Source: Azolla caroliniana | Lineage: Eukaryota; Plantae; Polypodiophyta | Length of the DNA: 64,000 nucleotides | Reading direction: 5' to 3' | NCBI GenBank assembly: GCA_043228905.1 | Contig: JBHGNT010000001.1 | Coordinates: 21,204,001-21,268,000, forward strand | Part shown: one piece after another, positions 1-64,000 of the stretch | Position numbering within the stretch: the stretch's first letter is position 1 | How the letters are laid out: the number at the start of each line of letters is the position of its first letter | The notes under the pieces: generated by a model | What the model was told of the DNA's origin: nothing | Database searches by the model: none | What the model saw: the letters and a program-made list of their open reading frames with translations, nothing else | Position numbers and translations under genes: made by a program

Positions 1-75
1 TCAACCAGTTCGATGAAGAGCCAGCGAGTAGTGGAGACTCGGTCGTGCATTCCCCGCGTAGGCAGCCAAGGAGCC
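1..75 (+). mobile_element. Ty1/copia fragment (INT-RT linker)
   Basis: GATGAAGAGCCAGCGAGTAGTGGAGACTC...TCCCCGCG matches the reverse complement of 3020-3075 in the copia pol fragment. Confidence 0.6.
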
Positions 76-561
76 TTGGTGGTCTTGACTGGAATGTAGC
101 TCTGTTATGCTTTCTGACCAAGCAGTCGAGACACTCAGATAATGGATGAAAAAGAAGCTCTACAGAAAATATAGGTCTTGCTTTTGCAAATAGTCTTGAG
201 AAAATAAAAGCCTTAAGGTCTCTAATAATTCCTTCTATAATGGGTTCTCTAATCCCTTCATGCTACTTGGACTCAACCTTTTAATAGCTCTCAAAAGTGA
301 AGGTAATAACAACTTGATAGCATACTCTCTATTAGCATCTTCATTTGCATCTGAAATGGCTGTCAACACGGGATGAAAAAATAGTGTAACAACATTTGCA
401 CAGAACATTTCTCCTGAGGTTGTAGCAACTCTTTCATTTCACAAGTTTACATTTGTGTTACTTGATGCATTCGACAAAAGAATAGAAACAATTTGACAAG
501 CTATACAGAAATCTAATGGTTCCTTTGACACATGTCTTGTATTCCTCCCAGACTTTGTCAT

Positions 562-1032
562 TGTCACAAACACACCAACCGCGGATTCGGATGGAGCAAG
601 GATGATGGGTCTAAGAGTGCAGAACTTGAGAAGCTGGGAATGACACAAGAGCATGAAGACAGAGATGAAGAATGAGACAAGATGGAATGGAACAAGAATA
701 CTAGATTGATATGTCAATGACTGACGTTGAATCCCTTGAAAGGGATCAAGGAGGTTACAAGTATTTATACAAGTTCTGAGATTCAGTATCTCTAGAATAT
801 ACTTGACAAATATCTCTAGAATATACCCGTCTAGAATACACCATAGAATATTTCTAGAATACACTAAAGGCTCTAGAATATTCTAGAATGTATATATACT
901 AGAATATACAATAAAATACTTTACTATATTATACATGATCATATCTAGATGGTTGAGCATGATGTCTTGTAGATGTGAGGTTGCAGGTTCAATCTTCACT
1001 AACTACGCATTTGACGTCACTGTGTTGTGACA
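562..1032 (-). mobile_element. 3' LTR of a truncated gypsy element (probably chromovirus-like)
   Basis: Minus strand TGTCACA...TGTGACA termini; preceded by polypurine tract AAAGGGGAGGATAA; TATAAATA at 769-762; layout (tRNA-like start, TCTAGAA motifs, TATA) resembles the LTRs at 43257 and 46148. Confidence 0.7.
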
Positions 1033-1134
1033 TTATCCTCCCCTTTACAACCGCCTTTTCGAAAGCGTGGTGTAGGGGTGGACGGGGATTGGAGCAATGA
1101 GGGGCATGAGGAAGCATATGTTGTCCTCCTTAGC

Positions 1135-1213
1135 TGACTCTGGACCGTTGGAGTGTCTCTTCACTCTCAAGGTGAGTTCACACACTAGACCAAGTTGAGC
1201 TTGATTCTCAACA
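1135..1213 (-). mobile_element. First 79 bp of the 5' LTR of copia element A (inverted piece)
   Basis: Reverse complement matches 9616-9694 with 2 mismatches; flank CCGAC (1218-1214) matches CCGGC at 10002-10006. Confidence 0.9.
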
Positions 1214-3655
1214 GTCGGCATACCGCCGACTTGTTCATATCCGACTAGAAACCGGGGGGTTGGGTCATAAAGACCTCTTCTTCAAGATCGCCTTGAAGAA
1301 ATGCATTCTTCACGTCCATCTGGTGAAGATGCCACTCCCTTGCCGCAACAACTACCAGCACCACACGAACCATCGTCATCTTCGCTACCGGAGCGAAGGT
1401 CTCATCATAGTTGATTCCATGGGTATGTGCGTATCCCTTCGCCACTATCCGGGCCTTGTACCGGTTAACCGAACCGTCAACATTGTACTTTACCTTGTAC
1501 ACCCACTTACATCCGATCGGTTTATAGTGTCGGGGAGGGTCAACTAGGTCCCATGTGTCGTTGGCATCGCGTGCCCGCATTTCTTCCTTCATAGCGGTGT
1601 CGTGGCGTGGCTCGCCTAGAAGCGTAGCGTTGCGTAGACAAAAGATATCGTGAAAGTGAGGAAGGAATCACTGGGATTATGGACGGAAGAGACGAAAGAG
1701 TAGAGATAGATAAATAGTGATCAACAAGATATGACAAGATAGGATATAGAATGATATTTGAAGCAATAAAAGAGATTTATAATTATTTGATGAAAGAGTT
1801 ACAAAAGTGGTTGTACACGTCGTTGAACCTCCGAACTTTGTCTTGCAAGGTAATCACTCTTCTCTTTCTTGATCGTAGACCACTACAATCTTCACTTCAA
1901 TATTTTGATGAAGATAAGGCTCGAACTGCCTCCTTCTTGTTGAGAGTTGACCACCACGACCGCCAAGCTAGAGCTCCACCTTTATGTTAAACTTCTTCCC
2001 TTCTTTATCTATTTTTATGGTATCTCTTATGTAATACATAATTTGATTGATATCTCATACATATCTCCCTTTGATCTTCTCTTTCACCATTTAAATAGGT
2101 GCCCCCATGCATATGATGCATTGGAGGGTACAAGTCATGCATGTAGTGCATGTGATGCATGATCGCCATTTGGCGTTCATGCATTACATGTGATGCATGA
2201 TAAACATCTCGCTCATTTAAGCTTTTATGTATGAAACAATATATGCAATAACAATAAACATGAAAATATAATCTTAAAGAGAAAGGGCCTAGCCTAATGG
2301 TAGGTGTGTTGACTTTGGTGTATGAGGTTGTGGGTTTGAGTCTCAAAATACTATTGAATATGACATACAACTTTATTTTTATATCATGAAGCAAATCCTT
2401 TATGTAATATAAAGTATGCTTTATTTTATGTATATTACTAGTATAGAGTAAATGGTAAGATTCGAGAGTCATAGGGTGGGGTTATTGGTTCAAGTCCTCT
2501 CTTGTTCGTGTAATATAATATAATATAATATATTTATATATATATATATATTATTTTTCTTTACATATATATCTAATATTATCATATGTGTTGTTAATAT
2601 TATCTTTATATATAAAACATTATCAAATGTTATTTTAGTTACGTATTTATCTTATTGTAGATTTTTAATGTGAAGCTTTCGTACTTCACGACAGCGGCAC
2701 GCCAATTTGTGTCCTTTGCCGCTTCTATGTAGCTCTTCGGCTCACGCACTTCTGCCACCTTGGTCATGTACGCATAGTGATGCGCCATGTACTCATTGTA
2801 CCCGTACCGCCTCACGGGGGTTCTTCTGGCGGGAAGATCGGCGTAATCTATCGTTACCCGGTTTGAGGCCCTTCTTGGCCGGTTCGGACTTCGTTCCCAA
2901 AGATCCGCCTTCTTCCTTACCGGAGTCGGATTCGCTTCGATCTGAGTCAACATTGCCGGTTTCGTATTCTGGCATCTTCTTCTTCCCCTTCTCTTTGCAC
3001 GTGAACCGTCTCCTCGGTTCCTTGCGCGGGGAGAGCACGGTAGAGTCTCCACTACTCGTCGGTTCCTCATCCCAACTTAGCTGCTCATTCAGTCCACTCA
3101 ACCAAAACGATTCCGGACTCTCATCTAGAGTTTCGAACCCTTTGTCTTCTAACTGGATCGGTTCAAGCTCACTAGCCTCATCCTCCGGTATCGGGTCGGG
3201 GTCGGAAGTCGGAGCCGGTAAGGCATACCATGATGCCGTCTCATCAAACTCAACATCCCAGCTAACTCGGACTTGCTTCGTCCGGGGGTTATAACACTTA
3301 TACCCCTTTTGCTCATGTGAGTACCCGACCAAGATGCATTTCTCTGACTTTGCATCCAACTTCCTCCGCTTCTCATCCGGCATATGCACATATGCAATGC
3401 TATCGAATATCTGAAGGTGTCTCAAATTCGGCTTGCGCCCGAAATATAGCTCATGCGAGGACACCTTGTCACCGATCCGGTTTTGGATGTAGACGGCCGT
3501 CCAGACCGCCTCCGCCTAGTAGAAATGGGGCATGCTCTTCTCCTCCAGCATTGCCCTTGCCGCGTCGACAATCGACCGGTTCTTCCTTTCGGCCACACCG
3601 TTTTTCTCCGGTGTGTATCTGCAGTTGAACTCTCTCCGAATTCCTTTTTGCTGCA
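1214..3655 (-). pseudogene. Copia element B, 5' part: integrase C-terminus, linker and RT N-terminus, split by a solo LTR
   Basis: ORFs 2793-3464 (KLDAKSEKCILVGY), 2639-3070 (NWRAA) and 1245-1592 ([22 protein letters not shown]); NWRAA-MKEEM is restored when 1598-2693 is removed. Confidence 0.9.
1598..2693 (-). mobile_element. Solo LTR, Trp-primed gypsy family
   Basis: TGTCGTG...CACGACA inverted termini; 4-bp TSD GCGG (1594-1597, 2694-2697); internal homology to 56285-57331. Confidence 0.9.
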
Positions 3656-4037
3656 AACTTAGAAAGACTTAGAAACTGTGCATCAGAGACGAATCCACAA
3701 CCGACCCTTGCTATTCTTCGTCCAAAATGTCCAGAATGCTTCGACCATTATGTCACCACTTTGTATTCTAGCATTTAGTATGAGTCATAGAATCATATTC
3801 TATGACACATAACTTATGAGCTTTCACATTCCCCATGCTCCATGAGTCTTGTAGTTAATGAAGAGAGAGGGTAACTACATAAAGCACCCTCCTCCCACCT
3901 TGTATAATGTTGATTCTTTCTCCTTTGTTAATATACTTAACCTTGCGTATACTCTGTGTCTCTCTCTCTCTATCTCATTCACACACACAGTTCACACCTA
4001 TTCCGCTTCACAAGGATTTATCTCTTGATTCTTTACA

Positions 4038-4049
4038 TGGTATCAGAGC
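4038..4049 (+). promoter_or_regulatory. Primer binding site (tRNA-iMet)
   Basis: TGGTATCAGAGC immediately after the LTR end TACA. Confidence 0.9.
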
Positions 4050-7000
4050 AATTTGGTAGCTCGATCTAGCCCATTCGCCTCATCGTGATCGTGTGTTGTG
4101 CTCCACGTCGACGACCAAGAACCGGCTCATCGCTATCGTAGCTTCACTACATAGCTCGCATTCGAAGAGAGAAGAAGAAGAAGAAGAAGAATTGACATAA
4201 TGAATACTCAAATGGGAAGCGCTCTCCCTACCGAGAAGTTGGATCAAAACAACTTCACATCTTGGGAGTACAAGATGCACCAATACCTTGTCAGACAAGG
4301 TTATTGGAGCTACATCAAAGGAGCGCATGAAGACCGACCCGTTGAAGCGGCTCCCGCATACGCGACATGGGAGCAAGCCACAAGCCGCGTGATGTATTGC
4401 TTGGCGACATGTGTTCATGATCACATGCTCGGCTACATTCGCGAAGCCAAGATGCCGAAGGAAGCGTGGGAAAATCTACGAAAGATTTTCGCCGCCAACA
4501 CGACCGCGAGGAAGCTTCAACTCCGCCAAGAGTTGAACAACATTCAACAAAGGGACATGTCCATCACGACATACACCTTGAAGATCAAGGAGCTTTGCGA
4601 TTCGCTCGGCTCAATAAGCGTAAGTATAGATGATGATGAGATGGTGCAAATATGCCTCGGCGGCCTCGCACCACGGTTCGGCACGATGCGAACCGCCGTT
4701 CTAGCACGGGAGAAATCTCCCTCCTTCTTCGAGCTCCAATCAATGCTATTGGTCGAAGAAAACCACGTGCATACAAGGAGCAATGAGTCGGAAGGCCACA
4801 TGCTCTACACGCACTCGAACGGAGGAAGAGGACGCGGACGATCGAGAGGAAGATTCGGCCAAGGACAAGGCGGACGAGGTCCGACCTACGATAACAACTC
4901 CCAATTTTGGCCGCAAAATGGAAGCCAACGAGGAACCTTTGCAAGAAGGGGGAGCTTCCACTCCGGCCCGAGCCGTCAAAACGCAACCGAATGCGGATAT
5001 TGCGGAAAGCTCGGCCACCACGAAGAAGAGTGCCGAAAGAAGATGCGTGAATCGACTTCCACAAGCTGACAACTCACAAATTACGCGCACAATTCCGACT
5101 ACGAAGAGTATAGCGGAAGGCACAACTCCGACTACGAGGATCGTGGCGGAATGTGCGCATACAACTCCGACCGTGGCGGAATGTTCATGATGAAACATAG
5201 AGCAAACTCTATGTCGGCCTCTACCTCAACTAGTGCCCTCAATCCGGAGGACGTATGGTTTGTTGACTCCGGAGCCTCAAACCATATGGCATCCCATAAA
5301 GAATGGTTTCTCGAACTTCGAGAGCCGGAGCGACCCGGTTATGTCGAAACCGGAGATGACACTACGCACCCGATTCGGCACATCAACAATGTTTCGTTCG
5401 GCAAAAGAGGTAAGCAAACATACATTAAAAATGTCTTGCATGTTCCCACCATCACGAAGAATTTGGTCTCGGTCGGCCAAATGGTTGAGCAAGGGATGCA
5501 AGTACGATTCGACCAAGAAGGGTGCTTCATCGAAAAAGAAGGCCGAATCATCGCACGTGGAAGAAGAGAGGGCCGGATGTTCATTCTCGATTCGCATGAG
5601 ATGAAATCCGCCATGTTCGCGAAAAGCACGAAAGCCGACTCCGACATATGGCATAAGCGAATCGGCCACATCAATCTCAACAAACTCAAAGCAATGAAAT
5701 CGAAAGGAGTCGTCGTCGGACTCCCGACATTCAAAGAGAAGGAGATTGAAGGTGTATGCGAAGCGTGCCAATTCGGCAAGCAACACCGACACCCATTTCC
5801 GAAGGAGCGGAACGTGAGCAAAGGCGTACTCGACGTAATTCATTCCGATGTATGGGGTCCGGCTCAAACGGCGACATTCGGTGGATGCCGCTATTACGTG
5901 CTCTTCATCGACGACTTTTCTAAGCACACTTGGATTTATCCGATGCGGCAAAAGAGCGAAGTGTTCGGACACTTCCAAAAATTCAAGAATGAAGTCGAGA
6001 AAGCCACGGGCCGACATGTACGTTGTCTTCGATCGGATGGCGGCAAGGAGTAATTCTCAGACGATTTCACAGCGTATCTCCGAAAGGAAGGAATTCGGCG
6101 AGAATTCACTTGCCGACACACTCCACAACAAAACGGGGTAGCCGAGTGCAAAAATCGGCACATCCTCGAAGTAGCGCAAGCAATGATGAATGAGAAGCAT
6201 ATGCCCAATTCAAATTGGGCCGAAGCTGCAAATACGGTCGTCTACCTAATGAACCAGTGCACAACATCCGACGTGCACGAGGTCACTCCGCACGAAAAAA
6301 TCTTCGGAAAGAAGCCGAACCTATCACATGTTCGGATATTCGGCTCCATTGCGTACATGCACATACCCGACGAGAAGCGTCAAAATCTCGACCCGAAGTC
6401 GGAGAAATGTATCCTCGTAGGATACTCACTGGAGCAAAAGGGGTACAAGTGCTACAACCCCTCAACTCGAAAATCTCGAGTAAGTCGAGACGTCATTTTT
6501 TACGAGTCCGCATCATGGTACGCACTAAAGACAACTTCAACTCCGACTCCGCTCGACCCGGAATCCACCGAACAAGAGATAGAGGATGAAGATCGCCTTA
6601 CGCGCATGTTCGAAGAAAGTCCGATCACGACCCGACTGAGCGGACCACAAGAGCCTTTGAGCAATCAAAGCACATCACGGCCTAGCCCGAAGATGGACAA
6701 AGGCAAGTCAAAAATGGCGGAATACGTAGACGATCACTTCGACGACGATGCATCGACTCACTCACTCGACTGTGAGTTCGGTAGCTTCGATGTACCAATT
6801 GGAGCTAAGAAAGCCCTCATCTCTGCAAATGAAAAGCTCCGTCGCTCCACCCGAGAAAAGAATCCGGTTAGCCGATTCGGCTACAATGACTACATGGCAT
6901 CTCACTATGCCTTTATGATGAAGGTGGCGACAATACGTGAGCTGGAAACATTCTTCGAAGCAGCCAAGGATCCGCAATGGATTGAAGCCATGAACGAGGA

Positions 7001-7946
7001 GATGCAGGCACTACGCAAGAACGAGACGTGGGATCTCGTTCCCACCTCACCACACAAAAAGGCGATCGGATGCAGATGGATTTACAAAGTGAAGTACAAC
7101 GTTGACGGCTTCGTCAACCGCTACAAAGCGCGACTCATAGCGAAAGGCTACGCCCAAACGCACGGAGTTGACTACGAGGAGACCTTTTCCCCGGTGGCAA
7201 AGATGATGACGGTACAGACCGTAATTGCGCTTGCCGCGGCGAAAGGGTGGCACCTCCATCAAATGGACGTCAAGAACGCCTTTCTACAAGGCGAATTAGA
7301 AGAGGAGGTGTACATGATACAACCACCCAGCTTCAAATCGCGCATTCATCCAAAAGCCGTATGCCAACTCAAGAAGCCACTCTACGGCCTCAAGCAAGCA
7401 CCACGTGCTTGGCATTCAAAGATAATGCAATATCTTCGTCAAATTGGCTTTCGAATGTCGAAATCCGACAACACTCCCTCTACATACAAAACGATTCTAG
7501 AACCCGATTGTCAGCATCCTATACGTGGATGATCTGGTTATTCGAGGTGAGCATCTCGTCGAAATCAATAAAGTCAAATCCCTCCTTTCCGACAAGTTCG
7601 AGATGACGGACATGAAGGAGCTCCGCTACTTCCTCGGCATCGAGGTAATTCGGACTCCGGCCGGAATCATGATCTCTCAACGGCACTACATCCTCAACTT
7701 GTTATACAAGTTCGGCATGGCTGAGTGCAAATCCGTGGCAACCCCGCTCGATCGTAATCTCAAGCTAGATGCGAACTCCGGCACCAAAGCGTGTGAGCCG
7801 ACTCAGTATCGGCAACTCCTCAGGAGTCTCATTTACCTCACGATCACTCGACCCGATCTCAGTTATCCGGTCGGTCTCCTTAGTCAATTCATGCAAACAC
7901 CATGTGATACTCACTTGGATTGCGCTAAGTGAGTTCTACGGTACGT

Positions 7947-8802
7947 TGACGGGAACCCAACGTTCCTTATGCGCGACGCCCAGCCACAACCGAGCGTAGA
8001 ATGATACACAGAAAACAGGGAATGAAACACGACACAAAGGAGAGGAAGATACACAGGAGGTTTACGTGGAAAACCCAAAGGGGGAAAAACCACGGCAGCC
8101 CACAGGCTGCAAACGGTCACTATGTGAGAATGTACAACAGTGAGTTCACTGAGGCAACGACCTCGTGCTCACAGATCTTCGCCACACGCGGCGGTTACAA
8201 CAGAGGCAACGACCTCTTTCTCTCTCTCTCTCTGTACAACGTTACATACTCTCTCTTCTTCTTGCACCAACAAGAAAATGACAACAACCACAACTAAAAG
8301 TTTGCCCTAAGTCATATTTATACTAATATGACTTTTCGGCTATTTACAAATGTAGCCTCGATGGGCTCTCAGAAACATATTTACGAATATGTCTCTTCAT
8401 CCGGTTCTCACCGGGTCTGTACCATCCGGCTCTCCGTAGCCGGGTACTCCTCATCTGGTTCATATCGGGCCTGCACCATCCGGCTCTCCGTAGCCGAGTA
8501 CTCCTCATCCGGTTCATACCGGGTCTGCACCATCCGGCTCTCCGTAGCCGAGTACTCCTCATCCGGTTCATATCGGGCCTGCACCATCCGGCTCTCCGTA
8601 GCCGGGTACTCCTCATCCGGTTCATACCGGGCCTGCACCATCCGGCTCTCCGTAGCCGAGTACTCCTCATCCGGTTCATACTGGGCCTGCACCATCCGGC
8701 TCTCCGTAGCTGGGTCCTCCTCATACGGTTTCGGCCTCGGCCGAGTTTGTTCATCGGCACTGTTCTTCTTCCTTCCCATCCGGAGGGACCTGTCTCCCAA
8801 CA
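7947..8802 (-). mobile_element. Solo LTR (Tnt1/Tork-like copia) with a 54-bp tandem array
   Basis: TG...CA ends; perfect 5-bp TSD TACGT (7942-7946, 8803-8807); TTTACGTGGAAA..GGAAAACCACGG motif shared with the LTR at 20237. Confidence 0.9.
8397..8724. repeat. 54-bp tandem repeat, about 6 copies
   Basis: Unit TCATCCGGTTCATACCGGGCCTGCACCATCCGGCTCTCCGTAGCCGAGTACTCC; 18-aa periodicity in the ORF track. Confidence 0.95.
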
Positions 8803-10001
8803 TACGTAAGCGGCACAATGGATTGAGGCATCCTCTACAAGTCCGCGATGCCAATACGCCTCGAGGGGTACACAGATGCCGATAGAAGATCAACCTCCGG
8901 ATTTGTTTTCTCCCTCGGCAGCGGAGCAATATCTTGGAGTAGCAAGAAGCAGCCTATCGTCGCTCTTTCGAGCACGGAGGCGGAATACAGGGGCGCAGCC
9001 GTAGCTGTGTGTGAAGCCGTATGGCTCAAGAGGATTTTGAAGGATCTGGGCGTACCCATCAAGGATCCGACTTCCCTTTATTGCGACAACATGAACAGTA
9101 TCTATCTGGCTCGGAACCCGGTGTTCCACGCGCGGACAAAGCACATCGAAGTGCACTATCACTTCATCCGAGAGCGCGTTCTGGCTGGCGATGTCGACCT
9201 ACAACACATTAGCACCAATCTTCAAACGGCCGACATCTTCACTAAAGCCTTAGGATCCGACAAGCTATGGTAATTCATGACCGATCTCGGATTGACAATC
9301 CCTGTCCTACCAAGCTTGAGGGGGAGTACTGAAGACACTACGCAATAACGCATAGATTCCACAACTGCGCACTACGCAATAAGCAACGAAGAGCCGATCT
9401 ACCGTGCAAAGCCGCGAAGAAAGACACAAGACGAAGCACAGACTTCGCAACTACGCACGCAAACTGAAGCACAGACTTCGTAACTATGCACAACGCAAGC
9501 TGGAGCACGGATTCCGCAACTCCGCATAAAGCGAGTCGACGCGGACTCCGGAACGCGAGCTGAAGAGGATTTCGGATACCGTCTGAAACCGACCTGACTT
9601 GAGCTTGAGGGGGCGTGTTGAGAATCAAGCTCAACTTGGTCTAGTGTGTGAACTCACCTTGAGAGTGAAGAGACACTCCAATGGTCAAGAGTCACCATTA
9701 TGTCACCACTTTGTATTCTAGCATTTAGTATGAGTCATAGAATCATATTCTATGACACATAACTTATGAGCTTTCACATTCCCCATGCTCCATGAGTCTT
9801 GTAGTTAATGAAGAGAGAGGGTGACTACATAAAGCACCCTCCTCCCACCTTGTATAATGTTGAGTCTTTCTCCTTTGTTAATATACTTAACCTTGCGTAT
9901 ACTGTGTGTGTGTGTCTCTCTCTCTCTCTCTCATACACACACACACACACACAGTTCACACCTATTCCGCTTCACAAGAATCTATCTCTTGATTCTTTAC
10001 A

Positions 10002-12163
10002 CCGGCTAAAGAAGTTACTTTATGGCCTAAAGCAAGCCCCCCGAGCTTGGAATGCGAAGATCACGCACCAGTTGCATAAGATGGGGTTTGCGGCCTCCAA
10101 GTCCGACTCTTCGTTGTTCATCCGGCAAGGTCCGGACGGTCCGGTTTGCATCTTGATGTATGTTGATGATCTAGTCATCACCAGACCCAGACTTGATGAA
10201 ATCGGTTGAGTCAAGTCCCAGCTGTCGGATGCATTTGAAATGAAGGACTTGGGGGACCTTCACTACTTCCTTGGGATCGAGGTGATCCAAACCCCCGACG
10301 GTATATTGCTCTCAAAGAGACACTATGTGTTGAATATGTTGTACAAGTTCGGCATGACAGAATGCCGACCAATCTCCACACCCCTGGACCGGAATCAGAA
10401 ACTCCATCCCACCTCCGGACCGGCTTGCGATGAGAAATGGTTCCGACAAATCGTCGGAAGCCTTATATATTTGACAATCACCCGACCCAACATCAGTTAT
10501 CTAGTCGGCGTGATCAGCCAATATATGCAAAAGCCGACCGTGGAGCACCTTCTATGCGCGCATCACATTTTGCGATATGTGAGCGGCACGAAGGAACGAG
10601 GACTGTTATACCAGCATGGTATAACCGAAGAGCTAGTCGGCTACATCGATGCCGATTGGGCCAGCGATGCATTGGATCGTTGATCCACCTCCGGCTATAT
10701 GTTTTCCCTTGGTAGCGCGGTTGTTGCGTGGAGCAGCAAAAAGCAGCCAACAGTGGCCCTTTCAAGCACTGAGGCTGAATACCGGGGCGCTATCGTTGCC
10801 ACTTGTGAAGCCATTTGGCTTCGACGACTGTTGCAAGACCTGCAGATTGAGGTGCCAACCCCGATCCTGATCTACTGCGACAACATAAGCAGCATGCAGC
10901 TCGCCAAGAACCCGTATTCCATGCTCGCACAAAGCACATAGAAGTGCACTACCACTTCGTGCGTGAGCGTGTCCTAAGCGGTGAAGTTGAACTTCAATAT
11001 GTTCATACGGATTGGCAAGTTGCAAACATCTTCACCAAACCGCTCGGATCAGACAAGTTGTAGCACTTCACCGAAATGCTTGGTGTTCAGCATCTCGACG
11101 TGCCACACTTGAGGGGGAGAATGGGCAAAGACACCGGAACGGGCAAAGGCAAAGAAACTGTCGATTGCGCTGGTAAGGGAAAAAACCGACAAGGGGAGAG
11201 ACACGAAGAAGAAAGGAGCTGAGTCAACAGAGGAAGTTGACACATCCGAACAAGTCGGAACAAGCGGCAACGGCGGTAGAGTCAAGAAGGACAGAGCCAC
11301 CAAGACCCAGACATGGTCCGATGTGATAAAGGACCTGGAACTGGGAAACGAATCGGGAGCGACCGATTTGGACAAGAGCTGGAATGAATTGGAGACAGCC
11401 GATTCGGTTCAACAGGCAGATTCGGAAGAATCGGATCAATTCAAGACCAAGAGGACGAGAAGGCAGTGAAAGTCGATGCCAACACAAAGGAATCGGCGAA
11501 TCGGCAAGAGCCGAAGTCACAACAGCGAGGGAGCTGAATTGGGCATGTTGAGCAAACAAGCCGACCAAGGAAGTCAAGGTGCGTAGAATCAAAAGGGTCG
11601 AGGTAAACGGGACCGGACCGGATGAGGAGCGCGATCGAGGCGGAGTGACACCCGAAGGAGCCGGGTGGAAGGACCGACTGCCATGGAGACTGACACTACG
11701 ATCCGACCTCAAGTTGAGCTTGAGGGGGAGTGTTGAGCAGCAAGCTCAACCGGATCCGGATCGGCTGAATAAGCTTGAGCCGGATCGGCATCCGGAAGAA
11801 TGAAGCCGGATCGGTGGACGGATCAGCGAGCCGGTGAGCCAGGGAGCCAGGGAGCCGATTAGCTGGATCAAACAGTAATCGGAAGCCTAGTAGTAGCCTA
11901 GATTACTAGATAATTAATAGTCTCGTAGTTAGTGTCAAACGCTCGAGTGAGCATTGAAGTATACCGTACTTCTATCAGTCCTCTTGGGACTTGTATAAGT
12001 AGTGCTGTTGAGCACGTTTTATGTACAGAGAACGATTATTGTTTTGTAATAGATCTAACTTGTTCTGCTCTTTCTTTGTCTCTCCTACGTACTGTAAAGC
12101 TTTCCAGTAAACTTGTGTTTCTGTGTTCGGTTTTATACTTGCTTCCGCACGCTATTCTTTACA
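10002..12163 (+). mobile_element. Copia element B, 3' part: RT, RNase H, extra 3' region and 3' LTR (11731-12163)
   Basis: RLKKLLYGLKQAPRAW, MYVDD and [18 protein letters not shown]; PPT GAGGGGGAG then TGTTG...TTTACA; LTR end shared with 57371-57662. Confidence 0.9.
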
Positions 12164-13510
12164 CCTCCCGTATCAACGATTCTAGGTCGCACTCCTCCAT
12201 ATCATTACGCATCGAGCTCTCTTCCGGCGATAGTGCGTAGTCACTCACCACTCTCCCTTCTCCACCACTCGCGGGCCGTGTTATGGCCAACCGCCTCACA
12301 TCATGTTGCCGACACACCCACTGTACTTCGGACCACTCCTTAGTGAGACCGTGTGCTCCGTAATCATCTTGAAGCTCGAATAGGAGGTCCATTCTTTTCT
12401 CTTGATGAACCGTCTTAAAAAATAGGAGGACTTTGTTCGCCCCCACCGATCTCCGATTTCGCTTCGAGAGTTGAGAGAAACAACGCTCAAACTCTCAGAA
12501 TGCCTCAATCGCGCTCCGATGGGGCTTCGCCGACGCCACCCACCAATCGAACTCTTGCTGACTTCGCCCCTTCAGTTTCTCGTACTCGTACGCCTCCAAT
12601 AGAGCTCCCTCGAAGGACTCCCATGATTCGTGAGCTTCTCGAAGCTCCTTGACCTCTTTGTGCGTCGATACGGCCGCCACTCGACAAAAAAAATCTAGTC
12701 GTATCGCTTCGTCCACACCCCTCTCCGTCATTTCAGCATTATAAGCCCCCAAAAATTTTGGGGCATCATCCACGTTGAACCAGACGACTCGACCGACCAC
12801 CCTTTCGACGGCTTGTTGAGCCGCATCTCACTTCGCCTTCTTCCGTTCGGCATCCATCACGATCTTTGCCATTATCTCCGCAAAGTCGAAGTCTTCGTCT
12901 TCCATCTCCGTCCTCCCTTGCCGCCTCTTCACATCGAGTTCACCAAATTAATGTCGCGAGAGTACGTGTAGGATCCGAGGCGGGACCATGAGGGTCTTGG
13001 ATTAGGGAGTAGAGGAGAAGGAATAAGACACAAAATGGACGCTTAGCTCAAGAGGAGAAGAGGAAGAATAACACATAAACATAGAATAGAATAGATGGAG
13101 GCAAGATACACCCACAAGACAAGAAAATCAACATGCTATATTAAGAGTTCACAAAAGACTACAACCAAGGCCGCCTAGGCTGCACCAAAACGACTACAAG
13201 AAAACCCTCACCGGATGAGTAAGTAAAGAAGTATAGTAAAACCCTAAAGGAAACCCAAGAAGAAACCCTAAAACCGAATAGGACCCCTCGACCTAAGTGG
13301 TATACCTCTCTCACTCAAAATAGGCAACAACTTCACAAATGACCCCTCCCTTCCTTTTATAGCCCAAGGAGGGAGGGGCCTTACAATGTGGGATAAATTT
13401 CCCCTCTTTATTCTATACACCATTTTACATTGTAAATGTGCACATGTTGCACACCGCCAACTTGCCCATTCCATCCCGGTTTCACACCGTAGCCGGAAAT
13501 CTTCACGACA
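12164..13510 (-). mobile_element. Trp-primed gypsy: 5' LTR (13510-12952), PBS (12945-12928), gag fragment
   Basis: TGTCGTGAAGAT...CGCGACA; PBS TGGTGAACTCGATGTGAA; gag ORFs 12495-12800 and 12159-12446 resemble 41707 gag (ESWESFEGALLEAY vs ATWAEFKKALLAEY; DKVLLF-like motif). Confidence 0.85.
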
Positions 13511-14055
13511 GCGTGAGCCTCCACAATTTTCCCATTGGCATGATACATTGGCATTGCAAAAGGCCTCATTTACAGAGGAATCTAGTGATGCATCATGAAG
13601 CAAATGTGTTGCATCCCATCTACTGAACCACTTTTTTTTTTCATATTTTGCATCCAACAGGAACACAAAAATTTGTTTTTATGAGTCTTTTGGATTTTTA
13701 TGCTCGCTTCCCATGCGATTCTAGGAAGTTGATGTGAGGGACTTTTTTGAACCTTAAGCATGTATTCAACAGCCCTTTCCATGGCCAAGATCTCAATTGG
13801 AAGTGATACTGTGTCAAGGAGGAGGAGGATGTACGACATTTATTTCTTAACTTGTAGAAACTTTGTAAGAAAATGTTTTTGGACATTTTCAAACTCTTTC
13901 CAAGTAGATTTAGGGATGCTACCACCCCATAGAAAAGCATTGGTGTCACCAAAGTGTTGAAAATGTATTTCTTGAGGACCCAACACTTAATATCTCCACG
14001 ATTGCACGTGTTCTCAAATGCATAATATGCTCGCTTTCCTGTCTCTAAGCGGTGT
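13511..14055 (-). mobile_element. Non-LTR retrotransposon (LINE) fragment, post-RT region
   Basis: VTPMLFYGV matches ITPTLLYGVE in the LINE at 25696; nucleotide similarity to 27285-27690. Confidence 0.7.
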
Positions 14056-15090
14056 GAGAGAGAGAGAGAGAGAGAATGGTGATGTCACCATTTCATGCAT
14101 TGTGATTGAATTTGTGCTATCTCATTGCCTTAATCTTGGCAGTATTTGACTTCTTTTCTATAGTTGTGGTGTGAGATTTTAAGGCATGGAGGAGGGATTA
14201 GGTCAAACATTGGGTTATCCTAAATCCAACAATATTTTCATAAGAAGTGCTGACATGGAGTAAGACTGCTCTAGTTTGATAGGGAGGAATATGTCAAGCA
14301 TTTTGAATGTACAACTTTTCATAAATTGGCCATCGCCAGATACATGTAAGGTTTATCTAGGAGGAGTATGGCTTACATCATCTTCGCCCATACATTTGGA
14401 AACCAATTGGAAGATGGACATTACATAGAAATATCTTTAGATATAAGGGATCAGGAATTTTTGTGGATTTTGAGTTTACATAGAAATATGGTCAAATGTT
14501 AATTTGTTGACATTTGTGCTCATCGGGAACATTTTGGTGGGTGTCATTGTCTCGTATCTATCAAGCTTGTTCTTGTGCATATGATTAATTACCGCCATAT
14601 TGTCAGCATAATGACCATTTTCCAAGGCGTTTGTGTGAGTCAAAGGAAAGGTCACGTCGATTACATGCAAGTATCAATGCACACAGACTCTTTGAAGGAA
14701 TGATGAAATCAATCTTTGATGCAAGTGTGAAGTCGACGGAAAGATAAGTTACGAGGATGCTACAAAGGAAGGTCAATCAAATGCACAGGTAGGTGTGATA
14801 CATAGTGTTCTGGAGTGGAACAAAGAGGTGTGACGAGTGCTCTAGAATGGCCTGTTGTGGGTGGATGGAATGGACCGAACCGGACCAACCAAACTGGTCA
14901 GCGGTGCGGCGTTGCTGCTTGGCTCCTCCTCTTGCTTTCCTAGGAGCAGGAGCAAGAGGAGGAGGAGGCAACAAGCAGGAAAACTAGTGGGTGGGTGGGT
15001 GGGCAGGCAGGCAAGCATTAATATGTAGTGGGAGGAGGATATATGTATGTATACTGTATACAATATGGTATATGTATGTAAATATATGAT

Positions 15091-15092
15091 AT

Positions 15093-15123
<31 letters not shown>

Positions 15124-15128
15124 CGTGT
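15091..15128. repeat. (GT)n(GC)n microsatellite upstream of the DnaJ gene
   Basis: Directly visible alternating purine-pyrimidine tract. Confidence 0.9.
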
Positions 15129-15316
15129 AGAAGCAGCTGAGTGGAAAAAGGGAGAGGAGCTTGCCCCCCCTCCCCCTTTTGTTTCTTCTCTCCCATGTTT
15201 TGATGGCGTCAATGGAAACGTCGAGGTCCCATACTTGTTCTTGTTGTTGATGGAGATGAAGACGGAAATCTCTTCTGTTTCTCCTCTGCACAACATCATC
15301 ATCATCATCATCATCC

Positions 15317-18300
15317 ATGGCCAAATCTCATGATCCTCCCCTTCCCCCTCACAGTCACTGCAACACTTCTTCTTCTTCTTCCTCCTCCTCCTCTTCTGCA
15401 CCACCTCCACCTCCACCTCCTCCTCCTCCTTCCGCCCCTTCTTCAAAACATTCAAAAAACAGTCGCAGAAGAGGAGTGAACAAAGGCTCTCGGAACGATA
15501 AACAGGGACGCCAACAAGAACAGCAAGAAGCAGACGATGAAGAAGGAAGAAAGAATGTCGAAACTTCCTCAAGAAGTTCCTTCAAATCCTCATCTGATGC
15601 CTCATCTTCATCCTCATCCTCATCCTCATCTCCTTCTTCATCATCATCATCATCTTCTTCTTCAAGATTTACCAACGGCTTTCATCCTGCAGAGAGACCT
15701 ATCAAAGAGGAAGAAGAAGAAGGAAAAGAAGCTAGAACCCCCAGAGCAGAGGCTTCTTCTTCTAGAACAGGAGGACTTTATCTTGAAGAAAGATTCTCTT
15801 TTTGCAAAAATTATGTGATTTCTTTATACAATGATCAGAAACCTCACGTGGATGCGTTCATAGAAAGAATTATTGAATGGAAAACTCGAAGTCAATCTCT
15901 CATGGAAAGAGCATGGCCTCCGTTACAAAGGATTTTGATCACAATCGGAAGTATTGCATTAACTCTCTTCCTGGCTTGGTTGAATTGCTTCATTCAAGGA
16001 TTCAAATCTCTTGTTCAGCTCGGATCAGCTGCTATTTTCATGATTATTTGCTGTAGTGTAATGAACCTTGGCTTTCTTGGCGGTTTTATCAAGCTTCTAG
16101 TAGCCCTGGTAAGTTCTTTTTAGATTGTTATGGTGCTAGTTAATGGTTAATTTTTCTTCCCCAGGACAAATAGTCATTGATGAAAGAAGAATAGTCATGG
16201 ACAAATAGTTACTGTGCGTCTTCTAATAATCAATGCCTCTCTTATAAGGATTTAATATCAATTATATCATTCAAGGATAAGTACAATTACCATGTTTTCA
16301 ACCATAAGCGGTCACATTCATGAACATTGGATGAAAGAAACAGATCTGCATGCTTGGTATAATCAGTCAGCCAGGTTCCAAAGCAGCAATATAAATTGCT
16401 ATATTAGTAACTAAATCAGCCATCTTCACTCTATTCCTTCCCTGCTCCCTTTGGATCCCTCAATTCAGAGGAATCATAATAACTAGAGCCATTACTCTTT
16501 GTTGTGGACGTCACGGATGCCAGCCTTGATCACAACCTCAATTTGCATAGCTTCGTGAGGTCAACACCATCATTACATGATAGCAGTGATGCCTTCCTTG
16601 TCCCATCTACTGTTCCATATTGGTACCCTGGCATTGATGTGTTAACATAAACAGTTGGATTCTTTGTCGTGTCTCATAGGCCATTATGCTCTTTAGAGAT
16701 GTTTATCTTTCTTTTGGCCACCATGCCGTCCTCAAAGGAAGCCTAGAGGTACAATATTGCCGACTGGCATTTCTATTATTTTTGTCTTGTGTTCAATTAG
16801 ATGACACATGTCTAGCCCTGATAAAAAATAGTGTTTGAAATTTATTCTTTCTTTTCATAGGATCTGAAGAGTTTCAGAACTAGCTTGAGAAATAGATTTG
16901 GCTACTGTGGTTGGATTGGACACGTCTACAATATTTTCTTGTTTAATGCTCAATTTTATTTCCCAAGTAAATTTAGCTGATTATGATTTATTGTTGTGAA
17001 AGTTGAAATCGTACATGAAAACTGTTTTCGTGTTTCTTTGTTCTATACACACTTTTAATATTATGTCTTATGATTTTATTCCTCAAATTTTTTATATGCC
17101 TAATATCTTCCTTGGTCCTTCTAAAATTTTCCTTCACTATGTAGAATTGTTTTACATACATCCAGCAGAAAGTAGCACGATATGCATGGATGGTGGAGGC
17201 AGCAGATGTTTAATGTTTTATGCAATGTTTTGAAAGTAATTTCCCATGACAATGTAAAATTTGATGTGAACATTTCGATCTTTGATGTTCTCTTCTATGT
17301 TTCTCTAGCATTTCTCTTTTACTTTGTAGCTTGACCACTCACTGTGAAGTTCATCCATTGGGTTACATCATTTGTTGAGAAAAAGTAAACATGTGGATTG
17401 GTGATGTTGGATTACTATTTTTTGCTTGGCAATTATTACGTGTACTCTGATATCTAAGCTCAATTGAAGAAAAGCATTGGGAAAAAGAAGTTATTTAGCA
17501 GTATTTAAATTGATGAAGTTTTGTTTCCTCTGTTTCTCTCTTTTCATGATTTGATTGTAAAAGTTGTAAACTATTTCTAATAGAAAATCTAACCTAGACT
17601 AAGTTGCAAGTGTTTCAGGTTTTCTTTTACCATTATATTGGCAACCTTTAGTGTTGTCTTATAAGAAGCATGTGTGCAGGTTATTCTAACACGTGATTAC
17701 TTCTGTCTCAAGGTGTAATCCACCTTAATTAAATAGGCTAATGATTGAGAATTACGCAGAAACTCCCCCTGACATGAGTGCTCTAAATAAATAAGAGTGT
17801 AGGTTGTGGATATCTCTGACTCAGAACAGAATATAGCTCGCCATTTAATGATCTTTTTCACTTACTACAAAGCATATGTATAAGAGGAATGAAGTCTAGA
17901 TACATGCAAGATATATCACAATTAGGTCATTTTGGTTAAAATATCCTTGGCCACATACCTATGATGCTCTTTTTCATTATTATTTCTTAATTTTTATGAT
18001 TCCTTTTTGTACAGGGTTTTTCTGGCGCTGCAGCCTTTTTCCTTGGATATATGTATGCACTTTGGATTTTTGGCATCTTTGGTGGGGCCATTCTCTTGTT
18101 ATATGGTAGTGTTTGGCTTACTGGAGGCGTATTGCTGATAGGAGGTAAGTCCTCGTTTGATTGTGTTTCAGGAAATCAGGATTAAGGTATTAGAGTAGAG
18201 CAGTTGAGATGGGATGATATCTCCTCAAAAAAATCATAGTCTGAAAGTGCCCCTAGAAAATGTTTGATGCAGAGGCAAACAGGAGGGAAATCATGATTAA

Positions 18301-21300
18301 GGTATTAGAGTAGAGCAGTTTGAGATGGGATGATATCTCCTCCAAAAAAATCATAGTCTGAAAGTGCTCCTAGAAAATGTTTGATACAGAGGCAAACAGG
18401 AAAGGTAAAGAACCCCAAGGCTCTGTAATTGGTCAACGGGGCACAGTAATATTGGGAAACATCATACTTGGAGGATTGTGATGGGAAGATCAGGAGATAG
18501 AAAACAACATATATAGCTACCTCATGATATATATAGGATAGATACAGTTAGTATATGATAATGTGAGTTGTATCATGTCTCAATCTATACACTTATCCAC
18601 TTATCCACTTATCCACTTATCCATGTCCAGAATCCATCTTTAATGTTTGTCAAGAAAATCGTGTATCTTCATTCATTTTCGTTTCAAATGGATGATCATG
18701 TTGAATGTGCATTCTGATTTCTTTCATAGTGACATTATTTTATGATTCCCTGTATAAATTATTTCAATAAACCTGATCCATGTTATAGGCTGCTCAGTAA
18801 TATTCATGGAAGCATTTATTACCTTTTGGATTTCTGATTTTTCCTCGTTTCGTTTCTCTGCAGTGGTACTTTTTATTATGGATCAACCACGCTTGTCAGT
18901 GCTGGTTGGGTTATTGTACTCCACATATTCAGCTATAACCATTGGCGGGGGTTTTGCATTTACCATATGCCTCAATTTGGCATTCATATTTAGCAACTTT
19001 ATGATCTACTTACTACACACAAATGCTCGTAATAGTAGCACCCAAGATGCTTTTAGCCAAGAAAATAAATCCAAACATAAAAAAGAGAAAGGCTCCAAGC
19101 ATGCAGATTCTAAAGGTGCATTTAAAGCTGAGGTTTCAGGTATTTCTGGAAGTGCTTCAACCAGTGAAGTTGAAGCTAGCATGGGTGATGGGGAAGTAGA
19201 ACGAGTTTTAAACTGCAAGGACCATTATGCTGTTCTAGAGTTGTCACGCTTTGCTGAAGTCGATCTTTCTGCTCTGAAGCGAGATTACAGGAAGAAGGTA
19301 TGATTGCTTCTTATGATGATAACTTTGAAGGATTAAATGCATGATTAGACTATCTATTGGATGCACCTTATTCCTTTCTTGTGCATACTATTGAAACATT
19401 AGGCAATGCTGCTACACCCAGACAAGAACTTAGGAAATACAGTTGCAGAGGAAGCGTTTAAACGCCTGCAGAATGCATATGAGGTAATTAATTTCTGATG
19501 GTTATTCAGGATGATTAAATATTGCAAAATGATATGATATTCCATGTTTTGATGAATTTTTTGATGATTTATGAGAGTAGATCTTATTAGATCCATCGAA
19601 AAAACTTGGTTATGATGAAGAGCTAAAAAGAGAGGAGATGGTTTTGGCTTTCAAACATTTTCAGCAAGAACTGTTTCAGGTATTCTTTTTCTCTTAATAT
19701 GCATCATATTTCTAAAATAACTGACATTATCATGCCCGTCTAACAAGTCATTGTACTTCTCGCGAATTAGCTAATATTCATCCTTCACTAGGTTTTCATT
19801 GCATACCTTGCACGCCTTCATACCTAGGTTATCATGCTACCTCAACACCTAAGTTGTGTGAGCAAGTTTGAAGAAGTGTTAAAGAGCCAAGGCTTATGAG
19901 GGATAGTAAAATGTGGTTAGATACATTCACGCATATTTACCATAAGGAGTAAAGGACATTATGTGTGAATCAAGGGTCATTCTACTCACCAGGATTATGA
20001 TCACTAACGTATATTAGGAGGACCAAATTGCAAAAAGGATGTCAGCATAGAGATTGTTCTACCTCCTAACAACTGCCAAGCTTTGCTGCAATATTCCCTT
20101 AGTAGGGCCAACACAATAAATGCCGTGAAAATCAATCGACTTTCCTTGTTCCTTAGAAAATCACCTACTCCAAGAAATAATCATATGTGAATTACATGAC
20201 CAATTTTGTTATTGTCAAATATCATTTTTGTTAGGTTGTGGACCGTAAATCAACAAGCAAAATAGACTTTGATGATACACAGAACAGAGAAAAGATTGAA
20301 AGACAGCAAAATACACAGTACACAAGTTTTACGTGGAAACCTTATAACAAGGGAAAACCACGGACCAACAGACTTTCACTATGAAGAGAGGGAAGTACAA
20401 GAGAAAGGTTACAAATCTCTGAAAACAGAGAATACTGCCTTAGGGTTTTGGCAAGTTCCACTAAACTTTGCCGTCTCTCACTCACTTTCACTCTTGTGTC
20501 CTACCTTCTCTCTGTAGCTCTACAATACTCACTCTACACAGTTCTGCCACTTCATCTACACACTCCTACAAAGTTTACCCTAGCTCTACATATAATTGTT
20601 GGAGGGTGGCAGTTCCAAACCTGCACTCTCTTTAATCTTTATTATCTGTGTACTACATTCTCTCTCTTCCTAGATTCTTCTCTCTCTAGATCTGCAACGC
20701 TTTAAATGCCCTTTGTCTCTTCCACTTTTTCCAAGATATTCCCTTTTTTTTATTCCTAGTTTATTGTACCTGTTTGGTAGTACAAGAGTCTCTTAACTAC
20801 CAAACAACCATTCACAATTTTGTATAAATAGGCTTATACCAGCCTCTTTTGTAAGAAGATTATTTTCTGCTGCTACTTAGAAACAAGCACAACTCTTTGG
20901 CTGTGTCTCTACTCTTTGCAACCATTTTTTCTACTGCTGTCTAACAGCCTTCTCACAGCTTGGCTGTGTCTATTTTGTTCTAACTCTTCCGCTGTTGCTA
21001 TTAACAGCTTTTCTCACAATAATATACATGGGAATAAGGTATTATTAACTGATAACAATAGTAGTTAATCAGTCGACCAATCGACTCGATTGCCCGACCC
21101 ACAAGTTGACAGTCCAATCGATTCAACTAGCCAACTCTTGTGTCGGCTATCCAGTCGGTTTGACTGGTAGACTTTGTCATCGATCATCAGGTTGGCCCGA
21201 CCAGTCGGCCTAGTCTTTCACTTGGATCATCCATCCAATATAGTCGACCTCCAACTCGTCTCTCTCTGGTCAATCCGGCCGACCTACCAAATAGCAATGG

Positions 21301-24300
21301 GCACGGTTTCAGCTCAAACCGAACTGAACTGTTAAGCCATGGTTTAACGGTTTATTGGCTCTAAAATAATTTAATGGTTTGATTTGGTTTGGATTTTTGA
21401 TAAACGGTTTGGTTTCGGTTCAATTCGGTTCTAAAACTCAGGTTTATAGGTTTGGTTTAAAGATTTATAGGTTTTTGGTTAACGTTTTGTTTACCTTAAT
21501 AGTTTATTAATTTAATGGTTTAATTCATGGTTTTTTATTGATTTAATTAATTTAACTTAAATGTTTATTTAATTTAATGGTTCAATTAAAGTTTCTTTTA
21601 TTGATTTAATAAATTTAACTTAAATGCTTATTTAATTTAATGTATTTTTGTTTAGTTAGATGTTTAATTAGTTTGATTTAAATGGTTAGGTTTAAATTTT
21701 TTATTAAATGGTTCGGTTTGGTTACAACTTTTCCCTAAACGGTTTGGTTTGGTTTTTGTTTTATATAAACAATTCGTTTTTTGTTTGGTTCGGTTTCTTT
21801 GCCTTGAAACCGAACTGAACCATGCCCATTGCTACTACTAGATTTCGACTACCGATTCTCTCAATCGACATCTGACTTCTCCCATTAGGAGGGACAAAAT
21901 CCTAACAAACTCCCCCTTCACTCCTGTAGGGAGAGTCGGCCAATCTTGTCTTCTGTTGACAAGCTCTGAGTTTGTCCATAGGTAGGATTTTCGTGAGCAT
22001 GTTAGATCCATTATCATCAATATGGATCTTCACAAGGGTAAACTCTTCCTCTTTCACTTTCTCTCGTAACCAGTGATACCTTCTTTGTATATGCTTGGTT
22101 CGAGAGTGGTAAGCAGCGTTCTTGGCTAGATGTATGGCACTCTTATTATCATAGTGGAATAGGAATTTTTCTTGTTTCATTCTAATTCACTGAGAAAATT
22201 CTTTATCCATATAAACTCCTTTCCAACCTCTACTACAACCATATATTCTACCTCCGTGGTCGACAAAGCCACAACCTTTTGCAATCTCGACTGCCATGAC
22301 ATTGCTCCCCTTGCATAGGTCATCACATAACCTGATGTGGATCGACTATAGTCTACATCTCTCGACATGTCTGAGTCGGTAAAACCGTCGAGCATAGGTT
22401 TTTCGTGCGTAGCCTACTGGTTTTGTTTCCGACATGTTAAAACTTTCTAAAACCTTTGTCACATATTTCTCTTGTGACAACCATAACACATTCTTAGTTC
22501 CCCAAGATTTGTTTGGCCGGTCCAAGTTTCCTGTAAGAGAATGGAGATTAGCTTATCAAAGCTGAAGCTCTCTTTACCTCTTGTAAGAAGCCTTATTGTT
22601 GTGGCGAAGCCTTGATATTCCGGAATCGCGGCAAGAACTTTAGAAACTAGCTGCTTGTCTGAAATCACTTCATCAATGTTGAGTAGTTGTTCCTTGAAGT
22701 CCTTGATTATTGTTAAGAATGTGTCCATGGATTCACCTTCTTGCATCCTTGTTTCTTCAAGTTGCCGCTTAAGCATAGCGACTCTTGATTCATTCCTTTG
22801 AGCATACAAGTTCTTTAACACATCCCATGCACTTTTTGAGGTTGTGCAAGATCGGATATGTGGAACAATGTGACATTTGACCGATAATGTGATGAGAGCA
22901 CGGGTTTGAGCGTCCTTACCATCCCACTTAAGTTGTGAAGAAGTGGATTGTTGAGTGGAGCTTGAAGCATTGTTTGCGTCCGTTGTTCCTGAAGGGGAGG
23001 GAGAGTTTAGAGAAGAACTTGCAGCTGGACGTGCATCGGATCCGATGACAATGTCCCATAGCTGCTTTGCTACCAGTACATGTCTCATCATGTATGCCCA
23101 CATAGGATAGTTAGTACCATCCAACTTGTCTTCAGCATTAAGCATACCAAAAATATTAGTTTTCTCAGCCATTGCAGAAGCGAGAAATATGGATGAGATA
23201 TTGCAGTACTTGGTGGTTATATTCACCAAAATGTTCTAAAGCAATATAATATTGAAGAAATAGATGAGAGATAAGAGTTGCTCTGCTCTGCTGAAAACTT
23301 ACTTTGTTGTCGTAAAAATTGGTTGCTGCAGTTGCTGTGCAATTAGGGTTTGAGACTGCTACAAAACTTGTTTTGTCTGTACCTCCAAAGCCAAAAATCC
23401 GATTTGGGCGTGCAAGTAGTCAGAAGAATCAGCTCGTAATCTACTTTTTGAAAATGTGAAAGTAGGGAAAGTTCGCCTCTGCTGCAGTTTGCTATTCGAA
23501 CTTTTGTTGCTGTAGATGGAGAGGTTTGATGTCTTCTTAGGTGGGAAGAGATAAACAGAAAGATCTATGTATGCCTATTTTGAAGTATAGGATAGAGAAA
23601 GTAACCTAAACCTGTTTTGATACCATATGTAGAAAATGCAGGGATCTTAGACTAACTATCACACAACAAGATCACTTAGAAGACTTAAGGAAATATCAGT
23701 AGATTAGGGAAAACGAGCATTGATTACAAAGATGTGGAATGGTTAATATAACCAGTTTCTATAGGTAGGTGGAAAACTACTCAAACTTTTGCTGTTTCCA
23801 GTCTTCAATCGTCTTGTCTTCCATAAATACTATGTCTCGACTCCCCGCCACTTTCTTGTCGAGTATATCCCACAGCCTGAAGCCGGATTCATTCTTTGCG
23901 TACCCCAGGAATATGCATGGTTTCTACTCGATGTCGAGTTTCGAACTTTGATACTTGGCAACATGCATATATGACAAGCATCCGAACACATTTAAGTGTT
24001 GATAAGAGACATCTTTACCTGTCCATACCCATTGTGGGACATCACCTTTCAGGGGCACTGAGGGAGACCTGTTGATCAGATAGACTCCCTTCAACATAGC
24101 TTCAGCCCAATATGACTTTGGAAGATTTGCATGTGACAGCATGCTCCTCACTCTTTGCATTATTGTTCGATTCATCCTCTCTGCAAGACCATTCAGTTCA
24201 GGGGTCTTAGGCACTGTATACTCGAGTTTTATGCCTTGGGTCTTGCAATATTCCTCGAACTGTTCTTTGTATTCGCCACCATTGTCGGTCCGGGCAGCCT

Positions 24301-27300
24301 TCAATATTCTTCCATACTCTCTTTCAGCTCTAGCCTGACAATCCTTAAAGACCGACAACACTTGATCTTTCGACTTTAGCACGAAAGCCCACAACTTTCT
24401 GCTATAGTCATCAATAAATGTCACAAAATATTGTCCACCATGGTGTGATGGAGCATCCACGTAGCATACATCCGTGTGGACTAGTTCTAGTGCACATTCT
24501 TTTCTCTTTGGTAGTCTTGAGTGAAACGCAGCTCTGTTTTGCTTTCCGACCAGGCAGTCAACACCCTTCTCCAAGTGTATTCCTTTTACTTTTGGAAGAG
24601 GTTTCTTGTCGGCCAGAATATGCATGCCTCTCTCGCTCATGTGACCAAGCCTCTTATGCCATAGCTCTCCACTTGAGTCGGCTGCCACGTTTGCTTCATC
24701 CTTGCACAACTTGGCATGCATCACATACAGTGTGCCCTGTTTCTGTGTGCGGGCCACTATGAGACTTCCTTTACAGAACTTCCACTTGCCATTTTGAAAA
24801 CAACCACTCACATCAATATACTTTGTGCCGGCATGAAACATTGCATTCTTTGCCAAACATATGGCACTCTGGCTATCACATCCAAGAATAGGTGCCTTTT
24901 CAAGCATCCCAAATTCACTGCATAAGCGGGCTAACCAAATGGTTTCTTTGGAAGCTTCTGTCGCTGAAGTATATTCAGTATCTATAGTAGATAGTGCAAC
25001 TATCCTTTGACGTCTAGAGTACCATGAAATAGCTCCACCTGCAAGGGTGTATACATAGCCACTTGCCGATTTGCTTGTATCCACATCACCTGCCATATGT
25101 GAATGACAAAATCCTTTTAATTCTAATGGACCCTTTCCATAACAGAGGCATTTACCTTTGGTCCCATTCAAATATCTCAAGATAGATTTGATTGCCTCCT
25201 AATGAACTCTACCAAAATTAGCCATGAACCTACTAACAACTCTGACTGCATGAGCAATGTCTGGCTGAGTGGCAACCATAGCATACATAAGTGAACCACA
25301 CGCTGATGCATATGGAACATTCTTCATGTGATTACCTGCATCATCATCTTTGGGACAATTGTCCTTGGAAAGCTTAACATGTGGCTGCAGTGGAACTCCA
25401 AGAGGCTTAACATCAGCCACATTAAAGCTGTCCAGCACTTTTTCAATGTACTTTTCTTGGGATAAATGCAAAGTATACTGCTGACTATCCCTTTTTATTC
25501 GCATACCAAGAATATGCTGCCTATCCCTTTTGACACTATGCCACGTGCTCGGCTTATGCAACGGCTAGAAACCCTTTATGGTCCTATAGATATGCAATGT
25601 GGAACCTATGCAGTCTATGAATCCGTGTTAGGAAACATGTGGTCTTCCAATGGTTTGTTAGAGGTGATGGCTAGCACAATCAAAGTGAAGCAAGGATGCC
25701 CACTGTCACCCACTCTCTCAGTCTCTATACAGATGAGGTATCACATTACATAGAGAGATTCAGGGGTTCGGGAGCATGCCTAGCAGGTATAGCTATACAA
25801 ATATTACTATATGTTGATGATATTGTGCTGATTTCTGACTCTCCGGAGGGACTACAAAGGCATCTAAATGCATTAAAACTATTTTGTATGGACAAAGGTT
25901 TGTCAATAAACATGGATAAAACTCAAACATGGGTAACAAGATCAGAACTGGAATTCTTCTTGGGAGAGGAAAAGGTGGAATACCCACGCTCCTACACATA
26001 CCTAGGAGTAACATTTATAGGGCCTAGGTTCTCCTTACAGGAGGCTGCTTGTGCCCGACTTTCTCGTGGATATGCAACCCTTAATGCTCTTGAGAGACAA
26101 TGTGCACATTTGCAGTTCCAAGAGGCACAAACTAAGCTGTGGTTATTTGATACACTTATCACACCAACACTTCTCTATGGAGTAGAAATGTGGGGACCAA
26201 GTCTTACCAACGCTGATCATTGGAAAGATTTAGAGAGACCTTTAGTGTCAATGATTGTCTGCATGTTCCCACGTGTCATAGGTAATTATGGGTTTTTCCA
26301 AAGTCCTAGGATAAGTAGTTTCCCACCATTTATCTTAACCTTAAATCATTGAAACTAGCTTGAATTATAAAGGTATAAATGTCCAAGATCTCTCCATTTG
26401 CTCATTTAAAAAGGCTATTTTACTCTATAGCTCTCTTAAGATCCTCTAGCACATATTTGAGTCACTTTTCTAGTGTGAACTAGCTCAAGTGCCCTAAAAT
26501 GCTATTCTATTGAAACAATATACTTTTGGACCTTGAAATAGATTATTAGGGGCTCTAAATACCCGTGTACCTTTTCTCTTTCCTCCTATGTTTTCTCTGT
26601 ATCTAAACCATTGTCTCTCTATTATAGTTATCATTCTTTTGCTATATGTAGATGATGTGGTGAAGATTTTAAACACTTTGTAGGATGCCTGAAACCTTAT
26701 GAATATATTTGGAAAACTTTTGTATGTATAAATATCTGAAATAACTCCAAAACAGAGGTCATGCTTATGAAGACTCAAAATAAGTTAAACCCTTGTGTAA
26801 TAACTATCCACTTGAAACTATATCTTGACTTGGGCTTGAGGTTCCCACCAATCATAGATGAAATCAATTTGCGACCCGCAGCTTAAAAGAAAGAATGAGA
26901 GCTTAGTATGCATCGAAGAACATATGGAAAGATTGAGAAATTAAATGTTGGGTTGATGTGGTGAAGATTTTAAACACTTTGTAGGATGCCTGAAACCTTA
27001 TGAATATATTTGGAAAACTTTTGTATGTATAAATATCTGAAATAACTCCAAAACAGAGGTCATGCTTATGAAGACTCAAAATAAGTTAAACCCTTGTGTA
27101 ATAACTATCCACTTGAAACTATATCTTGACTTGGGCTTGAGGTTCCCACCAATCATAGATGAAATCAATTTGCGACCCGCAGCTTAAAAGAAAGAATGAG
27201 AGCTTAGTATGCATCGAAGAACATATGGAAAGATTGAGAAATTAAATGTTGGGTTCTTAAGAAATACCTCTTTGACACATTGACAACATCCCCAAGTCTA

Positions 27301-29319
27301 CTTAGAAAGAGTTTGAGAATGTCCAAAAGCAATTTCTTATGAAGTTTCTTCAAATGAAGCCACAAGCACCATATATACTTGTATTACTTGAGGCCGAATC
27401 ACTTCCTATTGGGATCATAGCCATAGAAAGGGTTTCAAAAAACCCCCCACATTGCTTCCTTTGGTTTCATAGGAAGTGAGTAAAAGGATTCAAAAGACAC
27501 ACAAAAGCAAAAGTTTTGGTTTCGGATAGATAGAAGATATGAAGAAATGGTTTGGAAAATGGATGCATTACTTTTGCTTCATGATGTGTCAGTAGGCTAC
27601 TCATGAATGAGGTTTTTTTCCAACACTAGTGTACCACAGTTTGGGAAAGATGCGTAAGGTCACATTTCACACATTATATCATGATGTATTAACATTGAGA
27701 TTTGGAAAATAAAATCTTGCATATTTTAGGTTCAGGCTGCATACTACTCATGTATTCCAATCTCGAGTTAATGCAATCGGTATTAATTACTGTCTTGGCT
27801 TGTGAACTGTCTAAGAGTGTGCTATCCATGTTTCTGGCTTCCATGTCATTTCTTCACATTATAAGCAGCATTGTGAAATATGGTATTTTCAGAATGGAGA
27901 AGTGAGAGAGTATGTGTTGTAATGGTAGGATGGAAGACCTGGAACATCAAGTAATTGGCACCCCAATTCTGAAGATGAGATTGATGACTCTGTTCGAAGA
28001 GTAATGTGTAAGAAATGTAATAGAACACATCGCTGGGTTTGCACTGATAGGAGCAAATTACGTGCGAGATGGTGTCAGGTATATATTCTACGGCGTGCCA
28101 CTTTTGTAACTATAGTGTAGACTGTGATGGGATGCAAATATTGTGTTAAGGAATCCTGACATGAAATGTGGCACATGGAATTATGGGTACTTGATTTTGA
28201 CTAGGAAGGCTTTTGATGCATATATAGGAATGCCAAGACCATCATCAAGCTAAAGATGGTGATGGATGGGTAGAGCAACAAGCACAAGCCTTCTTCTTTG
28301 GTGTGTTTCAGAAGGTGGGTCTTAGTGTTATTGTAATAGGAGTTCATTTTCAAATATTACTTTCTACATTTATTTGTTTGAGATTTCCAGGTGGATGCGC
28401 CTCAAGCATTTGCATGTGCTGAAAGCAAGATTTATGAAGTGACCGAGTGGGTACAATGCCAGGTGACTTGAATCTTTCCTTGATAAATTATTATTAAAAT
28501 AATACTGCTAGTAACCATATTTTTTAAAAATTGCTATTACATTAGACATAAAAGAACTCAAAATTTATGCATAAATGTACCTTCAATATTGATTATGAAC
28601 AATACCACCTAATCTTACAGTGGACATAGGTTCCTTTCAATATTGATTAATAAGCAATACTCTCAAATCTTATGTTAGATAAAAGGATTTTCATAAAATG
28701 ATAATCTCTAATCTCATGTTAGACATAGAAGCACTTCTGATATTGACTAGTAACAATACTCTCATTTTACAGTAGACTCAAAGTCCCATCCAGTGTTGAT
28801 TAGCTAGCAATATTCTTTCATCTTACATAAGTCATAGAAGCCCTTTTCATAAGATGCTCTCTAATGCCACATTAGACAGAAACATCCCATATTGCTAACT
28901 AGTAACAGTACTCTACATTATTAGACATGCAAGCACTTTTACCTCTTTAATTTTACATCAGGAATAAATGCACTTTCAAAAAATATTTACTTGTAGCAAT
29001 ACTCTCTAATATTTTTAATTCCCAGGGAATGAAGTGTATACCTAACACTCATAAACCCTCCTTCCATGTGAGTACTACTGGTATGTTTAGAAGTTCGTCG
29101 AAGGCCCCACGGGCTAATAAAACAGCAGCCGATAACTTCCCTTTTGCACAAATGAATGAAAAGATGACCGAAGAAGAGTTTATGAGGTGGTTGGAAAATG
29201 CAATGGCATCAGGCATGTTCGGTGATACAACAACAAATGCTTCAGAGCAACCTGATCAGAAGGTTGGTTCGTGTACAAAACCTAGTCGGAAGAAGCGGAA
29301 GGGCAAGAACAAGTGGTAG
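15317..29319 (+). CDS. DnaJ/Hsp40 J-domain protein with N-terminal transmembrane segments and C-terminal Jiv90 domain (DNAJC14-like), about 712 aa
   Basis: GT-AG exons with consistent phase: 15317-16108, 18015-18144, 18864-19297, 19403-19483, 19581-19679, 27929-28078, 28228-28314, 28391-28462, 29026-29319. Motifs DHYAVL...KRDYRKKAMLLHPDKN...EAFKRLQNAYE (HPD intact) and CKKC...ARWCQECQDHHQAKDGDGWVE...CIPNTHKPSFHV. Confidence 0.93.
18171..18401. repeat. About 116-bp tandem duplication in intron 2
   Basis: GGAAATCA.GATTAAGGTATTAGAGTAGAGCAG...GAGGCAAACAGGA occurs twice with few differences. Confidence 0.9.
20237..22525 (-). mobile_element. Truncated Tnt1/Tork-like copia: RT fragment, RNase H, PPT and 3' LTR (21907-20237)
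   Basis: ORFs 22177-22395 and 21902-22180 (VALSTTEVEY, HSRTKHIQRRYHWLRE); PPT GAAGGGGGAG then TGTTAGG; LTR ends GGTCCACA. Confidence 0.85.
21292..21834. mobile_element. Non-autonomous hAT-type MITE
   Basis: TIR TAGCAATGGGCA/TGCCCATTGCTA; degenerate 8-bp TSD CTACCAAA/CTACTAGA; AACCG/GGTTT subterminal repeats; homologous to 31759-32357. Confidence 0.88.
22526..23765 (-). mobile_element. Copia 5' fragment: partial LTR, PBS, gag
   Basis: PBS TGGTATCAAAAC at 23625-23614; gag ORF 22459-23229 (KLDGTNYPMW...AWDVLKNLY). Confidence 0.85.
23770..25520 (-). pseudogene. Tnt1-like copia pol fragments in rearranged order (RT end and RNase H, then integrase)
   Basis: ORF 25199-25561 (VPYASACGSLMYAM); ORF 23924-25180 has RNase H (HAGTKYIDV) fused to LWHKRLGH, RTDNGGEY and NGLAERMNRT. 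Confidence 0.88.
25520..26270 (+). mobile_element. LINE reverse transcriptase fragment
   Basis: FDTMPR, VKQGCPLSPTL, LLYVDDIVL and YTYLGV non-LTR RT motifs. Confidence 0.88.
26653..27254. repeat. 301-bp tandem duplication, apparently identical
   Basis: 26653-26953 repeated at 26954-27254. Confidence 0.95.
27260..27690 (+). mobile_element. LINE fragment (same family as 13511-14055)
   Basis: CATCCCCAAGTCTACTTAGAAAGAGTTTGAGAATGTCCAAAA matches the reverse complement of 13875-13920. Confidence 0.7.
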
Positions 29320-31758
29320 AATGCCTTGTATTAAATAATCTTTATTTCTTCAAAGAAAATCATCTTCCTGAATTTTGTAATTTCACGAGTTCCTTTTGTG
29401 ATTTATATTCTGGAAATGGTAAAATGGCATTTCCTCTACGATCAAATTTATTGCCAGAGGTAAAAGTTCTAGATATAGGTGATTCCAAAATGGTATAGAA
29501 TTTAAATTCAAATTCATGATTTTCGATTTCCACACTTCAGTGGTTAAAAATATCTCGAAAATGCTTCAACATTGTAGATTGATTTCAAAATTTGCCACTT
29601 TATAATCAAAATTCTTTTCTTCCATAACTCTAATTTGTTGGTTTCAAATTCATCGTGCACATCCTAATGTGAGATTGGACTTTCTCTGTCAAGCACGACA
29701 AACATTCTATTTGAAATCAAGTCTAAGATGTCTTCTCATCATCATATTAAAAAGTACTGTTAAAAAGAAGGCTTCTGTAGTGTTCAAAAGTAATGCAGGC
29801 TGCAGCATTATTTATTTATTTAGGTAGAAAAGAAGTCCCAAAGCATGATACCAACAATATTGTGCTTTCCCAGACATAAATCCAATAAAATCAATTTGAT
29901 GTTTCTTTTCAAATTCTGAAAAGTGGAAGATTTGTTAGAAATTGCATAAATAGGACATCTTTCCAAATTCTGAAAGTGACTTGTTAGAAGTTTGAGGATG
30001 GAAGCATGAAATTAAAATTTGATGCAAGTTCTTCTCTTCAGATCTTTTGATCGATCATATTTCTATTGTTCATAAGTAGATTCTTCTATGTGAATAGCAT
30101 CAATTAAAATATAAAACAGAAGAAAAATCAAGTTGATTTTGTCGAACAAAGCAACCAAAACTTTTTCTTCTGATGGCTATTGTATAATTTAAAGAGTGCT
30201 TAAAGCTGGGTCTAATTTGTGATTGGATTTGGGAGAGCTTTAGAGATGGAAATGTTATATTTGTTTTTGGAAATCTCACATCCTTTTAATGTTGTGATAT
30301 GTGCTGTATTAGTGTTTATATTTCACTTTAATTCTAAGATAAAGTTTGATGTTTGGCGTAGGATGAATGAGGATGAATGAGCAAAGGATAATGAGCCACA
30401 TTTATGCCCTTTACAAAGGATATAAATAAGCTAGCATTCCCCTTCAAATATGATAAAAAAAAGTTTACATTACCATAAAATAATAATTACATTTCCTTGC
30501 AATATCTGACTTTGGCGACCCACTTGGTCATGAAAAGAGGAAAACACAATGTAGAGAGAGACCACATTGTGATAATAAAGCTATCAAGAATGACAATATA
30601 AGAGGAAGAGCCTTAAAACATTGTGTCTATATGTTCACGCTTAGAGAGAAATGAAGGGACTAAAATCAAATGCTATCTTCACTTGAAAATTACAAGTATC
30701 TCTTATAACTACTAGATGCATACATGCATCATACTTTTTCTACTCTTCTCATCATTTAGATTTTCAATTAATTCAATTGCACAACTTATTTTTTAAAAAA
30801 TTTAAATTCACAACAGATTTAGGAATAAATCAAGAAAAATCTGGAGCTTGATTGCCTTTTGATCCTCGTTATTGATTGATGTACCAGCAGGGAGGAATTT
30901 GGTCAAGGGGATTTGGGAACTTTCCCTTGATTTCTTTGAATGATTTGTGAACAAAAATATCTATGCATGGTAATCCACAAAGTATGATGGTTTGGACTAT
31001 GTTAGTATTTCATGAAAGAAGGATGTGATATCTATTGTTGATCATGATGGCAAATCAAACCATGGGATCACAACATAAGATTTAAGGTATTCTCCCATCC
31101 TTAAAAAGCATTGCAATGGAGGTTGTGGATTAAGTTTTTTTGCTTGATGACTCATAACAAGGTCTTCAACTAGTTTTTGTGGAACATTATTGAAACTTCA
31201 TCCTTCTTTAAAAGAAACAATGGATATGTTCTAATGCATTTATATCTCAGATTTAAGTAGTACATGTGCTTCATCTTCCACGAATTCCATATGATAAAAA
31301 GTGACATACCCTTTCATGTTATGTGAGACCAAACCCCCTGCTCTATTCCTATCCTATGTGCTCTTCTAAAGCGATTCATATAAAATCACTAGAGCTTAAG
31401 CTCTAGTCAAGGGCCATCTGCCATAAGAGTAATTGGTGACCATATGTGAAATTGCTAATATTGCATCTAATATATGCTATCATAAGAGAGAAAATGTAAA
31501 TGTATATCTTTGCTTATAGTTTAATATACCCCCCCCCCCCCCCCCCCCCCCTCCCTTTTTGAGTTAAATAATACTCACAATATCTTCAACTCATACCCAC
31601 ATGCCCATTCACAACCATTCATTCAACAAACACATACATACATTCATAAAAGTGTTCATTAATACACACATAAATATATATTCATACAACAATCCATTCA
31701 CTCACTACATTCATACAGTCATTGTTGACGTACACATACATGCATTCATCCTAGCCAT

Positions 31759-32357
31759 TAGCAATGGGCCCGGTTTTGGCTCAAATCGAACCGAACCGTT
31801 AAGCCATGGTTTCAAGGTTTATAAGTTTCCAAAAAATTAAATGGTTTAGAGTTTTAATTATTAATAAACGGTTCGGTTTTAGTTTGGTTTGGTTATGAAA
31901 CAAGGGTTTATCGGTTTAAGTAGTTTGGTTTAAAGGTTTTTGGGTTAACCTTTTTTATCCCTTAAATGTTTATGTAATTTAATGGTTTAATTAATGTTTT
32001 TTATTCATTTAATTCACTTAGCTTAAATGTTTATTTAATCTAATGGCTTAATTAATGCTTATTTATTTATTTAATTACTTTAACATAGATGCTTATTCAG
32101 TTTAGTTTATTTTTATTTATTTAATTTTTTAATTAGTTTGGCTTAAATGTGGTTAGGTTTAAACCTTTTATTAAATGGCTCGGTTTGGTTTTAACTTTTC
32201 CCTAAACGGTTTTGGTTTACCTTTTCTTATATGGTTTGGTTTAATGGCTTGAAAGTTCATAAATGGCTCGGTTTGGTTTTTGTTTTATATAAATGGTTTG
32301 GTTCAGTTCGGTTTGGTTTCAAGGCAAAGAAATCGAACCGAACCGGGCCCATCGCTA
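31759..32357. mobile_element. Non-autonomous hAT-type MITE
   Basis: TIR TAGCAATGGGCCCGGTT/AACCGGGCCCATCGCTA; perfect 8-bp TSD CTAGCCAT (31751-31758, 32358-32365). Confidence 0.92.
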
Positions 32358-32764
32358 CTAGCCATGATCTTTGAGGATCAAACCACTTTAATGCACACAT
32401 CAATTTCTCTACCCAAAACATCCAGTGAATGCTCACTACAACAAGTTCAATCTATGGGTGAAAGCATGCGAGTGAAAACAATTAGCTATGTCCTTGACAT
32501 AGCTAATTAGCTATGCAAAAAGCTAGCAGTGATAAATAGCCATTTTTGCACCATGAATGAACACATTAGAATGTTTTAATTATAAAAATGAGCACCATAA
32601 ATGTGCAACATAAACGTGTAACATAAATGGATATGTGCACCATAAATGTGTACCATAAATTATATACCAAATTCCTAGGTCCATTATGCATGATCCATTG
32701 CCACATCTCGTTGGCCATTACTTTGTGACTATTTCAGTCTTAGATTACTGCCATTGTTCCTAAA

Positions 32765-33320
32765 CCCTATTGAGTCCACTATGACATTGCCGTTATTCTA
32801 CACTAAGTTGCCGCCACGTCCAATCATCATTTGCCACTATTCGATCCGACGGAGTTCACTCCTCCATTGTCACCATTCTACACTGAGTTGATGCCACTGT
32901 TCGGTCTAAGCATCATTTGCCACTGTTCGCTCCTGTTGAATTCACTCCTCCATTGCCGCTATTTTACACTTAGTTGCCGCTACTGTTCGGTTGTGGATTG
33001 CTGCCACTCTCTGATCCAACGAAGTTCACTCTTCCTCCACTACCGCCATTCTACACTCAGTTGCCGCCACTGTGCATTCCAAGCATCATCTGCCACAGTT
33101 TGATCTAATGTAGTTCACTCTTCCATTGCCACCATTCTACACTCAATTGCCTCCACTGTTCGGTCCAAGCATCATTGTCACTGTTCGCTCCTATTGAGTT
33201 CACTCTTCTAGTCAGTTGCCACCACTATTTGGTCCAAGCATCATCTACCACTGTTCGCTCCTATTGAGTTCACTCCTGCATTGCCACCATTCAACACTCA
33301 GTTGCTGCCACAGTTCAGTC
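32765..33320. repeat. Degenerate ~85-bp tandem repeat, about 6-7 copies
   Basis: Recurring GAGTTCACTCCTCCATTGCCACCATTCTACACTCAGTTGCCGCCACTGTTCGGTCCAAGCATCAT. Confidence 0.85.
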
Positions 33321-33569
33321 CTGGATTGCATAACTGTTCTATTTGTTGATTACCTTGTGTATTGTTGTGTATAATCTTGTGTATTGCGGAATAATTTTGT
33401 GTATTGTTGTTGCTCATAGTCATCTTAGCTCGTTCCCAACGGTGGTTCAGTAGCTTTCAGTCTGTTGCAACAAACATAAACTTACCAATGGTGGGATCGC
33501 TCCTGTGAATAACCGGTTTGCATGCGGTTTAGTAACTAGCTACGTATCTTTTTTTGTGGAAATTTACTA

Positions 33570-36500
33570 ATGAGTATGTCAAGCCAAATGGAAGGGGATG
33601 GAGGGTGCTTACCAATACCCCTCATGGATCATCAGGATAGAGATGACGCTATCAGGACACAATAAGCGATATGAAAGTATTGGGCAGAAAAAAAGGAAAC
33701 ATCGTCAATTGTTGAGGGATACAAAAGTCACATTCACTAAAGGTAAGGATAGCATTGGTTGCGATATAGTTCTGAATACCACCGAGAATGGAAGTAAGGA
33801 GACTACTATCATAGAGAGAAAGGTTGTAGACTATTTCAATGTTCAGACGAAGCACATCAGCCTTGAATACAAGAAGGTAGTACTTTATGGAATATTAAAT
33901 GATCCATCGATAAAGGAGTTAGTTGATTTTGATGGTCTTAATGCAAACATAACATATGTACTAGTAAATAATCTCCGTAATAGTTTCGTATCCATGAACA
34001 GGTCAGACGATGATCTTGTCTTAAAAAGGTCTAGTATAATGATGTTACTTAATAGTGATGTTGATGATCTTAACATAAGTGTGCAATCTAAGGTAATTGG
34101 TGTTAGTAGAAAAAGTGTGTACAATACAATGAACAAGATAATTTCAAGTGGTGAAGGAACTAGTCTGCTATAGCTAACAACAAGATGTAAGCCAATGACA
34201 CACATAATATCAGAAATCAACGTTATAATCACCATATTTTGGACTAATGAGAGTAGGGTTTCACCCAATAAGAAGGATTTATGCAGGAAACGTGTTGGAA
34301 GGAGTCAATACCAGGAGCATCCCATTCATCTTCTTGATGTACCTCAAGTATTTACATTTATCTCTACTTTTGTTTTGATTTTTAAACTTACTTAGCTAAT
34401 TAGCTACCTCAGAATATGATCATAGCTGACTAGCTATTGGTAATAGCTAAATAGCGATATCAGCTAATTAGCTACCGCCATAGCTAATTAGGTATCTCAG
34501 AATATGAGCATAGCTAACTAGCTACTCATAATAGCAAAATAACTATTGCCAATACTAAACTTAGTTATTATCAGCTAATTTGCTACCACAATAGCTAATT
34601 AGGTACCTTAGAAGATGACCATACCTAACTAGCTAGTTACCAGTAGCTAGTTAGTTAATAATAGCTAACTAGCTACCACATTAGCTAATTAGGTACCTTA
34701 GAAGATGACCATACCTAACTAGCTAGTTACCAGTAGCTAGTTAGTTAATAATAGCTAACTAGCTACCACATTAGCTAATTAGCTACTCAGAATAGCTAGT
34801 TAGCCATGTCAAGAGCTAATTAGCTATTAAGGTAGCTAATTAGCTATTGGCAATAGATAGTTAGCTATGTGAGGAGCTAATTAGCTACTATCAATAGCTA
34901 ACTAGCTACTCTAAATAGCTAATTAGCTACTCGCAATAGCTAGTTAGCTATGTCAAGAGCTAATTAGCTATTAAGGTAGCTAATTTGCAACTCTTAATAG
35001 CTAATTAGCTACTCGCAACAACTAGTTACCTATGTCAAGAGCTAATTAGCAGCTATTGTCAATAGCTAATTAGTTAATTAGCTACTCACAACAACTAGTT
35101 AGCTATGTGAAGAGCTAATTAGCTACTCGCATTAGCTAGTTAGCTATGTCAAGAGCTAATTAGCTATTAAGGTAGCTAATTAGCTACTCGCAACAACTAG
35201 TTACCTATGTCAAGAGCTAATTAGCAGCTATTGTCAATAACTAATTAGTTAATTAGCTACTCACAACAACTAGTTAGCTATGTGAAGAGCTAATTAGCTA
35301 CTCGCATTAGCTAGTTAGCTATGTCGAGAGCTAATTAGCTATTAAGGTAGCTAATTAGCAATTTTCAATAACTAATTAGCTACTCGCAATAGCTAGTTAG
35401 CTATGTCAAGAGCTAATTAGCTATTAAGGTAGCTAATTAGCAACTATCAATAGCTAATTAGCTACTCTTAATAGCTAATTAGCTACTATGAGTAGCTAAT
35501 TAGCTATGGCAAGAGCTAATTAGCTATTAAGGTAGCTAATTACCTACTCTTAATAGCTAAGTAGCTACTCGCAACAACTAGTTAGCTATGTCAAGAGCTA
35601 ATAAGCTATTAAGGTAGCTAGTTAGCTACTCTTAATAGTTAATTAACTACTTGCAATAGCTAGTTGGCTATGTCAAGAGCTAATTAGCTATGTCAATAGC
35701 TAGTTAGTTACTCTTAATAGCTAATTAGCTACTATGAGAGTATGATCATAGCTAATCAGCTACCACACTATATCTAACTAGCTACATCAGGGCACATTTT
35801 TGCTACTCACTGGACTCCCTTTTTATTACGCCGGTTGATTTATTTATTAGGTTCAAGCGAATGCATCCAAATATCAAAGTTCAACTACGAACATTTAAGT
35901 CTCTTAAGCCACACTTTGTGAGATGCTTAAAGGATCAATACACATGCTGTTGCATTTACCATGTACACATGGGTTTTCTCAAGGACTCCGTTAATCTACT
36001 ACGTCACTATAGCTCCTCCCTAGAGGATGTAATCTACACTTGTGAGTGCCCTATTTGTCAATCTAGCTTGCAAGAGCATTGTAAATCATCATAGCATGTT
36101 ATCTCTTCCATGAGTGGTCTTTTAGATTCAGTATTGTGTCCGAGAGAATTTGAGGCTATCTTCCACAGTCATAAATGTGTCATGGGTTTATGTCAAGATT
36201 GTGGCCCCTAGTAGGTTTAGGTGGTGTCCAAAACAGTGGAGTAGTGAAATTTTAACCTCTGTCAAGTTATTTGAGTCTGTGGACACCAATTTTGGAATGA
36301 ATGGTGTGTAAAAGAAAGGATCTAGTTAGGAAGTCTCATAAACCAAGGGATTTAGCGTCTCTATTTGTAGTATCTCTAGGAAAGTTCATTAAACACAACT
36401 TCATTTATTTATGGCAGGCCCATCAGTTTAAGATTTGCATATCTGATTTTCCAAATGATGTAGTAGTCTCAATAGTAGATTTTGCAGAGAATTATACTTT

Positions 36501-37655
36501 CAACCATTAGAATGAAATTCAATCCATGCATTGGTGTTCAGTGCAAGTAACCATTTTTGTGCACATAACATATTTTCGAGTTTCAGGTGATGTTAAGAAA
36601 GTAATTCATTTTTTTATTTCTGATGATAAGAAGCATGATACCTTGTTTGTCCAACATTGTTTTAAGTTACATTGGCAATGGTTATTGAGTCAATGTTTGG
36701 AGCTTACTCAACATTGGGTCTGGTTTGACGGAGTTGCGCCACAATTCAAGGCTAGACATCCATTTTATTTTGTTGGCAGGTATCCTTCTGTAATAGGTTT
36801 GGAGATGAGATGGAATTTTTTTTGGGTCTAGCCATGGTAAAGGTGAACATGATGGAGCAGGTGCAGTTATAAAGCGGGCACTTACCCATGAACAACTAAA
36901 GGCAGATGGTGTGCATATGAATTGTGCAGCACATGTAGTCAAATGTTTAAGAGCTAATATGTCAACGAGTGCAACTGGTGTTTATTCCTCACAGGTTTGA
37001 GATATCAAACGCAAATTTTGGGAAGTGAAGATAGATGAAGTAAATAGGGAGAAGACCTGGGAGTGCCAAGGAATTCCCGAATTGCGATCTCTCCATACTG
37101 TTCGGGGTTATTCTAGGTTAGAGAATTAACTTGTTTTTGCTTCCATTGTGTGCAAGGAAATTGGAGGTATTGTTTAAACAAAGCATATATTCGGAATTCG
37201 AGTACCATACATTGAAGGATAAGGACCGAGCGGATGGAGAAACACAAAACAATGTTGACTTCACATATCAGGGCTATGGAGATACTCTGAATGATGTCAT
37301 AAATGTTGGAGAAAATTTCGCTGTAAATGTAGAAGAAGACAATTTAGAGGGTGTTGATTTCTATATATTGAAGTGCAAGGTTTGCAAACAATGTGCAACG
37401 CAGAATATTGTAGATTCTTGGGGAAATTTTGTATCTGTAGGGACATTCTACATCGAAGGTATTTTTTATGCATGACTAGATGATTACGATTATGTGTATA
37501 GGCTTTTAGAAGACAAACCAGTAGTGTACATGTACTCTCATTTGGTCAGGTGTATCAATGTCCCGATGTCGCAATATAATAGCTGCTCAAGTTTATACAC
37601 AGTTAGTGCTAATGTGTATGAATGTATTTACAATAGTATGCCAAGGAATTTGTAG
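33570..37655 (+). pseudogene. DDE transposase pseudogene, Sola2-like, with a ~1.5-kb intron (about 34349-35833)
   Basis: FWTNESRVSPNKKD; FKSLKPHFV...TCCCIYH; DFAENY; EIQSMHW...QVT; SDDKKHD; WFDGVAPQFK; WNFF...HGKGEHDGAGAVIKR; several stops and frameshifts. Superfamily assigned from recalled motifs only. Confidence 0.75.
34390..35790. repeat. Intronic array of the palindrome TAGCTAATTAGCTA and variants
   Basis: Dozens of copies; includes a 90-bp exact duplication (34592-34771) and larger higher-order repeats. Confidence 0.95.
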
Positions 37656-40249
37656 CTACAAGGAGGTCATACTAGTTTTCTTGTAAAATGAACAAAGTAG
37701 TTGTATTGCAAAAAAATAGTTTAATAAAATCATTTGGGAGACTGTCTTCTTTCTAATATAGAGTTTTCTTTCTATTCTTGTTTGTTAATAAAATCATTTG
37801 GGAGTCTTCTTTTTGATATTTTATGTTCTTCTTTCTTAATAAAATCATGTATGTTTAATAAAAAACAGTTTAATAAAATTGTGTATCTTTTTTATATACA
37901 ATCTTCTTTGTGTTCTTCTATCTGAAAGAAAAGTTTAATAAAATCGTTTGGGGGTCTTCTTTCTGTTCTTGTTTCTTAATAAAATCAACTCTGTTAAATG
38001 TGTAGTGATTGTCAGTTTTACTTATTGCAACTTTCGGTTTTAGTTTGTTCAATGTGCATAATGACGATTATACCGTCTATACTACATTTTTACTCTCAAG
38101 TGAACCATGTACAAGTTCAAACAACTTGTCATTCTAATAACAACCAACAGGATTAAATCAGAAATCAATTACCTATTTTAAAATTACACAGTAGATAATT
38201 TACTCAAAACAAGCGATTTAATTCTTCATTGATTCATCTGTCATCGAATTACATATTTATAATACACCATTGGCAATGTCTACAAAGCGCCTATAAATAG
38301 CTAAGCTCTTGTTGGTCAGTGGAACTTCTCTACATATGTGATCTGCATACCGAGCTCGGTATGGTGTCCACAACCATGCAGTTAGTTGACAACTCAATAT
38401 TTTCACCAAGTAGTTATCAAGCATTTCGTTAGGTACAATGAGACAACATCTGTGAAGGTTCTAGTAATGCCATAAATGTTTTGTATCCACAATCAACGTA
38501 TTGTCGATATTATATTCGGGCCAAGCATGCCAAAAATCAGAAAGTCTTTTGAATCTTGCAACATCCTGCTGCTCACATCTTTCTCGCGTCCACTGACCCT
38601 TGAAGTGTTGTCACCGCTTTGGGAAGAATCTTTCTACACACTTCCACACATCTGAACGTGGTTTTTCACTCCAAATAAACAAATCAAAGTATTGCACAAC
38701 CCACTCTAGAAATTGATTCACGTCCCTCCTTGGTGTCATATATCGCACACTCATCAGGACTTTATCACGCTCCAAGATCAAGGCTCTTCTTTCATCTTCT
38801 AATGGTTTACGTTTCCATTCCTACAACTGAGCCTCTGTTACACCAAGTATTGGTAGCACACGATCAATTTCCATCAACTCAGGTTCTGTTGACACAATTG
38901 GTGTCCTTTTCCTCTTCAAACCCCTAGTCGATTGTGTCTTTGGGTCTGACTTCACTTTGTTTTGCTCTTGTGTAGTCATTGGGCTTGGCTTCACATTGTT
39001 TTGCTCTTGTATAGTCGACTATGTCATCGGTCCTGGCATTACCTCTGTGCATGTAGATACTTCTCTGGTCGATATCGGCCCACTGGTATCACATGCTACA
39101 TCTACTTGCAAAATCAGATCATTTGTGCAACATGCTTGATCTACTTGCGTGACCAGATCATTTTGTTGGTCGTTTGCGGCCAAGTATGTAATGAGGAAGG
39201 GGCGAGCCGGTTTCCGGATATATAATAATATTATTAGTTATAGGAACAAACAGATCCGGAATAGGTATGCCGATCCACGAAACAGACCGAATTCATAGCT
39301 GGTTGCCGGTTAGGCACCGTTTTGTAACATAGAACCGGATGCCTATAAAAGGATCTGGGTATTGATGTATTAGACGAAGGAATATTGATATAAGAAAGTT
39401 TTGTTATTGTGTCTTGTGGATCTTTATGTTCTTATTCCGTTCTGCGCTCAATGTATGGATCTTACGTGTGGAGTTGATGTGTGCTGTGAATCTGGATACC
39501 GAACCAGAACCTAACCAGTTATGGTTGTTAGTGCTAAATCCCTTATAGTAACCACCCTTTGGTGAAGTGTTCGGAAGGGACACCATGTGTTAGAGGCAAG
39601 TCTGGCCCAGGAATAACACATATTTTGGCGACCACGGTTACTACAGCAAGCAGCGAACAACGGGGGGATGGACAACTAGGCCTACAAACGACCCAGTTGC
39701 CGAACGAGCAAGAAGACTAGCCGAGAGATTGCGGAGGCGAGAGGCTTACCAGCAGGCGGCTGAGGAGATCCAATCGGATCGATCTTTTTCCAACGTGATT
39801 CGGCGGGTCGCAGAGGAGTCACTCCGGTTACAACACAATCCATACCTAGACGAAGGAAGCAGTTTGAGCATTTTGTGGAACGCAAAATCCATCTTGCAGA
39901 CCCTCACGGTGGGTGATGTGTGATTCTTCACACACTATGTAAAAAAAAATGAAATAATTATTTTAGATTCGATTAGTGGCTTGATATGAAAAGATAGATG
40001 TCTTCAAGAGCTTCATAACACATTTTACTACACATGAAACAGATAAATAAGTATTAAGTTATGTGAATATGAAGTTTGAGAGGATAAGAAAAATAGAATT
40101 ATGAAATATCCCACATAGATAGGAAACTTTAGGATCCATCTATATAAGTAGATTGAGAACTAGAAGTTTTCATCTATGTGTTGAGAGCACAAAAGGAATG
40201 GTTGGACTTGGACCAATTTGTCTACATGGACAAATGTGGCTTAGGAAAC

Positions 40250-41025
40250 CGGAAACTAAAAACCGGATGCAGCTGGCAACTGGCAATCGGAAACCGGGAA
40301 CTAGATGGAGCCGACAACCGAAAACCGGAAACTGGAGACCGGACGGAGCTAGCGACGAAGTTGGGACCCAGAATCGGATGACGATGGAACCGGCGACCAA
40401 TTGGACAGAGCCGACAACCGGCAATTGGATAGAACCGGAAACTGGACAATGACGGACTGGAAACCGGACGGATCTGACGACGAAGTTGAGAACCGGAACT
40501 GGACGATGATGGAACCGGCGATCAGCAACCAGCAACCGGCAACCAATCGAACGGAGCTGACAACCAACAATCAGACAGAGCCGATAATTGGCAACCGAAC
40601 AGCGATGGACTAGAAACCGGACAGAGCCGGCAACAAAGTTGGGAACCGAAACCAGATGACGATGGAACTGGCAACCAGTGACCAATCGGACAGAGTCGGC
40701 AACCGGCAATCGGACGGAGCTGGAAATTGACAACCGGACAGAACCGGCAACCGGACGCGGACCAAACAGATTGGATGGGCGACGGTCGAGATGGATGGAT
40801 GATAGGATCATGTGGCGAATTAAAGTAAAGAAAAGAAAAGAAAAGAAAAGAAAAGCAAAGGCGAAGCAACTAAAAAAGGAGGCCATGCAACTAAAAATAA
40901 AGGCCAAGCAACTAAAAATGGAGGCCATGCAACTAAAAGTAAAGGCGAAGCAACTAAAAAAGGAGGCCATACAACTAAAAATAAAGGCCGAGCAACTAAA
41001 AATGGAGGCCATGCAACTAAAAGGG
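40250..41025. repeat. Compound tandem repeats in the LTR: AACCGG-rich units, (AAAAG)n, 42-bp unit x4
   Basis: Directly visible; 42-bp unit AAGGCGAAGCAACTAAAAAAGGAGGCCATGCAACTAAAAATA. Confidence 0.9.
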
Positions 41026-43256
41026 AACGCATGCAAAGGAACATGGGAGATGATGATCAAGAAGGAACTCGGTATATGTACCACTCTTTTTTCTCTAGCT
41101 TCTTGTTCTTCTTTTTTGGGCCCATTCTCTTCTGCTCTCTCCCATTCCTAGGGGAGAAAAACTCTAAGCTTAATTATCTTAGAGAAGAAAATCCTAATTT
41201 TCCTATGAAATCCATATCTCCATTTCTTTTAATCTATTATTCTATTAATCTCCGTATGCTTAAACTTTTGTAATCCCAATCTTGGGATAGATTGTAATCT
41301 TTCTTCCCCTTTGTTAATGAAATTTGTTAATCTTTCTCATTTCCACTAATTCTTTAATATAAACATACGAATGTGATATGCTTTGGTCAAAGGCCCCGGG
41401 GTCCTGCCTCAAGTTCATGTATCCTTGTCGTATTTTCGTGACAACATTGGTGAACCCAACGTGAAATGAGGTGGCAGGAGGATATCAAGTGCGACGATAG
41501 CTTCGATAAGCGGAACTCAAGGAGAGGAATTAACGAAAGGCATAGTGTCCGTTGTGGAATACATGCTGAGGGCGAGAGATCGAGAGGCTTTAATCGACAA
41601 AGCTATTGATCGAACGGTGGAGATATCTGGACGATTTGGTGGAAAGAATATCACAGATTTCCTTGCTACCTATTGGAACGAGATGCAATAGAGGGATTTC
41701 CATGATTTGAAACAAATTTCTAGTTTCAAGCGTGTGGTGGAACCAGGAATCCATGAGTGTGTCATAGAGATCCAAAACGAGCACGCAACTTGGGCGGAGT
41801 TCAAGAAGGCACTTCTTGCTGAATACATGCTTGAAGACGCATCACGAATGACTCGACATACACTAATGACTCGGCATACACTAATGATTTGGATCGAGAA
41901 GAAAGGAAAGAATCTGTGTGCATCGGGAGTATATGAGGAATTCGACCAGAAGTACAACCGATTTCCGAGTGCTGATCAACGAGTTCTCGATGGAGATAAA
42001 GTCCTGCTATTCCTGAAGGCGGTGGATACAAAAGACCGACGAGAATTGGGTGGTTTTTTGGAGGAAGAAACGCAACCAAATGTCTTGGTAGCGGACTGGG
42101 CGACGGTGAAGAAGGCTTGTAGCCGTCTTGATAAGCGTCGACAATGGCAAGAGGAAACTGATATGGAGAATCTACGAACATGGAGGAGGAAGGCACCTGT
42201 GATGGTCGAGCCTAACAAGCCGATCAACATTTTCGACAAGAAAGCGATGGAGGACTCTATAATCGAAGAGCTCTCCAAGAAATTTGAAGCGGTATCGCTG
42301 GCCAACTTAGGTCGACGTGAGCCCAAGGGAAAAGAAGCGTATAGATGTGTGTGGTGTGACAACTTCGAGCACCCACGAAGGGAATGCGCTGACTTGCAAG
42401 ACGCGATTCTCAAGAATGTTGTCTATTTGGATGGCAACATGATCCACTCGAGCGAGACCCAGAAGCCACTACGAGTGAACTTCGGAAGAGGCAGGTTGAA
42501 AAAGATTGTAGAAGAGGAAGATGCAAGGCACGTGGAAGCTATGCACTATGCCGCATCGACCGGGATACGAGTTGGAAAAGAGAATCTAAAGATGATCAAG
42601 CCAGAAGCTGGGTTTTGGCCGACAGTCTTCGAGTGCGAGAAAAAAGGCAAAATCGATTTGGAGGATTTAAAACTTGCTGATCGGAATGTTCGACGAGTTA
42701 CCGGATGGTTAGATCCAGTTGATGATAACACAAGCTTTGCGGAGGTAGTGTGCAACAACTATGAAGCTCTTGTCGAAGAGAAGAGGAAAAGAACCGGTGA
42801 AGAAGATGGCACATCAAAGCGTCCCAACACGAGGAACTTAGGGAAAGAAGGGCAAGTCCAACCTATGCCACGAAAAGAGGTTGGAGAAACAAGCATGAAG
42901 CCCGGTGGATCGAGCCAACCTGCTCGGATGGAAGTCGAAGAATCAACGAAGAAAGGAAAAGAACGAGCGGCACCGACTTACAAGCTAAGGTCGGACATAG
43001 ACCAAACAACTGATTTGCGGAAGGTCCTTGAGGAGAAGGTTTTAGACAGTCATGTCGACCTTATTTTGAGAGAATTTCTTGGGATTGCGAAGAAGGAGTT
43101 CCATGATACTATCGTGGACCTTATTAAGCGGAAGCGGCAACAATCTGATGAAGAGGAGGTGAAAACAAGTGCCATAACCATGGCAAGATCGGAAGAGGAG
43201 GAAGAAGAAGTGGTGGCGGATAGTCATTATTATCGACCTCATTGGGCAAGAGCAAC

Positions 43257-46200
43257 TATCAGGAATAGTACTAAAGTAGAGATGGAATTAGTACTAAAGA
43301 AGAGCAGTACTATTAGTACTAAGAGGACGGGACTGCGTAAGACTCCCGAGAGAGAGAGAATGAGAGAAGAGAAAAGAGAGATAGCGAGGATGAGAGAGAG
43401 AGAGAGATGATGATAACAACCAATATATTATGTGAAGGATAAGTACAAAATGGCTAAGAGGCTTAAGACTGGCGTTGAACCAATTTGGTTCAACATAATG
43501 CCTAGTGCCTTCTTTTATAGTGTTCTCAGGAGTAATCCTAAAACTTCTAGAATGTTCCAGAGAAATCTGGAATATACATTAGTTTCTTATAATAAAGCAT
43601 AAATGAAAGTAATATCCTATGAATTACAATAGATGGTGTGATGGTTAAGAGCTCGACCCATATACCATAAGGTCATGGGTTCGAGTCTTGCCATATCATT
43701 ACACTATCCCCCCCTTAAGATGACGAGTGGAACGAGTCGACGTTGATTGAGGACCGGGTTTGTCGGGATACTGCCGGTGAAAATCAGCAAGAAGATCCTG
43801 AGCATTGACGACATACTCGACGGGCTCCCAAGTACGTTCGCTCGGACTATAGCCGAGCCAATCGACCAAATAGTAAAGTTTGTTGCGAACAAATTTGGAG
43901 TCGAGGATGGCAGCGACTTCATACTCTGGGCCGACATCAAACTCAAGCGGGGGCGGCGGTGGTGTAACATGATCGGGAATAGTGTTTGCTTTATAAGGTT
44001 CCAAAAGAGAACTATGGAAAATTGGATGTATCCGAAGATGCGGAGGAAGATCAAGGCGGAACGTGACATCATTAACCTTACCGGTAATACTGAAAGGACC
44101 GAGTCGTCGATAATCCAACTTGTCGCACGGTCGAGTAGTCTTAATGTGACAACGTAAGAGCCATACTTGATCTCCGATGGCAAAAGAGGAGGGAAGTCGA
44201 TGACGATTTGCGTAAGTCTTCTATGTCTGTTGAGCATGACGAAGATGAGTCGAGAGATCCGTGTGGATCTTGCGTAGTCTCTCCAAATGATCCTCGGCAC
44301 AAGGATTGGTAGGTCGCTCCGGGGTGTCGATCACCGACCAACGAGGATGAGAACCGGTATAAGCGTAGAATGGGGAGACTCGAATCGAGGAGTGAACAAC
44401 ATTATTATACGCAAACTCCGCAAAGTGGAGAATCTCGGCCCAATCGTCTTGTTGATAACTCAGGAAACACCGGAGATATTGCTCCAGCGTTTGGTTTGTT
44501 CGTTCTGCCTGCCCATCGGTCTGAGGATGGTAGCTGGAGGAGAGGTTGCAAGAGACCTTGAGCATCTTGAAGAGATGCTGCCAAAATTTAGAGACAAATT
44601 GCGGTCCTCGGTCACTGATGATACTGTCTGGGAGGCCATGATGCTGAAATACCTCACGCATGACAAGGGCGGCGGTTTCCTCGCTAGTGATGGCCTTAGT
44701 AAACAGCACAAAATGTGCTATCTTCGTATATCGATCGACGACGGTTAAGATAGCATCGAACCCCTTTGAGACCGGCAGATCTGTGATAAAATCAAGACAA
44801 ATAGACTACCACTGCTTACTTGGAATCGGTAAGGGTTCCAACAAGCCATATGGGTGGTGTTGTGGCATCTTTGCTCGGCAGCAAGCATCACAGGTCCGAA
44901 CGTAGTCGTCGACAAAACGTCGCATGTGGGGCCACCAAAAGGATCGTTGAATTAGATCCAACGTCTTAGTGCTACCGAAATGTCCCGCCATATGGGTGTC
45001 ATGACACCTTTGGACGATGTGAAGGCGATAGGAGCAATTGGGGACATATACAAGCTTTTTAAAGAACAAACCATCATGATATTTGAATTGTCGGTAGTCC
45101 ATACCTGGTTGCTGAGACTGGGAACAGGATGCCCGAGAGGTATCAATGTGCGCCAGAATGTCTTGAGCAAAAAAATTTATCTTCAAACTTGTACGTATGG
45201 TGTCTATAATCTGGGAATCCATTGGGGTGTGAAAAATCCGCGTTGTGTGCAATCGTGTTGGTCCCAAGATTACTTGCTTTTGATTATCGAACGCTGGATC
45301 ACCAGGGCGAGGTGCAAGATATAAATGTCGTGATAGTGCATCTTCTTTTCCTTGTTGCTTCCCCAGTCGATATGTGATTTTGAAGTCGAAATGCGTGAGG
45401 AATTGAGCCCACCAAGCTTGTCGTCGATTTAGCACCCGAGCGTTCTGGAAATAAGCAAGGTTTTTGTGATCACTAAAGACGATGACCTGATGTGGAGAGC
45501 CCTCTAAGAAATACCGCCATTGCACAAAGGAATCCACGATGGCTAGTAACTCCTTGTCATGTATTTCGTAGTTGATTTCCGCGGCATCGAATTTGCGCGA
45601 ATGGAAAGCCACAAGATATAACTCTTCTTTATCTCCTTGTTGAGAAAGGATGCTACCGAGGGCGAAATCCGATGCGTCGGCCTCCATGATGAATGGTTTC
45701 TTTGTATCCACATGAGCTAGAATAGGAGCTGATGTAAAGGCTTTCTTAAGATGCCGAAAAGCCATGTCCGCTTCATTGGACCAAAGAAATGCTTGTCCCT
45801 TCTTCATAAGTTGTATAAGAGGTAAAATAATCTTCGAGTAATCCGGTATAAACTTGCGATAGAAGTTAGCAAAAACTAGAAAACATTGTACATCTCGTAT
45901 CGACCGTGGAATTTGCCACTCTAGCACAGTTTGGACGTTAGCTGGATCCATGGAGATGCCCTTTGAGGAGATCCCCTATTAGCCGTTGGTTTTCTTGTTC
46001 CAAGGCAACAAATTTTTCTTTTAGGCACTGTAGCTCGGAGAAAACGGATTGATATTCTTGGGCGCTAATAGTAGCCATAGTATAGGGAAAAGGGTAGGAG
46101 GATGAGGGAGAATGACAAGTAGGCTGGAGGAGAAATTTGGTTCAAACTGTCAGGAATAGTACTAAAGCAAAGATGGAATTAGTACTAAAGAAGAGCAGTA

Positions 46201-46596
46201 CTATTAGTACTAAGAGGACGGGACTGCGTAAGACTCCCGAGAGAGAGATAAAGAGAGAAGAGAAAAGAGAGATAGCGAGGATGAGAGAGAGAGAGAGAGA
46301 TGATGATAACAACCAATATATTATGTGAAGGATAAGTACAAAATGGCTAAGAGGCTTAAGACTAGCGTTGAACCAATTTGGTTCAACATAATGCCTAGTG
46401 CCTTCCTTTATAGTGTTCTCAGGAGTAATCCTGAAACTTCTAGAATGTTCCAGAGAAATCTGGAATATACATTAGTTTCTTATAATAAAGCATAAATGAA
46501 AATAATATCCTATGAATTACAATAGATGGTGTGATGGTTAAGAGCTCGACCCATATACCATAAGGTCATGGGTTCGAGTCTTGCCATATCATGATA
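43257..46596 (-). mobile_element. Chromovirus (Tcn1/Tf1-like) gypsy lacking gag, PR and most of RT
   Basis: LTRs 46596-46148 and 43703-43257; TSD GCAAC/GCGAC; host frame HWARATMET restored on removal; RNase H (EADASDFALG), INT (HPQTDGQAER), GPF motif, chromodomain (YEVAAILD...YLVDWLGY...TWEP); PPT AAGGGGGGGGA. Confidence 0.95.
46432..46451. promoter_or_regulatory. Heat-shock element (4 alternating nGAAn units) in the chromovirus 5' LTR
   Basis: tGAAa cTTCt aGAAt gTTCc about 20 bp upstream of TATAAA (46412-46407, minus strand). Confidence 0.65.
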
Positions 46597-48277
46597 GCGA
46601 CAATGGAGACGTCGGTGAAGATCGGGGAGAAGAAAGGTCGAGATGAGGTCGAGTTCTACAAGAAAGGAAGATGGTCGATTAATACAAAGCACGGATGGAA
46701 GATTCGAGCGACAACGAAGGCTACGGAGGACTTGTACGAAGTTTGCCCCAACGTTAAAGTCACGATCGGGGATGTGGAGATTGGTCAACACTTCCTCGTG
46801 CAGGCCTCGGTTCACATCGTGTCATCCTAGGACAACTGTATATAACATCGTCTCGGATGGAGACCAAGGTGTTCAATAACGGAGCAGCCTTAGCACGTGT
46901 CAAGAGTCTTGATAGTAAAAGATCTGTTCAAATTCCTAATGGTGCAAGCTAATCACGAAAGGAACCGAGATAGCCTTGGAGGCGAATCCTCGGATTTTTA
47001 AAGCGGACTATTGAAGCATGGGACACAAATAGTCCGAGCAATCATAAGTCCCCACAAGGAAGCAGAGTGCGTGGATTGCAAGGAGAAGCAACATGCGTCA
47101 CACCTAGCGGCGCATGCAAACTAAGACTACTCAACAAGAAGGACAAATGTCAGATACAAGATTTCGAGAAGGTGCTGAAAGAAGAAAGCATAATCGAAGA
47201 AGAAGAACTCGTGTCTCATATTCTGGAGGAAGCTTCATTTAATGACACCATCGGCGAAATCGAGGAAGTCGTGGACTTGAGGTATCCTCACCATCAACAT
47301 GTGATTTCGGTTAACTCCGTCAACATATACACTATCATCAATGAATATCATCGAGGCATCTTGATGGAGGAAGCCGAAGTCAACACAAAATATAAAACTA
47401 TGGATAGGAAGATCAAGCCAGTTGCAGTACCGCTACCGGAAGATAGCTGGCAAAAGATGAAGGAAGTTGCAAAAGATCCAAGCTTAAGGAATCCAAATAC
47501 AATTGGTCACGTCTTCACTGAAGAGACGAAGGGAAAGCTACGAGTTGGAAGGGAGGATTTCCTCCTTCCTGAAGCGGAGTGAATGTTCCGCGGAATTCTT
47601 GAAATACATAGAAGGCTTTCACATTTTTCCCACAAGAAATCGGATGTGCTAATCCAAGGACGGTAGAACCGATGGTGATCTTCATAGTGCCGCATGTGCC
47701 TTGGAATTTGAAACCGATACCGGTTCCGAGAGCACACCTACCAAAGCTGATTGAGCTCTTAAAGGAGAAGGTGAATATGGGAATTTTGGAACCATCGAAT
47801 GCTCCTTATTCTAATAGGTTGTTCATGGTGCCGAAGAAGAATGGATCGTTGCGATTCATCCAAGATCTCCAACCTGCCAACAAGGTGACGATCCGAAATG
47901 CCGGAATTGGTCCAAGCGTGGATGAATTTGCCGAAGCCTTCGCAGGAAGATCGATCTATTCCATTGGTGATCTCTACTCGGGCTATGACCATTTTCAATT
48001 GGCTATCGATGGTAGAGACATAACGACAATGCGGACGCCGATCCGGTTGGTGCGGATGTGTACCTTACCTCAAGGTGCAACGAATTCGGTGGCTCATATG
48101 GTGAATGCCATGAACAAGGTCTTGAAGGATTGCATCCCAGGCATCACGATGCCATTCCTGGATGACATTCCGATAAAAGGATGTTCGGATGAGGAGAAGG
48201 ATGAATCGAAAGATAAGGATGGATGCAGAAAGTTCGTCATGGATCATATGAAAGATTGCGAGAAGGTGCTCCAATCT

Positions 48278-50340
48278 AAAGCAACCAAAGCATGGTTCAA
48301 CAGGCATGGACTGAAGGGATTCCTTTGAATTGCAGAAGCAGCTCCGCAGGAGGAACCGGAGAAGGTCGCTTTGCGAATCGACCTCGAGGAAATAACAGAG
48401 GAAACTGTGCGTGCCCTCATCGAACTACCAAAGGGAGGATTATACTCCATCGAGAGCCCTTCCACCGAGACCCTGACAGAATACTTCGGTGAGTACACCA
48501 TCGCCAGCAAGGCGTATAGAACATAGGGTGGCAAAGATGCCCTGTTTCGAGAGGTAGCACATGTTCTCCATGAATACGACTTCGTGCACCCCCACCCTCT
48601 GGCAATGCCTAAAAACAGAGCCGGATTGATCATCGCAACATACCAAGGAGTTAAAGTAGATTGGCCCGTGATCATCGCCGATTCATTACGAACGGCCATC
48701 TAATCGGTTGTGGATGGGAAGAAGGTCTGGACCGCTAAGTGACCATCGAGGGAGAAGCAGCGGAGCAGTAGGGGGAAGGAGCGGGTGCAACATTGGACAA
48801 CACCCCGGCAATTGTCTCAGTGGTGGTAGAACCCCGAATAGAGGTAGAACCGGAAATAAGGCTAGAAGCGGTGACCACGGGTCAACAGGAACCGGTTACA
48901 AAGATTCAGACCTCACTATGCCTTCAAGAACATCAACATGAGGAATGTTGTCCGGAGCAGACACCGGTGCCACTGACCCAAGGGCTCAGAATGGAGGCTG
49001 AACCAACACCGGTGCACGTACTGCCATTCGTTCTCCCAATACAACAAGGAATCTCCCAAAAATGGTTGAGATGGTTGGGGGAGCAGGTGTCGGGAATTGT
49101 GAACCGGTTGGAGCAAGAAGAAAGGATGCAAATGGATCGTTTCCTATCCACGACCGAAGAATTAGAAAAGGCCCGGACACGGATCCGGAGCTTAGAAGAA
49201 GAGTTGGAGAAGGCCAAAGAACAGGAGGTCGGTACGGCCCAAACAGGGCCAAATACAACCACAGAGCCGGTGGCACCAACTAATACACAAACAAGCAACG
49301 AACCGGGGGCTAGCACAACACCGATAACGAATAACGAGCATGAACAAGAAATAGCCACCTTAAAGGACGAGTTAGCGGCTTAGGAGGCCCTACGGGGCAA
49401 AGAGAGGGATTAGAAGAAATCAGTAGAGGAAGAGAAGTGAAGGATTGAAGAAACCCTCCGAAAAGCTCAAGCAAGCAACGACCGGCTGAAGGAGGAGAAA
49501 TAAAAACTGCTGCAAGAAAAAGACAAGCTCCGAAAGATGGCAGAAAGTGAAATTGAATGGTTGAAGGAGGAGCTCCGGAAACAGAAAGATAGGGAGGACC
49601 ACGCACGAAGGCAAATCAACCAAAAGTTAAAATAGAAAACAGATGATTTTGAGAAGCTGCATCAGGATCACAAACAACTTGATGCGGAGCATAGGAAGTT
49701 AATTGTAGAGTGTGACCGGAGGCAAGTGAAGATCAGAGAGCTCCGGGCTGGGGTAGCAAAGAAAGGGGATGCCTTGGTAGAGGAATGGACAAAGGTGGTC
49801 GAGTCGGCGAAGTTGCTAGAGGAGGCGTCAAGAGAAAGGACGGTGCTCACTCGGCAACATTAAGAGGCGGTTGAACAAGCAAAACTGGTTCTGGATAGGG
49901 TTTAGACGACCTATCAAACCCAATTACTGGACTATGGGGCGCAGGCCCAAGCAACCGCGACTCTGATAAAGAAGTTGAAGGAGGACGAGCAGGCTGCAGA
50001 GGACAAGTCCAAGTTGGGGGTCAACCAAATCCAGGCTATTGTGCTGGCATGGAAAGAACGAACGAAGAGGATGATCGACGAAAGCTCGGTAGAATGGTGG
50101 ACAAAGTGGACGCAACAAGCGTCCGAATTATAGGTCCTACGAGCGAACGTTGAGAACCGGAGAAAAGACGGCGACCACTTCTATAAGATGGATGTGGAAA
50201 GCATTGTCACCATCCGGGAAGAGTTGTCGGATGACTTTCTATCCTTGGCCGAAGAGCAATTGGCTATTGTTAGAAGGCTGGTGGAACGATTAGACGATGA
50301 CCAGCTTGGCACCCAACTCCAGTTCGAGGGATTCAAACGA
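48278..50340 (+). pseudogene. 3' extra ORF of the Athila/Selgy-like element (globular N-terminal part plus long coiled coil), many stops
   Basis: KVDWPVIIAD motif; E/K/L-rich heptads (ORF 48793-49383); lies directly before the 3' LTR. Confidence 0.6.
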
Positions 50341-52074
50341 GATCATTGACAAAAGGAGGCAGCACGGATGACAGCGTCGATCAACCTTAGTGATGAAGAA
50401 CAATCTCCGGATCAGCCACCAGTTGAAACCGAGGCCGAAGGAGCGCAGCCGAACAAAGACAGAATAGAGCAGTCGGACGAAGCCGGATTGGAACAACCAG
50501 TAGAAGCCAGATGGGAGCAGTCGGATGGAGTAGAAGAAGAGCCGGGACGGAAGGAACCGGAGAAGACGGAAATGCCGGAAATGGAAAGGACCACCAGGAG
50601 CAGCAACAACTGGAGCGGGAGCAGCAAAGTGAGGAACCCCTCAAACCCCTTGACCAGAGTATTTTAGACATACTTGATGAGGAGTAGTGGAGCTAACCCG
50701 TGGGTTCACCGTACAGGGTACTGTCCCACAAGCGTGCCATGTGTTGGCCGTTGGCGGCCAAGTATGTAATGAGGAAGGGGCAAGCCAGTTTCTGGATATA
50801 TAATAATATTATTAGTTATAGGAACGGACGGATCTAGAATAGGTATGCCGATCCGGATCCAGACCGATTCGTAGCCGGTTGCCGGTTAGGCACCATTTTG
50901 GAACACAGAACCGGATGCCTATAAAAGGATCCGGGTATCAATGTATTAGACGATGGAATATTAATATAAGAATTTTTTTTCATTGTATCTTGTGGATCTT
51001 TATGTTCCTATTCTGTTCTGCGCACAATGTATGGATCTTACTTGTGTAATTGATGTGTGTTGTGAATCTGGATACTGAACCGGAAGATAACCAGTTATGG
51101 TTGTTAGTGTTGAATCCCTTACCACAACCACCCTTTGGTGAACTGTTCCGAAGGGACACCTTGTGTTAGAGGCAAGCCCGGCCTAGGAGTAACACATTTG
51201 TGTCAGTTGCTACATTTACTTTCAAGATGGGGCCCTCTAAACACGTAGCAACATCAACAGTTTCCACACTGCCATCGGCCTTAGGAGCAATAGACTCAAA
51301 CCCTTTAGACTCTACACATCAGAAAACACCAACATATTCACACTCACAAAGTAGCTAACAGTCTCACTAAACAACATAATGAACATGAGTTCCATTGCAT
51401 AATGTGGATCAAGCAACAACCAATCTGAGGTTTTACTTGTCCAAATAGACCATAGGACATCTTCATAATTTTCTAGGAAAATAGCTAATAGTTATATCCC
51501 ACTAATCAGTAATTGGTAGTAATTAGCTCCAGTTTAAGAGCCCCTTCATCGAGTAACTGGTCTTGTCCCCGATCGTGGCCCCTTCTTCAGCCTTTTTCTA
51601 GCTGGTTGCCCATTTAGCCTTGCTTCTTTCACCCATTGCGCAAGTGTGTCCTCCTCCGACAACCTTTCCACCGAAAACCTTTCCATCGCCTCAGCAACGG
51701 CTTGCACGTCAACCGCATCTTGCACTAGATTTTCAAGTATAGTAGGATCTTGTGGGACATCATTAGTAGTTGGGCTTGGTGGGGTTGAATCAAGGTTTTG
51801 GGATTCGAAGAAATGTTGCATCATGTGTTCAAAAACAATGTTGTTATGAACCTCAAATTTACATGTTGTTTCCAATATTTCATGGCTTTTCACAACGTTG
51901 CCTAATTCAGTACAATCTTCCAAAAGAATAGGGTGGTGCTAATCTGAAGGAGATGTGATAGCAGGAGTCTTACTTTCAGCCACGTTGCTAGCTATCTCCT
52001 CATCGGTTGCCTCGTCATCGGCACCAGACACCTCATGCAACCTCCTTAATCCACGATATTGTAAAACAAAATCT

Positions 52075-52605
52075 TAGCTAATTAGTGACTTCTCTTCTGT
52101 TTTTCTATGACCTTAGCTGAATACTAAACATGATAGCTAATTAGCTACATGGTAGATATTAGCAGCCACTCTTGATATTGCTCGATATTGCTACATCCTA
52201 GCTAATTAGCTACGAATTAACTAAGTAAGCTAATTAGCTATTCTTCCTAACTATGGTAGTAGTTAATTAGCTATCACTCTTGATACTGCTTAGCTAATTA
52301 GCTCCTAGACTATAGATTGGCAGTAGCCAATTAGCCACATCTTAGCTAATTAGCTCCTAGACTATAGATTGGCAGTAGCTAATTAGCTACATCGTAGCTA
52401 ATTAGCTATTCTACTTTAGTATGGTAGTAGCTAAATGTCTATTCTTCTTAACTATGGCAATAGCTAATTAGCTATCACTCTTGATACTACTTAACTAATT
52501 AACTACATCTTAGCTAATTAGGTGCTAGACTATAGGTTGGTAGTAGCTAATTAGTTACATCTTAGCTGATTAGTTCTTCTTTTTAGTATGGTAGTGGCTA
52601 ATTAT
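52075..52605. repeat. Second TAGCTAATTAGCTA palindrome array
   Basis: Same motif as 34390-35790. Confidence 0.9.
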
Positions 52606-52968
52606 GTTAGATATAATCAATGATCAACCCAAAGTTGTAAATCTATCCCCATATGTGCTCTTAGAGTGCACATTTTGTGATAGCGCCCCAAATGAGGAGC
52701 GGCTAGTGTGCAACTCGACCATATGGGTCGATAAGGTGTTAATCTAGGAAGTCGTAGATGCATAGGACACAATGGATTTAGGAAAGAGAGAAATAGGTAA
52801 TAGGATTGGCGAATCAAGTAAACTAGAATACTTTGTGGGAAAGTTACAATGTGCTTAGTCTTGAAGTATGTGCCATTGACTTCAAGATAAGTACTATCTA
52901 GCACTAGCCTATATCTAGGGAGTTGGGCTGGAAAATCTCCACTACTATCAACTGACATGCACATTTAA

Positions 52969-54756
52969 TGTTACACTCAGACCAAACAGAGAATATAATC
53001 CACTCTCTTACACTGTGGTGTATTGATCATCAGTCCCCACTACTTTTGTAGTGAGTTGGTCTAGATCCCATCTAGGCTCTAAGGTGTGAGCACATGGGTG
53101 AACTACCATTGTGAGCTACTCTCATATGTAATAGAATTTTTTTTTTCATATATCCATCTCTGTGGTTGTAACTCTATATACCTATCTAATGGATTCTCAA
53201 TATTTCTAACATGGTATCAGAGCTAAGAGGTTGATCTAGATTAGGTATATACGGGTAGTTGTTGTCTAGTAGCACAAAGAGAGAGAGAGAGAGAGAGAGA
53301 GTATAAATGGCCTTGTCCACGAATGTTGCAGTTGCTCCACTGCGCATTCGTCCACCTCCATTGTCTGATGGAACGAACTACACTCTATGGAAGTTCAAAA
53401 TGTCTGCCATTTTGGACTCCTACGAGTTGTTGGAGATAATCATGGGACCCACAGGAGGAGACCCTGAGCCCATGGTGACCTTTGACCCTGCACACCCTAC
53501 CACATCAATCCCTCCAAATGTTGATCTACTTCAAGCCTAGAAGAGAAGGAATATTGATGCGTTGTGTACCATAGTCACTAATGTATATGACTTTGTACTA
53601 ACATTAGTGCAACATACAACTAGGCACATGAAGCTTGGAGCATATTGGCTAGCTAGTATGAAACCAAAAACTATACAAGGATACAAAACCTCAAAAATCA
53701 GCTTGTTGCAGAGAAGCTCGCTGATGGAGAGAAAGTAGAATCCTTCGTAAAAAGGATTAAGGATCTTCAAGATCAGCTGACAACTGTTGGAGTAGTTGTC
53801 TCTCAATAGTGTATGGCTCGTCGGTGCATTCGAGTACTTCCTTCCAAGTATGATGGCATTGTGACAACATTGATCACTCAGGTTCGACCCACTCCTTTAA
53901 AATTTGATGAACTAAGTGCAATGCTGCTTGAAGAGGAGCTTCAGCTGAAGACAAGAGAAGGAAGGGAAGATTCGACATTTGTCTCTATGACTAAGGATAA
54001 AGGGGCATCCAATTCAAACAATGTGAATAGGATACCAAAGAAGAAGAAGTTCAATGGATCGTGTTTCTACTGTGAAAGGAAGGGTCACACAATCAAGGAT
54101 TGTTGGAAGAAGATGGTGGATGAGAAGAATGGTTCTAGTAAGACTTCTTGGAGAGAGCCCGAGTCCGATGAGAAGAATGGTTCTAGTAAGACTTCTTGGA
54201 GAGAGCCCGAGTCCGCCAACAATGTCATAGATGAGCTTGAGTTATAGGTCGCAACTGAAGAAGTGTGTTCTTCAGTTGACACTCAATTTGTCGACGACTC
54301 TTGGATTCTCGATAGTGGAGCATCCCGACATATGACCAGTAATCGTGACTGGTACAACTCTTGGCTACCTCTACAAGAGCCCATCAATGTTGTGGTCAGG
54401 AACAATGCTCGATGTCCAGCCAAAGGAACTAGAACCGTCTCCCTCAAAGCAACAACCAGTGGGACAAAGCATCTCTCTCAAGTGTTGTACGTGCCAGATC
54501 TCAAGAAGAATCTATTGTCCATTTCTGCACTGACTGACAAGGGTCTTGATGTTCGATTCAAGAGGTCGGGTGTAGAAATAACAAATTCTGTTGGCAAGGT
54601 TCTAGGAATAGGGGTAAGTCGCAACAATCTCTATGAGCTAAGCGCGTTTACAATTTCTACTCACCACAACACAAGTACTAACACAAAGCAATGACATGAG
54701 AGATTTGGGCATCTCAATGTTGTTGTGTTGAAGGAGATGAAGAAGTCGAATATGGT
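52969..54756 (+). mobile_element. Copia 5' part: LTR (about 52969-53211), PBS, degenerate gag-PR and start of INT
   Basis: TGTTA...TAACA; TGGTATCAGAGC 53212-53223; DGTNYTLW; CFYCERKGHTIKDC; WILDSGASRHM; 48-bp in-frame duplication 54119-54214. Confidence 0.88.
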
Positions 54757-56284
54757 TGTTGTCCAGCCGCTCCGGCTTCTATTTGACCACTCCGCCCGCT
54801 CTTCGGCCACTTCGGTCATTCTTCATTGTCCGATCTGGCTGTGTTCGTCTGATCTGGCCCGTCCACTGTTTGGGCGCATGTCCGGCCATCTTCGTCATTG
54901 TCATTGTCTCTATCGGCCCGTTTGGTCGTCGCCATCCGGTTGTCAGTGTCTGGCGTCGCCGCCATTTGGATGTCGTCGTTGTCATCCCATCTGCGCCTGC
55001 ATCTCTATCTCTATCTTCGGCTCCGTCTCCGACCGCCTATCCAGCCGTTGCACCAGTTACGCTTCCGTCGTTGTCTAGCCGTCGGTCCGGCTGCTATCTA
55101 GGCCTGTCTGGTTCGGATGTCGTTCGGTGTTTGTCTTTGGTTCCACCGTTTTGCATTGCCCATGGTCTTTGTGTGGCATCTCTATCGCAATTGTCATCCA
55201 TGTGTCTATTTGTTCGGTGGTCTTCTTCTTTGTTCGTTTCTATCTCCTCCCATTGCTATTATCCGTACATCACTCCGGTCATTTTTCCAACCCAACCATC
55301 ACGTCTTTCCGGCCTTCTTACCGTCGTTGCTTGTCCAATCAGGCCTTCGTTGTCCCTTTCTTTATTCGGCCCGTTCCATCTTTGTTCGGCCACTTTGGTC
55401 GTTCTGCGGCCAGTGCTTTTCCGCCTCTCGTCCTTCACTCGAGTTGTTCGGTCTTATCTGGCGCCTTTTCATCCAGCCCCGTTTCCGTTTCTATTGTCAT
55501 CTCTCCCGGTTCGTCGTAATCCAACCTCGTTCGTCGCTTGGCCGCTCTGCACACTCTTTGGCCGCTACTCTTCGGCCACTCTTTGACTGTTGTGTAGGGT
55601 TTCGGGTTGTCGTCTGCCGCCACTGTCCGGCCTCTACCGTATAGCGTCGTCGTCGTCCGGCCATTTGTCCAGCATTTTGGCTGCTCTCCAGTCGCTGTTT
55701 GGTCGCCATACCGGTCGCTGTTCAGCCAATACTTCATCCACCGTGCTTTAGCCGCTCTCCGTACAATGGCCATCTGTTGTGTCTTTCCGGCGTTGTTGGT
55801 TTCTTTGGTTGTCGATGTCTGGTCTACGTCTACATCTCCTTCTCCGTCTCCTTCGGCCCTTCAGTGTTAACTGACTCTAGTTCTAGTTCCGATTTCAGTT
55901 CCGACTCTCTCCTCGTTTCTTCTTCTGGAACCATATCTTGTGCATTCTCAGCACATCCTGCCGGCATCCACTCCACACACTGCTTCTTCCTCCGCAGTCT
56001 CCTGGTGGGCTTCTCTTTCTGGTCGTGCTGGCACCAATTCCCTCTGCGTCGCTATTTGTCCAATCGTGCATCTTGCACCATGCTTTTGAAAACATGCACA
56101 TTGTCGTTAACCGCATGCTTGCACATACGTCTGTTGTGTATCCTTTTGCGACGTCCTCTCGTATGGATGCGTAAATCGGTATGCACAACATGGCCAGATC
56201 GGCTGTGCAAGCCGAGAACCGGATCGGTTGGGACTGATCGGTTGGGCTGGACCGATGCGTAAACCGGTACGCAAACCAGTGCGT

Positions 56285-57331
56285 TGTCGTGAAGATTTTC
56301 GGCAATAGTGTGAAAATCCCATAAAACGTACGAAATCGAGTAAGAATCACATAATACAACAATTGTGAAGATAACATTTTTAATATCTAAGTACAAAATG
56401 ATGGAGGTTTCGAATGCACTTTATTACACGAGAAATGGACAACTAAATGTCAAGATATGAGGGTATAAAGTTTGTGAAAAGAAAAGAGAAAATTGTGAGA
56501 TATCCCACATAGGCACGACAAATACGGCTCTCATCATATATAAGGTGGAGCAAAAGATATTATCTTTGTGTCTATGTGTGGAGCATAGAGAGTTCAAGGT
56601 AACTTGAACTAAGAGTGGAGGTGGGCTACCTACTCGTAAAGGGTTTTGGCCAACCAAAACCGAACCGGCGATGGAGACGGTGAACTGACGGCATCCGGCA
56701 CCGGTATCCGACGACGGCATCCGGCGAGGCACCGGTAACGGCATCCGGCGACTATATAAATAAATATATAAATATATATACAAATATACATATACAAGGA
56801 GGGGAAGTAAGGATTCGAACCTTGCACCTCCGAGTTATGAGTCAATTGGCTTACCATTAAACCATGCTATTTAGTTGAAATTATATTTCTATCATTATAC
56901 TTTTACATGTAAATTCTCATACATGAGAGCTAAAATGAGTGACATGGTTATCATGCACCACATGTAATACATAAGCGCCAAATGGCAAACATGCAATTTA
57001 TGCATGTCTTGTACCCTCACATGCATCATATGCATGAGAGCATCTATACAAGAAGGAAGGGGGAGGAGAAAAAACACGGGTTTTTTTATGAAAATTAAGG
57101 GGAAGAAATTCGTTATCAAATTGATCGTGTAACTTGTTTCTTAAATCTAAAGTTAAAAGTTCAATCAATCTCTCTCAATCGTGTAATCTCAACTTCTCTC
57201 TTTCCCAATCTATCTTAAGTACTTTCTCGCTAAAGCTTGCGCCAAAGCTTGTACCAACTTTGAATCCTTCCGGTCCAAAACCCCGACGGTTCCGCCTCAC
57301 GATCCGCGCGTAGTGACGGATCTTCACGACA
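56285..57331 (+). mobile_element. Solo LTR, Trp-primed gypsy family
   Basis: 12-bp TIR TGTCGTGAAGAT/ATCTTCACGACA; 4-bp TSD GCGT; ATCCCACAT and TATATAAG blocks shared with 40108-40150 and the 12952-13510 LTR. Confidence 0.92.
56800..56872 (-). other. tRNA-like (CAU-loop) sequence with Pol III A and B boxes inside an LTR; not a functional tRNA
   Basis: A box TGGTTTAATGG, loop CTCATAA, perfect B box GGTTCGAATCC; acceptor and anticodon stems do not pair. Confidence 0.7.
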
Positions 57332-57370
57332 GCGTAATGAGAAGTTGTAGCCGTGCGTAAACCGCAAGGC

Positions 57371-58678
57371 TGTTGGGAAGATATTCCTCATAAGGAATAA
57401 TTTTGGGAGTTAGTGTAGTAGGCTCATTTATGAGTGGTCAAGTACTGTCAGTACTTGTGTCAGCCCTATTGTCAAGGCTTGTATAAAAGGTGCTCACTGA
57501 GCACGGTGTATGTACAGATTGAGTATTATTTTGAATTGAAATTCTGTGTGTCTTCTCTCTCTCTTTCTGTCTCTCCCACGTACTGCGTACATTCTAAGCT
57601 CTCCATTAAACCTGCGTTTCTGAGTTTGGTTATCTATTGCTTCCGCACGCTATTCTTTTACATGGTATCAGAGCGTGAGGGTTGAGAACCTCTGCAGCCG
57701 ACATAGCTTGAAGGGAAAACCAACCAAGAAGAATAGGTAAAACCGATCGATAGAGGCATGGCTAGCTTGCTTCCAATGGAGAAGCTCGACAGAAACAACT
57801 ACGCGTCTTGGTCCTACAAGATGCACCAGTACTTGCTCGGGCACGGTTATTGGAGTTATGTCGACGGAGCAAATGACATAGCACCCGAATCAACACACAG
57901 AGATTTGCCGGCGTGTGAATAGTCGGCGAGTAGAGTACTGTACTGCTTCGCGTCTTGTGTGGGCGAACAACTTCTGAGCTATATTTGGGATGCGAAAACG
58001 CCAAAGGATGCTTGGGGAAATCTGAAGAAGATTTTCGCCACAAGCACCACAACCAGGAAACTTCAACTCCGATAAGAGTTGAGCAACTTACGACAACGCG
58101 ACTTGTCGGTGGCTGATTACACCTCGAAGATCAAAGAGATATGCGACTCATTAGCCTCTATCGATGTGAACGTCGAGGAAGCCGAGATGGTGCAAATCTA
58201 TCTCGGGGGACTAGCGTCGAAGTTCGGAGCATTCCGAACTGTTGTGTGTACACGAGAGAATACGCCATCGTTTTTCGACTTGCAGTCGATGCTCCTTATA
58301 GAGGAGAACCACGCGGGTGCGTTGACAAGCACGCATGCTGACAGCAAGATGTTGTACATGGAGGGAGATAGGCCTTGTGGTCGTGGCGAACGAGGCGAGT
58401 TCGTGCGCAATGGAGGTGGTCGATGGGATCAAGGAAGAAGGCACCGAAGTGATGCCGACAACAATTCTGGACCCTCCGGAAACAGGGGGAGTCAAGGTAA
58501 CGAGAACTGGCAAGGGAAATCTGTCGCGGAATACTGGTACTATGGCAAAAAAGGCCACAAGGAGAGCGAGTGTTGGAAGAAGCGCGCCAATTTGGAGAGG
58601 ACCGGATCCGAATCAGGTTCCGGACAGACCGACAAAGGAAATCGGTAGCGATCACACTACGCCGAAGGATCCAGAAAA
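57371..58678 (+). mobile_element. Copia 5' part: LTR 57371-57662, PBS, degenerate gag
   Basis: TGTTG...TTACA; TGGTATCAGAGC; gag similar to 4200-5069 (EMVQIYLGGLA, PSFFDLQSMLLIEENH). Confidence 0.9.
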
Positions 58679-61600
58679 TGTTACCGGCCGGCAAAGGAGT
58701 CCAGAGTGGGAAACGGAGAGATAATTAAGTAGTAGGAATGTGGTTGTAATTAAGCTATGAGTGTGGACGGACGGACCGGAAACGGTATGCCGTTCCGGAT
58801 CCGAACCGATCCCGAACAGGTGCGGATGGCACCGTTTTGTAATACAGACCGGAAACCTATTTAAAGGCCCGGATACAATGTAATAGTTAGCGGTTAATTA
58901 ATGAAAGCTTAAGCGTTTGTATCTCTCTGTGTTAATTGCCGTTCTGTCTTAATTGTTATATCTTACGCGTGTTATGAAAGACAATCCTAATAAGTAACTT
59001 AATTAAGTCGGATTAAGCGTTGAAGTCTAATCCGGTTGCCGTAACACCCTTTGGTGAAGTGTCTCCCGTAGACACCCTGTGTTAGGCCATTGTCCGGCCC
59101 GAAGAGTTAACACAGTTTTTGGTGACCACGATTCCTGTTTTTGCAGCGAACGACGGCACGGATGAATGTCTAGATCAACGCACGACCTGGTTACAGATCG
59201 AACTCGACGCCTTGCCGAAAGGCAAAGGAGACGCGAGGCTTTCCAACAAGCGGCGCAGGAAATTAGAGCGGATCGCTCGTTTTCCAACGTAATCCGGAGA
59301 GTAGCGGAGGACTCCCTCTGGTTACAACAAACATCACACCCGGACGACGGCAGCAGCCTAAGCAGCCTCCGGGAAACCGAATCCCTTCTCCACGCGTTGG
59401 CAAACGAAGAAGGCGAAGCAGAGGCCTTTTCAGCATATGAATCAGACTCCGAAGGGGAATACAACGTGCACACGAACTATTGTAGCAGCAACGAAACCCC
59501 GGGCAGACCGGAGGACGAAGGATCGGATACCTTACCGACACCGGAACCGGAAGTGCTAACGCTGGAACCCCCGAAACCAGCAGAGGAAGAATGACCTCCG
59601 ACACCGGAAGTCGAAGAGGAGAGGCCTTCGTCACCAAAGGAAGAGGAAAAACAACCGACGCCGGAAACAAATCGGGAAAGACCACCGACACCGGAGAAAA
59701 TTCCGGAACAAGCACCAACACTACCAGCCCGCGCACCGATACCGGACGACGACATGCCGTTCCAGTACTCCAAGTATAGAGATGATCCGGACGCGGAAGC
59801 TCATGTGCACGCCTTTGAACAGACATGGGAAGCCAACCATGTGTCCCAACGATTGACCCCGGAGGAAGAAGAACGCTCTAAGATAGCGGAATTTGGCGTC
59901 ACATTGGAGGGACCGGCAGCAAGATGGCGCCGGACGCAGGACCCGTCTACCATCAACACCTTTGCAGACTTAAAAGCTAAATTCTTGCATTTTTTTCAAA
60001 AGGAGGTGGACCAGACCGTAATGGTAGGCTTATTTTATACCATCCGGCAAGAGGCAGGGGAGAGCATTCCCCAATTTGTCATCCGCTTTCAACGGATGCA
60101 TAGTCAGCTTGCCCGCGCACCCCAGGAAGAGGAATTACGGACTATATTCCTAAACGCGCTCCGGGAACCCCTACGCACGGTTTGCATGGTAATCGACTTC
60201 CACACAAGTACCATCGACTAGGTCATTGACCGGGTGAGAGAGATGGAAAAGACAAGCTCCTGGCTCACACTGGGAGCACTTCAACGGGCGTTACCGTCCG
60301 ATGAAGACCTCCGGTTTCGGCAAGCAATACAGTGCACAACCTGCTTGAATTCCGAACACTCGGCTCTAGAATGCACTATGAGGACGCAATGTGTAATCTG
60401 TCAATCCAAGAGCCATACGACGGATAGGTGCGAGTATAATCTGTTGAATCGGCAAGCACCGCCCGTCCGACAAATTGAGCCACGTAGCAGCCGGGATGAA
60501 GAAGACGAACGCTGGCGGCGAATGGACCGTGACCGACCGGCACAGGATGTCCGGTATGGCGAGCGATGGGAAAATGATGTCCGGTATGGCGATCGACGGG
60601 AAATTGATGTTCGGTACGGTGATCGGTGGGATAACTATGACCGGCATGATCGGTACCAGGATTACAATAGACGATACGAACATTACGACCGGGAGCACTC
60701 CCCCGAGTATCGTCAGCAACGGGAGGAATACGGCAGATATAACGGGCAACCCCGTCAAGAGTACCGTAATAAGAAGAGCTATAACAAAAAACGACATTTC
60801 AAAAAAGGCGACTACCCCCGGGATCCGGAACAAGGAGCTCCAAGCAACCAACCGGTACAAAACCCCGCGCGTACCGCAGGACCTGCCCCGGGTACAACAG
60901 ACAATGCCAAATCTAGCAATACCCGGAAGGCCTACTGCTACTACTGCCGACAGGAAGGCCATTATAGTAACCAATGCCCGGTGAAGAGCTATGAAAAACG
61001 ACCGGCGGTAAATATGGTAGTCCCTGAGGTGGCGGATCTGCAGCAGGTGACCACAAGGTCGAAGGGCATGGCCAAAGAATGGGAGACACAGGAGACCATC
61101 CGGAAACAAGCAACGGAATGGGTAAAGAAAGCAAACGAGCAGAATGTCACAGACTTACAGCAGCAAAAGGAGAACACTACAGGGCTTGCCGGCGGTAGTC
61201 ACTCCGAGAACGAGACATGGCAGGCGTTGCAAGAATGCCAGATTACGTTACCACTAGGAAGACTCCTACAACTCGTGCCAAGATTCACGGAAGGACTGAA
61301 GACGACCATGACGGCAGGAGAACCATCACCGACACCGGTACTCTTCTCGAATCCGGAGGAGGGACCAACGGTGGTGGACACCAGCAGTCCGGTAATCACT
61401 GCCATTGTGAAAGGGAAAGAACTCCCCGGCACAGTTATAGACAGAGGCTCTGGGGTGAATGTAATAAGCCTCCGAACGTGTGATGACCTAGGAATCCACG
61501 AGTGGGAGCCGTGTCCGTTCTGGTTGCGGATGGCCGATACAAGCTCAGTGCGGCCGACAGGATTAATACGGAAATTAGAAGTCACCGTCGGCGGTCATAC

Positions 61601-64000
61601 ATTTCAAATCTCGGCCGTAGTGCTACAATTACAGGCACAAGGCGCATACCCGCTATTGCTGGGGCGGCCATGGTTGAAAACGGCACATATCAAACAGAAT
61701 TGGCGAAAAAATATAATTACCTTCCGGCGAGGAAAAGCCAAGGTACAGGTATCAACACAGCCAAGGACGAGCACTGGCAAGGAATGTACACCGTTGTATG
61801 CGGAATGCGTCAACATGCTAGAAGGGTTAGCGGATGAAGAAGAAGCTCAATACCTGCAGGAAAACCCGAAGATCATACCCCTCTTCGAAATTGACATTGC
61901 CGAAGCAGTAGCACCATATTTACCGCAACCGGAGGAGGCTGAAGCAGAACCAGATAAAGACGCAATCCGGGAGTTAAGGCAAGCGCAGGAAGCGTTGGAA
62001 CGGGAAATGGCCGTTTCACAGGGCGTGAAAGCGTCGCAACTGGAAGAGGTGAACCTAGGCACCACGGACGAAGCAAAACCGGTGCACATCGCCAAGGAGA
62101 TGAAGTCCGAAGACAAAACGGCGATGATAACACTTCTCACGGAATTCGGCGATGTGTTCGCCTGGTCATACGAAGATATGCGAGGACTCGACCCTCAGTT
62201 ATACCAGCATCAAGTGCACTTGAGCAAGGACGCAAAACCAGTGGCACAAAGACGGTACCGGATGAATCCCAATTATGCCGCCAAGGTCAAGGAGGAAATC
62301 GACAAGCTACTAAGAGTTGGCTTTATCCGTCCGGTAAAGAAAGCGACATGGCTGAGCCCGATCATAGTCGTACCGAAGAAGAACGGAAAAATTCGAGTTT
62401 GCGTGGACTACCGGAAACTCAATGCGGCTACGGTAACGGATGTGTTTCCACTTCCGTTCACAGATGGAGTGTTGGATGCCGTCGCCGGCCATGAGGTCTA
62501 TAGCTTCCTAGACGGATTCAGCGGGTATAATCAGATTCGGATGCACCCCGACGACCAAGAGAAAACGGCATTCGTCACCGAATGGGGGGTCTTTGTGGCC
62601 GTGGTGATGATGTCCGGACTCAAAACGGCACTGGCAACATTTCAACGAATCATCATGGAAATCTTTGGTGAATATATACCGGCTTTTATGCAGGTTTTCC
62701 TTGACGATTTCGCAGTCTATAGCCGGGAGGAGGACCATTTTCAGCACCTCCGTCTTTGTCTAGGAAAGTGTAGAGCGTACCGGCTAAGCTTGAATCCAGC
62801 AAAGTGTGTATTTGGCGTGTCCAGTGGAACCTTATTAGGACATATTGTGAGCACGGAAGGTATTGCAGTCGACCCGGACAAAGTGAAAGCCATATTAGAA
62901 GCACCGGCGCCGATAACGGCAAAGGCATTAAGCCGGTTCTTAGGCCAGATCCGGTGGCACAACCGGATGCTCCGATACTTGGCCGACCTGGCTACACCGT
63001 TGCATGCCGCCGTACATCAGACACCATTCCAGTGGACCGACACGGAGGATAGGGCGTATAGGGCCCTCAAGGTACTATTGTCGCAGGCACCGGTAGTGCA
63101 GCCTCCGGATTGGAGTAAAGAATTTCATGTGTTCGTGGACGCCTCCGACATCGCAATCGGAAGCGTACTAATGCAGCTTACGGAACCAAAGTGGTACCGG
63201 CCAGTGTACTATGCCAGCCGGAAGCTATCCCAAGCAAAACAGAACTACTCTACTACGGAACGGGAAGCTCTAGGGATGATCTACAGTGTGACAAAGTTTC
63301 GGCATTATTTATTGGGAAGGAAGTTTTCCTTCCATGTAGATCATTCGGCACTCCTTTTCCTGGTGTCCAAAGCATCACTCACCGGCAAATTGGCCCGGTG
63401 GACCTTACTGTTATAGGAGTTCGAGTTTGAAATATTCCACCGACCCGGTATACAGCATGCCGTAGCGGATTACTTAAGCCGATTGGAGTCCGGAGAGATG
63501 GGTGACGAAGTACCGGATGAGTTTCCGGATGCGGAGCTGTTTCGAGTCACTACGGAGACGGCAGTAGATGAGACAGTGGCCCAGGAAGACAAGTGGCTCA
63601 CAAATATGCACTAGTTTCTGAGCACAGGACTGCCTCCAGAAGAGCTGAACCGGGACGAACGGAAACGCCTGGCGGTGCAAAGCCGGCATTTCTGCTTACT
63701 ACAAGACACACTGTACCACAAGGGCGCGGACGGCATATGGAGACGGGCGGTGCGCAGCGATGAAAAGGAACTGATATTGAGGAAAGCCCATTGCGGAGTG
63801 GCCGGAGGTCACTATGCCGGAGATGCGACGGCCAGAAAAATATGGCAAAGTGGCCTATGGTGGCCAACGACATTAAGAGATGCGGTACGGTACGCAAAAG
63901 AATGTGACCTATGCCAGAGAATGGGCCAGCCAACGGAGCAGGCTTGTATGCCACACCAGCCGGTACTACCACTCGAGCCATTCCAAAAGTGGGGGCTGGA
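58679..64000 (+). mobile_element. Non-chromovirus gypsy (Athila/Selgy-like): 5' LTR 58679-59112, then gag-pol running off the window
   Basis: TGTTA...TAACA, similar to the 39164 LTR; PBS TGGTGACCAC. Confidence 0.92.
59166..64000 (+). pseudogene. Gypsy gag-PR-RT-RNase H-INT with a few stops and a frameshift
   Basis: ORFs 59166-59594, 59754-60221 and 60234-63416: CYYCRQEGHYSNQC, VIDRGSGVN, FLDGFSGYNQI, FLDDF, FVDASD, NYSTTEREAL; INT zinc finger after 63780. Confidence 0.93.

What the first reader, a model, noticed from the sequence alone, without database searches (positions are those of the whole stretch)
942..56872. Antisense tRNA-like Pol III modules embedded in LTRs of different retrotransposon families
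Seen: six A-box/B-box pairs with starts 43-44 nt apart, the spacing of tRNA positions 8 and 52. They are 942/986 (GGTTCAATCTT), 2290/2333 (GGTTTGAGTCT), 2444/2487 (GGTTCAAGTCC), 43634/43678 and 46527/46571 (GGTTCGAGTCT), and 56864/56821 on minus (GGTTCGAATCC). Each lies inside an LTR and is antisense to the LTR's Pol II direction. Three distinct modules show CAT near the anticodon position. Boxes are retained while the stems have decayed, and no SINE tail or TSD is visible. Known: Cassandra TRIMs carry 5S/Pol III promoters in their LTRs, and TFIIIC-bound B boxes act as chromatin barriers in yeasts. Inference: chromovirus-like and Trp-primed gypsy lineages may have convergently captured tRNA promoters as insulators against silencing, or as sources of antisense RNA.
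Basis: partly seen in the sequence, partly recalled or inferred. Interest (0 to 1): 0.85.

Follow-up and report, generated by a model that had tools for sequence, protein, structure and literature searches.

The report
Backwards tRNA promoter in plant LTRs
A radiation of protein-coding jumping genes in a non-seed plant (probably a moss) keeps the two promoter boxes of a tRNA gene, always backwards, at the front of its end-repeats while the DNA around them has been scrambled, which likely means the boxes still bind the tRNA transcription factor and would help keep the element's own promoter open.

Summary
All six A/B-box pairs are real. A motif trained on other elements ranks them as the window's top six hits (chance 0.03 per window). 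All lie in LTR U3, antisense to Pol II.

The feature goes beyond the window: 56 of 60 related Tcn1-type chromovirus LTRs carry it at the U3 start, none in sense. Between families the B-box core is 85% identical, against 41% at four-fold sites and 37% in the spacer. tRNA stems and the CAT 'anticodon' are not conserved. This fits a selected DNA promoter, not a tRNA or a fresh SINE.

Convergent capture is doubtful. The Phygy-like (Trp-primed) LTRs carry a U3 cassette resembling one Tcn1 subclade, suggesting one capture and later transfer. P. patens RLG1, Selaginella SM-Tcn1 and four relatives from other assemblies lack it.

Best reading (0.5): a TFIIIC site shielding or opening the LTR promoter. 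No binding, RNA or chromatin data exist. Pol III promoters in LTRs are known from non-autonomous TRIMs (Cassandra, Helenus); ten searches found no report for autonomous elements. This scan noted similar backwards tRNA relics in other genomes' gypsy elements.

The parts
43257..46596 (-). Internally deleted Tcn1-type chromovirus (element A): LTRs 46148-46596 and 43257-43703, RNase H-integrase-SH3-chromodomain remnant, PPT next to the 3' LTR, self-priming-type PBS, 5-bp TSD with one mismatch
   Evidence: 11 mismatches between the LTRs, none in the boxes
46527..46581 (+). A/B-box module in the 5' LTR of element A; the B box ends 15 nt from the LTR 5' end and faces the flank
   Evidence: 38.1 bits
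43634..43688 (+). Same module in the 3' LTR of element A; faces the PPT and chromodomain coding region
   Evidence: 38.1 bits
562..1032 (-). 3' LTR of a second chromovirus-like family (TGTCAC...GTGACA), with a PPT directly upstream at about 1033-1048
   Evidence: family assignment by anatomy only, as the coding part is cut at 1135
942..996 (+). A/B-box module, B box ending 36 nt from the 5' end of LTR 562-1032
   Evidence: 25.1 bits
1598..2693 (-). Phygy-like solo LTR C inserted in a copia pol region, 4-bp TSD GCGG
   Evidence: (joints 1592-2693)
2085..2365 (-). U3 cassette in LTR C: relic Tcn1-like LTR start (about 2365), module, AT-rich tract, RY/G-box-like cluster, TATA; similar to the U3 of Tcn1 subclade L021/L026/L036/L038/L039/L075
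2290..2343 (+). A/B-box module 1 of LTR C
   Evidence: (25.3 bits)
2444..2497 (+). A/B-box module 2 of LTR C, 154 nt from module 1, followed by a (TA)n tract
   Evidence: (22.5 bits)
56285..57331 (+). Phygy-like solo LTR D, 4-bp TSD GCGT; its 5' part resembles the Trp-primed LTR ending at 41443, its cassette resembles LTR C (76% over 178 nt)
56811..56864 (-). A/B-box module of LTR D, about 180 nt upstream of the LTR's TATA-like site
   Evidence: (18.2 bits)

Best explanation
The modules are tRNA-gene promoter boxes (A and B) fixed backwards in the U3 of a radiation of autonomous Tcn1-type chromoviruses; the boxes are conserved while the tRNA fold is not, and they likely act as a TFIIIC binding site that would shield or open the LTR's own Pol II promoter. 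Shown: position at the outer end of U3, 100-210 nt upstream of the Pol II TATA where one was found, with an AT-rich tract and the enhancer between; fixed orientation; tRNA spacing; box-only conservation. Inferred: a single capture of a tRNA gene or SINE head in the ancestor of this radiation; copying to both LTRs by reverse transcription; later transfer of the whole U3 cassette into a Phygy-like lineage; binding of TFIIIC (with or without TFIIIB and Pol III); a nucleosome-poor boundary between flanking heterochromatin, which the chromodomain integrase is expected to target, and the LTR enhancer.
For: De novo EM on both strands, with no tRNA prior, returns the variable-loop/B-box motif in all 30 family representatives on the antisense strand (total 532 against 270-281 in 5 shuffles). 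25 of 30 score >=8 bits leave-one-out. The A block lies at tRNA spacing (19 of 25 exact, 5 off by one) and is significant leave-one-out in 18 of 25. 56 of 60 LTRs with >=120 nt carry it, with 0 sense hits (partly in-sample). Across 300 family pairs identity is 85% for the B core, 78% variable loop, 64% D-loop, against 37% spacer, 37% upstream and 41% four-fold sites. Invariant columns are G53, T54, T55, C56, A58 with R57 free, matching GGTTCGANTCC, whose internal C is needed for TFIIIC binding (PMC3395662 Introduction). The A box keeps T8 (17/25), R9 (21/25), A14 (21/25), G18 (18/25), G19 (21/25). The LTR-trained matrix also detects both true tRNA genes found in the loci. The 30 nt upstream are 81-86% A+T. 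Acceptor, D and anticodon stems are not kept, and there is no clade-wide fold. tDNA and TFIIIC sites act as barriers in yeasts (PMC2040200 abstract; PMC3395662 Introduction).
Against: No binding, chromatin or stranded RNA data could be obtained. A-box G10 is not kept (6/25); CAA and TATA upstream are not enriched. The variable-loop block (AGGTY) is as conserved as the B box, which the standard B-box consensus does not require. P. patens RLG1 is abundant and expressed but its first 400 nt show no module, nor does SM-Tcn1 (by eye), so the module is not needed for Tcn1 success. In S. pombe barrier activity does not depend on orientation, so the fixed orientation is no support for a barrier. Anchoring on the best B match inflates B-box identity. 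75 of the first 76 loci come from 16 assemblies with neighbouring accessions, so host breadth is unknown.
Confidence: 0.5

Rival explanations
1. The boxes are kept because Pol III makes an antisense RNA from them: from the 3' LTR across the PPT into the integrase-chromodomain region, from the 5' LTR into the flank. The RNA would limit the element or act as a silencing decoy.
For: Both boxes are kept at working spacing with an AT-rich upstream tract. A T4 run follows within 60 nt of the B box in 16 of 25 families, inside the LTR in 12 of 25. Orientation is invariant.
Against: No conserved terminator: in 9 of 25 families the first T4 is 68-908 nt away, and 1367 nt in the window's 3' LTR. No conserved RNA fold (mean z -0.5 and -0.7) or covariation. 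CAA and TATA are not enriched.
Confidence: 0.2
2. The selected molecule is the genomic RNA: read in sense, the module is complementary to tRNA D- and T-arms just 3' of the PPT, and anneals a host tRNA for packaging, dimerisation or circularisation, as the 3' half of the Ty3 bipartite primer site does.
For: Explains the invariant antisense orientation, the U3 position and the contiguous variable-loop plus T-arm block. In Ty3 the T-arm and D-arm of tRNAiMet pair with U3 (PMC5371799 passages).
Against: These elements self-prime: 13 LTR-end junctions in 12 module-bearing loci match the R region over 12 nt (one over 10), the window's over 9, so no tRNA primer is needed. G46, G53, T47, T54 and T55 are nearly invariant although G-U wobble would tolerate transitions there, and T-stem flanks vary too much for one tRNA partner. 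The same module sits in Trp-primed LTRs 196-520 nt into U3.
Confidence: 0.15
3. A captured tRNA or SINE relic that is either drifting or whose blocks were re-used as ordinary Pol II transcription-factor sites in the LTR enhancer.
For: U3 regions gather short motifs; GGTCA read in sense gives TGACC, a W-box-like core (recalled). Some copies have lost the module (L050, L069, L071) and RLG1 lacks it.
Against: Pure drift is excluded by 85% box identity at 41% four-fold identity. The TGACC core is often TAACC (position 48 is C in 17, T in 8 of 25). Two blocks held at exact tRNA spacing through a saturated spacer are hard to explain by unrelated factors.
Confidence: 0.15

Closest known systems
Helenus (TRIMp3; Kojima 2024, PMC10886601; parts 1-4 of 6 of the main text read, figures and supplements not seen)
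   Same: tRNA-like sequence inside both LTRs, conserved around boxes A and B, not a functional tRNA; proposed origin by SINE insertion into an LTR.
   Different: Helenus is non-autonomous (311-1263 bp) and its promoter is proposed to make the element's own RNA. Here the carriers are protein-coding chromoviruses with a TATA-type Pol II promoter and the boxes face backwards, so they cannot make genomic RNA. The only plant Helenus reported is from Selaginella. The paper does remark that 'not a few' Repbase LTRs resemble part of a tRNA, without analysing the autonomous ones.
Cassandra and Ajax TRIMs (5S-derived Pol III promoter in LTRs; as described in PMC10886601)
   Same: A Pol III internal promoter kept in LTRs over long times.
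   Different: 5S (type 1) promoter in non-autonomous elements, transcribing the element in Cassandra; here a tRNA-type (type 2) promoter, antisense, in autonomous elements.
tDNA, ETC and IR barriers of yeasts (PMC2040200 abstract; PMC3395662 abstract and Introduction)
   Same: TFIIIC boxes as possible boundary elements, with or without Pol III.
   Different: These are host chromosomal sites; ETC sites have a B box with a 3' extension rather than an A+B pair. Barrier activity was not tested here.
Ty3 bipartite primer-binding site (PMC5371799, searched passages)
   Same: Sequence in U3 complementary to tRNA T- and D-arms.
   Different: Ty3 is primed by tRNAiMet; these elements self-prime, and the module follows the general B-box pattern rather than one tRNA.
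Tcn1 chromoviruses and Phygy (PMC6317226 passages and Additional file 5; PMC2864245 passages and Additional file 3)
   Same: Carriers match Tcn1 (chromodomain, self-priming, 5-bp TSD) and Phygy (Trp PBS, 4-bp NCGN TSD).
   Different: Neither the passages read nor the SM-Tcn1 record mentions or shows a tRNA-like U3 module.

Membership tests
Helenus / TRIMp3 | Short non-coding LTR element (under about 1.3 kb) | tested here: not met
   Element A keeps RH, INT, SH3 and chromo domains; related loci were found through this protein.
Helenus / TRIMp3 | tRNA-like sequence with conserved A and B boxes in both LTRs | tested here: met
Helenus / TRIMp3 | Pol III promoter placed to transcribe the element itself | tested here: not met
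   56 of 60 antisense, 0 sense
tRNA-derived SINE insertion | Tail and TSD around the tRNA head; presence in isolated copies | tested here: not met
   Fixed at the U3 start across deep branches; no tail in the Tcn1 LTRs; (TA)n tracts beside two Phygy-like modules but no TSD seen.
tRNA gene | Cloverleaf stems and anticodon loop | tested here: not met
   ARAGORN and Rfam negative; stems p = 0.47, 0.62, 0.80, T-stem 0.024.
Type 2 Pol III promoter | B-box consensus | tested here: met
   G53 24/25, T54 24/25, T55 25/25, C56 23/25, A58 24/25, C61 20/25
Type 2 Pol III promoter | A-box consensus at tRNA spacing | tested here: inconclusive
   Spacing and most positions kept, G10 not (6/25).
Type 2 Pol III promoter | TFIIIC or Pol III occupancy, transcript | not testable with these tools
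   Only contigs were available; no stranded reads.
TFIIIC barrier / insulator | Blocks heterochromatin spread or enhancer action in an assay | not testable with these tools
   No chromatin data.
Tcn1 chromovirus | Chromodomain integrase, self-priming PBS, 5-bp TSD | tested here: met
Tcn1 chromovirus | Placement in the Tcn1 clade against named reference proteins | not tested
   The tree holds no named reference.
Phygy | 4-bp NCGN TSD and tRNA-Trp PBS | tested here: met
   TSDs GCGG and GCGT; sister LTRs sharing the U5 end motif are followed by a TGGTGAAC PBS (Trp identity recalled); criteria.
Phygy | RT-RH-INT phylogeny, absence of aRH (to exclude TatI, also 4 bp and Trp) | not tested
   C and D are solo LTRs.

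The most novel reading that the evidence does not exclude
Autonomous heterochromatin-seeking retrotransposons of a non-seed plant carry their own tDNA-type insulator: a TFIIIC site captured once, kept through synonymous-site saturation, and passed as a U3 cassette from chromoviruses to a non-chromovirus gypsy lineage. It would be a mobile, many-copy anti-silencing boundary and direct evidence that TFIIIC insulators work in plants.
Probability: 0.35. Interest if true: 0.85.

Novelty: new variant of a known kind. Interest (0 to 1): 0.67.

Why it matters
How elements that insert into heterochromatin stay transcribed is open. A selected TFIIIC site at the LTR edge gives a two-base-scale, testable answer, and would seed many candidate boundary or Pol III sites across the host genome. 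It extends Pol III promoters in LTRs from tiny non-autonomous TRIMs to autonomous elements, in an orientation where they cannot serve replication directly, and it suggests exchange of promoter cassettes between distant gypsy lineages. P. patens RLG1 appears to lack the module, so it offers a natural negative control in a gene-targetable plant.

Tried and rejected
No whole genome is held, so genome-wide copy tests were replaced by metagenome loci. ARAGORN and Rfam found no tRNA. Three viral-contig scans gave no loci, so no further Phygy-like LTRs were obtained; the Phygy side rests on two solo LTRs and one contig spanning 2200-2490 in another organism's run. No RNA holder was listed, and one guessed-RNA run laid as contigs says nothing on strand or expression. 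Cloverleaf pairing, alternative helices (best excess 17.6 against null maximum mean 13.2, sd 1.9, highest 18.1 in 60 permutations) and clade-wide folding were tested and rejected. The CAT anticodon was rejected. CAA and TATA enrichment was not found. Pairing of the module with the self-primer was considered and dropped, because families with different primers keep the same box (by eye). The source tRNA could not be identified; no plant tRNA set was available. The first PPT-finding script missed many LTR starts and was replaced. The RLG1 sequence was visible only for its first 400 of 5812 letters; the REXdb FASTA and element table were too large to read and could show how widely the module occurs. 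Paper searches found no description of this module; the library lacks most subscription papers, and Repbase entries were not seen.
Full report
Setting. The window is a nest of copia and gypsy LTR retrotransposons (Pfam; self-BLAST). No whole genome is held. The gypsy elements match two lineages described from non-seed plants: Tcn1 (chromodomain, self-priming, 5-bp TSD) and Phygy (tRNA-Trp PBS, 4-bp NCGN TSD) (PMC6317226 passages and Additional file 5). The host is therefore probably a moss; this is inference.

Observation. All six A/B pairs are present as described. Two lie in the paired LTRs of a deleted chromovirus on the minus strand (46148-46596 and 43257-43703), one in a second chromovirus-like 3' LTR (562-1032), two in a solo LTR at 1598-2693 (TSD GCGG; ends confirmed by empty-site joints in three DNA runs) and one in a solo LTR at 56285-57331 (TSD GCGT). 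The orientation of the solo LTRs follows from their similarity to two sister LTRs whose direction is fixed by a PBS. All six modules are antisense. Ten of the 15 LTRs I listed in the window, including all five copia LTRs and five Trp-primed ones, score at most 5.9 bits and lack the module.

Extent. The SH3-chromodomain region retrieved 76 metagenome loci at 47-91% identity; 75 come from 16 assemblies with neighbouring accessions. In 65 of 76 a PPT and LTR start were found, and 60 kept at least 120 nt of LTR; 11 without a detected start and 5 short ones were dropped. They form 30 clusters at 80% identity. Strand-free EM without any tRNA prior found the variable-loop/B-box motif on the antisense strand in all 30 representatives (532 against 270-281 for shuffles; each sequence is forced to give a site), and 25 of 30 score at least 8 bits leave-one-out. 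A second block, AATGGTTAAGG, lies at tRNA D-loop spacing (19 of 25 exact; significant leave-one-out in 18 of 25). With both blocks, 56 of 60 LTRs are positive and none in sense; L050, L052, L069 and L071 are negative. The matrix also finds the only two true tRNA genes that ARAGORN reports in 57 loci scanned. On a tree of 38 short protein rows the module is spread over all well-supported inner clades; three changes are needed, which may be one gain and two losses, and the deep nodes are weak. Four relatives from other assemblies (L052, L077, L079, L080), Selaginella SM-Tcn1 (by eye) and the first 400 nt of P. patens RLG1 lack it. It is thus a property of one Tcn1 radiation, not of all Tcn1.

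Selection is on the boxes, not on a tRNA. Over 300 family pairs, four-fold sites in the adjacent coding region are 41% identical (30% expected from composition). The B core is 85%, the variable loop 78% and the D-loop 64% identical, against 37% for the spacer, upstream and downstream flanks (ungapped, B-anchored, pairs not independent). Acceptor, D and anticodon stems pair no better than column shuffles (p = 0.47, 0.62, 0.80); the T-stem excess (p = 0.024) is weak and expected from the near-palindromic box. No alternative helix covaries, and mean folding z-scores are -0.5 and -0.7. CAT lies near the anticodon in only 3 of 25 families. The kept positions are those of the B-box consensus given in PMC3395662 and most of the A box, except G10. 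An A+T-rich tract (81-86% over 30 nt, falling to about 60% beyond 70 nt) lies upstream, where TFIIIB would sit, but CAA and TATA are not enriched. The Pol II TATA-like site was found 102-206 nt from the A box in 14 of 25 families.

One origin is likelier than convergence. Solo LTRs C and D share only a cassette from the module to the TATA, plus the U5 end motif of their lineage. The enhancer part of C, scored without the module, aligns with the U3 of six Tcn1 families (z 4.3-9.8; the other 20 tested reach at most 2.8); five of the six were in the tree and lie in one well-supported clade. D gives the same pattern more weakly (z up to 3.7). A 29-nt stretch of C matches L039 at E = 9e-7, and C retains a Tcn1-like LTR start 22 nt from its first B box. 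Shared transcription-factor motifs could inflate these scores, so transfer from Tcn1 to the Phygy-like lineage is likely, not proven.

Mechanism. The best reading is a TFIIIC site on the DNA at the outer edge of U3, facing away from the Pol II promoter and acting as a boundary or nucleosome-poor region (0.5). tDNA and TFIIIC-only sites do this in yeasts, and chromodomain elements such as RLG1 are thought to target heterochromatin (PMC7466625 passages). Against it: nothing here shows binding, RLG1 thrives without the module, and barriers need no fixed orientation. Rivals are an antisense Pol III RNA (0.2; no conserved terminator or fold), a Ty3-like tRNA-annealing site in the genomic RNA's U3 (0.15; precedent, but these elements self-prime), and re-use as Pol II factor sites or drift (0.15; drift is excluded).

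Known and new. tRNA-like boxes in LTRs define Helenus, and 5S boxes define Cassandra and Ajax, all short non-autonomous elements thought to be transcribed from that promoter (PMC10886601). This case fails two Helenus criteria (coding capacity, orientation). The same paper notes in passing that many Repbase LTRs resemble part of a tRNA, so isolated cases have been seen. Ten literature searches found no account of a conserved antisense module in autonomous plant elements. Earlier notes of this scan describe backwards tRNA relics in other gypsy elements, one in fungal LTRs judged a passenger; I did not check them. Verdict: real, selected, apparently undescribed variant of a known kind, function untested; interest 0.67.

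Noticed in passing
window:43625-43695 and 46518-46588; L001: In the window's own chromovirus family the module forms a long hairpin (z -3.5 on the tRNA-like strand, -4.7 on the sense strand); most other families do not.
   Followed up: partly
L028:552-627 (+) and 831-906 (-): Two true tRNA genes (Asn, Thr) lie within about 550 nt of a chromovirus integrase fragment; chance or insertion near tRNA genes.
   Followed up: no
L001-L075, U3 downstream of the module: Two enhancer types split by clade: TTCnnGAA (heat-shock-element-like, label recalled) repeats in some, RY and G-box-like clusters in L021/L026/L036/L038/L039/L040/L075.
   Followed up: partly
window:46364-46390; L006, L009, L021, L038, L073: The self-primer at the start of R contains GGTTCAA, which resembles the B box on the sense strand; probably coincidence, as L008-L015 have a different primer and the same box.
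   Followed up: partly
window:34393-35760 and 52070-52600: Palindromic TAGCTAATTAGCTA minisatellite arrays of about 20-21 nt period, giving many spurious miRNA hits; the first lies near a degraded transposase-like region at about 36400-37600 (by eye).
   Followed up: no
window:26653-27255: Exact 301-nt tandem duplication, 100% identical; very recent or an assembly artefact.
   Followed up: no
window:39164-51196: A Trp-primed element with 88% identical LTRs and an apparent 5-bp TSD hosts a nested Phygy-like LTR-gag piece and the chromovirus element A.
   Followed up: no
L024, L026, L035, L058: Short tandem duplications of the LTR start or of part of the module occur in several families, like the double module in solo LTR C.
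   Followed up: no

Follow-up and report, generated by a model that had tools for sequence, protein, structure and literature searches.

A transposon of apparently Sola2 type carries, in the fern Azolla caroliniana, a second gene that faces the transposase and encodes a NIF (FCP1-homology) phosphatase domain in which glutamate takes the place of the first catalytic aspartate, so that the domain, to judge by its sequence, is likely non-catalytic. The element lies in a stretch of 64,000 nucleotides (GenBank assembly GCA_043228905.1, contig JBHGNT010000001.1, positions 21,204,001 to 21,268,000 of the forward strand), which is referred to below as the window. The copy of the element in the window is dead. 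In intact relatives, the NIF domain is predicted to be the last exon of a larger gene that comprises an N-terminal domain (N-domain), a coil, a RING-H2 finger and an exon designated D. The original prediction of a NIF gene inside the element stands as far as it went; what it missed were the RING-H2 finger, the N-terminal domain and arrays of a palindrome.

The frame in the window runs on the minus strand from 39237 to 38260, with the closing stop at 38259-38257, holds all the peptides noted earlier and is interrupted by four in-frame stops (39021, 38823, 38613 and 38463). With the stops read as X, it matches the Pfam NIF profile (PF03031) at E 7.6e-10 and 39.1 bits, the cut-off being 21.8, over profile positions 36-131, and the Pfam search of this frame returned no other family at E up to 10. 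A phmmer search with the single window domain gave 0 matches in the PDB at E up to 10, a 71-row profile being needed for a match. The arginine of the window motif ERD is private to this copy, since two intact relatives, L001 and L006, both read ELD. Bases 39164-39237 of the frame belong to the LTR of a gypsy retrotransposon and lie outside the NIF gene; the phase resumes past 51199, beyond the second copy of the 5-bp gypsy target duplication CATTT (39159-39163 and 51195-51199), and the join is matched by contiguous intact relatives. The broken transposase, located on the plus strand at 33624-37653 by tblastn with the L001 transposase, faces the NIF gene. Thus, the frame envisaged by the original prediction, NIF-like, with stops, converging on the transposase and crossing the gypsy target duplication, is borne out in each of these respects. 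Three other explanations of the frame were ruled out: a chance frame, by the Pfam score above the cut-off and the relatives 74-79% identical; a gypsy-borne gene, by contiguous relatives without that gypsy insertion; and a host gene beside the element, by the position of the NIF gene between the terminal inverted repeats (TIRs). The two gypsy LTRs are separated by a K2P distance of 0.14. The retrotransposon also contains a 572-codon frame opposite to pol (41692-43410, plus strand) with no Pfam match, and within it a 448-bp direct repeat has copies starting at 43254 and 46145.

Removal of the predicted transposase intron from L001 yields an open transposase of 855 aa with DFAEN at 456, ISDD at 502, WSDG at 537 and HGKG at 574. 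These motifs appear to follow the published Sola2 alignment (PMC3627910, supplement file 2), as judged by eye and without a profile score. The transposase of an intact relative contains a weak helix-turn-helix (HTH) match (HTH_29, E 6e-6, below the cut-off). The TIR at the transposase-side end has a single match in the window, with 0.05 expected by chance, and is common to both ends of L001 and to the starts of L006 and of a third intact relative, L007. Sola2 TIRs are known to begin with 5'-GRG, and Sola2 elements to be flanked by a 4-bp AT-rich target duplication. Both ends of L001 start with GGG, and its inverted repeats match in 23 of 25 bases; the flanks of L001, TGTA and ACAA, do not match, L001 being possibly a collapsed assembly, and the single-end flanks of other copies are AAAT, ATAT, CTAT and ATGA (the window shows one end only). 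The second TIR is absent from the window, the other end of the element being cut off by a copia retrotransposon at 52605. In the remaining part of the second gene, the exon D acceptor is mutated, and tblastn found no RING exon or N-domain exon in the window below E 0.5. The carriage by a Sola-type element that had been claimed earlier is upheld inasmuch as the NIF gene lies within a TIR-bounded unit of Sola2 type.

Several other features lie in and around the element. The copia (52605-64000) sits in a palindrome array; a second gypsy, akin to the first, seems in turn to have inserted into the copia (LTR-like match at 59041-59364). Upstream of the transposase are tandem repeats of ~85 bp (32749-33321), with related repeats at 15400-15900 of L001. 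Outside the element, a hAT-like MITE with the 8-bp duplication CTAGCCAT occupies 31759-32357, has a related copy at 21283-21764 and is represented by many polyA reads with different flanks. A host gene, likely DnaJ to judge by its Jiv90 domain, has its 3' exons at 27900-29450 (plus strand), their three GT-AG introns being confirmed by reads of a relative; and a perfect 301-bp tandem duplication (26653-27255, 100% identical) is possibly an assembly artefact.

Coordinates of the element and its insertions in the window (positions of the whole stretch)
Feature	Position	Strand	Remark
TIR, transposase-side end, begins GGGTGAAAGCATG	32456..32480	+	
Palindrome AGCTAATTAGCT, subterminal copy	32501..32512	.	
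Sola2-type transposase exon 1, broken	33624..34347	+	tblastn with L001 transposase
Predicted transposase intron with palindrome array	34348..35837	.	21 exact copies
Sola2-type transposase exon 2 (DFAEN, ISDD, DG, HGKG-x2-DG), stops and frameshifts	35838..37653	+	motifs compared with PMC3627910, supplement file 2
NIF/FCP1-homology domain, E for first Asp, 8-residue insertion, D-T motif IV	38257..38886	-	three stops
NTLIVDT	from 38502	-	window frame
FKRL	38553-38542	-	window frame
FIWS	38679-38668	-	window frame
Motif I, ERDKV	38772-38758	-	window frame
Low-complexity linker, same exon as NIF, basic KRKR stretch	38887..39163	-	one stop
Gypsy retrotransposon inserted in last exon	39164..51194	.	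LTRs 39164-39621 and 50742-51194
5' part of last exon, from predicted acceptor	51200..51311	-	
Exon D, acidic, basic KKRLKK end	51547..52059	-	conserved internal GTAAG donor after 51974
Remnant of second gene's intron with palindrome array	52085..52604	.	8 exact copies
Copia 5' LTR and primer site, inside second gene's intron	52605..53221	+	

When the window NIF sequence was used in a protein search, 5 of 70 candidates matched, at 74-79% identity. Their clusters have 6, 17, 4, 25 and 1 members, 53 altogether, of which 41 are listed; since all the listed ones but one come from ENA contigs that probably represent a small number of hosts, these proteins are not independent. The relatives that bear a name come from Ceratopteris richardii and two Adiantum species. 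In all three intact contigs that are long enough (L001, L006 and L007), the NIF gene faces the transposase. L001 contains the whole unit, at 6111-16401, some 10 kb bounded by 25-bp inverted repeats, and L006 and L007 form a subfamily, 71-85% identical, with the same start repeat after different flanks. A metagenome scan reduced 287 pattern matches to four loci, L002-L005, of which L002-L004 end within the NIF gene or too early after it for linkage to be read. In the degenerate L005, the NIF gene is followed not by a transposase but by the end of another element, which counts against linkage; this end, at position 1394, belongs to the second-gene side of a different member of the family, begins ~110 bp past the degenerate NIF gene and likely marks a nested insertion. 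The family is dispersed in many copies, as seen from the five clusters and the differing flanks. In a DNA run from a near relative (X1), the summed depth, which is not a copy number, reached ~1,200-10,000 for NIF and exon D, 2,000-4,900 for the coding part of transposase exon 1 and 4-9 for the host DnaJ gene, and 911 contigs of that run match the NIF stretch; such depths agree with a family of high copy number, both of its genes being common. A gene in single copy and unlinked to the transposase, the outcome that would have spoken against the original prediction, is not what was found.

Upstream of NIF in L001 and L006, there are an N-domain exon, a coil-like exon, a C3H2C3 RING exon and the acidic exon D. 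All the predicted GT-AG joins are open in the three loci L001, L006 and L007, and the sites are conserved between the subfamilies. Two forms are predicted for the two subfamilies: a short one of 564 and 579 aa, terminating in exon D, and a long one (773 and 750 aa) that leaves exon D through the internal GTAAG donor, present in 6 of the 6 copies checked and chosen because it is in phase, and ends in NIF. In L001, L006 and L007 alike, a stop closes exon D. The eight C3H2C3 ligands of the RING align in L001, L006 and the gene models P0109 and P0142, the first Cys being missing in P0078; four RING families score against this segment, with E 0.027-0.44, all below the Pfam cut-off. A profile search with NIF gave 124 matches, including P0078 from Adiantum nelumboides (752 aa), which has RING and NIF in the same order after an N-domain that is 37% identical (pairwise E 3e-25); P0109 and P0142 combine RING with NIF. 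Two of these three models are named as Adiantum, the Adiantum fusions being products of automated annotation. Also among the gene models, P0146 and P0154 join an HMG box, a Ulp1 protease and NIF; either NIF was paired here with a transposon-type gene a second time and independently, or the models may be annotation fusions. Searches for fused proteins, of 572-2000 aa with NIF (0 of 102 candidates) and longer ones with exon A (0 of 261), found none; both were insensitive, as they missed the existing P0078.

The window contains 30 copies of the palindrome AGCTAATTAGCT, every one of them within the 8.1 kb of the element. There are 43 copies in L006 and 26 in L001, none of the latter in exons. The palindrome fills both large introns with a spacing that differs between the arrays, and adjoins both ends. 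In the array of the dead copy (34390-35790), the top one-base variants of TAGCTA are TAGTTA (24) and TAACTA (11), a pattern that fits decay of methylated C; these two are not among the top variants in the L001 transposase intron. Intronic arrays of VANDAL elements are bound by VANC (PMC5735166), and a transposase alone can bind and activate its own copies (10.64898/2026.08.24.746577). Here, the transposase may be the palindrome binder, given its HTH and the palindrome beside both TIRs. Binding of DNA by the N-domain is unsupported because no fold was found for it: there was no match in Pfam or the Atlas and one PDB profile row at E 6, and Foldseek matched the structure model (pLDDT 52) to nothing in the PDB and viral libraries at E up to 0.001. 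The N-domain may resemble PMD/DUF1985; P0146 and P0154 served as proxies for these, and the comparison returned a probability of 0.2%.

The copies at 33 bp and ~45 bp inside the two TIRs speak for a possible role of the second gene in transposition, as a cofactor comparable to TnpA of CACTA elements, which would assemble the transposase, or turn it over, on the palindromes, with the NIF domain serving as an interaction surface as it does in Tim50. TnpA is required for transposition of Spm (10.64898/2026.08.24.746577), and the top Foldseek rows for the NIF model are those of Tim50, which in fungi is a NIF pseudophosphatase (PMC13216928). Most of the palindromes, however, are intronic (24 of 26 in L001) and located 2-3 kb from the ends, and the Sola2 families of PMC3627910, as far as they are described there, carry Fanzor instead, so that the NIF gene is not general to Sola2. 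We regard a cofactor role as unlikely.

Selection on the second gene was estimated for one subfamily pair, L001 versus L006, by the Nei-Gojobori method with bootstrap. For NIF, dN/dS is 0.37 (95% interval 0.24-0.56), and for its core 0.36, as compared to 1.07 and 1.13 in shifted-frame controls; the C-tail of NIF alone gives 0.61, with an interval that spans 1. The values are 0.30 for the RING exon, 0.19 for exon B, 0.16 for exon A, 0.54 for exon D, 0.27 for transposase exon 1 and 0.15 for transposase exon 2, the NIF value being higher than those of the transposase. Hence, in this pair, the NIF domain is under purifying selection, and its frame has stayed open and of equal length in two subfamilies at dS ~0.5. 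There is good support for the view that the element maintains the second gene as part of itself. The selection on exon D, together with its terminal stop, fits a form without NIF.

PolyA RNA was available from a relative whose DnaJ gene shows fixed differences (runs X6-X8, ~12-13% of each read), X7 being compared with NIF, and X8 with the host gene and the transposase end. In X6 and X8, the exon bins of DnaJ were covered 14-85x versus at most 1.3x for transposase exon 1. Seven polyA reads of NIF were found (1 in X6, 6 in X7), in sense orientation if judged against DnaJ in X6; no RING-NIF splice joint was among the polyA reads, which counts against a fusion. The NIF exon could be made into a product of its own, or ride along as a captured passenger on which selection is relaxed, with the short N-domain/coil/RING form doing the work. 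The terminal stop of exon D in all three loci, the NIF dN/dS of 0.37, as compared to 0.15 in transposase exon 2 and 0.16 in exon A, and the different replacements of the first Asp between lineages point in this direction. On the other side stand the open frame of unchanged length in both subfamilies, the glutamate conserved across proteins only ~39% identical and the joint occurrence of RING and NIF in the three other gene models, and we consider this reading quite improbable.

Among the 41 cluster members listed of 53, motif I of the NIF domain is E-x-D in 31 of the 31 proteins that cover the site (28 ELDKVL, 1 ELDKIL, 1 EFD and 1 EVD), and motif IV is D-T in 33 of 33. The full-length ELDK rows have S or T in motif II in 6 of 7 cases (F in one) and K in motif III in 7 of 7. 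Accordingly, the signature DxDx(T/V) with its Asp nucleophile is replaced by E-x-D throughout the covering relatives, and motif IV is D-T rather than DD or DN (in the profile alignments, UBLCP1 has DD and CTDNEP1 has DN). The insertion that follows motif I consists of 8 residues as compared to 28-34 in 18 of the 19 other rows of the same clade, and the structure model has no long strands in place of the three-stranded insertion. Intact copies retain E-x-D and D-T under purifying selection, in support of the altered motifs that the original prediction pointed out; a normal DxD, which would have contradicted its pseudo-enzyme part, did not occur in these proteins, and the NIF dN/dS lies below the shifted-frame values in an intact subfamily pair.

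In a midpoint-rooted tree of 67 rows (4 of 71, namely P0043, P0051, P0073 and P0081, were dropped for having less than 100 covered columns; motif and loop columns were kept), the ELDK rows and five rows from Ceratopteris form one clade (support 99/99). The five Ceratopteris rows have E at motif I where it is covered, D-T or D-S, and a loop of at most 8 residues; as sisters of the ELDK rows, they carry EVE and a deletion. This clade with E, DT and a short loop is nested in a 31-row clade (support 100/97), whose 19 other rows have Asp (15), Asn (2) or Glu (1) at the first position, the site being missing in one; the second Asp of motif I is absent from all 18 of these 19 rows that include motif I. 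The Glu among these first positions is that of P0110, and the two Asn are those of P0076 and P0085. One clade thus shows stepwise loss of catalytic residues, from DLNG/DD to ELDK/DT.

The structure model of the NIF domain has a pLDDT of 90.7 and represents a confident FCP/SCP fold; Foldseek ranks Tim50 first, and the Z scores of VIA-align are 16.9 for SCP1, 15.9 for Tim50, 15.7 for UBLCP1, 15.0 for CTDNEP1 and 14.1 for Fcp1, with rmsd 2.2-2.7 over 146-160 residues. Against solved structures, the 71-row NIF profile matches UBLCP1 best (E 2e-19), followed by CTDNEP1, SCP1-3, Tim50 and Fcp1. The NIF/HAD fold proposed at the outset is therefore supported by Pfam, the profile search, the structure model and the structural comparisons. 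The nearest sequence families of the domain are the DLNG group and UBLCP1, not FCP1 or SCP.

Asp-to-Glu replacement at the first position of motif I is expected to abolish activity. The first Asp is the phosphoryl acceptor, and Scp1 activity is abolished by Ala or Asn at this position, the D96N mutant of Scp1 retaining phosphopeptide binding; the insertion after motif I, according to the same description a peculiarity of Fcp1/Scp1, may help to recognize the substrate (PMC3215212). Since Glu replaces the catalytic Asp in every intact relative that covers the site, the NIF domain is likely to be enzymatically dead; taken together, the Scp1 mutants and the short insertion suggest that catalysis has likely been lost, that binding may remain and that specificity for the CTD is unlikely. 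The features kept despite the loss of the first Asp, namely the ExDxV pattern, S/T of motif II, K of motif III and an Asp in motif IV, would be accounted for if the domain were still an enzyme, though an atypical one, acting on a small substrate by means of Glu or the second Asp. Altered motifs do not always put an end to activity in phosphatases of the HAD and other classes, e.g. in human Tim50 (PMC13216928); with the Scp1 mutants and the EVE rows with a deletion among the Ceratopteris sisters arguing against it, such an enzyme seems very unlikely. The reader of phosphorylated Pol II CTD, modulating transcription of the element, that the original prediction suggested has the FCP/SCP fold, the retained phosphate-contact positions and the binding of a CTD phosphopeptide by dead Scp1 (PMC3215212) in its favor, but is very unlikely because the insertion that may serve in CTD recognition is cut to 8 residues, and the best profile match is UBLCP1, not SCP, with the nearest families likewise outside FCP1/SCP.

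We tentatively favor a reading that is plausible but could well be wrong: the element would encode its own RING ligase, in which the dead NIF domain grips a host target that is then ubiquitinated, keeping the element transcribable. In this scheme, the RING-H2 exon is predicted to be spliced to the NIF exon, resulting in one protein; the dead active site of NIF would bind a phosphorylated or acidic host target; the RING would ubiquitinate the target so gripped; recruitment to the palindrome arrays would take place through the N-domain or the transposase; and ubiquitination of the target would help to keep the element transcribable. A role in gripping rather than dephosphorylation is suggested because the catalytic residue is replaced and a RING is predicted to be spliced on. 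The KRKR stretch in the linker of the NIF exon is a candidate nuclear signal. What we infer is that catalysis has been lost, that the protein is nuclear and active as an E3, what kind of target it has and that it is recruited to the arrays; the ligase, target and anti-silencing steps derive from the domain set and the arrays. A more elaborate version, which we deem rather doubtful, would have the fern Sola2 element use its own ubiquitin ligase, with a dead phosphatase as phospho-receptor, docked on the arrays, to remove a silencing factor locally, alternative splicing toggling the receptor.

How does this element compare to known systems? Sola2 DNA transposons were reportedly described by Bao and colleagues in 2009. 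The Sola2 transposons of PMC3627910 have the same order of DFAENY, ISDD-x2-HD, SDG and HGKG-x2-DG, short TIRs and a known case of accessory capture (Fanzor), as far as described there; the element considered here differs in its plant host, the intron arrays and the facing N-domain/RING/NIF gene. In VANDAL/VANC (PMC5735166), there are likewise an accessory gene and a short motif tandemly amplified in introns of the element. That system belongs to another superfamily, and has no detected homology to ours, the N-domain having no Pfam match that would link it to VANC; the motif here is palindromic, the accessory gene has RING and NIF, sequence-specific binding and demethylation being features of VANC-type systems. 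Sola1-1_Ec32 (PMC12477816) is also a large Sola element with an accessory gene on the opposite strand that is proposed to act on the element's own sequence; it is a Sola1, however, and its accessory is a DNA-modifying ParB-methyltransferase, not a RING-pseudophosphatase. In the accessible parts of the literature, we found no published NIF or RING-NIF cargo in Sola elements, and Repbase and supplements could describe the family.

As to the domain, Tim50 and fungal NIF pseudophosphatases (PMC13216928) share the FCP1-homology fold without DxDx(T/V). Unlike the NIF gene of the element, Tim50 is a host protein of mitochondrial import and is not mobile. It is not known to carry a RING. UBLCP1, SCP1-3, CTDNEP1 and Fcp1 (PDB 3shq, 1t9z, 8ujl, 4xq0) have the same fold (Z 14-17) and motifs II and III, UBLCP1, the best profile match, sharing the short insertion as well; in contrast to the element's domain, they keep both Asp and are active, at 15-19% identity. 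MAIN/MAIL1-PP7L pairs a transposon-related domain with a phosphatase-like protein and counteracts Polycomb silencing (10.1101/2024.09.27.615353). Those are host genes, whereas here the gene belongs to an element. PP7L is regarded as inactive and has the PPP fold.

The plant transposon accessory proteins known so far are mostly DNA binders, such as VANC and TnpA. If the proposed reading is true, a RING and a NIF pseudophosphatase that selection preserves on a high-copy Sola2 element would add ubiquitin signalling to the means of anti-silencing, which would then proceed by targeted protein ubiquitination and not by DNA binding or DNA modification alone, with the palindrome as a candidate target motif. 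The findings also suggest that many fern gene models annotated with an "FCP1 homology domain" are transposon cargo and not host phosphatases.
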